Shown in pieces: positions 1 to 64,000 of a stretch of 64,000 bases of DNA. The DNA lies in IMG/VR virus record IMGVR_UViG_3300033145_000849, positions 1 to 64,000 of that record. One strand, written 5' to 3'. Positions within the stretch are counted from its first letter, which is position 1. Each line of letters begins with the position of its first letter. The notes under the pieces are model-generated. The model made no database searches and was not told the origin of the DNA. It saw only the letters and a program-made list of their open reading frames with translations. The stretch comes from a virus. The translations under genes and the position numbers were made by a program.

Positions 1-1831
1 CAGGTACTCCTAGGTTCTTCCAGTACTTAGGCCTACGTACCATGTTAATAGTAAGCTTACGACTACCCTCAGCTATAGTAACAAACCTAGGGAGGAGCTG
101 CCCGAGAGAGTCATCGATAGTATGGTAAATAACACATACATCTTCATTGGCAGAAGCAATTTCATAAGCAATTTTACATAAGAGACCAGTTTTTCCAACA
201 TTGGGCTTTCCTCCAAACACCATAAAAACGTCACGTTCCCATTCACCACGAAGAACCTCAGCTAGAGACCTGAGATCTTCACCTAGAACAAATCCTGCTT
301 CTTCTTCTCCTTTCTCATCTTCAGCTTGTTTCTGCTCATCTAAAGAGCGAAGAAAATCCTCTGCAGAGAGAGACTCATTGTTATGTTTTTTAGCTAGCTC
401 TAGAAGACTACTCTTAGCTTGCTGTATAATAAGTTCAGCGTTAGAAGGGTCTTTCTTGAGCTCAAATACAGTTCTGTCTACAAGCTCCTGACGCTCTTGT
501 GAGCGCTTATGAGCCTGAGCATCCATCAGCATATTTAATTCAGCAGCAATAGCCTTGAAGGAGACACCAGTGCGTCTAGCAAGGGTCTTACAGAGTTCCT
601 CACGTACAACAGGAGAAGATTCGTTAACAATAAACGGAATCATCTGCTGACAGATACCAGTAGGATCATCATCTTCTGAATATTCGTTCAATCGATATTC
701 AAATGCTGTCCAGCAAGCTAGAGCTTTAAAGCTTTCGATACCATGATCTCTAATATATGAATCTGGATCCTCTCCATCAGGAAGCTGGATAACTCTGACT
801 CTCATGTCTCTATGTCCAGCTAACCTGTCTTCAAGTATAGTTTTGGTCTTCTCTCTTCCTGTTTTGTCTCCGTCTAGACAGATAACAACATCAGAAACCG
901 CTAGGTCTTTTAGAAGATAGACATGCTCTGTAGATATTGCGCTACCACCAATGGCAACACAGTTATTGAGTCCGTGATTACGGGCTGTAATGACATCAGT
1001 CTGACCTTCAAATAAATAGAGAGGAGGTGTTGCACTAAGCGCTCCGTCGATACCATAGAATCTTTTCCCCTTCTGGAATATATTACACTTTAAACCAGTA
1101 GTCTTCTGACTATTATACTTAGAAGTCTTACACTTCTGACCTGTATTCTCAGCTGCTTTCTTTTGGTCTTCATAAAGAAGATTCCTACAACTAAAACCAA
1201 CAGGACGTCCTCTTTCGTCTTTCCAGGTAAAAATCATATTCTCTGGTGAGAAAATATCACTTCTACCAAGATCAATTTCGTCTAAAAACTTAGCAGTAAA
1301 CCCTGCGTCCTTAAGAGCTTGTCTAAACTCCTGATATGAGGTGACAGTGCCCACTCCCATCTCAGTAACAACACGAGCCGTCCATCCTCTCTGCTTCATA
1401 GCTTTCGTAAAGGTATCAAGCTTATTGTCTCCCACCTTAGTAGATTTAATGAGTCCAGAAGCTACTCTATAAGCTCTGTAAGTATCCATCTCATAGATTT
1501 GCTCTTCAGACAATTCTCCAGCTTCAAACTCTATACCATATTTCTCAGCTAAGAAATTTAAAGAATCATGTATCCATTCTGCTCCCATACCTGGCTTACC
1601 ATCTAGAATTCTAGCAGCATCAAATATATCACCTGTTCTACCACAGCCAAGACAGTGAACTCTAGGCGTTTCTGTACCCATTCCTACTATATTGCAGGAA
1701 GGAGTTCTGTCTTCATGTTCAGGAAATATACATGTGAAATGGCGAGTAGGATCAATGCCATGTTCTTCTAAATATTCAGTAAGGTGGGGTTTGATTTTAG
1801 ATACAACTGCTTCAAAATCTTTAATAAACAT
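1..1831 (-). CDS. DnaG-type primase fused to DnaB/SF4-like helicase (partial, runs off window start)
   Basis: Absent from the ORF track; hand-translated from ATG at 1831 (RBS GGAGAA): MFIKDFEAVV... Contains zinc finger CIFPEHEDRTPSC...HCLGC, TOPRIM motifs LFEGQTDV and CLDGD, and Walker A GGKPNVGKT near 190-215. Confidence 0.9.
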   Translation of the reverse strand, partial: MFIKDFEAVVSKIKPHLTEYLEEHGIDPTRHFTCIFPEHEDRTPSCNIVGMGTETPRVHCLGCGRTGDIFDAARILDGKPGMGAEWIHDSLNFLAEKYGIEFEAGELSEEQIYEMDTYRAYRVASGLIKSTKVGDNKLDTFTKAMKQRGWTARVVTEMGVGTVTSYQEFRQALKDAGFTAKFLDEIDLGRSDIFSPENMIFTWKDERGRPVGFSCRNLLYEDQKKAAENTGQKCKTSKYNSQKTTGLKCNIFQKGKRFYGIDGALSATPPLYLFEGQTDVITARNHGLNNCVAIGGSAISTEHVYLLKDLAVSDVVICLDGDKTGREKTKTILEDRLAGHRDMRVRVIQLPDGEDPDSYIRDHGIESFKALACWTAFEYRLNEYSEDDDPTGICQQMIPFIVNESSPVVREELCKTLARRTGVSFKAIAAELNMLMDAQAHKRSQERQELVDRTVFELKKDPSNAELIIQQAKSSLLELAKKHNNESLSAEDFLRSLDEQKQAEDEKGEEEAGFVLGEDLRSLAEVLRGEWERDVFMVFGGKPNVGKTGLLCKIAYEIASANEDVCVIYHTIDDSLGQLLPRFVTIAEGSRKLTINMVRRPKYWKNLGVP

Positions 1832-1863
1832 TTTCTTCTCCAATATCTTGCAAAACACCTCCA

Positions 1864-1897
1864 ACGGATAGTATCCGTGTGTTGTTAATAAATTGTA
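1864..1897 (-). promoter_or_regulatory. TACAAT -10-like box (1892-1897) followed by interrupted palindrome ACGGATA-N-TATCCGT (1864-1878) upstream of the primase-helicase
   Basis: Both elements are read directly in the 84-bp intergenic gap. No good -35 seen. Confidence 0.45.
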
Positions 1898-1915
1898 ATG
1901 ATCAGTAATGAAAGG

Positions 1916-2779
1916 TTAGGTCCAACAGGTTGTTTTGTAGGGACAATAGTTGCACTGCCAATCTCCAATGGGGTTTGCTTGTGGGTTTCTTGTCCATTTC
2001 TCATACGCTGTCTTACTTACCTCTCCAACTGCTTTTCTTTGTTCAACTTTTTCTGGTCCCCATCGTAGTTCAAAGTCCGGAAGTGGAATCTCTTGGTTCT
2101 CGATGTGCTGAGCCAGTAGTTCATATCTATCATACATATCTTCTAGTGTGAAGCGGTAATCTATTTCCCCATTGATTGTAGGACGATGTACTCCGTTGTC
2201 TTCGGTGAGGGTAATATCGAATTCTGTGCGAGACGCAGAGTCTCTAGCATAGTAAAGCATTTTGAAGTACGGCAGGGTACTTCTAAATTGGTCAACGTAG
2301 ACTAAAGTCTGCATAAGTTGTGATGTTTTTGGCCCACCCTTAACAGACTTGTTGCCACAGAGGTCTCGAGTAGCATGGTATCCGTAAAAGGATTTGATTT
2401 CTAAGCCAACGAGCTCTCCAGTAGCTGAATCACGTATAACAGCATCTAGCTCACCAGAAATGTTGCGTTCAGTGTCATAAAATCTGATGCTGTTGCCTAT
2501 CCACACTCCCATCTCTTTCAGCTGTTCTGTAAGGATCTCTTCTACGTGGTTACCTAGGGCAAAAATCCACTGAGAATATGCATCTGGGGGAGCTGCTTCG
2601 GCAGAGTGTGTGATCCTATAGTAGGATCGCTTCAGACAGCCACCAGCTGCTCTTCTAATGCCATACTGGTCTTCCCAGGTAGCTGATGCTTCGGAAGGAT
2701 AGAAATGCGCGCCACGGTGGGATGAGAACCTTGGGCGGGTCATGTGTTCATCTATTGATTTGATTAATTTAAATGGCAC
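1916..2779 (-). CDS. Cas4-like PD-(D/E)XK nuclease with Fe-S cysteines (solo, no CRISPR)
   Basis: N-terminal Cys (GGCLKRSYY), GNHVE, SGELD...LEIKS, QTLVY and C-terminal WQCNYCPYKTTC. GTG start. Confidence 0.8.
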   Translation of the reverse strand: MPFKLIKSIDEHMTRPRFSSHRGAHFYPSEASATWEDQYGIRRAAGGCLKRSYYRITHSAEAAPPDAYSQWIFALGNHVEEILTEQLKEMGVWIGNSIRFYDTERNISGELDAVIRDSATGELVGLEIKSFYGYHATRDLCGNKSVKGGPKTSQLMQTLVYVDQFRSTLPYFKMLYYARDSASRTEFDITLTEDNGVHRPTINGEIDYRFTLEDMYDRYELLAQHIENQEIPLPDFELRWGPEKVEQRKAVGEVSKTAYEKWTRNPQANPIGDWQCNYCPYKTTCWT

Positions 2780-2782
2780 TAA

Positions 2783-2983
2783 CTATATCTCGTTTTGCAG
2801 GACTGTTACCTGACTCTCCAATGCTTCTACGCGAGTGGTAAGAGCATCTATTTCGGTTTGTTTTAAGAGGACAAGCTGACGATATTGTAATTTAGACATA
2901 AGATTATTTATAGCTTGCTGAACATTAGTTAAAACTTCCTCAATTGCCTCTATTCTAGTTTCCTCTGCTGTGCTCCAGCTCAT
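2783..2983 (-). CDS. small coiled-coil hypothetical protein
   Basis: Likely start is MSWSTAEE at 2983, behind GAGGAGG. Heptad-like pattern. Confidence 0.65.
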   Translation of the reverse strand: MSWSTAEETRIEAIEEVLTNVQQAINNLMSKLQYRQLVLLKQTEIDALTTRVEALESQVTVLQNEI

Positions 2984-3218
2984 TTGGCGCCTCCTCAATG
3001 ATCTTTACTGGGACTGTGTTATCTGATTCCTGTGCTTTACTCATGACCCATTTTTGGCTAACGTTTCCACTGAAATACAATCCTAGAACACCTAATATTC
3101 CACCTATAAATGTAGTGAGTAGGGCGGCAAGAGCAACATGTTTGCCAGCGAGAAGAGTCATCAATGTTATAAGACATAACCCAAACATAGTCAAGAAAAA
3201 CTTACGGCTTTTCATCAT
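2955..3218 (-). CDS. putative holin (2 TM)
   Basis: 87 aa. N-terminal KSRKFF, two hydrophobic helices, charged C-terminal tail. Confidence 0.6.
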   Translation of the reverse strand: MMKSRKFFLTMFGLCLITLMTLLAGKHVALAALLTTFIGGILGVLGLYFSGNVSQKWVMSKAQESDNTVPVKIIEEAPNELEHSRGN

Positions 3219-3604
3219 AAGAGAACTCCTAAAAGGGCCTTAACAAGCACACTACCTACAATTGCTGCTACAGTTACCATAACTCCCCAGAGAATTTTCT
3301 GTTTAGTACCCATAGCCATCTGTTGACCTTCGTCTTTTCTTTGTTGTTTAGTAACATTCTCTAAAGCCTTTTCAATACGTGGAAGGGTACCGTTTTGTTT
3401 ATCTATACTAGTACTAATGTCAGATACAGACTTTGTTAGATTCTCAAGACTTTTCTTATTGTCTTGAAGATCTTCTTTGATATAGACCATATGGGTTTCT
3501 AGAACTGTGGTCCTTTTGTCCAAATCTCTCCCTGTCGGGCAGTCTCCTACCGTCATGGGGTCATAAGTTTCTAGAGAAGGTAAGTAAGCTGGGGTGCGGG
3601 CCAT
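3215..3604 (-). CDS. coiled-coil protein with C-terminal TM helix (XhlA-like/holin-associated)
   Basis: Likely start MART at 3604, behind GGAGGA. Coiled coil followed by ILWGVMVTVAAIVGSVLVKALLGVLL. Confidence 0.6.
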   Translation of the reverse strand: MARTPAYLPSLETYDPMTVGDCPTGRDLDKRTTVLETHMVYIKEDLQDNKKSLENLTKSVSDISTSIDKQNGTLPRIEKALENVTKQQRKDEGQQMAMGTKQKILWGVMVTVAAIVGSVLVKALLGVLL

Positions 3605-3628
3605 TATATCCTCCATGGGGACACTTAC

Positions 3629-3656
3629 ATTGTAACAATAATACTACACTACTCAA
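3629..3656 (-). promoter_or_regulatory. sigma70-like promoter TTGAGT-N16-TACAAT with extended -10 TG
   Basis: Lies in the intergenic gap upstream of the membrane/holin genes. Same architecture as 4209-4236. Confidence 0.6.
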
Positions 3657-3689
3657 GACATAGTTCAACTATCTATAATTTAAGAAGTT

Positions 3690-4202
3690 TTAGCCAATAA
3701 GTAGGTCAATTATTATATCTGCAGCGTCCTTAGCACTGATTTTTCCAGTGTTTATAGTTAAGTCTGCAAGAACAGGCTGTTCATAAGTACCATCATATCC
3801 TGTTAAATCTTCAATCTCACCAAAGAGAGCCTTACTGTAGAGTCCTTTCGGATCTCTTTCAATTCTATCTATGAGAGGAGCATGCAGGTGTACTAAATGG
3901 CAATCAGCTATCTGTTTTATAGTGTTAATAGCAAGGTCTCTTGACTTACTGAATGGAGCTATACAAGCTACAATTACAACACAGTCCTCTAATTGTCCAG
4001 CTATGAGAGCCGCCAGAATACCTGTCCTAAAGACATGTTCGTTTCTTTCCTTGTCAGACAGACCTATGCTAGGCCATAAGCTCTTTCTAACTACATCTGA
4101 ATCAAGAATTATACAAGGGTGGGACAGTTTATGCTGGATAGCATAAGCGAGGGTAGTTTTGCCTGAAGCAGGAACGCCTGTTAGCCATACGACAGTGGAC
4201 AT
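3690..4202 (-). CDS. cysC: adenylyl-sulfate (APS) kinase
   Basis: VVWLTGVPASGKTT P-loop, ILDSDVVR, RDPKGLY, LTGYDGTYEQP. Confidence 0.92.
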   Translation of the reverse strand: MSTVVWLTGVPASGKTTLAYAIQHKLSHPCIILDSDVVRKSLWPSIGLSDKERNEHVFRTGILAALIAGQLEDCVVIVACIAPFSKSRDLAINTIKQIADCHLVHLHAPLIDRIERDPKGLYSKALFGEIEDLTGYDGTYEQPVLADLTINTGKISAKDAADIIIDLLIG

Positions 4203-4208
4203 AATTCT

Positions 4209-4236
4209 ATTGTAGCAAGAAAGGGGTGCTGCTCAA
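4209..4236 (-). promoter_or_regulatory. sigma70-like promoter TTGAGC-N16-TACAAT, probably giving a leaderless cysC mRNA
   Basis: The -10 box ends 6 nt before the cysC ATG and there is no Shine-Dalgarno. Confidence 0.55.
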
Positions 4237-5102
4237 GGGAGGGGTTTATCGCGGAGTTCTGCTGGTTCTTCTTCGGGATGAAAAATGCGGAAGTATGTCT
4301 TGTAACACTCCCTAATCTCACTACAACCATCAAACCCATCAATATCGTGGTTTCTAATCATCCAGTCCTTAAGACGCTGGTCTACATTCCCTTTAAGGAT
4401 ATATCTCTCGTAAGAATGCCACTCAGTAGGAATACCTGCCTCTCTACAGATCTCTTTAAACTCTACCCAAACAGCATTACTGTTGCCTAGGTTAGGACCT
4501 CCACCACCAATAACAAAGTTTCTCATCCCTCTATGCCAGATGATATTCTCTTGCTTGATGTGCTCATAGATAAATTCAGTGTTCATGACACGAAGGCCGC
4601 CACCTTTAGTACTAACACCTTCATGAGGATTACCATGGTACTTAAGCTCAGGTTCCCATTTGTATAATAGATGTTTCCAGTAGTTGTCTAAGCTTTCCCA
4701 TACTTTTTCTTCACCTTTTAAACTAACAGACCTACACTGGAACCCAGCAGCATTATGTCCTGTTTTCTCTACATGTTGTGCAATCTCTCTGATCTTTTTA
4801 AAGGTCTCTTCTTCAAATAGCTCGTCTGGATCAGACACTAGGATATAATCTCCAGGTTTAGCGAATTCCTTTGCTCGTAGAAGGTAGTTATTACGTTGGT
4901 CTGAGAAGTGGTCAGTCCATGGATGTAGGTAGAAGTGCAGTTTAGGTTCTTGTTGACTCCAGTTCCTAAAATAGAAAAGAGAATCGTCTACTGATCCTCC
5001 ATCTACTACAACGATATGGTCTACGTAGGGAAGTGCCCGTTCTACACACTTCTTAACTTCACTCAGTCTATTTTGAGCCATCATACAGTAAATAATTTGC
5101 AT
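4233..5102 (-). CDS. GT2-family glycosyltransferase
   Basis: IVVVDGGSVD, FSDQRN, SDPDE (DxD), PHE. Confidence 0.85.
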   Translation of the reverse strand: MQIIYCMMAQNRLSEVKKCVERALPYVDHIVVVDGGSVDDSLFYFRNWSQQEPKLHFYLHPWTDHFSDQRNNYLLRAKEFAKPGDYILVSDPDELFEEETFKKIREIAQHVEKTGHNAAGFQCRSVSLKGEEKVWESLDNYWKHLLYKWEPELKYHGNPHEGVSTKGGGLRVMNTEFIYEHIKQENIIWHRGMRNFVIGGGGPNLGNSNAVWVEFKEICREAGIPTEWHSYERYILKGNVDQRLKDWMIRNHDIDGFDGCSEIRECYKTYFRIFHPEEEPAELRDKPLP

Positions 5103-5737
5103 ATTAACTCCTTATGCTTTTTTTTTAATAAGTAAAAATTAGTTTTAAATGGATGCCATAAGAACTTACAGGATTCTGTTTCATCTGTAAAGTTAAACTT
5201 TTGAAAATACTTTAGCCAGCCTACCCTAGTAAAAGAGTAACCATCACTAGTTTCGTCTGTAAATTTATACTCATCATCAAACTGAAAAGCATTCTTCTCA
5301 GGCTCCAATGTGTTCTCTACACAAACGTAGAAACCACCTGGCTTAATTAGAGAATAGATAGTTTCAACAATTTGGTCCTTCTGAGGGTGAAGATTGTGTT
5401 GAATTACAGCTCTAGAGAAGACTACGTCAAACTGCTTGTCGATTAAGATGTTGTTCCAATCATACTGATAGAGAGCTTTAGCTTTAATACCAAATTCATC
5501 AAGCTTAACTTGGGCAGCTTCAATCATAGCTAAGTTTTGATCATAGCCATAGTAATTGAAGTCCTTAAAGGTAGGAGAGTAGAGTGCAGCTCCACAACCA
5601 TAGTCTAATACGTCAATATTAGGACTATCTATCTTGAATTTAATAGAATCAGTAATTGATTTCTCGTTAAAACCATCAAGCTCAACGAGTTCTGTTGCAT
5701 GATGATTCCAAACTTCTTGTTCTCTTCCATCAGCCAT
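5081..5737 (-). CDS. class I SAM-dependent methyltransferase
   Basis: VLDYGCGAA, FDVVFSRAVIQH, LIKPGG. Confidence 0.88.
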   Translation of the reverse strand: MADGREQEVWNHHATELVELDGFNEKSITDSIKFKIDSPNIDVLDYGCGAALYSPTFKDFNYYGYDQNLAMIEAAQVKLDEFGIKAKALYQYDWNNILIDKQFDVVFSRAVIQHNLHPQKDQIVETIYSLIKPGGFYVCVENTLEPEKNAFQFDDEYKFTDETSDGYSFTRVGWLKYFQKFNFTDETESCKFLWHPFKTNFYLLKKKHKELICKLFTV

Positions 5738-5739
5738 GG

Positions 5740-6174
5740 CTAAATCCTTATTAGTTCGTCAGTACTAGTAATGTTCCTAGTATTGAAAGGACATAGAGAC
5801 AAGAGGGTCTCATAGTCTGGAGGAGTAGATTCTGCCCATTTGTCTAGTGAATCATTTATTGCATCAACCTGATTGTCGACTTCAAACCATAAGATTGGCT
5901 CAATAAAGTCTCTGCTTAAGTACCTTCTGGCCATACAACAAGTATAGTTGGCTTTATGTCCTAAAATCTGTTTTGGGAATAAAGCACCAGAGCCCCAAGT
6001 CTGATCACCATCAGCAGTAGCTTCAATAATGCTGCCACAGACTAAAAACTTATCTTTTTCTCGAAACTTAGCACTTTCTGGAGTACTACCTGAAATGCTT
6101 TTAATAATAACAGGAGTTAACATATCTCCAAAGTTAGTATTATTATCATGCCAATAAGCTTTAACTATAGTCAT
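5740..6174 (-). pseudogene. polysaccharide pyruvyltransferase (ExoV-like), apparently internally deleted
   Basis: N-terminus (NFGDMLT, CGSII, WGSG) and C-terminus (LLSLCPF) are recognisable, but the ORF is only 144 aa and the central part is missing. Confidence 0.5.
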
Positions 6175-6180
6175 TATTTC

Positions 6181-6822
6181 CTACCAAAAAAGTTTATTTG
6201 GACGCCAATCCCAAGTCCAATTACATATATGAAAATTATTGTCTATGCAATTGATTAGTTGAGACCTGTCTTGTCTACTACCTAGGTTAACTATCTGGGT
6301 ATTATACCTGTCATTCCTAGTAAGCCATTGGTTCATAGGAATTGTAAAATGAGGCGCTTCTGCATCGTCCATTACAATAAAGTGAGAAAGCGCTGGTGAC
6401 CAAGAGTTATTGACAATATTATCTAGAAAACTACCTCTAGAACTAGCTTGAGAATCTAAGAAAATTAGATCTGGATGAGAAATTTCAGAATAGTTAAAAT
6501 CATCAGATAAATATACATTCTTATCTTCTAAGGATAAGCTACTAAGCATTTGTTTGGTTCTATCTACATATTCTTGTCCTTCCTCAATTGAAATAATGTC
6601 TTTATCATATTTACTACAAGCTGCTTGAAGAAATATGGTTGAAGCTCCTGAACCTAGTTCAAGAACTGAACGTACCTCTGGTCTTTTAACTAATTCAATT
6701 AGCATAAGAGCAGTATCTGGATAAACACCAGCACCTGAATCTAATGCAAACCAATCTATGTCTATATCCTCTTTAATACAATTATTAAATGGAGTATAGA
6801 CTTCTATGTAATTAGACATCAT
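6181..6822 (-). CDS. class I SAM methyltransferase (Methyltransf_24-like)
   Basis: VLELGSGAST, ISIEE, DLIFLDS, IVMDD. Likely start at 6822, behind a GGGG RBS. Confidence 0.75.
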   Translation of the reverse strand: MMSNYIEVYTPFNNCIKEDIDIDWFALDSGAGVYPDTALMLIELVKRPEVRSVLELGSGASTIFLQAACSKYDKDIISIEEGQEYVDRTKQMLSSLSLEDKNVYLSDDFNYSEISHPDLIFLDSQASSRGSFLDNIVNNSWSPALSHFIVMDDAEAPHFTIPMNQWLTRNDRYNTQIVNLGSRQDRSQLINCIDNNFHICNWTWDWRPNKLFW

Positions 6823-7420
6823 AAGGTCCCCTTTTGTATCTTGCTGGATTGCCTGCATAGAGAGATTTTTTTGTAAGAAGATCTTCATTGACTGAAGAAC
6901 CGCCAGCGATAATAATATCACTACCTATAGAAACATCAGGAATGACAGAGGTTCCTACTCCAACTAATGTTCCAGCTCCTACAGATACATTTCCGCAGAG
7001 ATGTACCCCGGGAGCAATATGCACAAAACTACCGATATTACAATCATGGTCCACTGTAGCTCCAGTATTAATAATGGCTCCCTCACCTACAATTGCTCTA
7101 GTATGTACTACTGCCATAGGACCAACAAAGGATCCTGAAGAAACACAAGAACGATGAGCAACATAAGCTTGTGGGGAAATAATAGCTGGGAAATGATATC
7201 CTTTTTGCTTTAGCTTAGCAGTTATCTTTTCCCTAGTTTTATTGTCTCCAACGCCTACGAAAGCAAGGTATTCTTTGGGAGGAAAAAGGTCTATCCAGGT
7301 ATCGTCTTTTACTCTTGGGTCATTATCGTCTATCCATTGAGAAGCAAATTTTAATCTTGTCCAAACATCCTTGACAACAGCTGCATGACCACCTGTTCCC
7401 CATATTAAAAGCTTAGGCAT
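6812..7420 (-). CDS. NeuD/PglD/PerB-type sugar acetyltransferase (left-handed beta-helix)
   Basis: LIWGTGGHA, VGVGDNKTR, INTGATVDHDC, hexapeptide repeats, GNPAR. Start MPKLL at 7420. Confidence 0.92.
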   Translation of the reverse strand: MPKLLIWGTGGHAAVVKDVWTRLKFASQWIDDNDPRVKDDTWIDLFPPKEYLAFVGVGDNKTREKITAKLKQKGYHFPAIISPQAYVAHRSCVSSGSFVGPMAVVHTRAIVGEGAIINTGATVDHDCNIGSFVHIAPGVHLCGNVSVGAGTLVGVGTSVIPDVSIGSDIIIAGGSSVNEDLLTKKSLYAGNPARYKRGPYDV

Positions 7421-8438
7421 TAATAATCTCCGCAATTCTATGTATGTCATCAGTTGTTACTTGTGAATGACAAGGCAAGCAAATGCTATGTGTGTACAAA
7501 AAAGTACTATTATTAGAATCATCCAAAGGATAATAATACTGTAGAGCTTCAATTCCTTCTTCTCTAAGTGTTAAGACCTTTCTCTTTGCTTCTATCTCAT
7601 ATGGTAAATAAATAGGTAAACAAGAATAGACAGTATTCTTTATAGTGGAAAGGGTGTGAACTTCTGAACATAATTCCTTGTATAGAGCAACGTTCTTTTG
7701 TCGTGCTATAAAATATGGAATTATCTTGTCCATAAGAGAGAGCCCAATTGCACAAGTGTAATCGCTAACCTTGCCATTACATCCAGGGCCTTGTATTTTC
7801 TTGTTCTTGCCTAGTCCAAAGTTGATGTATTGCCTTATAGAGCTGTCTAGTCCCTTGTTGTAGATTACACAGCCTCCTTCGCCTATAGGGAGGTTTTTAG
7901 TTCCATGGAAGGATAAGCAGTAGGCATCTCCCAAATTAAAATGAGGACCTAGTGTACCAAATGTAGCAGCACCATCAATAACTAGCTTCTTATTGTTTTT
8001 TTTGCACCATATGGAAATATCAATTAGTTTATCTATAGGTATTGAGGAAAGAGGACATACTGCTGTGACAGTGTCCACTTCTTCCTTGTGTTTCTCTAGA
8101 GTATCTAGGGAGAATGTGCCAGTGGCTAGTTCTACGTCAGCAACAATAGTTTTTATACCTTGTAATGTTGCTGCTTGTTGAGTAGCTGCAAAGGTGTAAG
8201 AAGGAACAAGGGTGCTTTTGGTCCCTAAAGAATGAAAGGCCGTCATTAGTGCGGTTGTTCCTGATGAAACAATAGACAAGTCTTTGTCTTCTGATATAGC
8301 GAGATAGCTAATGAGTCGATCATGAAATTGCCAATATAATGGTCCGAAATTAGATACTTGAGCATCTTTGCTGTTGGAGAAGAGTTCTTTCATCTCGGCA
8401 AAGTCCGGGAGGACTACTTCACAAAACTTAACTGCCAT
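7413..8438 (-). CDS. DegT/DnrJ PLP sugar aminotransferase (VioA-like)
   Basis: SNFGP, SSGTTAL, PSYTFAAT, IDGAA, SFHGTKNLPIGEGG, LPCH. Start at 8438. Confidence 0.9.
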   Translation of the reverse strand: MAVKFCEVVLPDFAEMKELFSNSKDAQVSNFGPLYWQFHDRLISYLAISEDKDLSIVSSGTTALMTAFHSLGTKSTLVPSYTFAATQQAATLQGIKTIVADVELATGTFSLDTLEKHKEEVDTVTAVCPLSSIPIDKLIDISIWCKKNNKKLVIDGAATFGTLGPHFNLGDAYCLSFHGTKNLPIGEGGCVIYNKGLDSSIRQYINFGLGKNKKIQGPGCNGKVSDYTCAIGLSLMDKIIPYFIARQKNVALYKELCSEVHTLSTIKNTVYSCLPIYLPYEIEAKRKVLTLREEGIEALQYYYPLDDSNNSTFLYTHSICLPCHSQVTTDDIHRIAEIINA

Positions 8439-8439
8439 C

Positions 8440-9681
8440 TTATTTCCTTGTCCCCCTTTTTCGTGGATCAAATCCGGTGATAGACACGAACAATTCAAAA
8501 TTCCTCTTATACTCATTAAGGATGTCTTCCCTGGTTAATGTTGGTGTAGACACAAAGCATTTGTCTATGCTCTTGGCTTTAGTCACTGCTTCGTCCCAAT
8601 CGTAATCATATATAGTGATAAGATCTTCAAAAGCAGGATCTGTTCTAACAGGAGCATCTGGAAATGGAAAGAAAATATTGTATCCAAAGGCTTCGGGTCG
8701 GGCTTGTTCCATCCATTCTTGAGTCTTTCTGATAGTTTCTCTAGTCTCACCAGGCAATCCTACTATAAGCATAGCGTTACACTTGATACCAATCTCTCTA
8801 CACATATGAGCAAACTTGATATTTTCTTGGACATTAGTTCCCTTACGAATAAGGTCAAGGATTTTTTGACTGCCAGATTCTACCCCAATAGCTACTTCTA
8901 AACAACCAGATTCAGCCATAAGTTCTAAGTCTTCCCTATTAAGAACATTGACACGACCATAAGATCGCCACTTTATATTTAATTCTTTAACACCCTTCAA
9001 TATCTCACGAAAGCGGGGTCTATTTATAGACATAGTGTCATCTACAAACATGAAACTATCAAACCCATACTGATTCTTAAGGATTTGTAACTCCAAGATG
9101 ACATTCTCAGGAGATCTTTGTCTTAACTTGGTCCCAGCAGTAGAACAAAAGGCACATCGATACGGACAACCTCTAGAGGTCATTACATTAATACATTTAA
9201 GGTCCCTTCTAAGAGGAAAGTTGTAAGCTTGCATGTTTAGCTTAGAGAAGAAGAGAGGATGTAGCTCGTCTAAGTCCTCAATAGGCTTACCTTGAACTAC
9301 TCTGGTACTAACATTTCTATCTATAATCTCCAGAAGAACCCGCTCGCCTTCTCCAACAACCAAATAGTCCCAGTCATCCTTTAGGCATTCCTGAACACAA
9401 GACTCGGTATTAAGATGAGGTCCTCCAAGAACAACTCTAGCCTGGGGAGCTATTTTTCTAATTCGATGAAGGGCTTCTCTGGCTATAGGATACTGATTAG
9501 TCGTAGCAGAGACACCATACACAGCATAGTTATTAGGGATGTCTTCTACTCTTTTGTGAAGGATATCAGTCTGAACAGAGGGGGTTAGATAGGAAGCTAT
9601 AGACAATACTCCAGTAGGAATAAACTCATACTGAGCTAAAGCAAAATCATCTACTGGTACAAAAAGAAGAAGGTCTTTCAT
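8440..9681 (-). CDS. B12-binding radical SAM protein (class B methyltransferase-like)
   Basis: VLGGPH, VVGEGE, TSRGCPYRCAFC, FVDD, IGVESGSQKIL, IVGLPGET. Confidence 0.92.
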   Translation of the reverse strand: MKDLLLFVPVDDFALAQYEFIPTGVLSIASYLTPSVQTDILHKRVEDIPNNYAVYGVSATTNQYPIAREALHRIRKIAPQARVVLGGPHLNTESCVQECLKDDWDYLVVGEGERVLLEIIDRNVSTRVVQGKPIEDLDELHPLFFSKLNMQAYNFPLRRDLKCINVMTSRGCPYRCAFCSTAGTKLRQRSPENVILELQILKNQYGFDSFMFVDDTMSINRPRFREILKGVKELNIKWRSYGRVNVLNREDLELMAESGCLEVAIGVESGSQKILDLIRKGTNVQENIKFAHMCREIGIKCNAMLIVGLPGETRETIRKTQEWMEQARPEAFGYNIFFPFPDAPVRTDPAFEDLITIYDYDWDEAVTKAKSIDKCFVSTPTLTREDILNEYKRNFELFVSITGFDPRKRGTRK

Positions 9682-9682
9682 C

Positions 9683-10726
9683 TTACTCCATAAAGTCAAC
9701 TAGTTGTTGGAAATACTTACGCGAATTATAGTAGAGATGACCCTCTAATGCTGCTTGGTATTCAGACACAAGATAACCATAGAACTCCCTGTCTGTTACC
9801 AGTCTGTCTAGGTTCCCTTGAATTGCTTCATACGAAGCGTCATGTGAGAGTAGAAAATCATACCTTGTTGCTATGTCGTCAAATAGAGATCCGGACCAAG
9901 TTAAAGGAATGATTCCTCTCATGACTCCTTCAATCATACTTCCTCCAGGACTAATTACTGGAGTAAGAACCTTGGTAATATCTAGTATTTTATAGATAGC
10001 ATCCATTTTAATCAAAGGGAAAAACTGTGCATTGTTAATAGACTTTAAGAGATCTACAAGCTGAAGATTTTCAACTGCTTTAACTTTATTGTCTGTTAAT
10101 TCATGAGCCATGAGAAAGATGGAATTAAGACTATGTTTTTCTGAAACTTCTTTAATAGCCTTCAGAACATTATGACCTGCAGTAAACCAGTGTTCTTCAT
10201 TGGGAGAATGTCTATCTAGAAAAACATCCTTAGCTGAAAAGGTAAGGGTCTTGTTATCGAAAGAGCCTTCTCTAAAGCTATCAGCTAATGGAACTGGAAG
10301 ACAGAAGGTTTTATGTTGAAAGATGTTTCTATCATGAATAAAGTTCTTCTTAGATTGTACATATGGATAGGCAATAACATGATTTTTCCCAATCATTGAC
10401 TCTTTTGTTAAGTGATCTTCAAATCCATAAGATAGATGTACATACGTTTTTGCTGTAATGTCCCCTATGTCTTTTCCTTCCCACCAACAACAGTTAACAT
10501 ATACATCACAATCAATATGAGAGGTGTCTGACCAGGGTCGTAAAGTACAGTTAGGAATAGGAGCAGACTGTCCCCATAGAGCTGGATTGCAAATACAAAT
10601 AACCTCGTGGCCTTCCTTTGCTAAAAACTCAGCCCAGTTCTGAGCCCACCTACTCTCTCCCCTTTCTGGAGACTCTAGGCCTTCATAGATAGAACCTGGG
10701 ATATCAAAAACAATTCGTAATGGCAT
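9683..10726 (-). CDS. divergent GT-B-like glycosyltransferase (paralog family member 1)
   Basis: RGESRW, LAKEGHEV, GGSMIEGVMRGIIP, LDRLVTDREFY. These motifs are shared with 16828 and 18008. Confidence 0.6.
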   Translation of the reverse strand: MPLRIVFDIPGSIYEGLESPERGESRWAQNWAEFLAKEGHEVICICNPALWGQSAPIPNCTLRPWSDTSHIDCDVYVNCCWWEGKDIGDITAKTYVHLSYGFEDHLTKESMIGKNHVIAYPYVQSKKNFIHDRNIFQHKTFCLPVPLADSFREGSFDNKTLTFSAKDVFLDRHSPNEEHWFTAGHNVLKAIKEVSEKHSLNSIFLMAHELTDNKVKAVENLQLVDLLKSINNAQFFPLIKMDAIYKILDITKVLTPVISPGGSMIEGVMRGIIPLTWSGSLFDDIATRYDFLLSHDASYEAIQGNLDRLVTDREFYGYLVSEYQAALEGHLYYNSRKYFQQLVDFME

Positions 10727-10743
10727 ATTAAATCCTGTTTCCT

Positions 10744-11625
10744 TTATGTATTACATAGCTTATGGACAAGCTGAATAGATGGACGAGCTTCTTCGATTCC
10801 AAACCCACGTCCTGCTAATGTCTCTTGGTAAACAAGAGTATGAAGGTCTGTAAAACCTTTACTAAACTCAAAGCGATCACCATCTATCAGTATTTCTCTA
10901 TGAGCAAACTTCTTACCTGGCTCTATTTTAAAGGGCAGGTCAGTATTTTGAGTTGATAAAAACCAGCGTATTCTTGCTCGTTCTAATTGAATAATACCTG
11001 ACATACGATTAGAGCTATTGAGATGAACCTCGTGACTAACCAAATCACCAAACAGCCATAGCATAAGATCGAATAGATGAATCCCAATGTTGGCACCAAT
11101 CCCTCCAGACTGTTCAGGACGACCTTTCCAGGTAGTTTCATACCAAGGTCCACGAGCAGTGATGTAAGTTAGCTCTACCTCATGGTCTGTCTTTGTAGGT
11201 TCTTCAAGCAATCTTTCTCTCAGCTGAATTAGTTCTGGGCTAAGACGAAGCTGTAGTACAGAATAGACTTTACGTCCAGAACTCTGTTCTAAAGACTGTA
11301 GCATATCAAGATCACGAAGATTAATTACCAAAGGCTTCTCACACAATACGTTTGCACCAGCTTGTAGAGCCATGTAGATATGAGAAGAGTGCAGGTAGTT
11401 TGGAGAACAAATAGATACCCAGTCAACATGGTTTTCCTGTATATATCTATAGAATCTTTCTGTTTCAGGGAAGAACTTAGTGTCCAATGAATATCGATCA
11501 AGTAGCCCAACTGATGGATGAGGATCTGTTGCAGCTATTAGATTACATCCAGTTTCATTTATTGCTTGTAAGTGTCTTGGGGCGATATAGCCTGCTGCAC
11601 CAACAATAGCAAAGTTCGTAGTCAT
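10744..11625 (-). CDS. wbpB: UDP-GlcNAcA 3-dehydrogenase-like Gfo/Idh/MocA oxidoreductase (WbpB/WlbA)
   Basis: FAIVGAAGYIAPRHLQAI, ICSPNYLH, CEKPLV, SGGIGANIGIH, FTDLHT. Confidence 0.88.
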   Translation of the reverse strand: MTTNFAIVGAAGYIAPRHLQAINETGCNLIAATDPHPSVGLLDRYSLDTKFFPETERFYRYIQENHVDWVSICSPNYLHSSHIYMALQAGANVLCEKPLVINLRDLDMLQSLEQSSGRKVYSVLQLRLSPELIQLRERLLEEPTKTDHEVELTYITARGPWYETTWKGRPEQSGGIGANIGIHLFDLMLWLFGDLVSHEVHLNSSNRMSGIIQLERARIRWFLSTQNTDLPFKIEPGKKFAHREILIDGDRFEFSKGFTDLHTLVYQETLAGRGFGIEEARPSIQLVHKLCNT

Positions 11626-12191
11626 TATAGCTCTCTTAATTTGTTATCAAAAACTTGATAGTATTTGTCGCAAAAAAGACATGCCCAGCGAGGGCCTTCT
11701 GTCCAGAGCTGCTTGCCACAGGAACACATCCATTTAGAAAATCTAGCAGGATTGCCAACTACTAGAGCATAGTCTGGAACATCATGGGTTACAACAGATC
11801 CTGCACCAATGAAAGAATACTGTCCAATCTCTACCCCACAGATGATAGTAGCATTAGCTCCAATAGTAGCACCTTTGCGTACAATAGTCTTTTTAAATTC
11901 TTTCTTACGACTGATTTCACTACGAGGATTGATTACATTAGTAAACACCATAGAAGGACCACAAAATACATCGTCTTCTATAGTAACTCCTTCATAAACT
12001 GAAACGTTATTCTGAATCTTTACGTTGTTACCTATGGTTACATTAGGCCCAGCCATTACATTCTGGCCTAGAGTACATCCTTCTCCAATGGTAGTATTGT
12101 GTAATATATGGCAGAAATGCCAGATAGAAGTTTTATCACCAATACTAGCAGGGTCGTCGTCAATTATTGATGTTGGATGAACATAAGCCAT
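11625..12191 (-). CDS. wbpD: WbpD/WlbB-type N-acetyltransferase
   Basis: [44 protein letters not shown]-terminal Cys cluster. Confidence 0.88.
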
Positions 12192-12194
12192 TAA

Positions 12195-13730
12195 TTAATC
12201 TCCTATCATTTCCCTAGCTTCATTACAAGCAAAACACTTGGGGTCTGTACAAAATAAAGAACTCCAGTCTTCTTGAAGCATCTTGACTGCAGTATCAACA
12301 ATCAGTTTTACTGGCATTACAGTTAAGGTACTGTCCCCTACCTTGGTTGTAGAGATCTTGCTACTATCAAGATGAGACTCTATGTTGTTAAAGCCTAGGC
12401 TGCATCCAGCGCGACGAACCTTAACCTCAGACTCTGGGTTGATTCGTTTAACCATTTTTGATCTATCGAGATATGGTACCTCTGCAAGCTCCTGTGCTAA
12501 ATGAATCACTGAACAGGCATTATAATCTACCCCAATGAAAAGAACTTTAGCATCCATAAGGTATAGCTTATGAAAGGGAGAGTCAATTCCAAAGGCTGAT
12601 TCAGTATCATGTCCCTTTACAAACTCTTTAGCTTGAGATCCCCAGGCAGCTACAGAATGAGTAGGATGATTACTTCTCAGAACTTCTGGCCTTAGGTTAA
12701 AGGTTCCAGCAATAGCTCCAACAAGTGAAAGAGTAGTTTCTTTGTTGAAAGGAACTTTCCCGTAAGAAAAAGCAGGCATTACTATCATGCCTTGTTCGGT
12801 TATTATTTCTTTAAGTATTTCTATAGGAGTGTAAACACCAGCTTCTAGAATGCCAAAAGATCCTAAAGAAGAGTGAACAATTACACAGTCTCCCTTCTTA
12901 ATACCTATCTTTGTTAAACCATTAGACAGTCTAGTCTTTGTTGCAAAAGGAGCTTTCCCAGAAGGAAATCTTTTAGGATGAGGAAAGAGAGGTGCTTTTC
13001 CGCCACGTGGACCGAGCTTACCATCAGCAGCAAGATATTGTACTGGATTAAATATGTCAATAACTCTTGGGATGTTATCATGTATACCTTCCCATAAAAA
13101 TGAGTTAAATAATATACGATAATTATCTGCAAAATCATCCATCTGACCTCTGAACATCAAGGAAAAATTAACCTGAGAACCACGATAAAGGAAAGACATG
13201 ATATCTTCATCTTCTTCAATCTCTTCTATAGCTTCTCTAAAACTTGGGACATCTACTATTCCATTTGATACAGCAGCATGATTAGTAGTAAACGAGGCTA
13301 GATAACCTCCATCAGGTAATTTCTTTTTATGTTCATTTACCAGTATCTCTACAAAATCATGGTGTGCTGGATAATAGTCATCTTCTATAAGAACATAGTA
13401 ATCAAAATCTTCTCCAGTTTGTTTAAAGTGAGCACAAGCCTGTACCCACAGTCCATAAGAATGAGCTCCTCCCGGTAGTGGTAGAAACTCTACCTTACAG
13501 GGAAGTTGATCTGCAAGGTCTTGTACTCCCCAGAACTTCTCTGTAGCTTCATCTCCTCTTCTATTTATAGGCAAGGCCTGACACACAGTAACTTGTGCTA
13601 ATTGTGACGTATCTGTTTTTAATAGTTCCTCAAAATGATGTCTCAAAATTCTATCAGGATCAATATTGACAGAGGCATCCCATCCACGACCAGCACATGC
13701 TGCAATGAGATAGTTTACCTTTTCAACCAT
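12195..13730 (-). CDS. fusion of a GT-A-like domain and an aminoglycoside N3-acetyltransferase (AAC(3)/YokD) domain
   Basis: N-half has YVLIEDDYYP. C-half has GDCVIVHSSL, VMPAFSY, RSNHPTHSVAAWG, FGIDSP, IHLAQE. Confidence 0.8.
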   Translation of the reverse strand: MVEKVNYLIAACAGRGWDASVNIDPDRILRHHFEELLKTDTSQLAQVTVCQALPINRRGDEATEKFWGVQDLADQLPCKVEFLPLPGGAHSYGLWVQACAHFKQTGEDFDYYVLIEDDYYPAHHDFVEILVNEHKKKLPDGGYLASFTTNHAAVSNGIVDVPSFREAIEEIEEDEDIMSFLYRGSQVNFSLMFRGQMDDFADNYRILFNSFLWEGIHDNIPRVIDIFNPVQYLAADGKLGPRGGKAPLFPHPKRFPSGKAPFATKTRLSNGLTKIGIKKGDCVIVHSSLGSFGILEAGVYTPIEILKEIITEQGMIVMPAFSYGKVPFNKETTLSLVGAIAGTFNLRPEVLRSNHPTHSVAAWGSQAKEFVKGHDTESAFGIDSPFHKLYLMDAKVLFIGVDYNACSVIHLAQELAEVPYLDRSKMVKRINPESEVKVRRAGCSLGFNNIESHLDSSKISTTKVGDSTLTVMPVKLIVDTAVKMLQEDWSSLFCTDPKCFACNEAREMIGD

Positions 13731-13731
13731 G

Positions 13732-14928
13732 TTAGATAAGTTCCTTTATATTCTTAGCTATTTTCCTAATTCCCATAGCAATGTCATACATGTCTTTTTT
13801 ATCTCCAAGAAGAACATGGTGAATAAGCCACATTGTATCTTCACAAGCAGCTTCTACTACTGGAAGATGAATGTCTTTATAGTTAACAGGCCATTCTCTT
13901 TCCTGGAAGGCAGGGTTCTTGTATAGTGGAAACTTATAACCAGGCATAACTGGTATACCTTCAGCTACAAGCGCCTCACTAATCCTATCTTTAGGGATGT
14001 CCTTAAACAGATTCCTGTTGAGTTGCATGAGAAAGAGATGTCTTGGATGAATCTCGGTTCGTGAGTCAACAGTTGTTGGAATCATAAAGCCATCTTCATT
14101 GAGCAGTTCTGTTAGAAGATTGGCATTGTCCATTCTACGATTGTTCTGTTCAGTAAGCCTATCTAACTGAGCTAACAATACAGCAGCTGACCATTCTGTC
14201 ATCCTGTAGTTAGATGTTGTCTCAAAATGCTGATACCAAAGACCACCTTTCTTTCTACCATGCCAAATATGCTCCCAACACTTCTCTATGAAAGCGTCGT
14301 CTTTACTGATAATGATGCCACCCTCACCAGCTGTCATGTTCTTACTGTATTGAAAGCTAAAGGTAGCAGGTCCATAAGCACCAGGATCTATTCTGTCCCA
14401 TTTGGCACCATGAGCCTGAGCTGCATCTTCCACAATGGCAAGCCCATGTTTGTCTGCAATCCTACCTAGTTCTCTCATGTCTGCAAAGTGTCCAGAGAAA
14501 TGGACAGGAAGAATAGCTTTGGTCTTGGAGGTAATTACAGACTCTACACTAGCAGGGTCCATAACTAGAGTGTCCTTGTCTATGTCGGCAAAAACAGGGG
14601 TAGCGCCGATCCTAGCTGGTGCTGAAGCTGTAGCAATGAAGGTATAGGCAGGAACAATAACCTCGTCATAAGGCTCTACTCCAGAGACAGACAGGGCAAT
14701 TTCAATAGCTTGAGTACAATTGGTGCATGCTACTGCAGAAGAAGCTTTGTGGTAGGCCGCAAACTTCTCTTCAAACTCATTGATAACTCCTGTACGTTTA
14801 CCTACTCCCCATTTACTCTTGTGAAGAACATTGATGAGGTTTATTTCTTCTTGTTCTTCATAGATAGGCCATACGTGGAACGGGTCAGTACGAACAGGGG
14901 TTCCACCAAATAGTGCTAGCTTTGACAT
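13732..14928 (-). CDS. DegT-family aminotransferase, BtrR/RifK-like subtype
   Basis: MSKLALFGGTPVR, VPAYTFIATA, EDAAQAHGA, FSFQYSKNMTAGEGG, NYRMTEWSAA. Confidence 0.92.
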   Translation of the reverse strand: MSKLALFGGTPVRTDPFHVWPIYEEQEEINLINVLHKSKWGVGKRTGVINEFEEKFAAYHKASSAVACTNCTQAIEIALSVSGVEPYDEVIVPAYTFIATASAPARIGATPVFADIDKDTLVMDPASVESVITSKTKAILPVHFSGHFADMRELGRIADKHGLAIVEDAAQAHGAKWDRIDPGAYGPATFSFQYSKNMTAGEGGIIISKDDAFIEKCWEHIWHGRKKGGLWYQHFETTSNYRMTEWSAAVLLAQLDRLTEQNNRRMDNANLLTELLNEDGFMIPTTVDSRTEIHPRHLFLMQLNRNLFKDIPKDRISEALVAEGIPVMPGYKFPLYKNPAFQEREWPVNYKDIHLPVVEAACEDTMWLIHHVLLGDKKDMYDIAMGIRKIAKNIKELI

Positions 14929-15851
14929 GTTTCCTCCAGGTATCTTCCAAATCTTTTAAGACCCCGCTGAAGAGATCTTTGAGGGATGAATCCATATAGA
15001 GCTTTAACTTCTAAAGGAGAAGCATAGAAGGTTGTATACTCTGCAGCAGGGGCTTTGTCGTGATGTAGTACAAAATCTTTATTAAATGTTTTTGCTGCAA
15101 AATGTATAAGTTCATTTATAGTAAGAGGACTTCCAACACAATAATCTAGTATCTTATTGCTCTTGTCAGATTTTATCATTTTAATGATTCCCTCTATTGC
15201 GTCATCTATATACATAGCATCAATATAGTTTTTGCCATCACCTTTAATAGTAAAAGTATCCTCATGGTTTAGACCGAAAGCTTTAACAAGATTAGTATAA
15301 ATCTTTCTAGGTAGCTCCATGGGTCCATAAGCACCGAAGAACCTTAAACAAATATAGTTGTCTAGATGATTGGTATTCTTTTGGAAGTGTTCAATGTATC
15401 GTTCTGATGCAAGCTTAGATATGCTGTATGGCGTAGTAGGATTGACAGGTAGAGAAGGGTTAACCAGGCCCTTGTAGCCCTCATAGACTGACCCAGAAGA
15501 CATAAAGATAAGCTTCTTGATAAAAGTAGACTGAAGAAGATTCAGTAGTGAATTAACATTCGTTGTTAGATCTGTTACAGGCTCTTCGTATGACATTGCA
15601 ATATCAGAATTGCCCATAGCATATAGACAAACATCAAATGTCTCACCAGCCTTACAGAGAAGATCGACTACGCCTCCTATAGTAGTTAGGTCGGCTTGTA
15701 CTGGCGTAACATTCTTAAGTTCACGTGACCCTACAAAGTCTATAAAGTCAGTTGACTTGTGATAGGTAGCATAGCAGTCCCATTCAGATGGTGCCTTAAG
15801 AAGGAAATGTCTTCCTATGAAACCTGACCCGCCGACAACAAGAACCTTCAT
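14916..15851 (-). CDS. NAD-dependent epimerase/dehydratase
   Basis: GGSGFIG, SSGSVY, YSISK, RFFGAYGP. Confidence 0.9.
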   Translation of the reverse strand: MKVLVVGGSGFIGRHFLLKAPSEWDCYATYHKSTDFIDFVGSRELKNVTPVQADLTTIGGVVDLLCKAGETFDVCLYAMGNSDIAMSYEEPVTDLTTNVNSLLNLLQSTFIKKLIFMSSGSVYEGYKGLVNPSLPVNPTTPYSISKLASERYIEHFQKNTNHLDNYICLRFFGAYGPMELPRKIYTNLVKAFGLNHEDTFTIKGDGKNYIDAMYIDDAIEGIIKMIKSDKSNKILDYCVGSPLTINELIHFAAKTFNKDFVLHHDKAPAAEYTTFYASPLEVKALYGFIPQRSLQRGLKRFGRYLEETCQS

Positions 15852-15852
15852 G

Positions 15853-16818
15853 TTATATCTCCTGAGAGTATTGTTTATACCATTTTATAGTTTTCCGCAA
15901 GCCTTCTTCTAGTCCTACTGCTGGTATGTAATCCAAGAGATCGTGTGCTTTCTCTATGTCAGGAATCCTTACCTCAATCTCTTCTCCAGGATGCTTCTTG
16001 AATACAATCGTTGAAAGAGAATCGGTCATTTCTATAATCTTCTGAGCTAAAGTAACAATATTGGTTGATGCTTGTGGGTTTCCAATGTTAATTGTTTGAT
16101 TATTTATATTCCTTTCTAAGATTTTAATGAAAGCGTCAGTGAAGTCAGACACATAACACCATGCTCTAATTTGAAGTCCATCATTATAGATAGTAATGTC
16201 TTCATTGGATAGAGCTCTTATGATCATCTGCTGAATAGCACCTTCGCCAATTTGACGTGGTCCATACACGTTGAAGGGACGAACTGATATTGCATTCAGA
16301 TCATACTCTTCTGCATATGAATGTGCCAAGTGCTCGCTGGCCAACTTACCAATTGCATATGTCCAACGCTTCTGTCCAACTGGACCTATAGTAGTATTGT
16401 CTGTTTCTTTACCCTTGTAGACAAAGGATCCATATACTTCACTGGTAGAGAAGTCTATGACCTGTTTCACATTATGTTCTAATGCTGCTTCAAGTACATT
16501 GTATGTACCAATCAGATTAACTTTCATAGTAGTTGTTGGGCTACTAGAGACTGAAAAGATTCCCGCGATTGCTGCACAATGTACAACAATGTCCGATCCT
16601 TTCATGCTCTTAGACAGGTATACAGAATCCAACACGTCACCTTTGATTAAAGTTAGATTCTCATGTGTTATGAGGTCCTTGTCAAAACACACTGAATCTC
16701 TAGTATAGTTATCGTAGATAGTTACTTTGTTGTTGTCTATAAGTCTGTCTATGATATGAGAAGCAATGAAGCCAGCTCCTCCTGTTACAAAGATAGTTTT
16801 GTTTTCAATTTTGTTCAT
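15853..16818 (-). CDS. NAD-dependent epimerase/dehydratase (UDP-glucuronate decarboxylase-like)
   Basis: VTGGAGFI, STSEVYG, RWTYAIGK, RPFNVYGPRQ, R-x-PDI. Confidence 0.9.
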   Translation of the reverse strand: MNKIENKTIFVTGGAGFIASHIIDRLIDNNKVTIYDNYTRDSVCFDKDLITHENLTLIKGDVLDSVYLSKSMKGSDIVVHCAAIAGIFSVSSSPTTTMKVNLIGTYNVLEAALEHNVKQVIDFSTSEVYGSFVYKGKETDNTTIGPVGQKRWTYAIGKLASEHLAHSYAEEYDLNAISVRPFNVYGPRQIGEGAIQQMIIRALSNEDITIYNDGLQIRAWCYVSDFTDAFIKILERNINNQTINIGNPQASTNIVTLAQKIIEMTDSLSTIVFKKHPGEEIEVRIPDIEKAHDLLDYIPAVGLEEGLRKTIKWYKQYSQEI

Positions 16819-16827
16819 GACTTACTC

Positions 16828-18015
16828 CTAAATGACTTTTCTTGATACTAAAAATCTATTTAAACTATTGTTAAAAGCTGCATAGCTATAGGTATTTACA
16901 GCATAGGTATTATATGATTTTGCAATTTTAGTATAAAAATCATGATCAACTAATAGTCTGTCAAGAAGTGCACATCCTTCTTCATCTGTAGGAGTAGAAA
17001 GATAATCTGGACAACCAGCTAATGCACCATGTTGACAGATTTGAGGAGATCCTCCTGATTGTACAAATGGAACACCATGCATAGCAGCTTCTAAAGGAGG
17101 TCCACCATAAGAAATTTTCTCGCCAATAAGAACCTTAGCTTGTGATTGTTCAACTAACATATTAGCATAGTCAACTTCATAGCATAATTGTACTCTATCT
17201 TTGAGACTTGAATAAGGTTGTATGTCTTTATGTTTCCAAAAATAACCATTCATATCTTCACCAATATCATTAAGATATATAGTTTCATTCTTTATAAAGT
17301 CATGGTCTCTTGCTGCTGCTAATGGCCATCCGGTTAAAACTCTTAATTGCAGAGTATTATCTTTCAACATTTTATCCAAAGCCCAACGAACAGAAGGAGA
17401 TGTTTGTAGATCAGATAAAAATTGTATACGATTACACCAAAGTATATTTTTATTATGGAAACGATCTTCATAATAAGATTTAGGAATCCAAGGAAGAGGT
17501 AAGAAAAAGAACTTTTCACTAGTAGTAAAATTACCAAGATGTTCAGGCATTTCAATCCCTGCTTTGTTTTCCTGAAGCCATTCTTTGTGTTCTCCATCAG
17601 TATCACCAAGTTCTCTTAGATACATTTCTGGATGTCCCATACAGAAGAATAGATTGCCATTTACTATGGTTCTTTTTTCTTCTATCTGTTCTATTTGGTC
17701 TAGCCAAGGACCATGAAAAACATGAACAACAACTGCAGTAAATTGATATTTACCTATTAAATGAATAGCAGCATTCCAGTCTTGTAATAAAAGAACACAG
17801 TTAGAAGGAGTAACAGGTCCTAGTAACCCTTTATATTTTGGATAAAGACTTCTTCCTTCTGGCCAATCATAACCTAATGTATATACCTCTTCTATTTCTG
17901 GATTTTCCATACAGGCTTCTAGAGCAAATCTTTCCCACCTGCCTTCACTTCTAAGATTTCCATCTCGAAGATCTCCAGGAATAGGATCTCGTAGAGCAAT
18001 ACATGCGTTAAACAT
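16828..18015 (-). CDS. divergent GT-B-like glycosyltransferase (paralog family member 2)
   Basis: NLRSEGRWE, GGPPLEAAMHGVP, LDRLLVDHDFY. Confidence 0.6.
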   Translation of the reverse strand: MFNACIALRDPIPGDLRDGNLRSEGRWERFALEACMENPEIEEVYTLGYDWPEGRSLYPKYKGLLGPVTPSNCVLLLQDWNAAIHLIGKYQFTAVVVHVFHGPWLDQIEQIEEKRTIVNGNLFFCMGHPEMYLRELGDTDGEHKEWLQENKAGIEMPEHLGNFTTSEKFFFLPLPWIPKSYYEDRFHNKNILWCNRIQFLSDLQTSPSVRWALDKMLKDNTLQLRVLTGWPLAAARDHDFIKNETIYLNDIGEDMNGYFWKHKDIQPYSSLKDRVQLCYEVDYANMLVEQSQAKVLIGEKISYGGPPLEAAMHGVPFVQSGGSPQICQHGALAGCPDYLSTPTDEEGCALLDRLLVDHDFYTKIAKSYNTYAVNTYSYAAFNNSLNRFLVSRKVI

Positions 18016-19105
18016 TCCAACCTCTCTCTGTTGTAATTTTATTCATTTGTTTAGCATAGGCTTCAAAAGTAGCATTGTTTTTAACATAGGTACGGTAAGC
18101 ATTGCCAGTTGTTCTGTAAAATTCATGATCATTCTGTAACCTATCAATTGTCTGAATAAAAGCTCCTTGTATAGCAATAGGAGCGGTTAGTAGTTCGGGA
18201 AATAGCTTACCACTTTCTAAGGTCATAAAAGCATTAGCTTGCTGACTAACAATAGTGGGTATTCCAAACATAGCGGCCTCAAAGGGAGCGCCGCCTAATG
18301 GTCCTCCAGGAGAGATAACATATCTTGTCTCACTAAATAAAGACAAAACTTCATTCCAGTGAAGATTAATATGGGTATCTATCCTTGGCCATAGATGTTT
18401 AAATCGTTGCATTACTGGAAAAGAAAGTACCCAATCTCGAACCTTTTGCTTGTCAGGATGAGTAGTAAAACGATCAGTAGGCCATAATCCAATTAATATT
18501 GCAATTCTCATTTCAGGTTCATTTACAAGACATTGTTCTAAGTATCCTAAAAGAACAGCCATATCATCAGGATGTTCTTCTGCAAAAGTATGAAAATTCC
18601 TGTATGCCCAAGTTACATTTGGCTTTCGAAAGTTGTCCACTTCGTCATCAACATATGGAACCATAGCACCTGCCATGTGATAAACGTTTTCTGCACCATA
18701 AGCTACTGTTAACTGATTATAGATCCATGGATTAAGAGAAGCCGTGGTCGCAACGATACGATCCTGTTTTAAATAATTGAGAAAATCCTCTTTTGCTTGT
18801 CCAGAGTGTGGTTCAAAGACTTGGATTGCATAGGCTTTCGCCTTGTCAGTTTCAATAAAGAGACTTCTACCAGCACTGTGAACAAGTAATATAGATTCAT
18901 CTAACCACTCTTCATTCATGCCATCATACAGAGATTCTGGACGTTCGAATCCAGGCATACAGCAGTTCCTTGTTGTATGAACACCAGTTCCCCCATGTGT
19001 CACAAGAGCATTAAGAGTATTGTATTCCCATCTACCTTCTCCTCGAAGATTCTCTGTGTCCAAATTGCCTGCAATGTTGATCGAAAGATTAAGAAGATAT
19101 TTCAT
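18008..19105 (-). CDS. divergent GT-B-like glycosyltransferase (paralog family member 3)
   Basis: NLRGEGRWE, GGAPFEAAMFGIP, IDRLQNDHEFY. Confidence 0.6.
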   Translation of the reverse strand: MKYLLNLSINIAGNLDTENLRGEGRWEYNTLNALVTHGGTGVHTTRNCCMPGFERPESLYDGMNEEWLDESILLVHSAGRSLFIETDKAKAYAIQVFEPHSGQAKEDFLNYLKQDRIVATTASLNPWIYNQLTVAYGAENVYHMAGAMVPYVDDEVDNFRKPNVTWAYRNFHTFAEEHPDDMAVLLGYLEQCLVNEPEMRIAILIGLWPTDRFTTHPDKQKVRDWVLSFPVMQRFKHLWPRIDTHINLHWNEVLSLFSETRYVISPGGPLGGAPFEAAMFGIPTIVSQQANAFMTLESGKLFPELLTAPIAIQGAFIQTIDRLQNDHEFYRTTGNAYRTYVKNNATFEAYAKQMNKITTERGWNV

Positions 19106-19116
19106 AGATAGTTCCT

Positions 19117-20223
19117 TTATAATATTTGTTTTAGGATAGTTGCAATGTAAAGGATGTCAGTATACTCACACCACCAACCACAAGGTATATTTAGACGTTG
19201 ATCTTCAACTAAGTCTACATTGGGAAGAGGTTTACGATAATTGTCAAACAAGCTATAGGTATCATTCCTTACATGAGAAATATTATTGCCAATACCTGCC
19301 TTAATGAGAGCCTCAGATACTAGAGCTCTATGTGCTCTGTCTTTACATCTAATAGTAAACACCCAGTATATAGAACTAATATGCTCTGGAATTTGTGGTA
19401 TTAGAATATCTGGAGTTAGACCTTTAATCTCTTCCCGTAAGTATTTTGCATTCTGACGATGCTTAAGAATAAGACTGTCTACATACCTAAGTTGTTTTCT
19501 ACCAATAGCTGCATTTACATCGTTCATGTGAGCCTTGTATCCAGGCTCTGTAACATCGCCAACCCAATCAATTGGATGAGAATTCTGGCCTCTAGCTAGA
19601 CCAAACCAGCGTAGAAGGATTGCTCTGTCATAGTCGTCTTTTGTTTTACATGCTAAGCAACCACCATCAACTGTAGAAAGGATCTTAATACTCTGAAAAG
19701 AATGTATTGTGTAATCGCAAACACTACCAACCTTCTTTCCCTTATAGAGAGCTCCCATGGACTGAGCTGCATCTTCTATTGTTTTAATACCATGCTTATC
19801 TGCTATGGCTTGAATAGCATCTAGTTCAGCAGGAGTGCCGGCCCAATCTACAAAAGTAATTGCCTTAGTCTTGCTTGTAATAAGCTTCTCAATCTGTGTG
19901 TGGTCAATACAGCAGGTGTTAGGGTCTATGTCGCACCATACAGGAGTAGCCCCAAGAGAGATAATCCACTCAGTTCCTGCTAGACAAGTAACTGGGCTAG
20001 CTATCACTTCATCTCCAGGACCTACCCCAGCTAATCTACCTGCCATAGTTAACGCAACCGTTCCTGAGCTCGTTAAGGCCACGTAAGGGGTTTCCATCCA
20101 GTCCTGTAGTTCTAATTGAAAGAGAGCGGCCTCAGGACCTTCAGAGGTCATTCCTGAATCAAACACAGACTGTAAGATTTCTCCCATGTCATATGGATAA
20201 CGAGTTTTATATAAGGGAATCAT
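19117..20223 (-). CDS. DegT/DnrJ PLP sugar aminotransferase
   Basis: SSGTVAL, EDAAQSMGA, SFQSIKILSTVDGG, GYKAHMNDVNAAIG. Confidence 0.92.
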   Translation of the reverse strand: MIPLYKTRYPYDMGEILQSVFDSGMTSEGPEAALFQLELQDWMETPYVALTSSGTVALTMAGRLAGVGPGDEVIASPVTCLAGTEWIISLGATPVWCDIDPNTCCIDHTQIEKLITSKTKAITFVDWAGTPAELDAIQAIADKHGIKTIEDAAQSMGALYKGKKVGSVCDYTIHSFQSIKILSTVDGGCLACKTKDDYDRAILLRWFGLARGQNSHPIDWVGDVTEPGYKAHMNDVNAAIGRKQLRYVDSLILKHRQNAKYLREEIKGLTPDILIPQIPEHISSIYWVFTIRCKDRAHRALVSEALIKAGIGNNISHVRNDTYSLFDNYRKPLPNVDLVEDQRLNIPCGWWCEYTDILYIATILKQIL

Positions 20224-20728
20224 ATTCGCTCCTAAGTATAAACATCATAATATAGTCATAGAACTGTCCGTCTTTATAGAGAGCTTCCCGCTGGACTCCT
20301 TCTGTTGTAAATCCTAGCTGTGTATATAAGTTTATAGCTACAGTGTTATAGCTAGCTACCATCAGCCAAATACGATTAAACTCGTGCTCATTAAACCATT
20401 CGTAGAACAATTGTTTGTATATAAGCTTTGCATATCCCTGGCCACGATAGTCCTTATGAATATCTAGCCCTACACAAATAGACTTATTGTCTTTATCTAT
20501 TTGGTCAAGACGAACTATACCAATAGGATTAGAGTAATTGAATACCATCCATCTTAAGGAAGTGTTTGACTTCTGAAGATTCTCATACCATTCATCTTGT
20601 TCGTTCATAGACACAATATGTGGATCAGTCAGCATACTGAGTACATCTGGATCATTATGAAGTTGTCTTGCCCATTCTAAATATAAAGGCAGTAGTGGTC
20701 GAAACCTTAGGTTCTTAGGCTCAGCCAT
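20207..20728 (-). CDS. GNAT N-acetyltransferase (PseH/RimJ-like)
   Basis: YRGQGYA, NTVAINLYTQLGFTTEGVQRE. Confidence 0.88.
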   Translation of the reverse strand: MAEPKNLRFRPLLPLYLEWARQLHNDPDVLSMLTDPHIVSMNEQDEWYENLQKSNTSLRWMVFNYSNPIGIVRLDQIDKDNKSICVGLDIHKDYRGQGYAKLIYKQLFYEWFNEHEFNRIWLMVASYNTVAINLYTQLGFTTEGVQREALYKDGQFYDYIMMFILRSEYDSLI

Positions 20729-21161
20729 GTTTTAACTCCCACTCATATCCCCAAGGATTATTGATAGGATCTGTTCTTTCCTCTCTAGTATTAAGACTGT
20801 CAAAAGGTTTAGAACTTGAATTGATTATAAGTGCTGGTTCTTTACTGATACATTTCCACGCGTGCCATACTCCAGCAGGAACAGTTACCATGATCGGATT
20901 CTCTATGCTTAAGAAGAACTCTCTAATTTCTGGTTGGTTGTGGCTTACATGAATAAGAACCAATTTAATAGCACCAGAAACACACGTAATATTATCGATA
21001 TTGTCATAGTGAAGATGAAAGCCTTTTATCGTACCGGGGGTTGTCATGTTGCAATAGGTCTGTCCATACTCAATAAAAGCTGAGTCGTCACACCTTAACA
21101 TTTCATATATGTATCCGCGTTCATCAAGATGAATCTTTAGATGTTTAACTGAGATATCCAT
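20721..21161 (-). CDS. rmlC: dTDP-4-dehydrorhamnose 3,5-epimerase-like cupin
   Basis: HLDERG, TIKGFHLH, VPAGVWHAW. Confidence 0.8.
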   Translation of the reverse strand: MDISVKHLKIHLDERGYIYEMLRCDDSAFIEYGQTYCNMTTPGTIKGFHLHYDNIDNITCVSGAIKLVLIHVSHNQPEIREFFLSIENPIMVTVPAGVWHAWKCISKEPALIINSSSKPFDSLNTREERTDPINNPWGYEWELKHG

Positions 21162-21162
21162 C

Positions 21163-22134
21163 TTAATCCCTCTCTGAGTTTTGGAGCCATTGTGTATACC
21201 AACTAATAGCTTCAGTTAGACCTGCATTCAAATCAAGCTTATGTGTCCATCCTAGTGCTCTAAGTTTGTCTGAATTTAAACATTGTTCATTGATTTCAAA
21301 GAAATCACGATCCACCATTTTAATCTCAATGTCAGGATTTATTTGTTCTCGAATCATGTTGATTACATCAACGATCTTGTACATTTTTCCTATCCCAACA
21401 TTGTAAGCTTCTCCAGCAACACCTTTTTCCATTAGTGTAAAATATGCAGATACAATATCAGATACATGTACAAACTCTCGTAACATTCCAGCAGCATCTG
21501 TATATAGGACAGGTTGCTGACTATTCAATAATCTAAGAACTGTTCCAGGGATAAGACGAGAAAGATTAAGATCTCCACCACCATAAAGATTGCCGCAACG
21601 GACAATAGAAATAGGCAGGTCATATGTCTTAGCATAAGAACGGGCAATCATGTCCCCACAGGCCTTAGAAGTACAATAGGTATCTGTAACCTGGAACGGA
21701 GTATCCTCAACATAGCCTCCAGGAGGAGAAGAGTCTCCATAAGACTTGTCTGTAGACATATGGATAATTTTAGTAAGCCTAGAGTTGCGTTGAACTTGGT
21801 CCCTAAGAGCTTCGTATAAAATGACAGACCCCATCATGTTAACGTTGTAGGCAGTCCACGGATCCGAGTCACAAACTTTTACTATTGGCATAGCTGCAAG
21901 ATGAATAACATAGTCTAGTTCATACTTACCAACAATCTCACGGATAAGGTCTCTGTCTAGAAGAGATCCCCGGATTTCGGCTCCATGTTTAATAACTTTA
22001 GACATCAGTTCCATATCGGTCTTTCGATTATAGTCTTTGATTAAAGCTATAGGGGTATAGCCTCTGTTTAGTATCTCTTTAATAACTGCTTTGCCGACGA
22101 AGCCATTAGCACCTGTAACAAGTATGTTTTTCAT
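21163..22134 (-). CDS. NDP-sugar 4,6-dehydratase (CDP-glucose/RmlB-like SDR)
   Basis: VTGANGFVG, HLAA, STDKSYG, YCTSKACGD, RCGNLYGGGDLNLSRLIP. Confidence 0.88.
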   Translation of the reverse strand: MKNILVTGANGFVGKAVIKEILNRGYTPIALIKDYNRKTDMELMSKVIKHGAEIRGSLLDRDLIREIVGKYELDYVIHLAAMPIVKVCDSDPWTAYNVNMMGSVILYEALRDQVQRNSRLTKIIHMSTDKSYGDSSPPGGYVEDTPFQVTDTYCTSKACGDMIARSYAKTYDLPISIVRCGNLYGGGDLNLSRLIPGTVLRLLNSQQPVLYTDAAGMLREFVHVSDIVSAYFTLMEKGVAGEAYNVGIGKMYKIVDVINMIREQINPDIEIKMVDRDFFEINEQCLNSDKLRALGWTHKLDLNAGLTEAISWYTQWLQNSERD

Positions 22135-22145
22135 AAACTACTCCA

Positions 22146-22856
22146 TTAAATTAAGCTGTGATATTTAGAAAGATTCATGGTCAAATCTGGTCTCAAAAAA
22201 GAAAGGTTTAGATCTGATAAAGTGATTTTATTAACATTAGGTTTAGTTAATCTAGCTAAATCGTAGATTGATTTAGGTTTTGTACCTATATTATATACCC
22301 CACTAGGAGGACGTAAGTCAATAAAGTTTTTCAAAAGCTTAGCAATCACATCTACTCTATCTGCATTTGTAATTACATCTGTAAAAGCATTTTCATGTGG
22401 GAAAGGATTAGCTTTAAAAGAAGTTCGAAGTATACGTATGTTTCCCTTATTGTTAGTTAGCAACAATGTGTCGCCAACTGCTTTGCTATACCCATAGTTG
22501 TTGAAAGGTTTTAATAAATCTGTTTCTAAAGACGAAGGAGAATCGCCACTATATACATAGTCTGTACTTATATGATAAATATCTACAGAAAAATCTAGCT
22601 CGGTTAGCCACTTGAGACTCCATGCATTAGTATGTAGTGCTCGCATAGGATCACTTTCCGCACCTATAACATCAACATAGGCTGCTAAGTTAATGACAGT
22701 TGAATATCCCTCATTAATATAGTCAATCATACCTTTAGTAACAGTAGTAATGTCTAAACCATCATGAGAGGGGGCCCAAACATATCTAGATTCTTCCCTA
22801 AACATAGGGACTAGATAACTACCTAGTCGTCCACTGGCTCCTGTAATCAGAATCAT
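22146..22856 (-). CDS. rmlD: dTDP-4-dehydrorhamnose reductase-like
   Basis: ITGASGRLG, NLAAYVDV, HISTDYVY, YGYSK, ILRTSF. Confidence 0.82.
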   Translation of the reverse strand: MILITGASGRLGSYLVPMFREESRYVWAPSHDGLDITTVTKGMIDYINEGYSTVINLAAYVDVIGAESDPMRALHTNAWSLKWLTELDFSVDIYHISTDYVYSGDSPSSLETDLLKPFNNYGYSKAVGDTLLLTNNKGNIRILRTSFKANPFPHENAFTDVITNADRVDVIAKLLKNFIDLRPPSGVYNIGTKPKSIYDLARLTKPNVNKITLSDLNLSFLRPDLTMNLSKYHSLI

Positions 22857-23453
22857 TTAAGGTATATCATATCCTTTAGCAGCTACAAACATCCCTGTTG
22901 GGGTAGGTACCTGCACCCATTTATACCCTAATTTCTTAAGCATGGGTACCATGTCCAAATACTTAACAGAACCTTCATTGTGGATATCGTCTACTAGAAC
23001 AAAGTGTTTATCCTTAAGCATAGGAGCAGCCATCTTGTACTCGTTGACCATATGGGTAGCATCCTCAGCTGAATCTAGACAAACGAGATCTACTTGGTCT
23101 ACGTGATGACCAACGTCTTGAATTCCCTGTACACTATCTACTTGCCACATAACAAGACTATCTGTGCTTACCTCATCATCTTTAAATAGACTATTAATCA
23201 TTTCTACTTGTGGATCAATGTCTAAACTATAGAGAAGACCTTTTTTGGGAGCACAAATATACTTAGCTATATTGTTAGTAGTATGGTGCTCAAGGGCTTC
23301 AGGTAGATAGAAATAGGTTGTTCCTGTTTCAATACAGATGGGATTGTCATCAATAACTGACCCAATATACTTACATATATCTCTAACTGTACGCCATTTT
23401 GTTAATTCATAGACTTCTGGATGATACATTCCACCCGTACATAACTCATGCAT
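22857..23453 (-). CDS. class I SAM methyltransferase-like protein
   Basis: CIETGT, LYSLDID, DLVCLDS, VLVDD. Confidence 0.7.
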   Translation of the reverse strand: MHELCTGGMYHPEVYELTKWRTVRDICKYIGSVIDDNPICIETGTTYFYLPEALEHHTTNNIAKYICAPKKGLLYSLDIDPQVEMINSLFKDDEVSTDSLVMWQVDSVQGIQDVGHHVDQVDLVCLDSAEDATHMVNEYKMAAPMLKDKHFVLVDDIHNEGSVKYLDMVPMLKKLGYKWVQVPTPTGMFVAAKGYDIP

Positions 23454-24195
23454 TATAAAACTCCTTAAGACCTGGAGGCAAAGAAAGTGTTACTACTTTA
23501 ACATCATCTATCTCTGCTCCTTCTTCAAAGTTGTTATTACTACCAAAACAATAATCTGTTAAAGGCGCGTACTCATCCTTCTCATGAAACATGGCATCTA
23601 AAACATTGATTCTATTGACCATATGTTTAGGGTTACCTACCCTAGAGCAATGATAGATTCTACATATATCATTGATAATTGTACGAGAAGGGAACATGTC
23701 ATCTGGTTTCATAAACATTCCATCTCCAACTATCTCAACCTTTTCAGTTAGAGAACACATTCTAGGAATAGGGAGAGTCCAAGACGTCTTGATGTGATTA
23801 AGATCCCGCCAGAAGTATGTCCTTTCAAGAGACAGGTTGAAGAACCTCTCTCTATATATATATCTGACGTCAAGGATTTCCCGAGGATGAACTATCTCGT
23901 CTGCTTGTAGATACAAAACACTATCAAATTTTTGATCTAAAGCTTCTTTAATACATTGATTAGCTCTAAAGGCTAAATCATGTCCCATGTTAAGCGTCCA
24001 ATCCCATACTGAATCTAGGATAGTCAGTTTTTTAGGATCAGCTAAACTTCTTAATCTAGCTAAAGTGTCGTCTCTATTGTTAAGGTCTGTAGCAACGAAG
24101 ACATGGTCACAACATGCCAACAGATTAGTAATACAAACCTCGAAAGGATAGTTAAGCTCTACACCATTAGCTACTAGGGTAGCTCCAGCTAACAT
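23446..24195 (-). CDS. GT2-like glycosyltransferase
   Basis: LNYPFEVCI, DDTL, YLQADE, IYH. Confidence 0.75.
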   Translation of the reverse strand: MLAGATLVANGVELNYPFEVCITNLLACCDHVFVATDLNNRDDTLARLRSLADPKKLTILDSVWDWTLNMGHDLAFRANQCIKEALDQKFDSVLYLQADEIVHPREILDVRYIYRERFFNLSLERTYFWRDLNHIKTSWTLPIPRMCSLTEKVEIVGDGMFMKPDDMFPSRTIINDICRIYHCSRVGNPKHMVNRINVLDAMFHEKDEYAPLTDYCFGSNNNFEEGAEIDDVKVVTLSLPPGLKEFYNA

Positions 24196-24204
24196 TTGTT
24201 CCCC

Positions 24205-24858
24205 TTATTTCATATCAATATTAGCAACAGCAGGAATCGCACGCTCTACCCCATCAGCAACATCTTGTTCGTAAAGACCTCTATAGAGCTCGTTCCTATC
24301 TTGAAGTCGCTGGTCACTCTTAAACACATCTTGGAAATGTTCTATGTGAGGACCCTTCTCGGATGTTCTAATATTTCCTTCTTTTATATTGAGTCCTTCA
24401 TGGACTCGGTTCTCGTAAGTAATGCTACCTGGATTGTTTCTAATAAATCTGTATTGCCAATCAGGATATGCGTCCTGCTCTACTTGTATGGTACGTCCTA
24501 TGTCTCTCCAACGCCTACGAGGAAGTCCCCATGCTACACATTCTGCATCATCCATAAGATCTATTAAAATTGAGAGCTCTTCAGGTGCAAGTATCTCGTC
24601 AGTATCTAGTCCTAGAATCCATGGCTGAGTAGCAAGGTGAGCTGTTAGGGTTCTAATGCTTCCAAAATCTGTGAACCCTACCTTGTATACTCTTGCTCCA
24701 AGTTCCGTTGCAATTTTAACTGTGTCATCAGTAGATCCTGTGTCTACAAGAATAATTTCAGACACCAAATGAGACACACTGTTTAAGCATAGCCATATAG
24801 AATCTTGATTGTTCTTGGCAAACACAGCTAAAGTAATAGGTAGGCCAGCACTTGTCAT
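24205..24858 (-). CDS. GT2-family glycosyltransferase
   Basis: ILVDTGSTDDT, DFGSIR, LDTDE, YPDWQYR, RVHE. Confidence 0.9.
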   Translation of the reverse strand: MTSAGLPITLAVFAKNNQDSIWLCLNSVSHLVSEIILVDTGSTDDTVKIATELGARVYKVGFTDFGSIRTLTAHLATQPWILGLDTDEILAPEELSILIDLMDDAECVAWGLPRRRWRDIGRTIQVEQDAYPDWQYRFIRNNPGSITYENRVHEGLNIKEGNIRTSEKGPHIEHFQDVFKSDQRLQDRNELYRGLYEQDVADGVERAIPAVANIDMK

Positions 24859-25982
24859 GTAGAAAAACTCTCCTTAATTTCTTTGAGACGATTGACCATT
24901 AGTTCCCCAATCTTAGTTGAATTTAGTTCGTTTCTAATGGTTGCAACAGCATTCTCTGCTTTGGTAGCTGCTAATTGTCTGTCTTCGAATACTGTTCTCA
25001 TAAGCCTCCTTAGATGCATAATGTTAGGATCAGCCCATGTCATATGACCTTTGTAATTGGGGAAGATCATACCAGCTACTGGAGTCTCTTGATAGTCAAT
25101 TAAAAAACTATTATCGTCATTCATAAACTCTAGATTACCACTGTAATTAGTAGAGATTACAGGCTTTCCGTAAGACATTGCCTCGGCGTGAGGGATACCA
25201 AATCCTTCAGCTCTGTGAGCCAAGACAAAACAATCTCCTTTCATGTGAAGACCTTTCATCTCTGCTGCTGTCATAAGGTTTCCAAAAAAGACTAGGGGAG
25301 GAAAGCCTCTGTCCATATTGAGAGACTTTTTTATCCTTGCTATATCTTCTTTAATAATAGCCTTCTCTGCTTGAGAAGTATTGACCCTGTAGGCTTTTAA
25401 GGCAAAGACAACCTTCTCGTCAGGTTTAAACTCGGTAAGATACGCTTTCATTAAAGCCATTGGATTTTTTCTTTCTAGCCATTGAAAGATAGAATAGAAA
25501 ACAAAAGTATCATCACTGATATCTATGTTAACAGGTTCAGCATCGGAAGTATCAGGTAGAGAAACAATATGAGGTATCCTATAAACAGGCTTTTTTACTC
25601 CAGAGTTTTTAAATACTTCTATGTTCCATTTTGAAGGAACCCATATTTCGTCCATCATATTACAAAGATCTATCCATTGACTAGGAAGAGTATCTGTCTC
25701 CCATGCTGTATAGGCTATGTTGTAGCATTGAGGATCTCTGTAAGTAGGAAAATTCTCTGGTGTAAGATGCACAATTTGAATTTCAGGATCTAATTTACGG
25801 TCAATGAATGGAGTAATTTTTTCTTGAAGAGTTCCATGAGATACTTTTTGGTGTTCAAAAGAAGTTACCCTAACCGTAAGATCTATGTCTTTTCTATCAA
25901 TAAGAGCTGAAATATAGTTTCTTGCAGCGGTAGCATATCCAGAAACATCCAACACCGCGCCTACGTATTTGAGTCTAATCAT
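24855..25982 (-). CDS. GT4-family glycosyltransferase
   Basis: SGYATAAR, TAWETD, ERKN, RAEGFGIPHAEAM. Confidence 0.92.
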   Translation of the reverse strand: MIRLKYVGAVLDVSGYATAARNYISALIDRKDIDLTVRVTSFEHQKVSHGTLQEKITPFIDRKLDPEIQIVHLTPENFPTYRDPQCYNIAYTAWETDTLPSQWIDLCNMMDEIWVPSKWNIEVFKNSGVKKPVYRIPHIVSLPDTSDAEPVNIDISDDTFVFYSIFQWLERKNPMALMKAYLTEFKPDEKVVFALKAYRVNTSQAEKAIIKEDIARIKKSLNMDRGFPPLVFFGNLMTAAEMKGLHMKGDCFVLAHRAEGFGIPHAEAMSYGKPVISTNYSGNLEFMNDDNSFLIDYQETPVAGMIFPNYKGHMTWADPNIMHLRRLMRTVFEDRQLAATKAENAVATIRNELNSTKIGELMVNRLKEIKESFST

Positions 25983-27343
25983 AATACTTCCCCTTCTGAA
26001 GATGTTTTAAAAGCAATCTTGGGATTAGCATTTTGAATTTCTGCAAAAAGCTTAACCCATTTCTTACAAATGTTATTCCAAGAATATTTGTTGGTAAACT
26101 TAGTGGCTCTCCCAATGATCTCTTGTCTTTGGGTAGAGCTATTAACCCTATCGGCTTGCCAATCTTGATGGCACTGTACCATAGTATCTACAATATCTTC
26201 TATTCTACCTGTCCGTCTAAAACCAGAGTTATCTACAAAACTCATTTCATGACAAGGATATACATATCCCCTGTTTCTGTTTCCACCTACTAGCTCTGGA
26301 GTAGTAGTATTGTTAGGAACAATAACAGGTATACCAGCTGCCATGGCTTCTACGATTGTAAGACCAAATCCCTCTCCAAGATGAGTGGTCATATATGCAT
26401 CTCCACAATTGTACAGCTTGTTTAAAATAGAAGTGGTATAGCCAAGAGCTGCGTTGTAGTTAGTAGGAAAGAGTACATCTGTTTTAGGGTTTAGTCCTAG
26501 TTCCTCAAGACAGATTTTCAAGTCTATAAGGTGACCACTGTTTGAACCATCTTTAGTTACAGTGTGTAGATAAAGAAGAGAATCGGGAACTTGCTTACGA
26601 AACTCAGAGAAAGCAAAGATTGTTTTAGCTATGTCTTTTCTTAAACTATTTCGATTCACATTGACTATAACAAAAGTGTCATCACTCTTGAGACCTAAAT
26701 ATTCTTTTCTGTATTTAGTTTTTGCTTCCTGTCCAATAGGTTTAAAGTTTTTTATATCAGATCCATGATAGATAACGTCTGTAGGATGAACATCAACAGC
26801 TTCGCTAGCAGTTTTAGCAAAATTAGTATAAGCAACTGAACGGTCTGCTATTTTGATCATGTTAGAAGCAGCAGAAAGAAGCCTACAATCAACAGGATAA
26901 TAATAAATCAGTTTGAAAACTGGGCGCTTGGCTTGATGTTTAGCTTGTCGAACCTTATTGATATGGTGACTTATTTGTTCAACTACAAAGGTATCATTGA
27001 CAACAAAGACAATATCGTAATCCTTTTTTCTTAAGGCATCTATAAACATTTGGTTTCCAAAAGCATCTTTAGGATTTCCTAGTTTGGAAGGTACGATACA
27101 GTAGGGAATTTTATTCTTGTCGTAAAAATCACCAAAATAGTTAATAGCTAGTTGATCGATTTCATATAGTCCTGTCCTGTAAAGAGCATTTAGGATGTGT
27201 TTAGATACTACCCCAAAGCCTGTTGTTGCTGTAACACTGTCGCTCCATACTAATACTTTTTGCTTTCTTCGAGGCCTAGTGCTACTTAAGGGAGGTAACT
27301 TAAGAGAGTTAGTAGGTTGCATTATTAAACTATTGGATGCCAT
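25979..27343 (-). CDS. GT4-family glycosyltransferase
   Basis: TTGFGVV, NRNSLRKD, GEGFGLTIVEAMAAGIP. Confidence 0.92.
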   Translation of the reverse strand: MASNSLIMQPTNSLKLPPLSSTRPRRKQKVLVWSDSVTATTGFGVVSKHILNALYRTGLYEIDQLAINYFGDFYDKNKIPYCIVPSKLGNPKDAFGNQMFIDALRKKDYDIVFVVNDTFVVEQISHHINKVRQAKHQAKRPVFKLIYYYPVDCRLLSAASNMIKIADRSVAYTNFAKTASEAVDVHPTDVIYHGSDIKNFKPIGQEAKTKYRKEYLGLKSDDTFVIVNVNRNSLRKDIAKTIFAFSEFRKQVPDSLLYLHTVTKDGSNSGHLIDLKICLEELGLNPKTDVLFPTNYNAALGYTTSILNKLYNCGDAYMTTHLGEGFGLTIVEAMAAGIPVIVPNNTTTPELVGGNRNRGYVYPCHEMSFVDNSGFRRTGRIEDIVDTMVQCHQDWQADRVNSSTQRQEIIGRATKFTNKYSWNNICKKWVKLFAEIQNANPKIAFKTSSEGEVL

Positions 27344-27352
27344 TAAGATTTC

Positions 27353-29479
27353 CTATAAGACTTCGTATCGTTTTTCTTTTACTGCTTCCTTAAAGAAGTT
27401 AACAAGGTGAGGGTCTGAAGGTAGAAGCTCATCGTTTAGCATTGCTTCTATCGTGTCTATCGTCAAATCAACTTCTAGTCTTTTCCAGCAAGTATGACTC
27501 ACTTTGCAAGGCTGGTACCAACAATCCCAAGTAGCTAAATTACTTATAGTAAAAGTAGTATCTTTATCTACAGTGATATCATAAACATATTCATCCTTTC
27601 TTGATGATATTTCTATTTTAGAAATAGGAGTATAAATAAAATTGTCATCAGCTAATGATCGACTAAAGTCTTTGTCTTCTGATACATATATTCTATAGAT
27701 TATAGAATTCTTTTTGAAATTAGTATCTCTAACCCTTTTGTAAACATGTACATATTTACCGAACCTAGTATAAATCTCTTGAAGGCCATAAGCAATCTGT
27801 TTTGAAGCGGTAGAATAAACTCTATTTTTTTTATCCCTATATCCATCACCTTCAAAATATCCATCTAGAAAGGCTTCTAAGTCTTCATCTTTACATCTGA
27901 AATAACAAGTAGGAATTTTTTTAGTTGGAGCACGAGTTTTAATCCCGAATAAAGCTTTTATCTCATTAAACAAAGCCTTATTAGAAACTTTAACCACTAA
28001 AGAATTCCCTTTACTATTTTTTTCTACCTGAAAAACATGGATGTCAAAAGCTTTAGCTAGAACATTTCGGATATCTTTCAATAATTCTTGTTCATCTCCG
28101 CCAATAGTTAAAATAGTTTCATAACCCCGAGAATTTGCAGTAGGTCCTTTTAAATATCCTTCAGCCATATATAACCCATGAAACCAACATCTTTCCTTAC
28201 GGAAATCCTCTTTAAAGGGTAAGTTTTCAACAAATTTATTCCGAGGAATACATAAAAAATCTCTTTCTTTTAATTCCTTTGCTGGAATCCATTCTGGATT
28301 TGTTTCATATTTACTTGACCTAAAAACATCCATATACTGTAAGCTAGCTAACATTTTATGATCTTCTGTAATAGTAATAGGTTCATTCTTGCCTACAACA
28401 GTAATGTCATACAGCTCTCTGTCTCTTCTAAGATTTTTATGGAGTTTAGTTACTTTATGTAGCTGTCCTGATTGAGTTTTTACATTATCTCCTATTTGAA
28501 TGTCTTTAATCTCTTTGTATCCATCATGAGTTAATACAAAACTTTCTTCTACCACACAAGGACTGCAAGATAAGTCTTGCCCTGCCCAGATAGCAACAGC
28601 TTCTGGATAGTAATTGATTCTAGCGTTGGGGTCTGTAGGGCCAAAGAGCGACACTGTCTTCTTTCCTAATGCTCCAGCTAAGTGGAGTATAGACGAATCA
28701 GGACACAAGACTAGATCACAAAAGTTCATAACTGCAGTAATCTTTCTAACGTCCCAATCTCTGAGTTCTAAGATGTCTGCAAATCCCCACTCTGTTGTAT
28801 AGTTGTCTGAACCATGAGTAAAGACAATAGCTTTGAGATCTCGTCTCTTCATTAACAGTTGAGCTAAAACTTTCTGAATTGTTTCAGTTGGAGCATCTCT
28901 TTGACTAGCACTAGAGAAAGGTTGTACTAGTATGATCTTACGCTTTCCTATCTGTGATTCTTCAATCATTTGCTGTGCAGCCTCAAGCTCTCCTGGTTGA
29001 AAAGCATAGTCTAAAGTAACGTCTTTCAGAGGAAAGACTCCAGCATGCTTAGCAAACAAATCTATTCTATTAACAGGAACTGCATGAGGTTTCTCGTGGT
29101 ACACACAAGGACAAGTCAAGTCTATTACACCATCATAATCCGATGTTTGAATCTCCCGCCAGGGAATGACATTTTTAATATCTGGATGCCCATACAGAAC
29201 TTTTGGTAAAGCTCCTTCCAGGTATTCAAAATCTGTACCATAGTCTATAGATATCTTATATTTATTAGCAATCGCTTTCACAGTAGGTAGAGTCATTAGT
29301 ACATCGCCCATTCCACCTTGTGTTCTGGTAATTGCAATCTTTGGTGCTTGGCCTATACGAAGACCATCTATTCTTTTTAAAATTTGAGAAGGTTGACTAT
29401 ACAGAGATGCAGTAATGTTGGGAATTGTTTGCTTTGTTGGCACCAATATCCCACGTCTATTCGGTTTCAATATTCTCAT
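27353..29479 (-). CDS. GT9 (heptosyltransferase-like) glycosyltransferase containing an intein
   Basis: GGMGDVLMTLP, PDSSILHLAGA, LFGPTDP. The C-terminal CSPC..C..C motif is split by the intein. Spliced product about 363 aa. Confidence 0.92.
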   Translation of the reverse strand: MRILKPNRRGILVPTKQTIPNITASLYSQPSQILKRIDGLRIGQAPKIAITRTQGGMGDVLMTLPTVKAIANKYKISIDYGTDFEYLEGALPKVLYGHPDIKNVIPWREIQTSDYDGVIDLTCPCVYHEKPHAVPVNRIDLFAKHAGVFPLKDVTLDYAFQPGELEAAQQMIEESQIGKRKIILVQPFSSASQRDAPTETIQKVLAQLLMKRRDLKAIVFTHGSDNYTTEWGFADILELRDWDVRKITAVMNFCDLVLCPDSSILHLAGALGKKTVSLFGPTDPNARINYYPEAVAIWAGQDLSCSPCVVEESFVLTHDGYKEIKDIQIGDNVKTQSGQLHKVTKLHKNLRRDRELYDITVVGKNEPITITEDHKMLASLQYMDVFRSSKYETNPEWIPAKELKERDFLCIPRNKFVENLPFKEDFRKERCWFHGLYMAEGYLKGPTANSRGYETILTIGGDEQELLKDIRNVLAKAFDIHVFQVEKNSKGNSLVVKVSNKALFNEIKALFGIKTRAPTKKIPTCYFRCKDEDLEAFLDGYFEGDGYRDKKNRVYSTASKQIAYGLQEIYTRFGKYVHVYKRVRDTNFKKNSIIYRIYVSEDKDFSRSLADDNFIYTPISKIEISSRKDEYVYDITVDKDTTFTISNLATWDCWYQPCKVSHTCWKRLEVDLTIDTIEAMLNDELLPSDPHLVNFFKEAVKEKRYEVL
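27524..28558 (-). mobile_element. intein with LAGLIDADG homing endonuclease (345 aa)
   Basis: Block A CVVEESFVLT, block B ITEDHKML, LAGLIDADG motifs FHGLYMAEG and FLDGYFEGDG, block F VYDITV. Ends ...NLATWD before a +1 Cys. Visibly AT-richer than its flanks. Confidence 0.92.
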
Positions 29480-29497
29480 TTAATATCCTGTATGTAG

Positions 29498-30553
29498 TTA
29501 TAGTTGTGAGGCAAGTAAACATCCACGTGCAACTGCTCTAAGAGGATCCTCTGCTAGCCTAATCTCCTTTATCTCAAAGGGTAGTTGGTCAGTAAGGGGG
29601 CTAGTCTCTGGATCATTAAACCATTCAAGACGTTCCTTGAACTTGTTTACAAATCCTTTTGCTCGACTAGTTCCTCCAGCAGCGATGATAGGAATAGGCT
29701 GCGTAAACTTAGGTAGATCGCCAGCTTGATTAAGCCGTCTAATCATATGTTCGATAGTATAATCAATTAGCCTGACATAGTAAAGAGAAACTGCACTGAT
29801 AATTGGATTGTTAGGATTTTCATAACCAATGTTGAACTCAGTGTTCTCTTTTTCTAGCTGAACTACTGTATCAGGTTGAGCTGTAGCAACAGAGGCCATA
29901 CGATCAATCCAATCTCCACTCTTAGTAGTGCTCCAGTGACACACAGCCTCTCCTGAACTCATTAGACAAGCATTAACCATACCAGCACCGAAAGATAAAC
30001 AACAGCCGCTGTAGTCTTCCTTCTCGAGCTCTGAATAGCATATAGCTTCTGCTTCAGGAAGAGGAACAGGAGAAAACCCTAGGTCTTTAATGTCATTGTT
30101 CAATGCGTCAGTATGAAAACCAACGTCAAAGTTATCAGAGGTTTGATCTACTGGTTGAGCTGGTACTGAATAAACAACCTTCTCGCCTTCAGCAAGAGGT
30201 TTTTCTAAGACTTCCTTAAAGATATGGCGAAGGATTCGGCGGGCTTGCTTCTCTTTAGGAGAAATAACTCCACGAACTAGAGGTCTATTAGCAGACTGAT
30301 GTCTTTCCACTGCTCTCTCTATAGCATCCATACCCACTACAATAAAACTACCATCTGCTTCAGAGAAATACTGCTGACCTTTCAGTCCTTTTTCAATCAT
30401 TTGTCTAGCAATAGTAGTAGCTCCCTTAATCCTAAAGAAAGCATCCCTGAATTCGGTATAACGAATCTTTCCACCTTCGTCAAACTCTCTAGATGTAATG
30501 ATAAAACTAGTTCCAACATCAAGACCTCGTCCAGAAATAAATTTATCAGCCAT
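29498..30553 (-). CDS. actin-fold ATPase (MreB/FtsA/MamK/ParM superfamily)
   Basis: Phosphate-1 GLDVGTS, connect-1 EAEA, phosphate-2 SFGAG, adenosine IAAGGTS, connect-2 DPLRAVARG. Confidence 0.88.
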   Translation of the reverse strand: MADKFISGRGLDVGTSFIITSREFDEGGKIRYTEFRDAFFRIKGATTIARQMIEKGLKGQQYFSEADGSFIVVGMDAIERAVERHQSANRPLVRGVISPKEKQARRILRHIFKEVLEKPLAEGEKVVYSVPAQPVDQTSDNFDVGFHTDALNNDIKDLGFSPVPLPEAEAICYSELEKEDYSGCCLSFGAGMVNACLMSSGEAVCHWSTTKSGDWIDRMASVATAQPDTVVQLEKENTEFNIGYENPNNPIISAVSLYYVRLIDYTIEHMIRRLNQAGDLPKFTQPIPIIAAGGTSRAKGFVNKFKERLEWFNDPETSPLTDQLPFEIKEIRLAEDPLRAVARGCLLASQL

Positions 30554-31017
30554 TAGCGTCCCTTCCTTTTACGTAAAGCTTTCAGTTTGTCCTTAGCAGA
30601 GACAAGCGCCTTATCCTTTTTAGTCTCTTTCTTAGCTAAAGCAGCTGATCCTTTACCTTTCTTAATTTCTTCTTGTTCCCCAATACCAACATCAACAACA
30701 GATTCGTCCATACTAACAGGAGGAGATGATAGCTCAGAAGCATATAGAACTGTTTCCTGATGTGTAGGGAACTGTGTGGCAACTTGTACTGGTGCAGGTT
30801 GTTGAATCTTATCTGCTAGAGACCTAACAGCAGCTAAAAGCTGATTCAATATAGATAGTTGTTGAGTTAAGTCAATATTTACAACTACTTCATTAGACGA
30901 AACAGTTTGAGGAGCTGATGGGCTTCTTGGTTTACGGTTAGAAAAAAGGTTGCTCTTAGGTCTATTACTTACCCCACTGTGGTCTACTATGCCTGTACGT
31001 GGGTTTGTTTTGGCCAT
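30553..31017 (-). CDS. hypothetical protein (basic, partly disordered; possible actin partner)
   Basis: 154 aa, translationally coupled to the actin gene (TAATG overlap). Lys-rich C-terminus. Confidence 0.65.
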   Translation of the reverse strand: MAKTNPRTGIVDHSGVSNRPKSNLFSNRKPRSPSAPQTVSSNEVVVNIDLTQQLSILNQLLAAVRSLADKIQQPAPVQVATQFPTHQETVLYASELSSPPVSMDESVVDVGIGEQEEIKKGKGSAALAKKETKKDKALVSAKDKLKALRKRKGR

Positions 31018-31470
31018 TTAATCAGCCTGACCTGTAGGGCCAGGAGTTCCGTCCTCTTGATAGCCACGTATCTGATCTACAATTTCACCATCAGATACCA
31101 TAGGTTTGCCCGACATGTCGACCCAAGCAAATGCTTCATTGACCTTTGTCCAAACAGGAACACTGCATCTTTGTCTAAGTTTAGCCATCATGAATCGAGC
31201 TTCTGCCATAATAATCTTCATGTTCTCATCTAGTTCTACTGATTTCTTTATCTCTTTATCAGTTATAGTAGGAGCCTCTAAAGGCATATCGTTACCTGCC
31301 TTATCTTTTAGAACAAACCGATGAGTAATAAGATCGATACTGGCTTCTTCTGGTACATTGTATTTTCTTCTTAACTTCCTAAAATGTAAATCAAATTCTG
31401 CTTGGGCTAACTCTTGGTCATGTAACGAATCGTTTAGACCTTCCATCTCTTCTGGATTTGGGTTTCTCAT
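31018..31470 (-). CDS. hypothetical protein
   Basis: 150 aa with AAGGA RBS. Weak internal duplication: LRRKYNVP and LRQRCSVP. Confidence 0.65.
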   Translation of the reverse strand: MRNPNPEEMEGLNDSLHDQELAQAEFDLHFRKLRRKYNVPEEASIDLITHRFVLKDKAGNDMPLEAPTITDKEIKKSVELDENMKIIMAEARFMMAKLRQRCSVPVWTKVNEAFAWVDMSGKPMVSDGEIVDQIRGYQEDGTPGPTGQAD

Positions 31471-31505
31471 AGTTTTTCCTTGTAAAACCTTCTTGATTGA
31501 TATTT

Positions 31506-31511
31506 ATTATA
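31506..31511 (-). promoter_or_regulatory. TATAAT -10 box heading the actin/glycan gene run
   Basis: Perfect TATAAT in an AT-rich 58-bp gap. No convincing -35. Confidence 0.35.
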
Positions 31512-31528
31512 CTTAAAAACTAATCTTA

Positions 31529-32809
31529 CTATGATGTAGCTGGTGTTGGCAAATAATATGAAATAACTATAGTTACTCGTCCCGCGTTATCCGATGTGGC
31601 GTCGGGGGTAAATAGAATTGTCTTTGCTGTTACAGCTGCTGTACCAAACCCATTAATACCCTGATCGGTGGTTGTGGCAGCCGTGTTCATTCCTGTTGTA
31701 AATAATTGTGCAGTACCTGTTATTCCAACATCCATTGTACTACTGCCACCTGGCTGTGTTTTGATTCGTGTTGTTACGCCAAGGACAACCGCTCCAGCTG
31801 GGATCTCCGCAGTACTAGATGTTGTTGCTGCATTATCAATTACAATATCTTCTTCTACTACAGTACCAAAGAGATTCTGAGCACCGATTAATGCATGACC
31901 ATTTATTTCAAGGTCCCCATTACCATGTATGCCACCAACTGCTTTAAAATTGGTTCCTGTAGTTGCTATCCATCCAAACCGGTGAATATATCCTACCGGT
32001 TCTATGTTGGTTCCACCGCGCCACGCACTGTAAATCCCAGCGCGACCAGCAGTCTCTGGTCTTAGACTAACTAAAGCAAGGGAATTTGTAGTATTACCAG
32101 ATCGTATAGTAGCAAAATCACCATCTGTTGCACCATTAAAATATTTTCCTGATCCACTGAGGTGTAAATAGGAGCCGCCAATTTGAAAAATTTGGGAACT
32201 TAACTCTAGCTTAATATCGCCACCAAAGTTTGCTTCTCCAGTGCCTCTAAAAGTAACTATACGAACCCAAGATGCAGATGTACCGGGGCGCTGTACTCGT
32301 GATAATATATTGATACCTGCCCATGGCGGATTGCCATCGGCGCCAGAACAAGTGATTAACCCCTCGAGTTCCCAATCTCTCGCTTCTCCAGTATGCCAAA
32401 CAGAACCCTCTAGTGCTAATCCAGCTACCCATTGATTTAAACCAATTGTTGCGATGGTAGTATTTTGGTACGTTACAGAGCTTACTTTATAATCCTCGTT
32501 AACATCGTCTTTCTTAAAAATAACATTACTACCATCAACATCAATTACATTTCCACTGATATATGCTGAATCAAGACTTACACCAGATGCAGTAGACCAG
32601 TTTCCTTTACCATCTAAATATTCAGTAGTTACATTGCTTAGTTTAGGTAAAAGTCCATGAGCAGTAGTAGAAACATTTAGGTCAAGAATATCAGTAGCTG
32701 GACCTAAAGTGTCAATTGCAATCGTATCGGCACCAGTCGACTCGTGAGTAGAAGCATGGTATCCAACTTCACTGCTTGCGCTGCTGCTTCTATGTGCAAA
32801 GAATGCCAT
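31529..32809 (-). CDS. tail fibre/decoration-like protein
   Basis: HASTHESTGAD and YLDGKGNWS fibre-type motifs. G/T/S-rich beta structure with a C-terminal IPAGAVV...GRVTIVISY domain. Confidence 0.6.
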   Translation of the reverse strand: MAFFAHRSSSASSEVGYHASTHESTGADTIAIDTLGPATDILDLNVSTTAHGLLPKLSNVTTEYLDGKGNWSTASGVSLDSAYISGNVIDVDGSNVIFKKDDVNEDYKVSSVTYQNTTIATIGLNQWVAGLALEGSVWHTGEARDWELEGLITCSGADGNPPWAGINILSRVQRPGTSASWVRIVTFRGTGEANFGGDIKLELSSQIFQIGGSYLHLSGSGKYFNGATDGDFATIRSGNTTNSLALVSLRPETAGRAGIYSAWRGGTNIEPVGYIHRFGWIATTGTNFKAVGGIHGNGDLEINGHALIGAQNLFGTVVEEDIVIDNAATTSSTAEIPAGAVVLGVTTRIKTQPGGSSTMDVGITGTAQLFTTGMNTAATTTDQGINGFGTAAVTAKTILFTPDATSDNAGRVTIVISYYLPTPATS

Positions 32810-32825
32810 TAAACATCAATCTCCC

Positions 32826-33275
32826 TTATAATGAATCAAGTCTAGTAGCTACTAAAACACCAGAACTAGTAGACGCTCGTTCTATAGCAAAATAAGCTTC
32901 GTTAACACCAGATACAGTAGCCAGTCTCCAAGTGTCTGCTAATAGACGAGAATTAGTTCTTGTACCTGTATTTAGAGTAATAGCAGAATTTCCTTGCTTA
33001 AGATAACAGTTCTCAGCACGAGCTTCTAGTTCAACAACAAAGGGATATCCAGCTGCAGCTAGTCCAGTAGTATCAAGTCTTCGTTCAATAGCATCAATAA
33101 GAACTTCTACAGAATCTCCTATAAGTAAAAAGTTATTAACATCTACAGTCAGACCAGCAGTAGTAACTTCAGCTCTAGTTTCTGTATCAGCATCTTTAAT
33201 CTCTACAGCGCCGATATTGGTATCGTACCCGCTTTCAATAACTACAGTGTCATTTTCTTGATCAATAAACGGCAT
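32826..33275 (-). CDS. putative structural protein
   Basis: Acidic, beta-rich 149-aa ORF with IGAVEIKD, in the structural run. GGAG RBS. Confidence 0.55.
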   Translation of the reverse strand: MPFIDQENDTVVIESGYDTNIGAVEIKDADTETRAEVTTAGLTVDVNNFLLIGDSVEVLIDAIERRLDTTGLAAAGYPFVVELEARAENCYLKQGNSAITLNTGTRTNSRLLADTWRLATVSGVNEAYFAIERASTSSGVLVATRLDSL

Positions 33276-33287
33276 CTATGTTTCCCC

Positions 33288-33668
33288 CTAGCTTACAGTA
33301 ATCTTAAGGCCAGTAGATTTAGATATAATCTTAATATCATCAACTGGAAACTCAGTCCAAGTTTGAGAATTTCCAGATTCGATTATAATGTTTGGAACTG
33401 AAATATCTTCTATCTCGTCAGCCTCAATAGGACTTCGATGAAAAGCTGCATCTGGAATCCAATTATTACCAGCAGCTTCCTGGCTTTTGAAAATTTTTCT
33501 TCCAACATTAAAACGAATGATCGAACTTCCACCTATACTCTCTATAGTAACATGAGACGCTGGATGACCAAGAGACTCTGTTATTCCTAGAATATCGTCA
33601 TTGGTTAGCTCTGCAGGTACCCATTGTTGGTATTGAGCTTTATCTTTCGTGTTTTTAGTAAGCGACAT
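33288..33668 (-). CDS. putative structural protein
   Basis: 126 aa, beta-rich, AGGAG RBS. Confidence 0.55.
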   Translation of the reverse strand: MSLTKNTKDKAQYQQWVPAELTNDDILGITESLGHPASHVTIESIGGSSIIRFNVGRKIFKSQEAAGNNWIPDAAFHRSPIEADEIEDISVPNIIIESGNSQTWTEFPVDDIKIISKSTGLKITVS

Positions 33669-33686
33669 GTATATTTCTCCTTGTGG

Positions 33687-35300
33687 TTACCAAAGGGCAA
33701 CAATTAAACTATCAGTCAGATATCCACTAGCAAGAGTTAACGTGAAGGCATTAACACTTGTATGTTCCCATGAATGTGGAAATTCTCCAGAAGCAGACAC
33801 TGTAGGATTTATCTGAACCAATTGGACGATAGGATACGAATTTCTATTGTGAGTAACACTCCATGGACCTGGTCCAACAGCCGAGGTTTCTAATCTTCTG
33901 AAATGTTCTCCACCTATAGTAATGTCAGGGTTAGCCATCCAGCCTAAAGTGTCTTCTAGGTCACCTGCGTCTAATCTTGTTCCACTAGCAGTAACATGAA
34001 TAGTATCGGCCCAATGTTCTCGAGACGAAGGAGGATCACCAGCAAGTGGATCTTGTTTATGGTCTGAGAGAGCAGAATCTAGGTTTCCAATAGAAGTTTC
34101 TAAAGAATTTCCGTTAGTTACATATACTGTACTAGAATAAGTTGGTGTAGAATCACTCATGCTACTTTGACCAACAAAGGTACGGGTGTTAGTTATAGCG
34201 GTAACCATAACACCAGAGAAAGCTGCTAGAGCTACATCGATTTCATCTACAGCTGTTTCAAGACTGTCTCCATCAGAGATATAGTTCTCTCCAATATAGG
34301 AGGGGCTATCGTCCGTATGGCTCGTTTGTCCAGTAAAGTCCCTAACTGCATCCATAGCAACTGTAAGGTCTTCTACATCGTCAAAATGATAACCCCAGGG
34401 ATTGCCAGCTGCTTTGGTTCCAGAGCCAGCTGTGCTGGTTAGAAGTTCTTCTAGGCTAGTTGCTCCAGCAACATATAGAGCAGTATTAGCATCTGTCCAA
34501 CTACCTACACTGGCATGTCTTAGAACGTGAATCTGTGTTCTGATTTGGTCTAAATCGTCTTCTAAATCAGCAGGGACGCCACCATAAGTATCGTCTCCAG
34601 GAGCAGTTGTGCCTACATCAGATTGAGCAAGAGTAACACTGCCAACATGATCTACAACAATATCAGTATTCCAATCTCCATTATGGATCTGGAGTAGAGC
34701 ATCAACCATGTCCCTAACGGAATAGGTAAGATCGGCATATCCATCGTAACCAAGATTATAAGAACCTTCATCATAGAGGTCCTTGGCAAGCTGAAGAACG
34801 TTAAAACGACTATTCTCAGACTTGGTATCTAGACTATCGGCAGAAGAATCGATTGTAGCGTCAAAGATATTATCACCAATAGCAGTCTTCTCAGCAGCAG
34901 TAAGGCCACTAGCAAGCTCGGCAACATCCTCTAATACTTGAGCAATCTGAGTAGTTAGACTAGTGTAGACATCATCGAATGCTTCCTTAACCGTAACGGG
35001 TCGAGCATTAGTACTGTCGTAGTAAGAGAGATCGTCCGAGGTTGATACAACATCTTTATCAACCCATAGATTATTGCCATCTAGACCGTTAGCAAAGGCA
35101 TCTATTGAAGTATCATCCACTCCATTAGGTAGACCAAGTATAATTGGGGCTAGTTTATTATTCCATTCTAGAGTTAAAGAAGAGAGATCATTGGCTATTT
35201 CCTCAGCACTATCGTTCCAGGAATCAGAAGAAGTAGGACCGGTTCTAGGAGCCGATCTCACACTATATGTAAAATTGAGATCATTCAGTTTTTTTGCCAA
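33687..35300 (-). CDS. fibre-like structural protein with internal repeat
   Basis: TTG start with GAGGAG. Very acidic. Two copies of F.GQ.S..D..P.Y....Y...G.SLET....D.AL. C-terminal VTHNRNSYPIVQ domain. Confidence 0.7.
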   Translation of the reverse strand: MAKKLNDLNFTYSVRSAPRTGPTSSDSWNDSAEEIANDLSSLTLEWNNKLAPIILGLPNGVDDTSIDAFANGLDGNNLWVDKDVVSTSDDLSYYDSTNARPVTVKEAFDDVYTSLTTQIAQVLEDVAELASGLTAAEKTAIGDNIFDATIDSSADSLDTKSENSRFNVLQLAKDLYDEGSYNLGYDGYADLTYSVRDMVDALLQIHNGDWNTDIVVDHVGSVTLAQSDVGTTAPGDDTYGGVPADLEDDLDQIRTQIHVLRHASVGSWTDANTALYVAGATSLEELLTSTAGSGTKAAGNPWGYHFDDVEDLTVAMDAVRDFTGQTSHTDDSPSYIGENYISDGDSLETAVDEIDVALAAFSGVMVTAITNTRTFVGQSSMSDSTPTYSSTVYVTNGNSLETSIGNLDSALSDHKQDPLAGDPPSSREHWADTIHVTASGTRLDAGDLEDTLGWMANPDITIGGEHFRRLETSAVGPGPWSVTHNRNSYPIVQLVQINPTVSASGEFPHSWEHTSVNAFTLTLASGYLTDSLIVALW

Positions 35301-35317
35301 TGTGAAACTCCTCTTGA

Positions 35318-37516
35318 CTAGCTGCTTATTTTAATCCTATAACTATCTAGTTCTGGTGTAATGTTAGGATCTGTAGTTTGTAAAACTGCCTTAAATCTCA
35401 AATACTTATATAAAGTATTGGCTGATTTAAACTTCATAGTATATTTCTCATTCATAAAGTCTGAGTTATTCTCATTAACCTTTACTAAAAAGACATTCAT
35501 TGGTCCCTGCTCATCAGTATCAGCTACACCATCTGTTGTTCTTCCAGTATCTCTTGCATCTGTGTCAATTGCAAATTTGCTATAGTCATCAATAGGTACG
35601 TTGTGAATCATATCAAAAACGCTGACTTCTTTCATAAAATGCTCAGCAACAATATCAAACCCTTTATATATCTCTTCATCGTCTTCTGGATAGGCACTTG
35701 GATAAGAAAAGCCTTCTACTAAGTATCTATGATTATAAGGATATAGACCGTCTTCTGTTTTGAGATCATCTAAATTTGCAACTCCAGATGTGTCTATTAC
35801 TTTCCAATTGTCTTTATGAATAAAAACCTTATGTCTTCCTCTGGCTATATTGGCTTTACCGGGCTGGCCAACTTCGTCTATAATAGCAGCCTTTGCACCG
35901 AAATCAATATCCATCCCTGTGGGGTTATCGACGTAAACCGTTGTTTTATAATAGGGATCTTCAAATCCCCAACCATTAGAATAATCTCTAACCTTTACGG
36001 TACTACCCTGAGTATTTACATTTCTCCATAGTTCAAGGGTGTTTTGAGCAATAGTTATATTATTGGGATTCATTTGGTGGTCAAGAATACGGTCGTTATT
36101 ATTATAGAAAGAGTACCTGACCTCAGAAGCTAGACCAGAAGCAGTAACAGCTGCAGCTCCACTAATAGACTGAACCATAGTAAGGCTCTTGTCAGGATTC
36201 ATAAACTTCTCTGTTGCAGGAGCAGATCCATAAGAGGAGTTATATGAAGGAGCTATATTTTCTATGGTAATAGTGTCTAAGTCTCCAAAGTCTAAGACAG
36301 TTGGCTTTGTAGGATTGTCTCTGTTCTCTGGATCTATAGGAGTAAAAATGGCGGTTGATATTGGTATAGTAGATTCGGTAGAAGCTGTTACAAAGTAACT
36401 AATAGAGGTGCCAGCAGGTATGTTTTCACATATCTCTAAAGCTATCTTGCTGAACTCATCAGACTGGCCATCTATATCTAGGACAGACAAAGATTGTGAA
36501 ATAAAGTTGACATCCGTGTTCTCAGTAAAGCCTTCATTGTAAAATGATATTTCATCCATGCCAAATTCATAAAGGTATTCATTATGCTGAAGTGCGTCAT
36601 AGCCGGTTTTGGTCATAATGAACTTTACATACTTAGCAGTGACTGGGGTGAACTGAAAAGTAGACTTGTCTACTAAGTTTCTAGTGAAAGAATCTGTAGG
36701 CAACTGAAGCCAATTATAGTTATCAGTTGAATACATAGGAGTAATCTGCACAGAACTATTAGTATTGGACATATGTAAGTCGATATCAATACGTGAAATC
36801 TCATGTTCTTTTCCAAAGAGAATCTTAAGCTCAGCAGTAACAGGCGAGGGTTGATTCATATATACCCTTTCCTGGTAATAATTAGTGGCGTCACTGACTG
36901 CATACTTTGGTCTAGAACCTTCTGCTTCCACCTTAGATTTCCAATTGTTTTTACTTAAGACATAGAACTCCACATCTTTGTCTTCTAAATTCTCTAGGTT
37001 GACCCTGGTTGCACCAATAGAAGAGGTTCCAATCTGAACAATACCTTTGTCTATATTGACATAGGCAGTAGAATTCGTGAGGTCTGTCTTGGATGTATCT
37101 ACAAAGTTGTCTTGTATGAAGTTGAAGTATCCAGCTGTATCTTCTGACAGAAGCAAGAGAGAGGTAATCTTCTCTTCTAGATTATTGAGACGAGTTTCCA
37201 GAAGTCTAGATTCGTCCCTCCATCTGTTAAAGTTTTTAATAGACTGATCTGAAACCTTGAAAAGATGTCGATATAAGACCTGTAGGTCTCTTAACACATC
37301 GGAATTAGTAGTGTTATATAGACTAGAACTAGAAGAAGTGTTCTCTGCTACCAGGTAGTTCTTGGCTATAAATAAAGCTTTGCTAATATCGTTGGTCTCT
37401 TCAAACTCATCAAATCGATCCTCAATCTCAGTAGAAGAAGGATTTTCACCTTCTGCTAGGATCTCTCGGATAATCTGTTCAACTAAATATTCAGCATAGG
37501 TATTTCTAATTGGCAT
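35318..37516 (-). CDS. large virion/baseplate-associated protein (paralog A)
   Basis: Helical N-terminus, discoidin/galactose-binding-like segment, C-terminal TPELDSYRIKI. Confidence 0.65.
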   Translation of the reverse strand: MPIRNTYAEYLVEQIIREILAEGENPSSTEIEDRFDEFEETNDISKALFIAKNYLVAENTSSSSSLYNTTNSDVLRDLQVLYRHLFKVSDQSIKNFNRWRDESRLLETRLNNLEEKITSLLLLSEDTAGYFNFIQDNFVDTSKTDLTNSTAYVNIDKGIVQIGTSSIGATRVNLENLEDKDVEFYVLSKNNWKSKVEAEGSRPKYAVSDATNYYQERVYMNQPSPVTAELKILFGKEHEISRIDIDLHMSNTNSSVQITPMYSTDNYNWLQLPTDSFTRNLVDKSTFQFTPVTAKYVKFIMTKTGYDALQHNEYLYEFGMDEISFYNEGFTENTDVNFISQSLSVLDIDGQSDEFSKIALEICENIPAGTSISYFVTASTESTIPISTAIFTPIDPENRDNPTKPTVLDFGDLDTITIENIAPSYNSSYGSAPATEKFMNPDKSLTMVQSISGAAAVTASGLASEVRYSFYNNNDRILDHQMNPNNITIAQNTLELWRNVNTQGSTVKVRDYSNGWGFEDPYYKTTVYVDNPTGMDIDFGAKAAIIDEVGQPGKANIARGRHKVFIHKDNWKVIDTSGVANLDDLKTEDGLYPYNHRYLVEGFSYPSAYPEDDEEIYKGFDIVAEHFMKEVSVFDMIHNVPIDDYSKFAIDTDARDTGRTTDGVADTDEQGPMNVFLVKVNENNSDFMNEKYTMKFKSANTLYKYLRFKAVLQTTDPNITPELDSYRIKISS

Positions 37517-40500
37517 TATACTAACCTGCTTTTGGTTATAATCTTGAGAGAATAGTCCTTAAGCACTGGGGAAAAGAAGGGTTCTAGTTCGGAGATATCT
37601 GGCCGAGTTGATGCGACATAGTCATATGATACCTGATAGTATCTATTTACCTTTCCACCAGTGGTCAGGGGAGTGTTCATACTCTTAATAATCTCTCTAT
37701 CGTTAATAGTAATCTTATTGTTTCCTTGGTCTAGGGTCCAGTCATCTTCTTCAACTTCTCTGGCAATATTATACTTGGCTCTGATGTCTGTATATTCATA
37801 CATTACAGTAATTCCAGCTACTGTAGTATCATTTAAGAAGACTTCTCCAGTAGTATAATTGATAGAATAGGCTCCGGTTAAGTTAATCTGAGGATTTACG
37901 TAATAATAACTGACATATCCAGGATCAGCTATAGGAACAGCCGCTGGATCTGCCCAATAGATGATTTGGCTATTTAGTCTATCTATAAAATAGTCCCCTG
38001 TAGCCACCACGTCGATCGCTACGGTCTTTTCATCAGTAAACACTAGCTGGCTAGTCAAATCTACAGAAAAGCTGTTGTCGTTGATTACAGTAAGCTTAAA
38101 GGGTATAGAGATAGCCTCTCCCCCAACGATTATCGGGTCTAACTGTTCCTTAGCATATACTGCTCCAAGAAGCTCAGTTCTACCATCGATAAAGTCCCGC
38201 TTTAAGTCTAGTACGTCGGTGATGTTCCCAGAAAAAACTACTGTTCCCTTAACTGGAGCTAAGTTCGCTAAATTAAAGTACTTTACCCCAGTAGGGACTG
38301 TTTCGGAATCTTTTATTTCAAAGGTCTGAAAAGCATTATTGCTAATAGAAATAGAATTAGCTACTCCACCGTCACTTATGAAGCTCCAATCATTCTCAGT
38401 TAAAGTGGTTCGTGGACGATAAAAATAGGTAACGGTACTGTCATAGGTAACTCTAGTCCTGTTCTCTGAATATAGAACCCCATTAGTAAAGTCTAAAGAG
38501 TACTCATTGTGCCCAATATCTTGGAACTCAGATGAGCCATCTACAAAATTGACTCCACTCTGAAATGTACTTGTATCTGAAAAAGAGATAGGATAATCGG
38601 TTGAGTCATCAATAATATCCTCTTCCAAGGAGTGCCTAACAGCTCCCTTGTCAAGAACTTCTGTTTTAATTTCAATAGGATGGACCACCTGGATCGTCAT
38701 ATTCTTCTGGTCATTTGAACAAGGATATTCTAAAGGTGAGATATGGTCGACTCCTATACCTGGAGAGAGCCTTTCTTCATTAAGAGTCATTGAAACAATA
38801 GAAGAAGAAGGAGGGGCCTTGCCAGTAGTTCCATCCCCAAACTCTAAGGTAGCCTCATTGAAGTTAATAGCATAATGAAGATCAGTTGAAGCACTGTCTG
38901 AAGTTAGATTCCTGGTCCATAACTGACCACCTATATAGATGTTCTGAGCATCTTCTTCGTCAAGATACCAATAGCCACCTGATTCAACCTTGGCCAGGTT
39001 GCGCTTGAAAGGTTTGAAGGGAAGATGATATTTTTGACCAGCAGCATTACCTACAGCTATATTATATTGAACTTCATCTTTACCTCGACTACCAAAAGAT
39101 GGATCAATTATCTTTGTTGTTCCATCTACAGGAGTTTCTTCTAGGGTAATATTGAAAGGAGTAGTAGATGGAGGTGTATGTAGCTCCGTCTTAGAACTAA
39201 TGTCTTGAGCTAGTTCGTCAGAGTCTCCAGTGAAGGCGTCTGTAAATCTCTCAAGTGTTGCTTTATACCTTAAGGAGAAGACAGGATTGGCCGTTTCTAT
39301 TGCTTTCTCTGACACTCCATTGAAATCAAGAAGCTCTGGAATCTCTTGTATTACATTAGCAAGACCTACTGATTCTTTTGGTCTAATCTGATGCCAGGTA
39401 ACTCCATTGTCAGGGGAAACAAAATGAGAAATAGAAGCTAATTTAGATACGGTATTAGAATCCGGTTTTTGATTGCTCTGTAAAACAACCTTTTTAATCT
39501 CGTCTTTTACCTGATATTCAGCAGAAATCATTTCACCTTTGTTTAAGTAAGGAATGCTTTGAATTTCTACATCTTTAATACCAATAGCATAACGAAGCTT
39601 TGAGACGTCTCCTTCTGCAACAATAGGATAGACACTTTCCTGTCTCAATGTTAGATGGAGATACTTTGCCTTTCTTGGAGTAAAAGTATATAGACCTTGA
39701 CCAGCATACTTAGAAGTACTGGGAGCTAAAGTAAATTCATTCTTTTCATCTTCAGCAGTGAATCCAGCAATAGGAATATCGTCCTTGATACTAACAAAAT
39801 TTTTACCATCAACAGATGTGTCAATTGCTAAGATTTCTATCTGGGTTTTAGCTCCAAAATTATTAGGATTGACCCTAACAAAATTGACAATCTTCTCATC
39901 ACCTAAGTTGATAGTAAAATTTAAGACAAGAGGAATTCCGTCATCTTTTTTTGCTGGTAAAACACGTTCATACTCAAACCAAGTATCAGCATTATTGTCT
40001 AGTATGGTTGACATGTCACCATTGTGATCAGCACCAAACTCTTGATTATTACCACGAACTCCATTGCTGTTAGAGTTGATTACTGGTACTTCAGTTGGAG
40101 TAATAGCTACCTGAACTGACCTGTTGGCAGGTAGGGTAATTATACCTTCGACTTGATTTATCTCAGCTTGAGTCGAATTTAGAAGAGGAGTATTAAATTG
40201 TATTCTATTCATATTGTTAAAAGAATCACCAAAGAAGATAGCATCTTTAGTTGAAAGATCTGAGAAGAGAATAAAATCTGCCAATTTAGAAGATACAGAT
40301 TTCATCTTTCTATTCAGTCTATTTAAACGAGACGACATATAGTTAAAGTTACCAAGGACAACTCCCTCTAAGTTTTCAAACTCAGAGAAAACAACATTTA
40401 AATCGTCCCTTATCTCTTCAAAATTACTATTGAAATCAACTGGATCAGGAACTGTATTAGCAATAGTATCAGCTGGAGTGAACGATGGTTCAGATAAGTC

Positions 40501-40668
40501 TTTGTAAAACTTGCTTAATATCTTAATAGACTCGCCAACAATCTGCTCCATAGTATTCAGGTCTGGATTGACGCCTGTGGGATGGGCATCTTTTTGCAGA
40601 CGAATAGCTAGCTTGGCTAGCTTGTTCCTCAAGAGCATACTGGTTTCTGGCGTAGTGTGCTTATTCAT
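37516..40668 (-). CDS. large virion/baseplate-associated protein (paralog B)
   Basis: 1050 aa. ILDNNADTWFE, LEFGDGTTGKAP (baseplate-wedge-type motif), C-terminal SPVLKDYSLKI. Confidence 0.7.
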   Translation of the reverse strand: MNKHTTPETSMLLRNKLAKLAIRLQKDAHPTGVNPDLNTMEQIVGESIKILSKFYKDLSEPSFTPADTIANTVPDPVDFNSNFEEIRDDLNVVFSEFENLEGVVLGNFNYMSSRLNRLNRKMKSVSSKLADFILFSDLSTKDAIFFGDSFNNMNRIQFNTPLLNSTQAEINQVEGIITLPANRSVQVAITPTEVPVINSNSNGVRGNNQEFGADHNGDMSTILDNNADTWFEYERVLPAKKDDGIPLVLNFTINLGDEKIVNFVRVNPNNFGAKTQIEILAIDTSVDGKNFVSIKDDIPIAGFTAEDEKNEFTLAPSTSKYAGQGLYTFTPRKAKYLHLTLRQESVYPIVAEGDVSKLRYAIGIKDVEIQSIPYLNKGEMISAEYQVKDEIKKVVLQSNQKPDSNTVSKLASISHFVSPDNGVTWHQIRPKESVGLANVIQEIPELLDFNGVSEKAIETANPVFSLRYKATLERFTDAFTGDSDELAQDISSKTELHTPPSTTPFNITLEETPVDGTTKIIDPSFGSRGKDEVQYNIAVGNAAGQKYHLPFKPFKRNLAKVESGGYWYLDEEDAQNIYIGGQLWTRNLTSDSASTDLHYAINFNEATLEFGDGTTGKAPPSSSIVSMTLNEERLSPGIGVDHISPLEYPCSNDQKNMTIQVVHPIEIKTEVLDKGAVRHSLEEDIIDDSTDYPISFSDTSTFQSGVNFVDGSSEFQDIGHNEYSLDFTNGVLYSENRTRVTYDSTVTYFYRPRTTLTENDWSFISDGGVANSISISNNAFQTFEIKDSETVPTGVKYFNLANLAPVKGTVVFSGNITDVLDLKRDFIDGRTELLGAVYAKEQLDPIIVGGEAISIPFKLTVINDNSFSVDLTSQLVFTDEKTVAIDVVATGDYFIDRLNSQIIYWADPAAVPIADPGYVSYYYVNPQINLTGAYSINYTTGEVFLNDTTVAGITVMYEYTDIRAKYNIAREVEEDDWTLDQGNNKITINDREIIKSMNTPLTTGGKVNRYYQVSYDYVASTRPDISELEPFFSPVLKDYSLKIITKSRLV

Positions 40669-40675
40669 CTATTAA

Positions 40676-40945
40676 TTATTCTACCTCTGCAGCAAATTTT
40701 CCTCTAAACTCCTCAAGGACTTTCATAAGAACATCAATCTTAGCAAGAGCTTCTTTGCCTTCAGATGCTTCTGAAAAGCTTAGATGAATCCTAAAGTTAT
40801 TGTCGTCATAACCATCAGCTCGACCTAGAACTAGGTTAGCATAAACCCAGCTATCTTCTTCATCTTTAGATACTCTTGCCATAACAAAAGCATCTTCGTC
40901 TCCTTTTTCACTAAGAAACTTTTTGGTAATATACATTTTTGCCAT
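40676..40945 (-). CDS. small hypothetical protein inserted in the structural operon
   Basis: 89 aa, charged. TAATG-coupled to the upstream gene, with GGAG RBS. Confidence 0.6.
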   Translation of the reverse strand: MAKMYITKKFLSEKGDEDAFVMARVSKDEEDSWVYANLVLGRADGYDDNNFRIHLSFSEASEGKEALAKIDVLMKVLEEFRGKFAAEVE

Positions 40946-42993
40946 TAGAACTCTCCTATAAACTTGTTCTCGTTGCGAGAACCAGTAATTAACATATACT
41001 CTTCAACTGCTGGAGACACATTCAAATTAGCTGAATTTCTCCTCATGATTATAACAAGATACATCTCTGCCTTAGCTATAGTATGAGACTGTCTTGTAGT
41101 CTCGAAAGAAATAATATTATTGGTACCTACTCTAACGCTCTGGTCTCCTATTAGGTCAACCACATCTAAAATCTCTGTATCTGAAGGAATGACAGCGGTA
41201 TTCGATACTACTGGAGTGTAGCTAACTGTATAGATATCTAGAGGTCGGACAGTATCTAAAATCTGAATACCTCTCCTCATAGAATGTCCATCATTTGGTG
41301 TAGCGTGAGTAATCTCGGTAGGATCATCAGCATCTACAAAAACCCAATCGTTCCCAGCCCCATAGGTTAAAATGGTTCCATTTCTGTATACAATAACATC
41401 CTCAGAATCTGCATCTGTGTAGAACATTAAAGACGCTTTGTCTGGATTGACTAAAAGCTCAGTACTTCTACGAGTAAATACAACTAGCTCATGGTAAATT
41501 CTATAAGCGTCTAACGGGAGAATTGGAACAATATTAGACGAAATTAAAAAATCATCATCACTAAAGAACTTTATGGTTAACCAATACTCAGTAGATCCAT
41601 GGTAAAATTTTGCATCTTCAGCTGTAGTTTGTGTAGGATATGTGTAATTATCTAAAGTTACAATACTCTCACCTGCAACTTGAGTTGGTCTAACTTCTGT
41701 TACTCTGAGAGCTACTTGTCCTGGCTTATCTACTGTTTGTTTTTTACTAACAAAGATAGATCTTTCCTTATAGGTATTAAAACCCAACTTGATATTGTCA
41801 AAACCAAGGACATATTCATAATACTTTTCCTCTGAATTTGTATTGTCTTTACGACCCATTACCTCATTAAGAATAAAATCAGATGTTAATATTTCCCTAA
41901 GGTCTTCGTTGATTGAGTCTTTATCTACTGTTAAGTTGTTTTGTCCTAATACTGCTCTGTGAAAATTAGACTCACCAAGTCTTTGTCTAAACTGTGTCTC
42001 TCTATAGTTGTACTGTAAGAATCGTAAAACAACCGCATTGCTGGTAGCTCTAGGAAAGTTTACTCTAGTTGGACCATCAATAGTTACGTTACCAGTACTA
42101 GCTGTCCTGCGGATATTGTTACCATCGTAATAATCAATCTGTACCAAGTTGATAGGAAAGATAGAAGCTGGTTCTATTTCAACAAAGTTAATGTCTTGAG
42201 AAGAAGGAAGTCTTATTACAACTTCCATATAAACTCCACTAGAACGAATGTCACTTAGAAGCAAAGGCACAACCCAATAAGTATTGTTCTTCTCATCTAT
42301 AATATTGTTAATGTTTGAATCTGGAAACCCTACATCTAATTCACTTCTTATACTGTAGTCATTTGACAACCAAGTAGCTTCTTTTGCTTTGATATATCTC
42401 AAGTCTTCTGACCCAAGAGTAATTCTTTCCCCAACCAAGTCTTTATAAGCATCTTCTTCGGAACCAATAGATCCACTTTTACGAGGATCTAAAAAAACAA
42501 GAGGACCATCTGCTGCAATTCGTGACAAAGAAAGAGTCTGTGATTCCCTAAAGGTATTGAATAAAGCATTGTCGAATCCTCTCTTGCTCTTATTGAGGAA
42601 CTCATACAGGGTAACCTGTGATTCTAATTCGTTGATACCATAGCGTAAGGACTTGATAGCAATCTTATTAATAGCGTTATGATGAGCTTCAATAATTGAG
42701 TCTAGAGTATCGGCTTCAGCAAAAGCCGCTTCTAGATCATCTGCTATTCTCTCAAGCATAAAATTGTATTGTTCAGAACTGGTGTCTTCTCCTGCTAGAG
42801 CTTTGAATAGTTCAAAAGTTGGTTTAATCCTTTCAGCTAGAAGCTCAGCAGTGAGATCTTTTAGCTTGGTACGAAATTCGTCCAAGTTCTTTATCTTACC
42901 ACTATCTCTTTCAGAGATCAGAATCTTGAGAATCTGATTTCCTTGAGTTAAAGGTAAGGATGTCCTAAATTTTTCTAAATAAGATGTGCTCAT
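40945..42993 (-). CDS. large virion/baseplate-associated protein (paralog C)
   Basis: Helical N-terminus, IIDEKNNTYWV, QDINFVEIEP, C-terminal SPAVEEYMLIT. Confidence 0.65.
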   Translation of the reverse strand: MSTSYLEKFRTSLPLTQGNQILKILISERDSGKIKNLDEFRTKLKDLTAELLAERIKPTFELFKALAGEDTSSEQYNFMLERIADDLEAAFAEADTLDSIIEAHHNAINKIAIKSLRYGINELESQVTLYEFLNKSKRGFDNALFNTFRESQTLSLSRIAADGPLVFLDPRKSGSIGSEEDAYKDLVGERITLGSEDLRYIKAKEATWLSNDYSIRSELDVGFPDSNINNIIDEKNNTYWVVPLLLSDIRSSGVYMEVVIRLPSSQDINFVEIEPASIFPINLVQIDYYDGNNIRRTASTGNVTIDGPTRVNFPRATSNAVVLRFLQYNYRETQFRQRLGESNFHRAVLGQNNLTVDKDSINEDLREILTSDFILNEVMGRKDNTNSEEKYYEYVLGFDNIKLGFNTYKERSIFVSKKQTVDKPGQVALRVTEVRPTQVAGESIVTLDNYTYPTQTTAEDAKFYHGSTEYWLTIKFFSDDDFLISSNIVPILPLDAYRIYHELVVFTRRSTELLVNPDKASLMFYTDADSEDVIVYRNGTILTYGAGNDWVFVDADDPTEITHATPNDGHSMRRGIQILDTVRPLDIYTVSYTPVVSNTAVIPSDTEILDVVDLIGDQSVRVGTNNIISFETTRQSHTIAKAEMYLVIIMRRNSANLNVSPAVEEYMLITGSRNENKFIGEF

Positions 42994-43425
42994 TTAAATC
43001 CTACTATCCGAGAAATAATAACCAATGTTTCCCGTTTGAATATCATGTTCTAGAACAAACCACTTCTTTTCCCATGGAGGAAGAATTGGAATATATTTAC
43101 TACCCTCTAGATAGGTATTGAAAGATACAATTCCTTGGGTTGAAGTTGCTCTATAATACAGATCTTTTTCTCCAGGTTCTATATATCTTTCTATGCGTCT
43201 TGTAGTTAGAGAAGGAACAGAACCAGATACCATGGTTTCATATGAATCAGATTGCCAATACTGTCCTGGTCCAATGATGCTCAGAAGTATTCCGTTATGT
43301 TCAAGGTCAACCTGAACCATATCTAAATTCTGGCTTCTTCTCCATGAGGCCTGACCTCTAGAGATTGCAGTATCTTCACCAACATAAGTAGTACTATTTG
43401 CAAAATGTTTGGTCCATTGACCCAT
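42994..43425 (-). CDS. hypothetical protein
   Basis: Likely start MGQW at 43425 behind GAGGA, which removes the overlap with the upstream gene. Confidence 0.6.
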   Translation of the reverse strand: MGQWTKHFANSTTYVGEDTAISRGQASWRRSQNLDMVQVDLEHNGILLSIIGPGQYWQSDSYETMVSGSVPSLTTRRIERYIEPGEKDLYYRATSTQGIVSFNTYLEGSKYIPILPPWEKKWFVLEHDIQTGNIGYYFSDSRI

Positions 43426-43438
43426 ATTAATCCTCTTC

Positions 43439-43984
43439 TTAACTCGTAAAAGTGTATGTAAGAACTTGGTCGAACTGTCTATAACCGATAGTGTCTTCAT
43501 TCTCAGGCACTTCAATCCTACATTGAAAGCTCACGTTTGGACTACTTCCAGTCTGTATGGTTCCTGTTGCTGTGGCGCCAGTGTCTGTAGTTATATCAAC
43601 AGCATTGACTGCATTATCTCCAACTGTTGTTCTAAATACAGCACCATTGGTTGGGCTTTTACTATTCCATACTGGCCAGACAGCATCAGGAAAATTGTTA
43701 GTACTGTCCATGTTTATCATAAATCCACCAAAACCATCAACAGTCCCATCGTCTCCCCAGCTTAGTAATTCTGCTATGTCAGCAACCGAAGTAGCAGATC
43801 CTGTATAGGTAGAAGAAAACTCTCTAACATAGAGTCCAACATCTGTGATTTCATTAACACCATCATGTCTAATAAAGAATTGTTTAGCTGTAGTATTAGC
43901 TCCATTACTTGCATTCGCATGGTCCACAGTTGAGGAAATAGCAGCACTCCCGTTTGTTAGTGACCAAATTATATTAACCGACAT
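43439..43984 (-). CDS. putative structural beta-sandwich protein
   Basis: 181 aa, T/S/G-rich, AAGGAG RBS. Confidence 0.6.
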   Translation of the reverse strand: MSVNIIWSLTNGSAAISSTVDHANASNGANTTAKQFFIRHDGVNEITDVGLYVREFSSTYTGSATSVADIAELLSWGDDGTVDGFGGFMINMDSTNNFPDAVWPVWNSKSPTNGAVFRTTVGDNAVNAVDITTDTGATATGTIQTGSSPNVSFQCRIEVPENEDTIGYRQFDQVLTYTFTS

Positions 43985-44001
43985 AGTTTATCTCCTTACT
44001 G

Positions 44002-46281
44002 TTATCCAGCTGTAGTTTTAATAGCCACCGTGGGGCCTGTGGATTCATATCCATCTGTATCAATAGCTCCTATCTTTACATAGTGTGTAGTTAACAGACT
44101 AAGCCCTGTAACTGTTGTGCTATTGCCGCTTGAAATATCTGCCATAGGAGAACTATTCCAGGTAGTAAATAGCTTATCTTGTTCAACGGAATAGTAAGCA
44201 TTATAAGTAATACTAGGTCCGTAACTTGGCCAATCAAAACTTACCATACCAGAACCAGGTGTTGTATCTATAATGGTAGGATCGATTCCATAAGTATCTA
44301 CAACTGCATAGCCTCCACCCTTCATGTGTTTATCAACAACATTTTTAATCTGGTCAATCGTAAGATCTCCACCATAGTCTGCAAGAAGAGACTGTGGAAC
44401 TTCTGCTTTAAAAGCTCCGACTCCTGGATATGGTCTCTGAGAATTACGATCCCAATACCAATCTATCTCTTTCTGTTCAAGCCTAGCGTCGTCAACGGAA
44501 TCGGCTTTGATTCCACCGCCCTGAATCCTAACATCAAAATTAGCTAAAGATTCTGGAGCAGTATGTTCTCCAACGTAAAGATCAGCTAAAACTAAAAATC
44601 TAGAGTTCTCTTCAAAGTTAGATAACGGAGTGCCAATTAAGTCTCCAGATTGTGTAACTGTAGAATCTAGAATAACACTCTCTACTGTATATTTGTCTAT
44701 GAAAGAAAATTCGTCTAGATAGTCTAAATTCACTCCTGATACTCTAGACTGTAATCCAGAAGTAGTAGACTCTATGTCATAGTAAAAGTCATGAGTTGGC
44801 AAACCATCACTAGTAAAATCATCTGCTAAAAGCTTTGTTGTTGATGGATCTATGCCAGAAGAGTTCTCGTCTGCTTGACTGGAGTAAATTATTTTTCCTA
44901 GAGTATCGATAACCAAATAGTAAACCGTACTCTCTAAGTCTCCAGTAGCAACATATTCTGGAGAGACATAAATGGCGATACGTTGTGTAAGTACATCTAG
45001 ATTGTTTACTGGATTGAAATCAATCTGAGTAAACTCATATTCTGTTTCTTCTGCATAATAGCTAACACTAACTTGGTCTGTTGCAGCAATTGGACCCTCT
45101 ACTTCAAGAAATCCATTTAGAGAATCAGCTGACAAAATACCATCTTCATAGTTGATGCTACCAGAATAATTGGTACCAACAATGGAAGGGTTATTGCTGT
45201 ATATATACTTTAAAGCATTGTACTTGTCTCTAACAACAACTTCTGTATACAGGTATAGGCCCGCAGATATTACAATTCCTTTAGGAAGCTTAACTAGGTT
45301 TTCCATAAGCCAAATAGCTTTCTGGTCTCCCTTGAATTTGTAGGGAGGAAAAGGGGTAAATGTTTGACTATTAAACTCAGCTACACGGTACTTATAGTTT
45401 TTCCAAGTGTTGCCATTAGTTTGAAGGGAAGTGATGAACTGTCCGTTTGTAAGGCTTACATTCCATGGAGCTGATAAGTCTAAGGCCGAGGGAGGCAATA
45501 TTTTTATTCTAGAACTAGAGAGTTCTTTATATGCATATCTCTGTACGATAGGCAGGGTAATTACAAACTGTTCTCCACCAACTTCTTCTTCGATCAGATA
45601 TTTTCTACGACCATCTGTATTGATATTAAACTCTGAATCTAAATCATCAAAACCAGCAGGTAAATAAGCGGACGTATTATTAAGTAATTCATGATAAATA
45701 ATAACCGATTGATTAGTACCACTGCCAGTACGAACTGTATATTGAATATATGTAACTTCAAATTCATCAGTAGCATCATTGTATACGTTTTCAAGATTAT
45801 TAAAAATCTCAGCTGTTGTGCTGTCTAGGTAATAGTCTACTACGTCTATGGAAGTAAAGTCTTTATCCGTAAACTCTACTGCTAGAAGAGTTGCATCGGT
45901 ATCGTCAGGGTCATAGTTCGCCAGAGTATGTACATAAAATAAAGGGGTTTCTGGTTTAGTAGGTGTCTCTGTAGTAAAAATATGAGTAACAACAAACTTG
46001 TCTACACTTAAGGTAAGGGTCTTTGTTGTAGCAGTAAAAATGTTAGTGGCAGAAGGAACTCTATTCTGGTTTAAAGAAGTACTTCTGTCTGAAATAAACA
46101 GATTGTTACCAGGAGTAGATTCTTGTCCAACAAGATAAGCTATATTAATATTATCTTGATTTGTTAGGGTTCTATAAACAACTTGTTCATGTCTCTTCTT
46201 AATATTAAGACGAGTGTCTGTATCTACCGTAACCGGCACTGCACTAACTTGAAACTGTTGTCCTAAAATACTAGTAGACAA
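44002..46281 (-). CDS. virion structural protein with C-terminal fibronectin type III-like domain
   Basis: DVRIQGGG...YWD...PYPG motif. FN3-like C-terminus VSFDWP..YNAYYS..VTGLS...YVKIGAID. Confidence 0.65.
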   Translation of the reverse strand: MSTSILGQQFQVSAVPVTVDTDTRLNIKKRHEQVVYRTLTNQDNINIAYLVGQESTPGNNLFISDRSTSLNQNRVPSATNIFTATTKTLTLSVDKFVVTHIFTTETPTKPETPLFYVHTLANYDPDDTDATLLAVEFTDKDFTSIDVVDYYLDSTTAEIFNNLENVYNDATDEFEVTYIQYTVRTGSGTNQSVIIYHELLNNTSAYLPAGFDDLDSEFNINTDGRRKYLIEEEVGGEQFVITLPIVQRYAYKELSSSRIKILPPSALDLSAPWNVSLTNGQFITSLQTNGNTWKNYKYRVAEFNSQTFTPFPPYKFKGDQKAIWLMENLVKLPKGIVISAGLYLYTEVVVRDKYNALKYIYSNNPSIVGTNYSGSINYEDGILSADSLNGFLEVEGPIAATDQVSVSYYAEETEYEFTQIDFNPVNNLDVLTQRIAIYVSPEYVATGDLESTVYYLVIDTLGKIIYSSQADENSSGIDPSTTKLLADDFTSDGLPTHDFYYDIESTTSGLQSRVSGVNLDYLDEFSFIDKYTVESVILDSTVTQSGDLIGTPLSNFEENSRFLVLADLYVGEHTAPESLANFDVRIQGGGIKADSVDDARLEQKEIDWYWDRNSQRPYPGVGAFKAEVPQSLLADYGGDLTIDQIKNVVDKHMKGGGYAVVDTYGIDPTIIDTTPGSGMVSFDWPSYGPSITYNAYYSVEQDKLFTTWNSSPMADISSGNSTTVTGLSLLTTHYVKIGAIDTDGYESTGPTVAIKTTAG

Positions 46282-46295
46282 TTAATTATTCCTTG

Positions 46296-48905
46296 TTATT
46301 CGTTATATGGATCTATTGTCTTGTATGCTACTTCTAGAGTAATATGTGGATACACATAAACAACAGCTGCACCAGAAGCTTTCCAAATACTGAGTTGAAG
46401 AGCGTTGTTACTACGATAAAAATTGTTTATTTCTGCAACACTGTCCAGTGCAGTAGTCTCAGTTTCTCTACCAGTGGTTGAACTTAGAATTCCATCTCCA
46501 AGGGTATATGCTGTTCCACCAATAGTAATTTTATCAAGTTGCCAACCAACAGTTGATGTAGCTGCAATATCAATATCAAATGTTATATTCGCAGGATTAC
46601 CACCCGAATCTATAAGATCACAAGAATCAGGAAGATCATTGATAATGCCATATAAAATCTCGCCTGCAGAGAAAGTTCCTTGATGTTCCCATCGGAATTG
46701 ACCTGGAGTAGCAGTAGTATCATAATCCCACTGATGCAAAGCAGGACCTGGATATGGATACCATGTAGGAGCTACCATAATTGTTTTATATACATAGTTT
46801 GTTCGAACTATATCAGTAGTATCTATTATAAGACTATCTCCTGCAGTAATAGTTACATCATCATCAGCTGTTATGTTTACATCACCAGTAGATGATTCTA
46901 CAGTTGCTGTTGTAACGGCTTCAAGTCTAGCATAAGCTGCTGATGTAATTTCTACATAGCTAGCACTAGAATCAATAGTAGTTTCCTCTCTTGATTGAAG
47001 ACGAATAGTTTCTGATTCAAAACTTGCCTCACCATTATCAGCTGTTATCGTAACATTACCTTTGTCAGAGTCTATAATTACATCGCCATCATCAGAAGCT
47101 ATATTAACGTTATGGCCCACCCCAAGAGTATCACCATCAGCTGCTATACCACATTCTCCATTACCAGCTACAAGATACGCTGGGCCATTTGTCGAAACAG
47201 CATAAAGAAGACTTTTTCCCTGTAGAGTGAGGTCTCCTTCATTAGGCCGTATAGTCACAGCATTAGAACGCATGTCGAGATCTAGATAGTGAAGATGTTC
47301 TCTAGAATACAATCTGATTCCATGAGAATCTGCTCCTCCTGTAGCTGGAATATCAAACCTCATAAATATCTCACTGGCGCCGTCTGTATCTAAATATTGT
47401 GAAATACCATTAGATGCATCTGGCAAGCCAAAAGAAATTTTATTGCTATTTGCTAACAAATTACGATAGTTAGTCCCTGAGTTAGTACTAGACATCAAGA
47501 ACTCGCCTAACAGAGAGTTGTAATAATCGTCTCGGTATGTACCAGGAGCATTGCCACAGCCTAGTCTATGAAGATACTGAGGATGATCATCGGCATCCCA
47601 AGTAGAAGGCTCAATAGCTGGATGAGCTGCACTGTTAGTATCTGGGGTAAACAGATTAATTGTCTTACCATGACTAACCATAGAAGTTGGAATAGAACTA
47701 CTACTAGCATGATCATGGTCCATCATTTTCTTTACAAGTTCAGAAACAGTAGTAGATAGATCTGAACCTACAGTAATAAGTCGTAATCCTGCATTTGGAT
47801 AGTGATCTGCGGTATGAGTATGAGTGGCAGGATCGGGTGTATTCTTTAACTGAGTATCTTCATATACAGTGTTGTATGAACTACCTAACCACGAGGTTAG
47901 ATTATCTCCGCTAGCTATCATGACATATGGTCTAGGAGATACTGCGTTCTCTGCAGCAAAAACTACTCCTTCAATAATGGTTCCAGTATTGTTAGGGTCC
48001 CAAAGATAAACAAGACCTCTAGGAATGGTAGAACTGGCTGTCCAGTCATCTGTTCCGTTCCCAGATGTATCTGTGATTAACTTAGGAAGCCTGTATCTAT
48101 AGTGCTCTCCATAGTCGGCAGCAATTGGAGCTATCTCACCATCGTCCATAAAGAACTTGCGGTCAGCAGTCGGAGTAGTGCTAAGATTCTCTGCATCTGT
48201 CTGTGGAGATCTATTTAGTCTTCTACTAGAAGAAAGAGGCATGCGAGGAGGTAGAAAGATATAGTACCCCTGAGCATCTGTTAATCCGTCTACATAACAG
48301 ATTTTAAGACCTTTGAAATCGTAGCCCGCATCGGTATCGATGTCGGGAATAACATTAGACGTTACTGTAGTATTAATGTCTCCTTCAACAATAGGTTTAT
48401 ATTCTAATCGCCAATCATTTACAATCTGGTCGTAGAAAACACAATGGCCAGTATTCTCGTCGATATACCATTCGCCAGTAGCATTTACGTCGCTAAGACT
48501 AGTCTCTGGAGTAGGGTCAGGAGTACCAGTACCAGCAGCCCAGTTGTAAGCTGGAGTCACATCGTGAGGAGGAAAAGTTAGAGTAGCTTCATAGTTATTA
48601 GCATCGGCAGTGAAGTTATAGGTGTATTCTGTAATGTTTGGTAGATAAGGAATCCTAGGACTGATGTTTCTAGGAGCACCAATATATCTAGATAGGTTGG
48701 GAATCATGAGTGAGTTGTTAATGATAGAAACTGCATTGAGAAGAGAGTCGCCGCTTTGGTTCCACATGTCACCAAGGGCATACTCCATCAAACTCTGGCC
48801 ATACTTTGCCTGTGCAGCTAGACCATTCATCTTAGAAGAAGAAGGAATCTCTCCATCTGTAAATTCTACTGCTATGGGAAACGTTGTTCTATACTTATCT
48901 GCCAA
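46296..48905 (-). CDS. tail spike/fibre-like protein with beta-helix repeats
   Basis: TTG start with AGGAGG. DDHPQYL motif. 8-9 residue repeats such as VNIASDDGD/VIIDSDKGN/VTITADNGE, resembling gp5-type triple beta-helices. Confidence 0.65.
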   Translation of the reverse strand: MADKYRTTFPIAVEFTDGEIPSSSKMNGLAAQAKYGQSLMEYALGDMWNQSGDSLLNAVSIINNSLMIPNLSRYIGAPRNISPRIPYLPNITEYTYNFTADANNYEATLTFPPHDVTPAYNWAAGTGTPDPTPETSLSDVNATGEWYIDENTGHCVFYDQIVNDWRLEYKPIVEGDINTTVTSNVIPDIDTDAGYDFKGLKICYVDGLTDAQGYYIFLPPRMPLSSSRRLNRSPQTDAENLSTTPTADRKFFMDDGEIAPIAADYGEHYRYRLPKLITDTSGNGTDDWTASSTIPRGLVYLWDPNNTGTIIEGVVFAAENAVSPRPYVMIASGDNLTSWLGSSYNTVYEDTQLKNTPDPATHTHTADHYPNAGLRLITVGSDLSTTVSELVKKMMDHDHASSSSIPTSMVSHGKTINLFTPDTNSAAHPAIEPSTWDADDHPQYLHRLGCGNAPGTYRDDYYNSLLGEFLMSSTNSGTNYRNLLANSNKISFGLPDASNGISQYLDTDGASEIFMRFDIPATGGADSHGIRLYSREHLHYLDLDMRSNAVTIRPNEGDLTLQGKSLLYAVSTNGPAYLVAGNGECGIAADGDTLGVGHNVNIASDDGDVIIDSDKGNVTITADNGEASFESETIRLQSREETTIDSSASYVEITSAAYARLEAVTTATVESSTGDVNITADDDVTITAGDSLIIDTTDIVRTNYVYKTIMVAPTWYPYPGPALHQWDYDTTATPGQFRWEHQGTFSAGEILYGIINDLPDSCDLIDSGGNPANITFDIDIAATSTVGWQLDKITIGGTAYTLGDGILSSTTGRETETTALDSVAEINNFYRSNNALQLSIWKASGAAVVYVYPHITLEVAYKTIDPYNE

Positions 48906-48916
48906 AATTGTTCCTC

Positions 48917-51382
48917 CTATGGAATTCCTGAAGTTGTCACATCATCTACTATGTCATCCCAGTAGGTTACCTCAGATGCTATAGGATTGATATCTAAGAA
49001 AGTAACACCATCTAAAGCAGCTGCAAGAGCCAGGTTGTCACTTCTAAGTCTCCAACCTAATGGGACTTTTTGATCATTTGCTATGATACCACTCAAGGTG
49101 GCAGAAACCTCATCTATATGAACTTGGTTAATTTGGTCTAACACCCAGAGTCCACTTAAATAATTGGGGATAGATAACTTAACATCTATCGTGTTACTTA
49201 GGATATCCTGATTTCGTCTTTCATTATATACCGACGCCTGTAATGTCACTGTAGTAGGAGACACTAGGAAATATGAATGCAGAATACCACTAGGAACAGG
49301 TCCAAGAGTACCACTGGGAACAGGAATTTCATAAGTGGAAGTATCGAATATTACATCATATTCTCCTCCACCAGCAGCAATAACATCAATAGGTTGCATC
49401 GGAATATAGCAACCACTAGCAAAAGTATGAGGATTTAGCGCTTGGCCATCGTAAGCAGATACAATAACTTTACGACCCATACCCATGTCTGTCTGGAATA
49501 TACTGGGTAACGGAAGGTTACGTACCTCTCTATGATTGTATTCCCAGTCCTTTGCTCCGGTAGTTATTGCTCCACTGCCACCTATGTCCATACCTGTGGA
49601 ACCATAAATACTCTCATTAGTAAAAAACTGTCTATAGTATTCTGTAGTCTGAACAGTAGACGAATCTTGGTCCAGAGTGGTTTCCATAAAGCCTTGTAGT
49701 GCGTCATCTACCTGTACTTGATACAAGAAGATGTCGTCTACGTCGCCTTCTACAAGAATGTTTTCAGTGTGAAAAGTAGTAGTCTGAGTAACACCTGTAT
49801 AAATAGGGGTATTGTCTATTGAGTGTCCAGCAGCAGTAATATTCTCGCCAATTTCATTGACCCCACGAGGAGGATGATAATAAGACCTGGCTTCTCCAAA
49901 TTCATCTGTTACGGAACTAGATGTAGAAGCTAATGTGCCAAAAGATCCAGGAGCTGGAACACTGGTGATGTAGAAAGTAACTTCCTGGTCTTCAAGAACA
50001 TCGCCTCTTCTGTCTTTAACCGTAGCAATAATAGGAGCATAGGCGTTTCCGATTGCTAGTGGGCCATATACATCTGTTTGAATCTCTGGTAGTTGAGCAG
50101 TTAGTTCAATAGTTGATGGGTCTTCTAGTTCTGTAGACAAGTAAACAAACCCTTGACCACTTCTACGATAGATAGGATTAATGTTTGCCTCTGTAGCTAT
50201 TATAGTATTGGAAGAAGCTTGAGGTTCATATTCAATCCTGAATGTTTTCCAGTAGTTAGCTAAAATATAGTTACCTGCAGCAGGTGTATTCTGATCAGAG
50301 AGGTCGGGGTCGCCGAACTCTAATATGCCCAAATCGTAATCTACTTTAACTTGATCTACAGCAAGACCAGAAGAAAAAGGAATTGATTCCCATGAAGAAA
50401 TTCCACTATAAGAAACTGAATCAGGGATAGTAGTAGAAGAGTATATGAGCACACCTTGTGAATTATCTACTGGAGAATATTTTAAATGGAATTGTTGACC
50501 AGCAGAACCATCAGAAATACCTAGTTGTTCTAGAGCAGGAGAACCAACTTCGCTTCCAGCTTGCTGATTAAAAAGAGCAACTACAGGGCCGCCATCAGAC
50601 ACTCCACTGTAAATAACCTGAAATTCCTTCTCGTCTTGATCAATCAAAGACCAGTAAGTAACACCAGTAACAGTATTGTAAGTATCCTGTCTAACCAAGT
50701 CGTCATCTCTTTGACCTGTAAACAAAATCTTTTTCCTATATCTATCAAAGAGATCATACTTTCCTAAATTAGGATTCCATTCGTATTGTTCTGCTCTTAC
50801 AGGAACTCCTACTTGAGGAATAGAGTCTAAATCTACCTGATTGAACCCAGAAATCGTAAGATTATAATTCTCAGAAGCTGTTGTTATTCCACTATAAGTT
50901 GGATAAGCTACTTCAGAATCATCACTATAGAGATATCCTTCATCTTCAAAATCATAGTAATATCCATGCTGAATTTCAGGAGCCCAAATGTTATATAAGC
51001 TTCGGGTTTGAAGACCAGAGGAAGGAACTAGCTCAACGTCTATAAGCTCAAGATCCCTATTGCTACCAATGCCAGACTGGAAGTAAGATGTAGTAATGCC
51101 CGAGGTGGTAGGATCCCAATTAGCAGGAACAAATGCTGCCCAATTGTCGGTTGTTTCCCCGAACCAGACGCGCTCATCCCATTTCCAACCAGTATCATCC
51201 TCGAACCAGAGGTCTTCAGACCTAGCCGATATTACAGGTGTATTATATGTAAGAACTCCAGATCCGATCACGGGGCCCACCTCAAATTGATGACATATCG
51301 AGCTTAACCCAGATGTACTAGTTTGTACATCATATTGCCATCCCCAGGGACGAATTCCATATGGTTGAGTACCCCAAGCCAT
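48917..51382 (-). CDS. virion structural protein with Ig-like (invasin/Big1-type) segment; S-G-hydrophobic rich
   Basis: IIATVKDRRGDVLEDQEVTF...TDEFGEA, and VDYDLGILEFGD. 18 SG dipeptides by hand count. Confidence 0.7.
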   Translation of the reverse strand: MAWGTQPYGIRPWGWQYDVQTSTSGLSSICHQFEVGPVIGSGVLTYNTPVISARSEDLWFEDDTGWKWDERVWFGETTDNWAAFVPANWDPTTSGITTSYFQSGIGSNRDLELIDVELVPSSGLQTRSLYNIWAPEIQHGYYYDFEDEGYLYSDDSEVAYPTYSGITTASENYNLTISGFNQVDLDSIPQVGVPVRAEQYEWNPNLGKYDLFDRYRKKILFTGQRDDDLVRQDTYNTVTGVTYWSLIDQDEKEFQVIYSGVSDGGPVVALFNQQAGSEVGSPALEQLGISDGSAGQQFHLKYSPVDNSQGVLIYSSTTIPDSVSYSGISSWESIPFSSGLAVDQVKVDYDLGILEFGDPDLSDQNTPAAGNYILANYWKTFRIEYEPQASSNTIIATEANINPIYRRSGQGFVYLSTELEDPSTIELTAQLPEIQTDVYGPLAIGNAYAPIIATVKDRRGDVLEDQEVTFYITSVPAPGSFGTLASTSSSVTDEFGEARSYYHPPRGVNEIGENITAAGHSIDNTPIYTGVTQTTTFHTENILVEGDVDDIFLYQVQVDDALQGFMETTLDQDSSTVQTTEYYRQFFTNESIYGSTGMDIGGSGAITTGAKDWEYNHREVRNLPLPSIFQTDMGMGRKVIVSAYDGQALNPHTFASGCYIPMQPIDVIAAGGGEYDVIFDTSTYEIPVPSGTLGPVPSGILHSYFLVSPTTVTLQASVYNERRNQDILSNTIDVKLSIPNYLSGLWVLDQINQVHIDEVSATLSGIIANDQKVPLGWRLRSDNLALAAALDGVTFLDINPIASEVTYWDDIVDDVTTSGIP

Positions 51383-51387
51383 TTAAA

Positions 51388-52323
51388 TTAAGTCCCCCTT
51401 ACTCTATTGTATGATTCTAATACCTGAGCAGCAGTAAAATATTCTGGTGTAAGTCTATAACTAAACATAGCCCCTTGAAAAGGAGGAAGAGGAGTATTGG
51501 CGACGGCACGATATTCATTCCCAATAGCAAATTTAGAAAGAGTGCTAGTTCCATGGGTAGGAACAATACTTCCACCTGTAGGAATACAATGTTGAGCAAG
51601 TTGGCCATTAAGATACCAGTCTACCTCTCCATTGTCTGCTCTAACAAAGGTAAGCATATATACACGATGTTCAGGCAGAATAATATTAGACAAAGAAGAA
51701 ATATTGCTACCATTGCCATACTCAGCAAAATAATAAAATCGATTTGAACTTGCATAGAGTGACCATAGATAATTATAGTCACGGGTGAGATCGCTGTTTC
51801 CACGAGTATAGGCAGTAAACCTTCTGGTAGTCTGGTCTACTGCATACAAAACTATTTCGATTGTAAGACCTGTATAGATCCAGAAATGGGCATCCCAATC
51901 ATGCATGAGATACATGGTTCCATCAAAACAAAAACCAGTCACACCATCAATAATAATATGTTGTGTCTCTCCAGTGGTACTGTACAGATCCAAACCATTA
52001 GTTCCCCTATCCTTAATAGAATTGGCTGTACCATCAAATTGATACAAAGCTGTAGGAGCTCCTATTCCTGCTGGCATGGTAGTATCTAAATAGTTCCAGC
52101 CGCCTCTTCCAACCAACGATTGACCTCTTAAGCTTCCTGTTTCAAGATTATCGCTACCAACAAGAGTTTCTAGTTGAATAACAGCGTCTCTTGTAGCATT
52201 AAGTTGAGTAGCACGCATACTATCCCCGGCTGGATTACTTATATCATCATAGTTATCCAGCTCAGCCATCTGAGTCGTGGTGTCTAAATCTGTTGGATAT
52301 TGTGTAACCCATTCTATTGCCAC
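51388..52323 (-). CDS. LamG/concanavalin-like lectin-domain protein (receptor-binding candidate, copy 3)
   Basis: ALYQFDG, GFCFDG, LTIEI, WYLNG, FQGAM. GTG start overlaps the upstream TAG. Confidence 0.78.
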   Translation of the reverse strand: MAIEWVTQYPTDLDTTTQMAELDNYDDISNPAGDSMRATQLNATRDAVIQLETLVGSDNLETGSLRGQSLVGRGGWNYLDTTMPAGIGAPTALYQFDGTANSIKDRGTNGLDLYSTTGETQHIIIDGVTGFCFDGTMYLMHDWDAHFWIYTGLTIEIVLYAVDQTTRRFTAYTRGNSDLTRDYNYLWSLYASSNRFYYFAEYGNGSNISSLSNIILPEHRVYMLTFVRADNGEVDWYLNGQLAQHCIPTGGSIVPTHGTSTLSKFAIGNEYRAVANTPLPPFQGAMFSYRLTPEYFTAAQVLESYNRVRGT

Positions 52324-53231
52324 TAGTAAAGTCCCCTTACTCTTCTATAAGATTCTAACACTTGTGCAGGAGTAAACTCTTCCATAGTAATACGTATACT
52401 AAAAATAAGTCCTTGATGAAGAGCACCTACTGCACTAGCTGGACCACCAACTCTTAAGAAAGAACTAGTTCCTCCAGTGGGAGCAATCGATGTTATGTTA
52501 AAAACAGCACTTCCATCCGTATATAGATTAACATCTGTACCAGCGGCATCTCTGGTAAACGTAAGCATTCTATTTATACCAGGAGGGATAACAGTATCAA
52601 AAGCAACTATGTTATCTGTGCCAGCTGCACCATATTCATGAACCCAAGAAGGAACACAAGCTGTTGATATTTTGATTCCTCCCAAAAAATTTGTTGCTAA
52701 AGCCTCTCCAGCTCCTGCAATAGACATCATGTACCTGGCTTGAGTTGGTGGTACAGATAATAAATTTTGTACAATTTCCCAAGTCATTGCCCCAGTTGTT
52801 TGAAGACCAGCGGAAACAGCAGCGTCCATATAGGTTCCAATATCAAACTGGTGACCTAATTTGCCATGGACAGACTGATAGATTGCATTTCCTGTCCTAC
52901 TTAAAGTATGACTATTACCAGACCGATCGTTAAGAGAATCGGCAGTGCCATCAAACTGATATAAGGCTTCTGGGGCTCCTGCCGCTGTTGGCATATTTAG
53001 GTCTAAATAATCCCATGTTTCATTTAAGGCTTGAGCACGAAGAGAACCGACCTCAAGATTATCACTACCAACAATAGTCTCCAATTGAATGACAGCATCC
53101 CTAAGAGCATGCATTTGGGTTACATCAGTATCATCTCCATCACCTGCACCTTCAGCACTCTCATTGCTCAGAGTTTTCATCTGAGTAACAGTGGTATCTA
53201 GGTCAGTTGGATATTGTGTGGTCCATTCCAT
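52323..53231 (-). CDS. LamG/concanavalin-like lectin-domain protein (copy 2)
   Basis: ALYQFDG, DRSGNSHTL, MTWEI, LTFTRD, LYTDG. Confidence 0.78.
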   Translation of the reverse strand: MEWTTQYPTDLDTTVTQMKTLSNESAEGAGDGDDTDVTQMHALRDAVIQLETIVGSDNLEVGSLRAQALNETWDYLDLNMPTAAGAPEALYQFDGTADSLNDRSGNSHTLSRTGNAIYQSVHGKLGHQFDIGTYMDAAVSAGLQTTGAMTWEIVQNLLSVPPTQARYMMSIAGAGEALATNFLGGIKISTACVPSWVHEYGAAGTDNIVAFDTVIPPGINRMLTFTRDAAGTDVNLYTDGSAVFNITSIAPTGGTSSFLRVGGPASAVGALHQGLIFSIRITMEEFTPAQVLESYRRVRGLY

Positions 53232-53243
53232 CTATAATTCTCC

Positions 53244-55787
53244 TTAAATTCCCCAATACATTGGAACTACTGACAATAGTTCATTGATTATATCAAGTCC
53301 TAACTCTGTCGTAATCCCATGAGCATAAGTACCGTCACCTTGTAGAACTTGTTCAAACATCTTGGCTTTAAAGTTTTCATTATTGATATCGTGTAAGATT
53401 ACTGGACTAGTCCAGGCCTTAAAGGGATACATGGTATATTCATATCTAACTACATCTCCAGAAGTAGGCATGCTATATACCGTAACTATACCTTTTGGAT
53501 GGTTAATATAATAATCTCCCCTGGCAATTACTGCAAGTTCAGAAGAAACTTCTGTTCGAAAAACATCTCTGTTTCCAAAGTAGACAGTTCCAGAAACTAC
53601 ATATGGATTCTTCAGTCTAAACTTGGTGCTAATAGGTATTCGTTCAAACCTTACCTTTCCTCTATTTGACTGGTTAAGAATAGCCATAGAACGGGTATTG
53701 TTATAATCTGTAGAGACAAGACTTGCCTCAAAATATGTCGTGTTATTTATGAAGTCTACAAGAGTACCTAATTGTTCATAATTGCCACCCGCTATATATC
53801 TATCTATCTGATAGTCTAGAACATTGTTCTGATAATCTGAATAGAGATACAGGTATATTTGATCAAACTTAATGTATGGATCTGGTGCAAAAAAAGCTTC
53901 TGTTACCAAAGATCTTTTTGGGTCAATCTGAATACCTTCAAATAATGAAAGACCTAGTTCTCTGGTAATCCCATTAACTAATCCTACGTAACTAGAGTTA
54001 GCTCTATTAACAAAGACGTCCTGAATTCTACGTTTATATTCCCAGTTCTTTTCTTCCTTAAGTCTAGGGAGGCTTACCATGTTTCCATGTTCATCAAACT
54101 GGTTCCACTCAGATACAGGAGTTAGGGCACCGATTGTCTGAATGTGTGGAATATTAAACTGATGTCTTACAAACGGGTCTGTCTCTACTTGAAAAGACCA
54201 TGAGTCGGCGATCGTGTTGCCAAAATCATCTTCGGCAACAACGCTCCAAGCTATTACCTTGCCTTTAGTAAGGTCTACTGGGGAAGTTAATACGTAACTA
54301 TTGCCATTAGAAATAGCGGATTTTGTACCGGACCAACCACTAGATGCAGCATCACTAGTCCAAACAATATCTCCATCTACTGTGATAGTAACAGTATTAT
54401 CATCTAGATCGTTATCTACATCTGTAACTATCAATACTAAAGATAAGTTTGCAGGTATTTCTACGGCACCATCACCAGGAGTAGGACTTGTAACTGGTGC
54501 TGTAGAAGTTACTTCATATAGTCTAACTGTACCTCCAGACGTGGAAGCAGGATCACCTTCTGGAGGATTAGCAGACTCAGCGAATCCACCTATCGCCATG
54601 TTACCAGCAGATGTAACTGCCAAACTAGAACCAAACTCTGCATCTGCTTCAGGATAAATTGGATAGTTTCCAGAACCATCTACAGGAATGCTTTCGAATA
54701 AATCTGTAGAAGATATATATCTCCAAAGAAATGCTGCTCCAGGGTTTCCTCCTGGATCTACTGCTCCTGCCCAAGCATGTGCTCCACCAACAAGAAATGT
54801 ACCGTTTAAATTAACAGAAGGTAAAACATCCAATCCCCATCCCAGTTCTGCATTGATGTCTTTACTCTCTAATGGGGCATCAAGAGACTGATGATATGTC
54901 CATGAGACACCATCTCTTTTAAAAATTTCAATCCGCCCGGAGTTGATTTTGCCACCAGCGAGTTCATATCGAGGCCAGCCTATAGCACAAAAGTCTCCAG
55001 ATATAGAAACTGAATCTGCAAAATACGTATAGCTTACATTTATCTCTGAAGGCGTTAACGTAGCACGTAATGTAAGAAAATTACCTAATCCTCCATCTTC
55101 AAAAACATAAGCACGACCCTGGTCGTTATGGTCACCAAAGAAATAGCTAGCACTGACTAGAATATAGTTTCCATCTACAGAAATAGCCCAACCAAAATAT
55201 TGATTAGATTGGACAGTTACAGAATGTTGTAATGCGGAAGTATCTTCAGACCATGTTCCTGCACTTAATCGAAAAATATGAACAGTTCCAGAATTGGAAC
55301 CATTATTATCAGCACGATAATCACCAACGACACACAGGCTGCCACTAACATCAAGAGCATATCCAAATCGACCATTAACATCAGGTGGACCTACACCTGT
55401 TAATCTTTGTCTGTAGGTGAAAGATGCTCCTGTCCATTCATAGAAATAAACAGTGCCCAACACTGCATCTGTTTGACCACAACCAATAACAAGCCAGTCG
55501 CCATCTTGAGCAATACACTTTCCAAAGATAGCTCCATCTTCTTGATCTATAGCGTTCTCTGGTGAAATTTCTTGAACTAAAACACCTGTACTCCAGTCTA
55601 AAACAGTAACGCTACCACACTCTTTAGCTCCTGCACCAAAGTCATGAGACTTTGTAGTGTCTGAAACAATTACATTGTCGTTAGTTTCATCAATAGCAAT
55701 ACAACTACCAAAAGAAGTATTCCCGTGATCGGCACCGAGGAGCAGACCGGGTGGAGTAATTAAAGTTTTAACTCGTGTAATTGTCAT
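53244..55787 (-). CDS. FG-GAP 7-bladed beta-propeller + Ig-like domain + baseplate anchor domain
   Basis: Seven FG.../G.V..F repeats. The C-terminal ~290 aa are paralogous to 56715-57653 (WNQFDEHG...INELLSV.PMYWG). Confidence 0.82.
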   Translation of the reverse strand: MTITRVKTLITPPGLLLGADHGNTSFGSCIAIDETNDNVIVSDTTKSHDFGAGAKECGSVTVLDWSTGVLVQEISPENAIDQEDGAIFGKCIAQDGDWLVIGCGQTDAVLGTVYFYEWTGASFTYRQRLTGVGPPDVNGRFGYALDVSGSLCVVGDYRADNNGSNSGTVHIFRLSAGTWSEDTSALQHSVTVQSNQYFGWAISVDGNYILVSASYFFGDHNDQGRAYVFEDGGLGNFLTLRATLTPSEINVSYTYFADSVSISGDFCAIGWPRYELAGGKINSGRIEIFKRDGVSWTYHQSLDAPLESKDINAELGWGLDVLPSVNLNGTFLVGGAHAWAGAVDPGGNPGAAFLWRYISSTDLFESIPVDGSGNYPIYPEADAEFGSSLAVTSAGNMAIGGFAESANPPEGDPASTSGGTVRLYEVTSTAPVTSPTPGDGAVEIPANLSLVLIVTDVDNDLDDNTVTITVDGDIVWTSDAASSGWSGTKSAISNGNSYVLTSPVDLTKGKVIAWSVVAEDDFGNTIADSWSFQVETDPFVRHQFNIPHIQTIGALTPVSEWNQFDEHGNMVSLPRLKEEKNWEYKRRIQDVFVNRANSSYVGLVNGITRELGLSLFEGIQIDPKRSLVTEAFFAPDPYIKFDQIYLYLYSDYQNNVLDYQIDRYIAGGNYEQLGTLVDFINNTTYFEASLVSTDYNNTRSMAILNQSNRGKVRFERIPISTKFRLKNPYVVSGTVYFGNRDVFRTEVSSELAVIARGDYYINHPKGIVTVYSMPTSGDVVRYEYTMYPFKAWTSPVILHDINNENFKAKMFEQVLQGDGTYAHGITTELGLDIINELLSVVPMYWGI

Positions 55788-55790
55788 TCC

Positions 55791-56702
55791 TTATTCAATT
55801 ACTCCTCTTACTCTTTGATACGATTCTAGAATTTGTGCGTCAGTGAACTGAGCCTTAGTAGCCTTTGTAGAGAAATATGTAGCTTGAGGAGGGTTAGCTT
55901 CTAGTGGAAGCTTGAAAACTCCTGCAGCACCTCCTGTTGGGGCAGCTAGAACACCGCTCGTAGATAATAACTTACCATTCAAATAACCTTTCACAATTGT
56001 GCCAGCAACATTTCTTGTGAGAGCTACGTATAGTGGGCTTCCTGCATATAGTATCAAATTAAACGAAAAAGAGATGTTGGTTCCACCTCCATGTTCCGCG
56101 AAATACTTTAGCTGTCCAGTGTTGGCAGCGTATATGACTTGGTAGTTAGCATTACCACCACCTTCATCGTATCTTACGAGTACATCGTCACCACCTGTGT
56201 AATCGTTAATAGAGATGACAAACTCTAGAGTAAGACCTGCTACTGAACTCAGACTAGCTGGAAGAGCTGCTCTCATCTCTTGACCACCACTACACGCAAA
56301 ACCAGCTAACGATCCACGGTACGTTAATGAGTCAGCTCCTGCGTTAAAAGTTAGATCATGACCGTTGACTGTACGATCTAGTAGTCTGTTAGCTGTATCA
56401 TCAAATTGATACAAAGCTTCAGGTGTAGTTAACATTCCAGTAGGTTGTGTTGTTGTAAGATAGTTCCATACGGGGTCGAGAGAACACTCAGCGGCTGGAG
56501 GAATATCGGGGATTTCATGAGCTAATGCTCTAAGAGAACCTTCTTCTAGACTGTCAGAACCTACCAGTGTCTCTAATGATATTACAGCATCTCTAAGCTC
56601 CTCGATTGGTCTCAGATGCTCGGCGCTTTCATTTGCTACGGTCTTCATAGAAATATCAGTGGTATCTATATTGGTTGGATATTGAGTTGTCCATTCTGGC
56701 AT
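55791..56702 (-). CDS. LamG/concanavalin-like lectin-domain protein (copy 1)
   Basis: ALYQFDD, DRTVNGHDL, LTLEF, VALTRN, GYLNG. Confidence 0.78.
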   Translation of the reverse strand: MPEWTTQYPTNIDTTDISMKTVANESAEHLRPIEELRDAVISLETLVGSDSLEEGSLRALAHEIPDIPPAAECSLDPVWNYLTTTQPTGMLTTPEALYQFDDTANRLLDRTVNGHDLTFNAGADSLTYRGSLAGFACSGGQEMRAALPASLSSVAGLTLEFVISINDYTGGDDVLVRYDEGGGNANYQVIYAANTGQLKYFAEHGGGTNISFSFNLILYAGSPLYVALTRNVAGTIVKGYLNGKLLSTSGVLAAPTGGAAGVFKLPLEANPPQATYFSTKATKAQFTDAQILESYQRVRGVIE

Positions 56703-56714
56703 TACTAACTCTCC

Positions 56715-57653
56715 TTAAACTCCCCAATACATTGGAGTTACACTTAATAATTCATTTATGATATCCAGTCCAATTTCTGTAGATGTCCCATGTTTGTAAG
56801 TACCGTCGTCCTGGAGGATCTGCTGAAACATCTTTACCTTAAAATTGTCATCGTTTATATCTTGTAAGATGATTTCACTAGCCCAAGGTTGAAAGGGATA
56901 GTCTGAGTACTTGTATCTCACTACAGTGTCCATGCCTGGAATAGAATATGAAGTTACTATTCCGTTTAAATAGTCTATGTAAAAGTCTCCTCTAGAAGCT
57001 ACAGTAGATGTTGAAGTCTTTTCCGTAAGGAAGAGGTCTGTACGCTCGAAGACTACGCTGCCGTTTACTATGTGGTCGTATGCTAACTTAAACTTAGTAG
57101 AAGAAGGAACTGCCTCTGTATTCTCTAGTCTATTAGACTGGTTGATCAATGTCATAGAACGAGTTTCTCTATAAACAGCAAGATCAAGATTAGCCTCAAA
57201 GTAGGAGGTGTCATTTATTGCATCTACTAGTCGATATAGATGTTCATAGTTACCACCTGGTTCATATCTATCAATAGCCCAATCTAGAACATTATTAGTA
57301 TAGTCTGAATAGAGAAGCAGATAGACACCGTCAAATTTGATGTAGGGGTCCTCAGCCAAGAAGACGCCATCTCCATCTACTTTAGGATTGATAGTAATAG
57401 GTTGGAATAGGCTTAGTCCTAGTTCTCTAGTGATTCCATTGACTAAACCTTTGTAAGTAGAATTGGCTCTGTTAGTAAAAACATCAAAAAGACGTCTCTT
57501 GTATTCCCAGTTGGATTCTGCAGCATTTCTCTTGATGCCAACGACTAGTCCATGTTCGTCAAACTGGTTCCATACCACCTTAGCTTCTAGAGCTCCAGTA
57601 GCGGTCAATATCTTGTCAACGTTAAACAACTGACCAATAGATGAGACAGCCAC
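56715..57653 (-). CDS. baseplate wedge/anchor-like protein
   Basis: FDEHG.....R...E.NWEYKRR and GLVNGITRELGL, reminiscent of tail-I/gp48-like wedge proteins. GTG start. Confidence 0.65.
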   Translation of the reverse strand: MAVSSIGQLFNVDKILTATGALEAKVVWNQFDEHGLVVGIKRNAAESNWEYKRRLFDVFTNRANSTYKGLVNGITRELGLSLFQPITINPKVDGDGVFLAEDPYIKFDGVYLLLYSDYTNNVLDWAIDRYEPGGNYEHLYRLVDAINDTSYFEANLDLAVYRETRSMTLINQSNRLENTEAVPSSTKFKLAYDHIVNGSVVFERTDLFLTEKTSTSTVASRGDFYIDYLNGIVTSYSIPGMDTVVRYKYSDYPFQPWASEIILQDINDDNFKVKMFQQILQDDGTYKHGTSTEIGLDIINELLSVTPMYWGV

Positions 57654-57666
57654 TTATTATCGCTCC

Positions 57667-59286
57667 TTAATCATAAACTCTAACTTGATCGTAATTTTCC
57701 CTAAAATACAGAATCTTCTTATTGATGTCTGCTAACATAACGTCATAGTGACAATTGATTTGATGCTTGTCTCCAGTGTCGTCTAGAACCCAAAGCTTAT
57801 TCTCACTATCAAAATCAACTCCTACAATCTTATTATTGTCTGGTATAATTCCAGTTAAACTAAATTCAGCTGTTGGTTGTTTATAAACTACAGATACAAT
57901 TCTCTGATCTATAGAGGATGATTCATCTGTATAAGAGGTTTCAAGACTATAGATATGATTGCCTCGTTGACCTAAAGTAAAGATATCGCCAGCTCTTAAG
58001 TTTCTGTTTATAGGCTCTCCAAAAGTCCAAGATGTTCGATCTGTATGATAGGTAGTTTCTAAGCCTTCTTCGATACTGTATTTATTACCATCAGGTTTTT
58101 CCACCCATACTCTATGAGCCACAACTCCTATTACAGGTCTTCTCCAGTGATAGTCAAGTTCTATTTGTCCACTCATTAGAACAGTATTGCTACTTGGTTC
58201 TATAACACAATTGGCTTCATAGTCCTTAGAAATCAAAGCAATAGTTTCAGGATACGGAAGATCAGCACTGTACAGATATAAATTGCCTGAAGAAACTACC
58301 CAAATATTATCGGACCAAGGTTCAACTGCTAAGTCTTCAGGAACTATATTCTCACTGTTTGTATCAAGAAGCTCTATGCTAAGCAATGTGCTCTTATCAA
58401 TCCAGCCGTCAAGTCGTAGATCTAATTCGTTAGCATTGTACTTAAGTAAATCGAGAGAGTATTGACCAGTAAAAAGTCCTTTGCCTAGGGTCCAGAAAAG
58501 AGGCATGGCGTTACCGTCTGAGTTGGCAGCCAGCTGATATGCACTAGCATAATCTATAGCATTAAAATTAGCTGAAGAGACCTCTATGTATGTGTCGGCA
58601 GCCTCTTCAATCCCATAGACCTTTACTTCGTCTATTGTGTGGTAGTCCCTAACGGTATGTTTAATTTCGTCATGAACAAAAGGTATTTCTTCTGTAACGT
58701 TTTCGCCGGCTCTTGTCGTACCAGTAATATGAACGATTCCTCTACGAGGAAGATTCTCATCAAAACCAAAATAAGTCGTACCACCTGAAGCAGTGACCCA
58801 CAAATAGTTATCTAAGTGTAGCAACCCTGAAGGAGTAAGAGGATCAAAAGGAGAACTACTTGCTTGTCCACTTGCTAATAGATGAGCTCCAGTAACCGTA
58901 GTCTCCAGGCTTAGTCTATCTGGAACAGTGTGATACCAAAACTGTTCCACACTGTTATCTGTAGCTATTGTTACATCGTATGATGTTCCATCGAGCATTC
59001 CACTTACTGTTGGAGCAGTGAATAACATCTCGCTAGCATCATCATCTTCCGTAAACTGATATGTTTTAGGAAGCTTGAAACGATAGTAAAGATCTATGTC
59101 TGAGACGATAGAGGTGGGAAGGAAATAGTTGGCACCAATACGCTCGATTTGTTTACGTAGATCATCTAGTAAAACACCAGGTCTATTGAGAAGCTGGAAT
59201 CCAAGACTCTGCTCATCAAGCCTGATGTTAGACCAAGGTGGAAATGTATTTACTATTCCTTGAGTAGAAAGACCTTTAACTGGCAC
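57667..59286 (-). CDS. putative baseplate protein
   Basis: 539 aa, directly after baseplate J. FPPWS..R N-terminus. GTG start. Confidence 0.6.
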   Translation of the reverse strand: MPVKGLSTQGIVNTFPPWSNIRLDEQSLGFQLLNRPGVLLDDLRKQIERIGANYFLPTSIVSDIDLYYRFKLPKTYQFTEDDDASEMLFTAPTVSGMLDGTSYDVTIATDNSVEQFWYHTVPDRLSLETTVTGAHLLASGQASSSPFDPLTPSGLLHLDNYLWVTASGGTTYFGFDENLPRRGIVHITGTTRAGENVTEEIPFVHDEIKHTVRDYHTIDEVKVYGIEEAADTYIEVSSANFNAIDYASAYQLAANSDGNAMPLFWTLGKGLFTGQYSLDLLKYNANELDLRLDGWIDKSTLLSIELLDTNSENIVPEDLAVEPWSDNIWVVSSGNLYLYSADLPYPETIALISKDYEANCVIEPSSNTVLMSGQIELDYHWRRPVIGVVAHRVWVEKPDGNKYSIEEGLETTYHTDRTSWTFGEPINRNLRAGDIFTLGQRGNHIYSLETSYTDESSSIDQRIVSVVYKQPTAEFSLTGIIPDNNKIVGVDFDSENKLWVLDDTGDKHQINCHYDVMLADINKKILYFRENYDQVRVYD

Positions 59287-59290
59287 TTAA

Positions 59291-60517
59291 TTACCGCCTA
59301 ATGTAAGCCCGTTCAAAAACAATCGGGTTAATTACTGAGGGTTCTATAATAACTCTTTCGTCATCAACTGGATAATAATCACCCAGTAGTTTCTGACGAA
59401 CCTTATTGTCGTCTAACCTGCTTTCTTTATAGATATAAAGCTCTTCAATAGGATCGCCAGGTTCACCAATATTAGCTATGTTGTCATCAATAGCAAATAG
59501 TTCGCTCACCATCCTGTTAAGAACAAAGGTTTCTCCAATATCTAACTCGTTAACATAAGCCGTAATGACGTCATCTAGAAGGCTTTCAATTTCATCCAGT
59601 TCATCATTTGTAAGCTTTTGTGAATAGTGAATAGTAGCTCTTATGGTAAGCCCAGATTCCTTGGGTCCTCGAACATATATAATGTCACCAAGAGCTTGAA
59701 CCTTAAAGACATTGGCTTCTATTGCTTCGATTAAACTATTTGACACTGTGGGTGTTACAGACTTAACAATAATACCAACAGTTCCAATTCCACGATATCT
59801 AGGAGTAATAATGACATCAGCTACTCCACTAGTGGAAAGAGCAGCTAGTCTTATTGCTGTAATATTTGCAGCCTCTGCCTCTAACACTCTGTTAACTATA
59901 CGATATCTATAGTTGTCGTCACTTTCAAATGATTTACCATTTGCTATAGGATGAACATTTGTAACCTTAAGAGTTTCATTAGTATAATCTGCATAGTTGG
60001 TAAATGAATGATGGACTAAGACTCCTGTTCCGAGGTTAGATTCATCTCCTGGAACTGAAGCTTCAGCAGATACATACACCGTTGAAGCACTAGCGGACAC
60101 AATAGAATTAGTGGTAGTTCTGTATATAACACCAGCATTGTTTACTTCTGTAGAGATAAGCTCGCCAACAGGAAATATAAAATCTGCTCCATTGTTAACA
60201 TCTCCAAGGGTCCCACTGTCCACGTATAGCTTAAGGACTTCCATGCTAGACGTCACAGAAGCAGACTCAGCGACTTTTCTCTCTACACTTAGTAGAGACC
60301 CTATCAGGTCAAGAAACTGTCCTGTAGCAGCAGAGACAAACGCTCTGGCAAGGTTCAAGTCAAAGATATCATAGGCTTCTTCTAGACGCTTATTAGATGC
60401 CTCAAGAAGAGCTCTTGCTTTCGCTCCAGGCGAAAGTCGTGTGATGTTAGTGGTATCAGCCAGACTTTCCACTGAATCAACAGTTAAGTCTTGAAAACTA
60501 CGAGCGAATAAAGGCAT
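59291..60517 (-). CDS. baseplate J/gp47-like protein
   Basis: SPGAKARALLE, ATGQFLDLIG, ESDDNYRYR, SGVADV, RGIGTV, YVNELDIGE. Confidence 0.88.
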   Translation of the reverse strand: MPLFARSFQDLTVDSVESLADTTNITRLSPGAKARALLEASNKRLEEAYDIFDLNLARAFVSAATGQFLDLIGSLLSVERKVAESASVTSSMEVLKLYVDSGTLGDVNNGADFIFPVGELISTEVNNAGVIYRTTTNSIVSASASTVYVSAEASVPGDESNLGTGVLVHHSFTNYADYTNETLKVTNVHPIANGKSFESDDNYRYRIVNRVLEAEAANITAIRLAALSTSGVADVIITPRYRGIGTVGIIVKSVTPTVSNSLIEAIEANVFKVQALGDIIYVRGPKESGLTIRATIHYSQKLTNDELDEIESLLDDVITAYVNELDIGETFVLNRMVSELFAIDDNIANIGEPGDPIEELYIYKESRLDDNKVRQKLLGDYYPVDDERVIIEPSVINPIVFERAYIRR

Positions 60518-60523
60518 TTATTG

Positions 60524-60991
60524 CTAACCTCCAGTAAGATTTGGAACTTTATCCAAAAAGAAAACTCCTCTTTCTAGATAATCAAAAACTATATTAACCG
60601 ACACCTTGTCACCCTGGTCTAGTTGGTTATAGGCAGTGGGAATAGCGTCTATCATTACAACAACCAGTACTTTGTTTCTATGAACAGGAACGATACGGAT
60701 CTTAAGATCTTCTTCTCTAACTACATTAGCTGAAGTTAAAGCAACTCTAAGTCTGTCATGAATGGCCTCTCCTGTACGTCTTGTATTTGGTTCCCCAATA
60801 AAATCATCTAAAGAAGCCCCCCTCTGAGGATAGACTTCCCAGTCTTCCAGAGCACTACCAGCTACATCCTGGACCTGTTGAACCAAAGACTTAAGAGCAT
60901 CATTAGTTGTGTCCTTAATATCTCCCTTATCTAAGCTAAGATCTCCGTTCCAGTTCCAATAGATATCTACTGCGTCATATACTGAAGCCAC
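60524..60991 (-). CDS. gp25/W/XkdS-like baseplate wedge (sheath initiator) protein
   Basis: GDL...GDI, DWEVYPQRGASLDDFIGEPN. Lies immediately before baseplate J. Confidence 0.72.
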   Translation of the reverse strand: MASVYDAVDIYWNWNGDLSLDKGDIKDTTNDALKSLVQQVQDVAGSALEDWEVYPQRGASLDDFIGEPNTRRTGEAIHDRLRVALTSANVVREEDLKIRIVPVHRNKVLVVVMIDAIPTAYNQLDQGDKVSVNIVFDYLERGVFFLDKVPNLTGG

Positions 60992-61003
60992 TACTTTTCC
61001 CCC

Positions 61004-61315
61004 TTAGACCATTAATGCCATAAAGAATGCTAAATCCATAACTATATTCTGCATCATAAACATGGGAGGGAAAGGGATTTGCTTCGGAATTGGTGAAATG
61101 ATTGTAGAAGGCAGCATCTCTAAGAAGTCGTTTATCCCTACAAAGAGGCCACCTTTACGAATAGACATAGAGTCAGCAATCATGCTAATAGGACCCTTAA
61201 AAGTGATCCCTCTGTCATCTACTACTATGAAATTCTTATCATTACCACGTATTTTTATTGATTTATCATCAATCACAATAGATGGTTCTCCACCAGCTTC
61301 AAATATTCTTGCCAT
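61004..61315 (-). CDS. putative baseplate spike-associated small protein
   Basis: Short beta-strand repeats (IVIDDKSIKI, IVVDDRGITFKG). Position between hub and gp25-like genes. Confidence 0.5.
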   Translation of the reverse strand: MARIFEAGGEPSIVIDDKSIKIRGNDKNFIVVDDRGITFKGPISMIADSMSIRKGGLFVGINDFLEMLPSTIISPIPKQIPFPPMFMMQNIVMDLAFFMALMV

Positions 61316-61327
61316 TATATTTTCCTC

Positions 61328-61744
61328 TTACCCTATTCCTGGAGCCGCAAAACCAAAAGAACTTACTTTTTCTGGTGCCTTAGGAACTCTAGTAGTAGGA
61401 CTTTCTCCTGGACTAGCCATAACTTCTGCCTCTAAAGTTTTAGAATATGCCGTTGGGCGGCGAATTCTAACATACATGCCTTTTTCCAAAGCTACATACT
61501 TGTCTGGAACAATTGTATGATAGTTTATTATCTGAATTGGGATACCCTCTTCAACCTTATTGCCCACCATATCTATAAGGCTAGCATATGCTGTACCGTT
61601 TTCACTTGGCTTTTGGATATACCCATAAGGAGGTGGGTCTGGTAATTTTGCTGCTCCTGCAGTATGTGCTTGTCTATTAGCAGCTCTTTGCTGAGTTGCA
61701 TTTGTGGGAGCCTCTCCTTTTATTCCTCTATCTAGTTGGGACAT
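61328..61744 (-). CDS. hypothetical protein (possible spike OB-fold-like)
   Basis: 138 aa with AGGAGGA RBS, in baseplate context. Confidence 0.5.
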   Translation of the reverse strand: MSQLDRGIKGEAPTNATQQRAANRQAHTAGAAKLPDPPPYGYIQKPSENGTAYASLIDMVGNKVEEGIPIQIINYHTIVPDKYVALEKGMYVRIRRPTAYSKTLEAEVMASPGESPTTRVPKAPEKVSSFGFAAPGIG

Positions 61745-64000
61745 TTGTTCCTCCTACCTTATCTGTAGTATAGCTATTTTGCCAGAAATTGCCTCTACTA
61801 TATTGGCCAGTACCTGTTTTAAACAAGTTAGTTACATAATCAATAGTGTCTTCCTTCCACTCATTCCAGACATTATCTCCATCTTGTTTCCAATTTCCAA
61901 GAGCAGTAGTCCAAGATGAGGACGGAATCTTTCTAGTTGGAACTCCACCGGCAAATGGACGGCCATGATATTGTAGTGGCGCCATGATAATAGGTCGAGC
62001 TAACTGTGTGTAATTAACGATCTTTTGCGATAACCAGCCACCAATAGAACCAATTAGATTTCCAGCAACACCAGCAGACCAAGCTAAATTTGGCCATACA
62101 AAGTTTCCTCCACCAAGTCTATCTCTGGTAAATTGTTCAATAACCATGCCTACAGCTTCAGCAGAAGAGATTAGAGACCATTCTGCAGCCTGAACTAACA
62201 TGTCGGGTTTAATTTCAGTAAGGAACCCATGTTCCTGATCAAACAGATGTGTAACCTGTTCTACCTCAACAGGTCCTATCATATCAGTATATCTATCAAC
62301 AACATAGCAGACATCATATGGCTTAATTTTACCATTGCCTATAATAATAATATCTCCCTTATAGATGTCCTTCATGTTCTGACATAGCAAAGAAAGAGCA
62401 TATCGTTTAGCTAGTCCTTCGTTAGTACAGTTGATAACATCTGGCAGAAGAAAAGTTCGAAGATCTTCTGCTGGAAGAGCATTATCTAGTTTAAGAGTAT
62501 AAGTTTCCTTACCTGAAGAAAGAAGTTTGCGCGCCTTGGCACCTTCGCCTCGAGCTCCAACTCCAACAGCTTCTACAGCAGAAGACAGCTTGAATTCCCT
62601 AAGCCACTCGATTGCTATAGTATTGCTAACTCCTCTAGAGTTGGCTTGTATATTATTTGCAACAATATGTTGTCCATCCGTAAGAAGATGATAATTCCGG
62701 AAGGGCTTAATGAAGCCATCTTTTAGAGCCTCGTTGAGTTGCTGTTCTCTTAAGGGTTGGGTCGCGACACTAGACTTGTGTTGGTTTTTTACTCTTTCAG
62801 CAGAAGCCCTGGCAACTCCAGCAAAATCACCATGCACTCCCATTGATCCTATTGAACTTCTCTTTGTTATTGGATGTTTATTCTCAATCTCTTTTATTTT
62901 ATTACGTAATACATCTTGTGCTCTCTGTTCTTCTGCATTCGGAGACCTAGCAAAATAAAGCTGGTTTGGAAGACCAAAGAACATAGTCATCCGTTCTCCA
63001 TATTCGTCTTTATATGGAACAGGAGACGCAATATAGTTAGGATGTCGCAGTTCCATTTCCTTAAAGATGTCCCAGATAGTTGTTCGATAGATAGTAAACT
63101 TAAGATCCTTCCAGGCCCAGCCATCGCCAAGTTCTTGAAGGTCATGTGCTGGGTGAGGTGCAAAGATATTGTCATCTTCTGGCTGAGGTCTAAACTGCCA
63201 TTTGTTAGTTAAGAGTCCTCTATTCTTGGTTCCTCCACCAGATGCAGCAGTCCATCTACCAAAGTGAATAACCTCTGGTTGTGCCATCATGTTTTCTAAT
63301 ATTTTACCAGTAGTAGCATCATCGCCAAAGCCCCATCCATACCAACCAAATATACCTGAAACAGAATGTGTAATAGGACCTTCAATGCCTTTAATGTCTT
63401 GAACAAGCTCTACTGCATAGCTTTGAGCTACAAGTTCTATTAAATCATCAGACTCAGAAAAACTGACACCCATAATTACACCATTAAAAACAGTTGGTAA
63501 ACGATCAGGATCGGAAGAATATCCCATGCGAAGACTGATATTCATGCCTTCCTGAAGCAAAAGAGAAGCAATAGGATTCTCTTTCCTAGTACCTACTTCC
63601 ATTGGATTCGGAGTTTCTACAGCAGCTTTACCTTGAGCTGTTAAAGGTTTGTCGCTGCCTTTGTTCTGACTATATTTTCTATTACTTAAGGTACCTGATA
63701 TGTTTGTTAACTGTATCACACATAAATCTGCAGCAATTTTACGGCTTTTAACTACACGAATAGACTTAACAGCATTATAGCTAAAGAAGTCATCGAAAGA
63801 GAGCCTCTTCTTTTCTCCAAAGTCATCTTCTATAAAGTATAATTTAAAGGTAGGAAAGGCCCGAATAAGACCTTGTCCCTGTCCCCTAAGCATGTCTCGA
63901 CTAAACTCGTTAACAGCAAGCATAATAGGAGAAGAAAGAGTTGATGTAACATCGTTCCTATAAACTTGAGTAGAAAGACGATCTGCTTTTTTCTTTTGTT
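61728..64000 (-). CDS. large tail/baseplate hub-like protein (partial, begins outside window)
   Basis: The frame stays open upstream of 63923 to the window edge. ISLRMGY...VFNGVI and G.I.IIGN..IKPYD...VEQVTH.F..GF.TEI are hub (gpD/XkdQ)-type motifs. Confidence 0.7.
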   Translation of the reverse strand, partial: QKKKADRLSTQVYRNDVTSTLSSPIMLAVNEFSRDMLRGQGQGLIRAFPTFKLYFIEDDFGEKKRLSFDDFFSYNAVKSIRVVKSRKIAADLCVIQLTNISGTLSNRKYSQNKGSDKPLTAQGKAAVETPNPMEVGTRKENPIASLLLQEGMNISLRMGYSSDPDRLPTVFNGVIMGVSFSESDDLIELVAQSYAVELVQDIKGIEGPITHSVSGIFGWYGWGFGDDATTGKILENMMAQPEVIHFGRWTAASGGGTKNRGLLTNKWQFRPQPEDDNIFAPHPAHDLQELGDGWAWKDLKFTIYRTTIWDIFKEMELRHPNYIASPVPYKDEYGERMTMFFGLPNQLYFARSPNAEEQRAQDVLRNKIKEIENKHPITKRSSIGSMGVHGDFAGVARASAERVKNQHKSSVATQPLREQQLNEALKDGFIKPFRNYHLLTDGQHIVANNIQANSRGVSNTIAIEWLREFKLSSAVEAVGVGARGEGAKARKLLSSGKETYTLKLDNALPAEDLRTFLLPDVINCTNEGLAKRYALSLLCQNMKDIYKGDIIIIGNGKIKPYDVCYVVDRYTDMIGPVEVEQVTHLFDQEHGFLTEIKPDMLVQAAEWSLISSAEAVGMVIEQFTRDRLGGGNFVWPNLAWSAGVAGNLIGSIGGWLSQKIVNYTQLARPIIMAPLQYHGRPFAGGVPTRKIPSSSWTTALGNWKQDGDNVWNEWKEDTIDYVTNLFKTGTGQYSRGNFWQNSYTTDKVGGTNVPTR

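Follow-up and report, generated by a model that had tools for sequence, protein, structure and literature searches.

Glycosyltransferases (GTs) of mycobacteriophages are reported to modify the capsid and the tail tube, three tandem GT genes being described for glycosylated phage virions (PMC11600133). Other phage GTs, akin to LPS and teichoic-acid enzymes, are reported to add mono- to trisaccharides, including heptose, to 5hmC, and their clusters can be located close to structural genes (bioRxiv 10.1101/2023.12.21.572611). For cyanomyoviruses, the large sets of GTs have been interpreted as envelope-modifying (PMC12801897). The island described here, in a window of 64,000 nucleotides, differs from the three-gene arrangement in carrying ten GT domains.

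The source contig (128 kb, ~54% complete according to CheckV) belongs to an uncultured large (jumbo) phage, distantly related to Bacillus phage 0305phi8-36. TerL and the major capsid protein (MCP), which were sought on the contig, are both present, along with portal, sheath, baseplate J and fibre/virion proteins, which identifies it as a phage and not a cellular chromosome. The island (positions 3690-29479, Table 1) consists of 28 minus-strand ORFs, one more than originally counted, and the co-orientation and tight coupling are borne out: the widest intergenic gap is 30 bp, and genes overlap or abut at 14 of the 28 junctions. The GC content equals that of the remaining phage sequence. The array adjoins the structural genes and stops at the lysis cassette, and it also abuts a Cas4-like nuclease and a primase. 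The phage context and fibre adjacency of the original prediction thus stand, but the island lies where the fibre module gives way to lysis/replication genes and is not strictly within the structural block.

Table 1. Features of the island and its surroundings (positions in the window).
Feature	Position	Strand	Basis and remarks
Baseplate J	59291..60517		
Tail-fibre/virion-protein module, upstream (context)	30553..59286	-	PHROG virion structural families; F5/8-C, Laminin_G_3, FG-GAP, Big_1 domains
Volactin-like actin homologue (context)	29498..30553	-	Pfam PF25216, E 1.9e-52
GT9 with LAGLIDADG intein, first island gene, lineage-wide core	27353..29479	-	Pfam Glyco_transf_9 56.4 bits (cut-off 22), LAGLIDADG_3, Intein_splicing, Hint_2
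GT4a, conserved core	25979..27343	-	Pfam Glycos_transf_1
GT4b, conserved core	24855..25982	-	Pfam Glycos_transf_1
Small soluble GT2	24205..24858	-	Pfam Glycos_transf_2 53 bits; weak tblastn match to SPbeta yolJ
GT-A-fold GT without Pfam match	23446..24195	-	AF2 model pLDDT 89.2; homologues in G004, G003
Methyltransferase (Methyltransf_24/CmcI-like)	22857..23453	-	Pfam 25.8 bits, just below cut-off 26.3
Short RmlD-like SDR	22146..22856	-	Pfam RmlD_sub_bind 80.9 bits, residues 2-147; TIGR01214 81 bits, under cut-off
NDP-hexose 4,6-dehydratase-like SDR	21163..22134	-	TIGR01181 176 bits, under equivalog cut-off 365; G004 homologue 69% identical
Cupin, 3,5-epimerase or 3,4-ketoisomerase type	20721..21161	-	Pfam Polysacc_synt_C, dTDP_sugar_isom, FdtA; weak PDB matches to Cap5F C-domain, dTDP sugar isomerase, RmlC
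GNAT N-acetyltransferase (PseH-like)	20207..20728	-	Pfam Acetyltransf_3/1; TIGR03585 74.6 bits, under cut-off 93.1
DegT sugar aminotransferase, first	19117..20223	-	Pfam 255.9 bits
GT-B-fold (GT4-like) GT without Pfam match	18008..19105	-	AF2 model pLDDT 88.8
Probable GT-B GT (tentative)	16828..18015	-	Weak: Pfam Glyco_trans_1_4 E 0.12; PDB 2jjm/3mbo E 0.009
Second 4,6-dehydratase-like SDR	15853..16818	-	Pfam Epimerase 193.7 bits; TIGR01181 177.6 bits, under cut-off
SDR epimerase/reductase	14916..15851	-	Pfam Epimerase 101 bits
DegT aminotransferase, second	13732..14928	-	Pfam 311 bits; best cellular relatives 29-43% identical, taxonomically scattered
GT-A-like N-domain (tentative) + AAC(3)-fold N-acetyltransferase	12195..13730	-	Pfam Antibiotic_NAT 158 bits, residues 284-486; residues 1-270, Atlas TM 0.55-0.63 to GT2 clusters (lead only)
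WbpD/WlbB-like LbH 3-N-acetyltransferase	11625..12191	-	PDB 3mqg, E 7.2e-66
WbpB-like 3-dehydrogenase (GFO/IDH/MocA)	10744..11625	-	PDB 3oa2 and 3o9z, E about 1e-84
GT4-like GT-B GT	9683..10726	-	Atlas structure, feature score 0.97; TM 0.69-0.76 to GT4 clusters, many viral; Pfam E 0.039
B12-binding radical SAM enzyme, likely C-methyltransferase	8440..9699	-	Pfam Radical_SAM, B12-binding; sub-threshold HpnJ- and PhpK-type models
DegT aminotransferase, third, most divergent	7413..8516	-	Pfam 117 bits
NeuD/PglB/VioB-family LbH sugar N-acetyltransferase	6812..7450	-	TIGR03570 176.3 bits, over cut-off 160.8; Pfam PglD_N, Hexapep
Unassigned, possibly methyltransferase	6181..6921	-	Pfam hints, E 0.05-0.2
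144-aa protein of no recognised family	5740..6174	-	ORF; Pfam and NCBIfam silent; BLASTP against pyruvyl transferases of related islands not significant
Class I SAM methyltransferase	5081..5737	-	Pfam Methyltransf_31/25/12/11; homologue in G004
GT2	4233..5102	-	Pfam 43.8 bits; 55% identical homologue at far end of G004 island
APS kinase (CysC), last island gene	3690..4202	-	Pfam 126 bits; TIGR00455 136.5 bits (cut-off 138.7)
XhlA-like protein and holin, downstream boundary (context)	2955..3616	-	PHROG hemolysin and holin; hydrophobic segments

Pfam, NCBIfam, PDB and structure comparisons give eight firm and two tentative GT domains, in agreement with the roughly ten proposed from the sequence. 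Five are recognised by Pfam (GT9, two GT4 and two GT2) and three by structure (the GT-A-fold, GT-B-fold and GT4-like proteins); the probable GT-B protein and the N-domain of the two-domain protein are tentative. By Foldseek the GT-B-fold protein resembles MshA, PimA and BshA (E about 1e-9, TM 0.54-0.59), and hhalign against the core GT4 families gives probabilities of 18% and 5%. The expected three DegT aminotransferases and four acetyltransferase domains (two LbH, one GNAT and one AAC(3)-fold) were all recovered by the Pfam, NCBIfam and PDB searches, as were the WbpB/WbpD pair (PDB 3oa2, E 1.6e-84, and 3mqg, E 7e-66), the B12 radical SAM enzyme and CysC (the last two by Pfam). The RmlC/RmlD/4,6-dehydratase set corresponds to an RmlC/FdtA-like cupin, a short RmlD-like SDR and two 4,6-dehydratase-like SDRs, next to one further SDR. 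Two of the three proposed methyltransferases were found, and the third is a weak candidate. Sulfation of the glycan was suggested as possible: CysC is present, in this phage alone among 22 lineage records, but a sulfotransferase was not found on this contig; four related islands encode one.

None of the 28 ORFs contains two or more hydrophobic segments (Kyte-Doolittle hydropathy, a crude method), consistent with the predicted lack of multi-TM proteins. The predicted lack of Wzx/Wzy/ABC exporters, an initiating phosphoglycosyl transferase (PGT) and nucleotidyltransferases likewise agrees with a six-frame HMM search of the whole 128-kb contig (~54% complete), in which NTP_transferase, Bac_transf, Glycos_transf_4, Polysacc_synt, ABC_tran and Wzy_C gave zero matches. 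None of the 22 lineage records searched, two of them complete genomes, contains PGT, Wzx or ABC ATPase, and Wzy_C is missing from five of five.

The solubility of the GTs is compatible with host envelope targets as well, since GT9 and GT4 are classic soluble LPS-core/glycolipid families. The enzymes could extend a lipid-linked acceptor at the cytoplasmic face of the host envelope (lipid A-core/LOS, a glycolipid or LTA anchor, or an Und-P-linked teichoic acid or O-unit), export then falling to the host machinery; we regard this as rather unlikely. GT9 is the LPS heptosyltransferase family, and the best PDB matches of the GT9 profile are 3tov, WaaC and WaaF. The GT4 and GT-A/GT-B folds resemble WaaG, PimA, TarS and TarM, and NCBIfam gives weak matches to monoglucosyl-DAG synthase; TarS, TarM, PimA and a glycolipid synthase have no TM segments and yet act on acceptors that are lipid-linked or in the membrane. 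Such enzymes can do without a TM segment and without a dedicated PGT or flippase, as is established for the waa and Tar pathways. Fibre adjacency could mean receptor-linked co-evolution, and the gene content is hypervariable as in serotype loci. Yet the core GTs, only 19-28% identical to cellular homologues, are stable in the lineage, GT4a kin occur in the head modules of phages that infect Actinobacteria and cyanobacteria, two groups with fundamentally different envelopes, and the array is contiguous with structural genes up to the lysis cassette. If the whole array is transcribed late, lysis would follow too soon to allow much export.

The core itself points to a long phage history. GT-domain homologues of GT9 are found in 6 of 44 related records. 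The intein (about residues 308-647) is inserted at the same conserved position in this phage and in relatives G004 and G027, and the alignment with the intein-less homologues of G021 (365 aa) and G005 (361 aa) bridges the gap. Inteins usually occupy conserved sites of important proteins. Homologues of GT4a, behind GT9 (39-58% identical), and of GT4b (42-55%) are present in G004, G005, G021 and G027. Because the identity of GT9 to the cellular relatives found is so low (19-28% at most) and the GC of island and phage agree, the core GTs are old genes of phages, as would fit an acceptor that the phage itself encodes. By tblastn, GT4b matched 144 phage records, mostly Streptomyces phages. In small unrelated phages, GT4a homologues lie within head/neck/packaging genes alongside a methyltransferase, with a second GT in two of three: the order is MCP, GT4, MTase, GT2, neck in Pontimonas phiPsal1 and portal, GT4, GalT, MTase, then protease and MCP in S-CBS4, and in TJE1 the homologue is upstream of the terminase. 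This is the layout reported for the mycobacteriophages with modified capsids and tail tubes (PMC11600133); four island GTs gave no tblastn match in Mycobacterium phages.

The cluster is the largest known version of an island found across the lineage, in which a diverged GT9, usually followed by two GT4, sits at the end of the tail-fibre module of related phages. Synteny was compared over 26 viral loci that contain a relative of GT9. In nine, the fibre genes are followed, in some cases after volactin, by GT9, GT4a, GT4b and variable genes, and two more have GT9 directly behind fibre genes. Downstream of the core, the content varies (methyl-, pyruvyl- and sulfotransferases, Gmd, DegT). The cultured Flavobacterium phage immuto has a comparable island, 35 kb away from the fibres. 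The island end faces convergent fibre genes in two of the group-B loci. About 10 related loci have the island running in the same direction as the primase side, convergently with the fibre genes, so that the argument from a late structural operon fails lineage-wide.

The abutting Cas4-like nuclease and primase, with which the group-B loci are co-oriented, would fit an acceptor in DNA, the GTs building oligosaccharides on a hydroxylated or hydroxymethylated phage base that evades restriction. In L183, ThyX is encoded three genes upstream of the island, which points the same way; ThyX is an ordinary dTMP synthase. The search for base-hydroxymethylase and TET genes revealed no ThyA homologue (PF00303) on this contig or in the complete island-bearing genome G001, and the single PF00303 match in 22 lineage records belongs to G002, which is without the island. 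Tet_JBP had no match in any of the 22 records, a weak negative because the control genomes were equally silent. Ten GT domains, together with several branches towards rare amino sugars, exceed the mono- to trisaccharides reported, and the known routes require a ThyA homologue or 5mYOX, usually clustered with the GT (bioRxiv 10.1101/2023.12.21.572611). DNA, ranked from the outset as a less likely acceptor than virion proteins, is very improbable.

A non-virion target or a free glycoconjugate is only slightly less doubtful: cytoplasmic proteins of host or phage, among them the neighbouring actin-like protein; an oligosaccharide, soluble or secreted; or an aminoglycoside-like compound. The small GT2 matches the SunS peptide S-glycosyltransferase weakly (NCBIfam E 2.7e-7, far under the cut-off), and Foldseek places SunS/ThuS on top for the GT-A-fold protein (E 2e-8, TM about 0.5), with other GT-A enzymes next. 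AAC(3)-fold, B12 radical SAM and DegT enzymes, all matched in the island, are also typical of aminoglycoside pathways, but core scaffold enzymes of aminoglycoside synthesis were not seen with Pfam, an exporter is absent, and ten GT domains suggest an oligo- or polysaccharide over a small molecule. Volactin is a conserved neighbour (four of five long relatives), directly upstream of GT9 in six of nine group-A loci; it is missing there in the other three and absent from the group-B loci examined.

Decoration of the phage's own virion proteins, by cytoplasmic assembly before lysis, is the explanation that we tentatively prefer, at somewhat less than even confidence. The gene inventory, the missing carrier and export genes and the phage context agree with the original prediction of virion glycosylation by soluble GTs, and the grounds for the acceptor are circumstantial. 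The acceptors would most likely be the tail fibres and/or the head-associated Ig-domain protein. The proteins of the upstream fibre module are candidates; the contig has a single strongly S/T-rich tract, which forms a linker in the Ig-domain protein encoded between MCP and sheath. G021, a relative with a large island, retains this tract, and G001 and G002 do not (n=4, a weak lead). For virion decoration we counted the fibre-end anchoring, the old core GTs, the head/neck GT4a, G001 without ThyA and the shared intein site; counted against it were the LPS-core-like GT9/GT4, the primase-side loci, the distance in immuto, the missing Mycobacterium phage match, the excess of ten GT domains over the three tandem GT genes described and the 54% completeness.

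The sugars and the order of steps are inferred from the enzymes encoded. Host nucleotide sugars would enter the pathway, since the contig is without a nucleotidyltransferase, and pass through at least three tailoring branches. The first may run from 4,6-dehydratase through cupin and DegT to GNAT, with the RmlD-like reductase and the O-methyltransferase grouped here; the second from the second dehydratase/SDR pair through DegT to the AAC(3)-fold acetyltransferase; and the third from WbpB through DegT to WbpD, to give a 2,3-diacetamido sugar. The PglD-like acetyltransferase and the B12 radical SAM C-methylase would act too. The GT9-GT4-GT4 trio would put the inner glycan on the acceptor, up to seven more GT domains would extend it, and methyl and possibly sulfate groups (PAPS from CysC) would cap it. 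If the host envelope is instead the acceptor, the fibre receptor would be masked, which would prevent superinfection or keep progeny from being lost on cell debris.

The window covers the first 64 kb of a single contig of 128,266 bp without a terminal repeat, which is classed as a linear virus in the IMG/VR-style metadata and has a CheckV completeness of 54%, the expected full length being ~240 kb. All large genes from ~109 kb to base 1 of the contig lie on the minus strand. In the order of transcription they start with TerL (with an intein), the portal, the major capsid protein (MCP), the sheath, and three giant proteins (one of them contains an M23 peptidase domain), and continue with baseplate J, a long run of fibre and virion-protein genes, a volactin-like actin homologue, and the glycan island. 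An XhlA-like protein, a holin, a Cas4-like PD-(D/E)XK nuclease, and a primase-helicase running off the contig end follow 3' of the island. The joint presence of TerL, portal, MCP, sheath, baseplate J, and fibre genes confirms that the DNA is of phage origin, as had been assumed. In tblastn only 8 phage records, from 6 distinct phages, match the MCP (Bacillus phage 0305phi8-36 and its relatives, Moorella MTATph1, and Acinetobacter ME3; 33–37% identity); the contig is thus no cellular chromosome but a remote member of a group of jumbo myoviruses. Megablast of the whole cluster against phage records gave zero matches.

The island (Table) is co-oriented and tightly packed, as originally described: no gap exceeds 30 bp, and the genes abut or overlap at 14 of 28 junctions. 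The gene number needs correction from 27 to 28 minus-strand ORFs. Its GC content (0.35–0.41) is that of the rest of the window. An interval of 18 bp separates the island from the volactin gene, which itself comes after the fibre genes. A scan of positions 1–20000 for promoters and terminators was uninformative, with counts not above those in shuffled sequence. Volactin homologues are found in 4 of 5 long relatives (44–60% identity). Two sets of paralogues in the fibre region share C-termini and look like duplicated fibre or adaptor modules. No stand-alone endolysin is recognisable on the 128-kb contig, the sole muralytic domain being the M23 domain within a 2081-aa protein.

Coordinates of the island, its glycosyltransferases (GTs), and other features (window or contig positions unless a record is named)
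Feature	Coordinates	Remarks
Glycan island	3690-29479	minus strand
GT9 (core)	27353-29479	intein-containing
GT4a (core)	25979-27343	
GT4b (core)	24855-25982	
GT-A-fold GT	23446-24195	pLDDT 89; top Foldseek matches SunS/ThuS
GT-B/GT4-fold GT	18008-19105	pLDDT 89; Foldseek matches MshA, PimA, BshA
GT4-like protein	9683-10726	Atlas
Tentative GT	16828-18015	weak GT4 signals only
Tentative GT-A-like lead	12195-13730	N-domain
No function assigned	6181-6921	
No function assigned	5740-6174	
Lysis cassette	2955-3616	XhlA-like protein and two-TM holin
Volactin-family actin homologue	29498-30553	PF25216, E 1.9e-52; between fibre genes and island
Fibre-region paralogues, set 1	51388-52323, 52323-53231, 55791-56702	near-identical C-termini ...AQ(V/I)LESY.RVRG
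Fibre-region paralogues, set 2	53244-55787, 56715-57653	C-termini ...GLDIINELLSV.PMYWG
2081-aa protein	61728-67973	M23 domain
1690-aa protein	72607-77679	intein-containing
Big_5 Ig-domain protein, 593 aa	85212-86993 (L002:7212-8993)	outside the window; between MCP and sheath
TerL	97917-100997	intein-containing
588-aa protein	104915-106681	intein-containing
Two giant ORFs of relative G004	L049:3037-14531	2407 and 1419 aa, no Pfam hit; between island and Cas4-like gene
ThyX of a group-B relative	L183:4908-7718	own LAGLIDADG intein; three genes upstream of the GT9 island
Island of phage immuto	NC_055915.1 49172-59988 (L200, L201)	13 genes, gp181-gp169

Searches of Pfam, NCBIfam, and the PDB bear out nearly every item of the enzyme list first read from the sequence. 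The tailoring enzymes comprise an APS kinase, three DegT aminotransferases, WbpB (PDB match, E 1.6e-84), a cupin, and a B12 radical SAM enzyme, and they are accompanied by four acetyltransferase domains (NeuD/PglB/VioB-family, WbpD-like of the left-handed beta-helix fold with a WlbB/WbpD match in the PDB at E 7.2e-66, GNAT, and AAC(3)-fold), four SDRs (two 4,6-dehydratase-like, one other, and one short and RmlD-like), and two methyltransferases, or 2–3 with a weak candidate. Neither the UDP-sugar 6-dehydrogenase (WbpA) nor the 2-epimerase (WbpI) family is represented in the Pfam results for the 28 island proteins, and any of the three DegT enzymes may be the partner of WbpB. Family-level matches suggest three amino-sugar branches, one of which would give a 2,3-diacetamido sugar of the WbpB/WbpD type; on the same basis, the glycan may carry O- and C-methylation.

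Pfam detects five GTs (one GT9, two GT4, and two GT2), and six island proteins have no Pfam hit. For three of four proteins searched (starting at 9683, 18008, and 23446), phmmer against the PDB gave nothing meaningful, and the assignments came later from structure. The alignment of the 18008 family with the two core GT4 families by hhalign reached probabilities of just 18% and 5%; the GT-B assignment of this protein rests on the fold search. Since five GTs are seen by Pfam, three by structure, and two more are tentative leads, the predicted number of about ten GT domains is a fair count (8 firm and 2 tentative). The ORF at 5740 was considered as a truncated pyruvyl transferase and rejected, the BLASTP match being not significant.

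In respect to the first gene, GT9 scores 56.4 bits against PF01075, above the curated cut-off of 22, and a profile built from four phage GT9 homologues matches 3tov, WaaC, and WaaF in the PDB, with only 25–39 bits against the solved GT9 enzymes. TibC structures are deposited in the PDB. An affinity of GT9 to the BAHT type (TibC/AAH) was not seen, as none of the 8 PDB matches at E <= 1 was named TibC. The gene is interrupted in frame by an intein with Hint and LAGLIDADG domains (Pfam); the intein-less alleles of two relatives (G021 and G005) align across it and lack residues ~309–647, and the insertion site is identical in this phage and in G004/G027. Inteins canonically end in His-Asn before a Cys, Ser, or Thr at +1. 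In the alignment, the predicted C-terminus in both intein-bearing alleles reads ...TWD followed by CWY, not His-Asn. Four genes of the contig contain inteins (Table). The conserved, intein-bearing GT9 core is evidently a gene that the phage cannot easily lose.

The predicted lack of membrane and export functions holds. None of the 28 island proteins has two or more hydrophobic 19-mers (a crude measure of multi-TM proteins), and a six-frame HMM search of the contig (54% complete) found no nucleotidyltransferase, neither family of phosphoglycosyl transferase (PGT), no Wzx, no ABC ATPase, and no Wzy_C. Among the 22 lineage records searched (this contig and the complete genomes G001 and G002 included), both PGT families (PF02397 and PF00953) are absent from all 22, with control genomes positive in 9 and 12 of 14 cases, respectively; Wzx (PF01943) and ABC (PF00005) are likewise found in 0 of 22, and Wzy (PF04932) in 0 of 5. 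The components that mark an O-antigen or capsule locus, namely an initiating PGT together with a flippase, polymerase, ABC exporter, or multi-TM protein, were not found in these searches. Sulfation of the glycan, raised as a possibility, stands in part: the PAPS-forming APS kinase is present, but PF03567, phmmer, and tblastn with the relatives' enzymes revealed no sulfotransferase on this contig, and a PAPS-loop motif has no match there. Sulfation is plausible for the lineage, because four related islands (G003, G005, L184, and L190) encode sulfotransferases.

The related genomes show which part of the island is constant. IMG/VR holds 44 loci with an MCP 45–83% identical to that of this phage; 6 of the 44 records have a homologue of the GT domain of GT9, and three more matched the intein alone. 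GT9 lies directly 3' of volactin in all four long relatives having volactin, and likewise in G021 and G027, and both GT4 genes are retained (39–58% identity) in G004, G005, G021, and G027. Beyond this core trio, the content is completely different among relatives. The variable part consists of a nucleotidyltransferase, SDRs, DegT, and three Methyltransf_24 genes in G021, of an ATP-grasp enzyme, a TylF-type methyltransferase, DegT, and several methyltransferases in G004, of Gmd and a sulfotransferase in G005, and of a GT9-GT2 fusion, a TylF-type methyltransferase, and a sulfotransferase in G003. The complete genome G001 (194.6 kb) has just tandem GT9, three methyltransferases, and a pyruvyl transferase, and the complete G002 (170 kb) gave no match for volactin, GT9, GT1, GT2, or DegT. 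The lysis genes of this phage occupy the position of the two giant ORFs in G004 (Table).

A search with the GT9 profile returned 26 viral loci, four of them in records examined earlier. In group A (9 loci), the fibre genes, with volactin in some cases, are followed by GT9, GT4a, GT4b, and variable genes. Group B (~10 loci) has a tandem GT9 island sharing its orientation with the primase side, and two of these islands end facing convergent fibre genes; a pyruvyl-transferase-methyltransferase fusion, sulfotransferases, Gmd, and DegT are also encoded there. In group C (2 loci), 1–2 GT9 genes and a methyltransferase directly follow the fibre genes. Five loci (L195, L197, L198, L187, and L188) were left unclassified; L187 and L188 have a group-B-like gene order, yet phmmer labelled no GT9 ORF in them. 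No ORF with at least four hydrophobic segments is present in the GT9-profile loci. Of the versions of this island seen here, the cluster in the window is thus the largest; the island is conserved, led by GT9, hypervariable in content, soluble in every case, and anchored at the end of the fibre module.

The closest cellular relatives are remote for GT9 (19–28% identity) and DegT (29–43%, in many phyla); with best-segment identities of 19–43% spread over many bacterial and archaeal phyla, no host can be assigned from them. Judged by sequence, the core GTs appear long resident in phages, which suits a phage-encoded acceptor. We tentatively favour cytoplasmic glycosylation of virion proteins as the function of the island, a reading that we rate as having a real chance of being correct, because carrier and export functions are absent across the lineage (two complete genomes included), the island is anchored at the fibre end, the core GTs are long-standing phage genes, and GT4a homologues sit among head, neck, and packaging genes of small phages. 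The last are phages of Actinobacteria and cyanobacteria, namely Pontimonas phage phiPsal1, Synechococcus phage S-CBS4, and Tetrasphaera phage TJE1, with GT4a homologues at 28–31% identity and coverage of up to 92%. In each of them a methyltransferase lies beside the GT4 gene, and phiPsal1 and S-CBS4 have a second GT (GT4-MTase(-GT2) cassettes); these cassettes are smaller than the island (2–6 genes) and contain no GT9.

GTs and a methyltransferase beside structural genes are also the layout of the mycobacteriophage O-glycosylation cassettes (Freeman et al. 2023), which, in the cited sections, place glycans on capsid and tail-tube proteins in the cytoplasm (PMC11600133, PMC13313380, PMC12619734). 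The island shares with them soluble phage GTs and methyltransferases adjoining virion structural genes, and no lipid-carrier or export genes; as those sections describe them, the cassettes have ~3 GTs and one O-methyltransferase with no sugar-tailoring pathway, in contrast to 28 genes and ~10 GT domains here, where the acceptor is putative. No Mycobacterium phage was matched at E <= 1e-3 in a tblastn search of 50,697 phage records with GT9, GT4a, GT4b, and GT2. Apart from the fibres, a candidate acceptor is the Ig-domain protein encoded between MCP and sheath (Table). Its linker of 30 residues, with a Ser/Thr share of 67%, has no strongly S/T-rich counterpart elsewhere on the contig; such a tract is retained in the G021 homologue but not in G001 or G002. 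Over these four genomes it is a weak lead.

The fibrils of Megavirinae and the capsids of chloroviruses carry virus-encoded rare amino sugars of bacterial type (viosamine, bacillosamine-like), made with soluble GTs from clade-variable clusters. These are, in contrast to the phage island, systems of eukaryotic viruses with unrelated structural proteins. Bacterial flagellin and pilin glycosylation islands are hypervariable as well. As described in the cited part of the literature on cytoplasmic O-glycosylation (e.g. Caulobacter FlmG, PMC7591256), they combine soluble NDP-sugar tailoring of the PseC/PseH/PglD type with soluble GTs and act in the cytoplasm on a structural protein destined for export; they are cellular, and no Maf- or FlmG-type transferase was identified in the phage island.

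The sugars could instead be placed on the host envelope, with the modified product exported by the host machinery, which we regard as doubtful. GT9 and GT4 are soluble families of LPS-core and glycolipid synthesis, and TarS- and TarM-type teichoic-acid GTs are among the fold matches, so an acceptor of this kind would need none of the missing genes. LPS core (waa) assembly likewise uses soluble GT9 and GT4 enzymes without a PGT or flippase of its own; genes for the synthesis of Kdo or heptose are absent here. The argument for a virion target from membership in a late structural operon also breaks down in the group-B loci. A comparable soluble island of 13 genes is found in the cultured Flavobacterium phage vB_FspM_immuto (160 kb), with GTs, 2 aminotransferases, a PglD-like protein, an epimerase, and a methyltransferase; it adjoins endolysin, holin, and PD-(D/E)XK nuclease genes and lies 35 kb from the fibres. 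One immuto GT is 25% identical to GT4b and none matches GT9, and since its MCP is missing from the 8 tblastn matches, immuto is no demonstrable relative. In the cyanomyoviruses S-SCSM2R, S-SCSM1, and P-SSM2, which are large phages too, GTs and NDP-sugar enzymes are likewise numerous (22 genes and 13 GTs in S-SCSM2R), and the cited sections read their cell-wall synthesis and modification genes as host-surface modification (PMC12801897). According to the same sections, those genes are scattered and include KdsA/KdsB and PgaA-like envelope genes, whereas the window has one contiguous, operon-like array with a conserved GT9 core.

DNA as the acceptor is very improbable, and less likely than a virion target, in agreement with the original prediction. 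It has a precedent in phage DNA glycans, including heptose-containing ones made by LPS-like GTs in the part of the study cited (10.1101/2023.12.21.572611), and DNA hypermodification clusters resemble the island in having GTs recruited from LPS and teichoic-acid families, some with sugar-modifying enzymes (Pyle et al. preprint; Lee et al. 2026, in the sections cited). The known DNA routes, however, need a ThyA homologue or 5mYOX, and the clusters sit with one of these. A ThyA homologue (PF00303) is found in 1 of 22 lineage records, the island-less G002, and is absent from this contig (54% complete) and from the complete, island-bearing G001; TET/5mYOX (PF12851) is found in 0 of 22, a search in which the control genomes were silent too. 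One group-B locus has a ThyX gene with an intein of its own (Table). That the island acts on some protein outside the virion, or yields a free glycoconjugate, is improbable.

That big phages can have many GT and sugar genes has already been published, and virion glycosylation is established in some actinobacteriophages. A literature search (supplements excluded) returned no GT9-led island of this lineage, no core-plus-variable architecture, and no contiguous phage cluster of comparable size and chemistry; for phage immuto it gave nothing relevant. The interest lies mainly in the acceptor question being directly testable, because the architecture, a conserved core plus a variable cassette, is lineage-wide and there are cultured analogues, of which immuto is a tractable model. 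Were the envelope or DNA the target, the island would still represent a large, previously undescribed phage investment in glycan chemistry. If virion proteins are the target, phage particles can bear complex, diversifying glycans far beyond the few-GT actinobacteriophage cassettes, which would bear on phage adsorption, environmental stickiness, evasion of recognition by hosts or grazers, and the antigenicity of therapeutic phages, and the island would offer soluble GTs and rare amino-sugar pathways as a compact toolkit, free of carriers, for engineering protein glycosylation in the cytoplasm. A more specific form of the virion reading, which we consider possible and hold with less confidence, is that these large environmental myoviruses carry, as a whole lineage, a 'virion serotype locus', in which a conserved GT9-GT4-GT4 primer at the fibre end and, after it, a cassette open to free exchange (with enzymes for rare sugars and for methyl, pyruvyl, and sulfate groups) would build an elaborate heteroglycan, capped and specific to the strain, on proteins of the fibres or of the head decoration wholly in the cytoplasm. 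If so, it would be the phage counterpart to bacterial O-antigen diversity and the most complex glycosylation system described for a prokaryotic virus.

What the first reader, a model, noticed from the sequence alone, without database searches (positions are those of the whole stretch)
48917..51382. S-G-(I/L/V/F) motif strongly enriched in a structural protein: candidate O-glycosylation sequon
Hand count: 18 Ser-Gly dipeptides in this 821-aa protein, 14 of them followed by I/L/V/F (e.g. TSGL, TSGI, SSGL, YSGI twice, ISGF, YSGV, PSGI, LSGI, C-terminal TSGIP). The reverse GS occurs only 8 times, and the similarly Ser-rich 1050-aa protein at 37516-40668 has only 3 SG. SG also recurs in 44002 (8), 57667 (6) and 33687 (6), and TASG occurs in four structural genes (31529, 33687, 35318, 57667). 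The sites are scattered rather than in tandem repeats, which fits repeated independent selection for a short motif. Inference: this is the acceptor signal for the adjacent phage GTs, analogous to Ser-Gly attachment sites in proteoglycans.
Basis: partly seen in the sequence, partly recalled or inferred. Interest (0 to 1): 0.85.

Follow-up and report, generated by a model that had tools for sequence, protein, structure and literature searches.

The report
Ser-Gly tag on phage baseplate proteins
Two unrelated baseplate proteins of this uncultured large phage, and their relatives, carry the short motif Ser-Gly-hydrophobic almost three times too often, which looks like a tag read by a phage factor, most plausibly its own sugar-transferases, although no sugar has been seen.

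Summary
The 821-aa protein has 18 SG (6.4 expected) and 14 SG[ILVF] (1.6 expected); 0 of 5000 shuffles reach either count. The trait belongs to the family: 49 homologs pooled give SG 808 vs 300 (2.69x), while GS is 0.90x and TG 0.99x.

The enrichment is not unique to this protein. The unrelated 539-aa protein next to baseplate J (57667-59286) shows the same 2.69x in 75 homologs. The 44002 family shows 1.69x in 63 homologs. Eleven other shared families lie at 0.18-1.25x.

Some orthologs fold without the motif. Low-SG members sit in at least 4 separate places on the tree. In the one complete genome of a low-SG lineage (G004), all three families are at expectation. That genome also lacks the GT4 pair, GT2 and the sugar dehydratases found next to GT9 in the four SG-rich relatives examined.

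This fits a tag read in trans, most plausibly an O-glycosylation acceptor. No chemistry supports that reading, and only one low-SG genome could be read for its GT genes.

The scan has noted similar serine motifs, with a different sequence, in other phages.

The parts
48917..51382 (-). 821-aa baseplate-module protein (P0001), the SG-rich protein of the finding. Its N-terminal 99 residues are not confidently modelled, residues 161-382 resemble a baseplate protein, and an Ig-like Big_1 domain lies at about 420-520.
   Evidence: SG 18 vs 6.4 and SG[ILVF] 14 vs 1.6. Family of 49: SG 2.69x. AF2 model mean pLDDT 75. VIA-align: invasin Z 12.3, and Streptomyces CIS baseplate chain 9gtp_2G Z 10.2 over model residues 161-382. 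Pfam Big_1 is below its cut-off, 23.8 vs 34.9 bits.
57667..59286 (-). 539-aa protein directly downstream of the baseplate J gene. It is a second family, unrelated to the first, with the same SG enrichment.
   Evidence: Window copy: SG 6 vs 2.6, GS 0. 75 homologs: SG 511 vs 189.7 (2.69x), TG 0.66x, SG[ILVFM] 4.5x. hhalign against the P0001 family gives probability 0.3%.
44002..46281 (-). 759-aa structural protein, a third family with a milder SG enrichment.
   Evidence: Window copy: 8 vs 4.2, p = 0.043. 63 homologs: SG 422 vs 249.1 (1.69x), GS 1.0x, SG[ILVFM] 3.07x.
59291..60517 (-). Baseplate J-like wedge protein. It fixes the neighbourhood as the baseplate module and is not itself SG-enriched.
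   Evidence: Pfam Baseplate_J 1.8e-26; PHROG 6 baseplate wedge subunit. Family SG 0.93x.
27353..29479 (-). GT9-family (heptosyltransferase-like) glycosyltransferase interrupted by a LAGLIDADG intein. It is the first gene of the sugar island after the structural module.
   Evidence: Pfam Glyco_transf_9 3.6e-15, LAGLIDADG_3 and Intein_splicing. A GT9 gene follows the actin-like gene in G002, G004, G007 and G010.
25979..27343 (-). GT4 glycosyltransferase, first of a conserved pair.
   Evidence: Pfam Glycos_transf_1 5e-11. The best solved relative is chlorovirus glycosyltransferase B736L (3oy2, E 5.9e-6); streptococcal Gtf1 (4pqg) matches weakly at E 0.0029. The pair is present in G002, G007 and G010 and absent from G004.
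24855..25982 (-). GT4 glycosyltransferase, second of the conserved pair.
   Evidence: Pfam Glycos_transf_1 4e-11; PDB matches.
3690..24858 (-). Nucleotide-sugar island. It holds three DegT aminotransferases, 4,6-dehydratase/epimerases, hexapeptide and GNAT acyltransferases, methyltransferases, a B12-radical SAM enzyme, an APS kinase and two GT2 genes. All products are predicted soluble.
   Evidence: Pfam. No 19-residue segment with mean Kyte-Doolittle hydropathy of 1.8 or more in the 27 ORFs between 4233 and 29479.
29498..30553 (-). Actin-like protein (Volactin family) between the structural module and the GT genes. It was used as the synteny marker.
   Evidence: Pfam Volactin 1.9e-52. The order actin-like gene then GT9 is seen in G002, G004, G007 and G010.

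Best explanation
Proposed explanation: S-G-hydrophobic, often preceded by A, V, P or T, is a short acceptor tag on a few baseplate proteins of this phage clade. The tag is read in the host cytoplasm by a phage-encoded factor. The most likely reader is the soluble glycosyltransferase set encoded right after the structural module: GT9 plus two GT4, fed by the phage's own nucleotide-sugar pathway. That set would O-glycosylate the serine before or during baseplate assembly.

Shown here:
- The motif is enriched, ordered, and specific for Ser and for Gly.
- It occurs in two unrelated families and, more mildly, in a third.
- It is dispensable for the folds.
- It is absent from all three families in the one complete relative that lacks the GT4 pair and the sugar pathway.

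Inferred, not shown:
- That the reader of the tag is a glycosyltransferase.
- Which enzyme starts the glycan.
- What sugar is attached, and what it does. Masking the baseplate from host defences or enzymes, or tuning adsorption, are guesses.
For: 1. Size and specificity. In the P0001 family (49 sequences) SG is 808 vs 300 (2.69x), GS 0.90x, TG 0.99x and SA 0.98x. SG[ILVFM] is 6.2x and [AVPT]SG[ILVM] 10.4x. Ser makes up 37% of X in X-G-[ILVFM] (4.4x background). The figure is 7.7% in 322 other ORFs of G000 and G004, and 10.4% in the 22 other structural ORFs of the window.

2. A second family. The 539-aa family is unrelated (hhalign probability 0.3%) and shows the same 2.69x in 75 homologs; 66 of 75 have a ratio of 2 or more. 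The 44002 family shows 1.69x in 63 homologs.

3. Unbiased scans. SG is the top over-represented dipeptide in the three proteins pooled, in each of the 6 SG-rich phages tested. In G004 it is at expectation, 10 vs 9.3. Of 16 ortholog clusters shared by at least 4 phages, 11 lie at 0.18-1.25x.

4. The motif is not needed for the fold. Low-SG members (ratio under 1.6) sit in at least 4 places that well-supported branches keep apart. At the conserved columns these members keep G-hydrophobic but replace Ser with L, D, E, R or N.

5. Gains at new places. Distant homologs carry 2-5 SG in the 20 shared columns and 9-22 elsewhere. Lineage-specific inserts are also SG-rich: 14 vs 5.6, 8 vs 2.5, 12 vs 3.8 and 7 vs 2.2. 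Both serine codon classes occur at sites 164, 178, 259 and 698.

6. Link to the GT genes.
- G000, G002, G007 and G010 are SG-rich (18/6.4, 17/5.4, 27/9.0, 14/6.8). Each has the actin-like gene followed by GT9, GT4 and GT4, plus an NDP-sugar dehydratase or epimerase.
- G004 is a complete genome with terminal repeats. It has a tandem GT9 but no GT4, GT2 or epimerase in six-frame searches or among its 220 ORFs. Its three orthologs are at 4/3.2, 2/2.1 and 4/3.9.
- In a second lineage both families are low: P0023 9/6.7 with P0086 1/2.0.

7. A cytoplasmic acceptor is plausible. None of the 27 island ORFs has a membrane segment, and no flippase or polymerase was found.

8. Precedents. Phage-encoded GTs glycosylate mycobacteriophage virion proteins (passages in PMC11256854 citing Freeman 2023). 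The GT9-like enzyme TibC heptosylates serine only, at an NSGG site among others (passages in PMC4358343).
Against: - No sugar, mass shift or enzyme activity is known for any of these proteins.
- The GT correlation has only one low-SG genome whose GT genes could be read. The GT content of the second low lineage could not be read.
- G004 still has a GT9, so GT9 alone does not track the motif.
- GT4 genes also occur in 11 of 33 broader actin-encoding phage records. Only one of those has the P0001 family, so GT clusters are not tied to this protein.
- In the 539-aa family the excess sits in about 12 conserved columns. Rare-column SG (55) equals rare-column GS (54), so there is no turnover signal there.
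- The SG ratios of the two families correlate across 22 phage pairs (Spearman 0.47, p = 0.027), but not once the two low lineages are removed (0.30, p = 0.20). For 44002 against P0001 the value is 0.23, p = 0.37, in 17 pairs.
- Ser at the conserved columns is often replaced by D, N or E, as at a turn position.
- The phage GT9s match only LPS heptosyltransferases, and weakly. TibC does not appear at E up to 10, or up to 1 for the window's copy.
- The sugar island could instead serve DNA or host-surface modification.
Confidence: 0.45

Rival explanations
1. The tag is read by another trans-acting factor, not a glycosyltransferase. Candidates are a different serine modification, an assembly chaperone, or a decorating or partner protein that docks on exposed S-G-hydrophobic turns of several baseplate proteins.
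For: Everything that argues for a reader acting in trans applies equally here. That includes enrichment in two unrelated families, loss in both families together in G004 and apparently in the P0023/P0086 lineage, and dispensability for the fold. The three families are neighbours in one module and probably in one assembly. The island also holds an APS kinase and many methyltransferases.
Against: No candidate reader other than the GT set was seen to differ between G004 and the SG-rich genomes, but this was not searched for systematically. Docking motifs are usually few and fixed in position, whereas here sites number 12-27 per protein and move between lineages.
Confidence: 0.25
2. The motif is structural and inherited. 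X-S-G-hydrophobic would be a favoured tight turn leading into a beta strand in these beta-sandwich proteins. It would be fixed early in each family and kept by ordinary purifying selection, with no reader at all.
For: 12 of the 18 sites of P0001 lie in columns that are SG in at least 10 of the 55 aligned sequences. G-hydrophobic is kept even where Ser is lost. Ser is often exchanged for D, N or E. 9 of the 14 sites outside the stretches with pLDDT under 50 lie within 3 residues of a strand, and 10 of 14 are coil. In the 539-aa family the whole excess is in conserved columns.
Against: - Other beta-rich structural proteins of the same phages show no such bias. 11 clusters lie at 0.18-1.25x, and Ser before G-hydrophobic is 1.1-1.3x in controls against 4.4x here.
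- Orthologs in at least 4 lineages do without the motif.
- Lineage-specific inserts are also SG-rich.
- Two unrelated families reach the same 2.69x and lose the excess together in G004.
Confidence: 0.2
3. The pattern is mostly an artefact of shared ancestry and post hoc choice. A few ancestral SG columns would be counted many times, and a single divergent genome (G004) would be over-read.
For: Homologs are not independent observations. The G004 contrast is a single branch. Alignments at 26-31% identity may misplace homologous sites.
Against: 43 of 49 homologs are individually enriched at p of 0.01 or less. The window protein alone gives 0 of 5000 shuffles. SG is the top dipeptide of 400 in each of 6 phages. 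Inserts absent from P0001 cannot be misaligned ancestral sites.
Confidence: 0.1

Closest known systems
Virion O-glycosylation of mycobacteriophages by phage-encoded glycosyltransferases (Che8 and relatives; Freeman et al. 2023, Cell Host Microbe). Seen only as cited in passages of PMC11256854; the paper itself is not held.
   Same: A tailed phage encodes its own soluble glycosyltransferases, and virion proteins are the proposed acceptors in the host cytoplasm.
   Different: In that system the sugars were demonstrated, and the modified proteins named in the passage are major capsid proteins. Here nothing is demonstrated. The candidates are baseplate proteins, the sites are a scattered three-residue motif, and the enzyme set is GT9 plus two GT4 with a large sugar-nucleotide island. 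What I recall about the acceptor sites in that system comes from memory, not from a call.
Bacterial autotransporter heptosyltransferases (BAHT: TibC, AAH) acting on TibA and AIDA-I (PMC4358343; passages read).
   Same: Hyperglycosylation of a dedicated beta-rich substrate at many sites in the cytoplasm. Serine is modified and threonine is not. One mapped site is N-S-G-G. According to that paper the catalytic domain is of the heptosyltransferase (WaaC-like) kind, the kind that Pfam assigns to the phage GT9 here.
   Different: The phage GT9s give no TibC match. Only LPS heptosyltransferases appear, with E values from 1.4e-5 to 0.03. The beta-barrel, thumb and four-cysteine iron finger of TibC were not tested. 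GT9 persists in G004, where the motif is gone. The substrates here are baseplate proteins, not autotransporter beta-helices.
Ser-Gly attachment sites of proteoglycans, modified by xylosyltransferase
   Same: A serine followed by glycine as acceptor.
   Different: That is a eukaryotic secretory-pathway enzyme, and as I recall its sites have acidic flanks. Here the flanks are A/V/P/T before the motif and I/V/L after it. The resemblance is one of motif only.
Chlorovirus glycosyltransferase B736L (PDB 3oy2) and streptococcal Gtf1 (PDB 4pqg, 5e9t).
   Same: These are the closest solved sequence relatives of the 454-aa GT4 (E 5.9e-6 and 0.0029-0.01). One is a virus-encoded GT. As I recall, the other is a serine O-GlcNAc transferase of serine-rich adhesins.
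   Different: The matches are weak and, for Gtf1, cover only the nucleotide-binding stretch 307-364. They do not show the acceptor type.
Serine motifs noted earlier by this scan in outer baseplate and fibre proteins of marine and freshwater phages, several of them described as T4-like ([ST]-[GAS]-S and [LIV]-S-[AG]; AI notes, unchecked).
   Same: A short serine motif enriched in a few outer baseplate proteins, with the same reading offered and a link to phage GT genes.
   Different: The motif is different. [ST][GAS]S is only 1.36x, 1.14x and 1.26x in the three families here, while S-G-hydrophobic is 6.2x, 4.5x and 3.1x. The phage group is also different: its baseplate J is distantly like those of Bacillus phage 0305phi8-36 and relatives.

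Membership tests
Phage-encoded virion O-glycosylation system | The phage encodes glycosyltransferases and, where needed, sugar-nucleotide enzymes. | tested here: met
   GT9, two GT4, two GT2 and a nucleotide-sugar island at 3690-29479.
Phage-encoded virion O-glycosylation system | A glycan is covalently bound to a virion protein (mass spectrometry or glycan stain). | not testable with these tools
   The phage is uncultured and no proteomic data are held.
Phage-encoded virion O-glycosylation system | The presence of the acceptor sites goes with the presence of the enzymes across relatives. | tested here: inconclusive
   4 SG-rich records have GT9-GT4-GT4. The 1 complete low-SG genome lacks GT4, GT2 and epimerase. 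Only one low-SG genome was readable.
Phage-encoded virion O-glycosylation system | The acceptor serines lie on the surface of the assembled particle. | tested here: inconclusive
   Only secondary structure was available. 10 of 14 sites outside the stretches with pLDDT under 50 are coil, against a coil share of 0.52.
BAHT (TibC/AAH) protein heptosyltransferases | Heptosyltransferase-type (GT9-like) catalytic domain. | tested here: met
   Pfam Glyco_transf_9 3.6e-15 in the window copy. Also found in G002, G004, G007 and G010.
BAHT (TibC/AAH) protein heptosyltransferases | Closer in sequence to TibC/AAH than to LPS heptosyltransferases. | tested here: inconclusive
   phmmer against the PDB lists WaaC, WaaF and 3tov only, and no TibC chain. 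The E limit was 10 for the G002 and G004 copies and 1 for the window's copy. The matches are short and weak.
BAHT (TibC/AAH) protein heptosyltransferases | N-terminal beta-barrel, beta-hairpin thumb, four-cysteine iron finger and dodecamer (features as given in PMC4358343). | not tested
   Several cysteines flank the intein insertion point, but no structure or alignment to TibC was made.
BAHT (TibC/AAH) protein heptosyltransferases | The substrate is an autotransporter beta-helix encoded next to the enzyme. | tested here: not met
   The neighbours are phage structural genes. The SG-rich proteins are beta-sandwich baseplate proteins.
Contractile-tail baseplate protein | Encoded in the baseplate module and structurally like a known baseplate component. 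| tested here: met
   The gene lies 7 genes downstream of baseplate J on the same strand. Model residues 161-382 align to Streptomyces CIS baseplate chain 9gtp_2G (Foldseek probability 1.00; VIA Z 10.2, 98 residues, rmsd 2.2). Its exact role in the baseplate is unknown.
Bacterial Ig-like domain group 1 (Big_1) | A match to Pfam PF02369 over its cut-off, or a clear fold match. | tested here: inconclusive
   Pfam gives 23.8 bits against a cut-off of 34.9. The fold match to invasin and intimin has Z 12.1-12.3 with 92-99 residues aligned. 8 of the 48 homologs carry the precomputed Pfam hit.

The most novel reading that the evidence does not exclude
A clade of uncultured large myoviruses uses a defined three-residue sequon, S-G-hydrophobic, to O-glycosylate several baseplate proteins with its own GT9-GT4-GT4 enzymes and home-made unusual sugars. 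Lineages that lose the enzymes let the sequon decay. Together with the different serine motifs noted elsewhere in this scan, this would mean that lineage-specific virion glycosylation codes are common among environmental phages.
Probability: 0.4. Interest if true: 0.8.

Novelty: new variant of a known kind. Interest (0 to 1): 0.6.

Why it matters
Glycosylated phage particles have so far been shown for few phages, and no short acceptor sequon has been defined for them. I found none in four searches of the held papers; these were few and do not amount to a full review.

If S-G-hydrophobic is such a sequon, glycosylated virion proteins could be predicted from sequence alone in metagenomes. The large and puzzling sugar islands of environmental phages would gain a testable target. 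A compact tag plus enzyme set for cytoplasmic O-glycosylation would become available.

If the reader of the tag is something else, the finding still marks a selected, dispensable, multi-protein surface feature of the baseplate that needs an explanation.

Tried and rejected
- A DNA-level cause is rejected, because both serine codon classes are used (8 TCN, 10 AGT).
- A general property of the virion proteins is rejected. The 23 other structural ORFs of the window sum to about 62 SG vs 56 expected (my addition of the rows), and 11 shared clusters lie at 0.18-1.25x.
- A shared domain between the two main families is rejected (hhalign probability 0.3%).
- The motif reported elsewhere in the scan, [ST][GAS]S, is only 1.1-1.4x here.
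- No TibC-like match was found for the GT9s.
- Searches that gave nothing or little:
  - P0001 against 50,697 phage records gave no match.
  - The genome-contig scan found no relative.
  - P0023, P0040 and P0042 were not found in viral contigs.
  - An alignment of distant homologs was too divergent to scan with.
  - The ESM Atlas gave only Ig-like rows with TM of 0.25 or less.
- Metagenome records behind L017, L020, L023 and L027 are not held for whole-record searches. As a result, the GT content of the SG-rich 165-kb record could not be read.
- 33 broader actin-encoding phage records were searched. Only 1 has the P0001 family, so they could not enlarge the comparison.
- A maximum-likelihood tree did not finish in 300 s, so the tree used is FastTree.
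No model of that protein was seen.
- Complex prediction was not used, because enzyme-substrate pairs are poor cases for it.
Full report
WHAT THE WINDOW IS

All long ORFs lie on the minus strand, and G+C is 38.9%. In transcription order the window runs as follows:
- A tail and baseplate module from about 64000 down to 30553, including baseplate J at 59291-60517.
- An actin-like gene of the Volactin family at 29498-30553.
- A GT9 gene split by a LAGLIDADG intein (27353-29479).
- Two GT4 genes and two GT2 genes.
- About 20 kb of nucleotide-sugar genes: three DegT aminotransferases, dehydratases and epimerases, acyl- and methyltransferases, a B12-radical SAM enzyme and an APS kinase.
- A primase-helicase.

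The record is a 128,266-bp virus contig, estimated 54% complete, and holds one copy of the gene in question. Its baseplate J and one structural protein are 25-34% identical to proteins of Bacillus phage 0305phi8-36 and relatives. The 821-aa protein itself has no match in 50,697 phage records.

The 821-aa product of 48917-51382 has 18 SG where 6.4 are expected, and 14 SG[ILVF] where 1.6 are expected. None of 5000 shuffles reaches either count. GS occurs 8 times. The serines use 8 TCN and 10 AGT codons, so this is not a DNA word. TASG does occur in the four genes named, but 8 tetrapeptides recur in at least 4 of the 25 structural proteins, so that point is weak.

IT IS A FAMILY TRAIT

48 homologs at 26-55% identity were found.
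- 43 of the 49 sequences are individually enriched at p of 0.01 or less.
- Pooled, SG is 808 vs 300.4 (2.69x), GS 271 (0.90x), TG 300 vs 302.9 and SA 0.98x.
- After SG come I (2.9x), V (2.4x) and L (1.95x). Before it come A (2.6x) and P (1.95x).
- Ser is 37% of X in X-G-[ILVFM]. In 322 other ORFs of two genomes of the clade the figure is 7.7%, and in the window's 22 other structural ORFs it is 10.4%.
- Six sites of the window protein (94, 103, 122, 164, 178, 259) are SG in 26-44 of 49 sequences.
- 12 of its 18 sites lie in columns that are SG in at least 10 of the 55 aligned sequences.

BUT THE MOTIF ALSO MOVES

- SG occupies 189 alignment columns, against 93 for GS and 129 for TG. Even in columns held by 3 or fewer sequences there are 206 SG, against 108 GS.
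- The distant homologs P0042-P0049 have 2-5 SG in the 20 shared columns and 9-22 elsewhere.
- In the long homologs, inserts that P0001 lacks are themselves SG-rich: 14 vs 5.6, 8 vs 2.5, 12 vs 3.8 and 7 vs 2.2.
- At sites 164, 178, 259 and 698 both serine codon classes occur among 14 coding sequences.

Alignment error at 26-31% identity may inflate the count of 'new' columns. The inserts cannot be explained that way.

IT IS NOT ONE PROTEIN

In every related locus the homolog of P0001 is the top or second ORF for SG, and a protein of about 540 aa often comes next. That protein is the gene after baseplate J (window 57667-59286).
- 75 homologs give SG 511 vs 189.7 (2.69x), GS 0.80x and TG 0.66x. 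SG[ILVFM] is 4.5x, and 66 of 75 have a ratio of 2 or more.
- The two families are unrelated by profile comparison (probability 0.3%).
- In this second family the excess sits in about 12 conserved columns. Rare columns show no excess: 55 SG against 54 GS.
- The 759-aa family of 44002-46281 is milder: 422 vs 249.1 (1.69x) in 63 homologs, with SG[ILVFM] at 3.07x.
- Of 16 ortholog clusters shared by at least 4 of 10 phages, the other 13 comprise one GT4 (12 vs 5.0), the actin-like protein (14 vs 7.8) and 11 clusters at 0.18-1.25x.
- In a scan of all dipeptides in the three proteins pooled, SG is first in each of the six SG-rich phages tested.

THE MOTIF IS DISPENSABLE

Members with a ratio under 1.6 (L004, L025, P0040, P0014, P0023; P0025 is at 1.6) are scattered on a FastTree tree. 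Well-supported branches force at least 4 changes. At the conserved columns these sequences keep G-hydrophobic but have L, D, E, R or N in place of Ser.

In G004, a complete 194,631-bp genome with terminal repeats, all three orthologs are at expectation (4/3.2, 2/2.1, 4/3.9). SG pooled over the three is 10 vs 9.3.

In a second lineage, P0023 (9 vs 6.7) appears to share a 17,340-bp contig with P0086 (1 vs 2.0).

Across 22 pairs the SG ratios of the two families correlate (Spearman 0.47, p = 0.027). The correlation is carried by the two low lineages: without them it is 0.30, p = 0.20. For 44002 against P0001 it is 0.23, p = 0.37.

THE LINK TO THE SUGAR GENES

The four SG-rich records whose sequence reaches the region downstream of the actin-like gene are G000, G002, G007 and G010.
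- All four have the actin-like gene followed by GT9, GT4 and GT4, plus at least one NDP-sugar dehydratase or epimerase.
- The rest of the island varies between them.

G004 differs.
- It has the actin-like gene followed by a tandem GT9, methyltransferases and a pyruvyl transferase.
- It has no GT4, GT2 or epimerase. This holds both in six-frame searches and in Pfam scans of 220 ORFs of at least 90 aa called within ten pieces; ORFs that cross a piece boundary were not scanned.

The remaining records with a homolog end before the island. Metagenome records could not be searched whole.

Two further limits apply. GT4 genes occur in 11 of 33 broader actin-encoding phage records, of which only one has the P0001 family, so GT clusters are not specific to this protein. 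About 555 viral contigs encode a relative of the actin-like protein.

None of the 27 island ORFs has a predicted membrane segment, and no flippase, polymerase or polyprenyl-phosphate transferase was hit. This fits a cytoplasmic acceptor, but it also fits DNA or other soluble targets.

STRUCTURE

The AF2 model (mean pLDDT 75, pTM 0.59) is a chain of beta-sandwich domains, and residues 1-99 are below pLDDT 50. Residues 161-382 resemble a baseplate chain of the Streptomyces contractile injection system (Z 10.2). Residues from about 420 resemble invasin and intimin Ig-like domains (Z 12.3).

Of the 14 SG sites outside the stretches with pLDDT under 50, 10 are coil at both residues, against a coil share of 0.52. 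Nine lie within 3 residues of a strand, some before a strand and some after one. Coordinates could not be read, so exposure was not measured. The model of the 539-aa protein did not arrive.

WHAT IT MOST LIKELY IS

A purely structural reading explains the conserved G-hydrophobic and the turn-like exchanges of Ser. It does not explain four things:
- why serine is preferred 4.4-fold only in these families;
- why two unrelated neighbours reach the same excess;
- why inserts acquire the motif;
- why whole lineages drop it from several proteins at once.

A reader acting in trans explains all of these. The only candidate seen to differ between SG-rich and SG-poor genomes is the GT4 pair with its sugar supply, although I did not compare the genomes systematically for other differences.

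Precedents exist:
- Phage-encoded GTs glycosylate mycobacteriophage virions (passage in PMC11256854).
- TibC, a heptosyltransferase-type enzyme, modifies serine but not threonine, at an NSGG site among others (passages in PMC4358343).
- The closest solved relative of the 454-aa GT4 is a chlorovirus GT; a streptococcal Gtf1 follows weakly.

The phage GT9s show no special likeness to TibC, and GT9 persists where the motif is gone.

My estimates:
- Glycosylation sequon: 0.45.
- Another trans-acting reader: 0.25.
- Inherited structural motif: 0.20.
- Artefact of ancestry and selection of cases: 0.10.

RELATION TO EARLIER NOTES OF THIS SCAN

Twenty-two notes on other genomes report short serine motifs ([ST]-[GAS]-S, [LIV]-S-[AG]) in outer baseplate proteins of marine and freshwater phages, several of them described as T4-like, with the same reading. 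These are unchecked AI notes and do not count as independent evidence. Their main motif is barely enriched here, at 1.14-1.36x. If both sets of findings are real, different phage groups use different tags.

VERDICT

If true, it would be a new variant of a known kind of system, phage virion glycosylation.

Noticed in passing
window 27353-29479 (-); L035:17959-19920 (-): [quoted passage not shown] The distant relative G007 has an intein in its GT9 too, while G002 and G010 have intein-free GT9 genes of 360-365 aa.
   Followed up: partly
window 29498-30553 (-): An actin-like protein of the Volactin family (Pfam 1.9e-52) sits between the structural module and the GT genes. About 555 viral contigs encode a relative, many of them over 100 kb. 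Its role in these phages is unknown.
   Followed up: partly
window 3690-4202 (-) and 8440-9699 (-): An APS kinase and a B12-binding radical SAM enzyme lie inside the sugar island. This hints at sulfated and C-methylated sugars.
   Followed up: no
G000 contig 85212-86993 (-), outside the window (L031): A 593-aa protein has SG 15 vs 6.7 (p = 0.002) but no excess of SG-hydrophobic, and carries a long Ser/Thr-rich linker. It gives a weak PHROG hit to a virion structural protein.
   Followed up: partly
L034:11037-18260 (-) in G007: A 2407-aa protein downstream of the sugar island has SG[ILVFM] 21 vs 6.2 (0 of 1000 shuffles reach it), although SG overall is only 33 vs 26.3.
   Followed up: no
L014:11645-13624 (+) in G004: In the low-SG genome the GT9 is a 659-aa tandem with two GT9 stretches. 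It is followed by methyltransferases, an FkbM methyltransferase and a polysaccharide pyruvyl transferase in place of the GT4 pair.
   Followed up: partly
539-aa family (window 57667-59286 and homologs): TG is depleted (122 vs 185, 0.66x) while SG is 2.69x. No explanation was tested.
   Followed up: no
L007:14562-15551 (-) in G004: A reverse transcriptase gene (RVT_1, 4.9e-19) lies in the complete relative. It was not checked for a diversity-generating retroelement.
   Followed up: no
window 53244-55787, 56715-57653, 57667-59286 (-): Three neighbouring baseplate-module proteins share a short stretch matching PHROG 21059. It is N-terminal in 56715 and 57667 and at residues 560-614 in 53244. It may be a common attachment element.
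   Followed up: no
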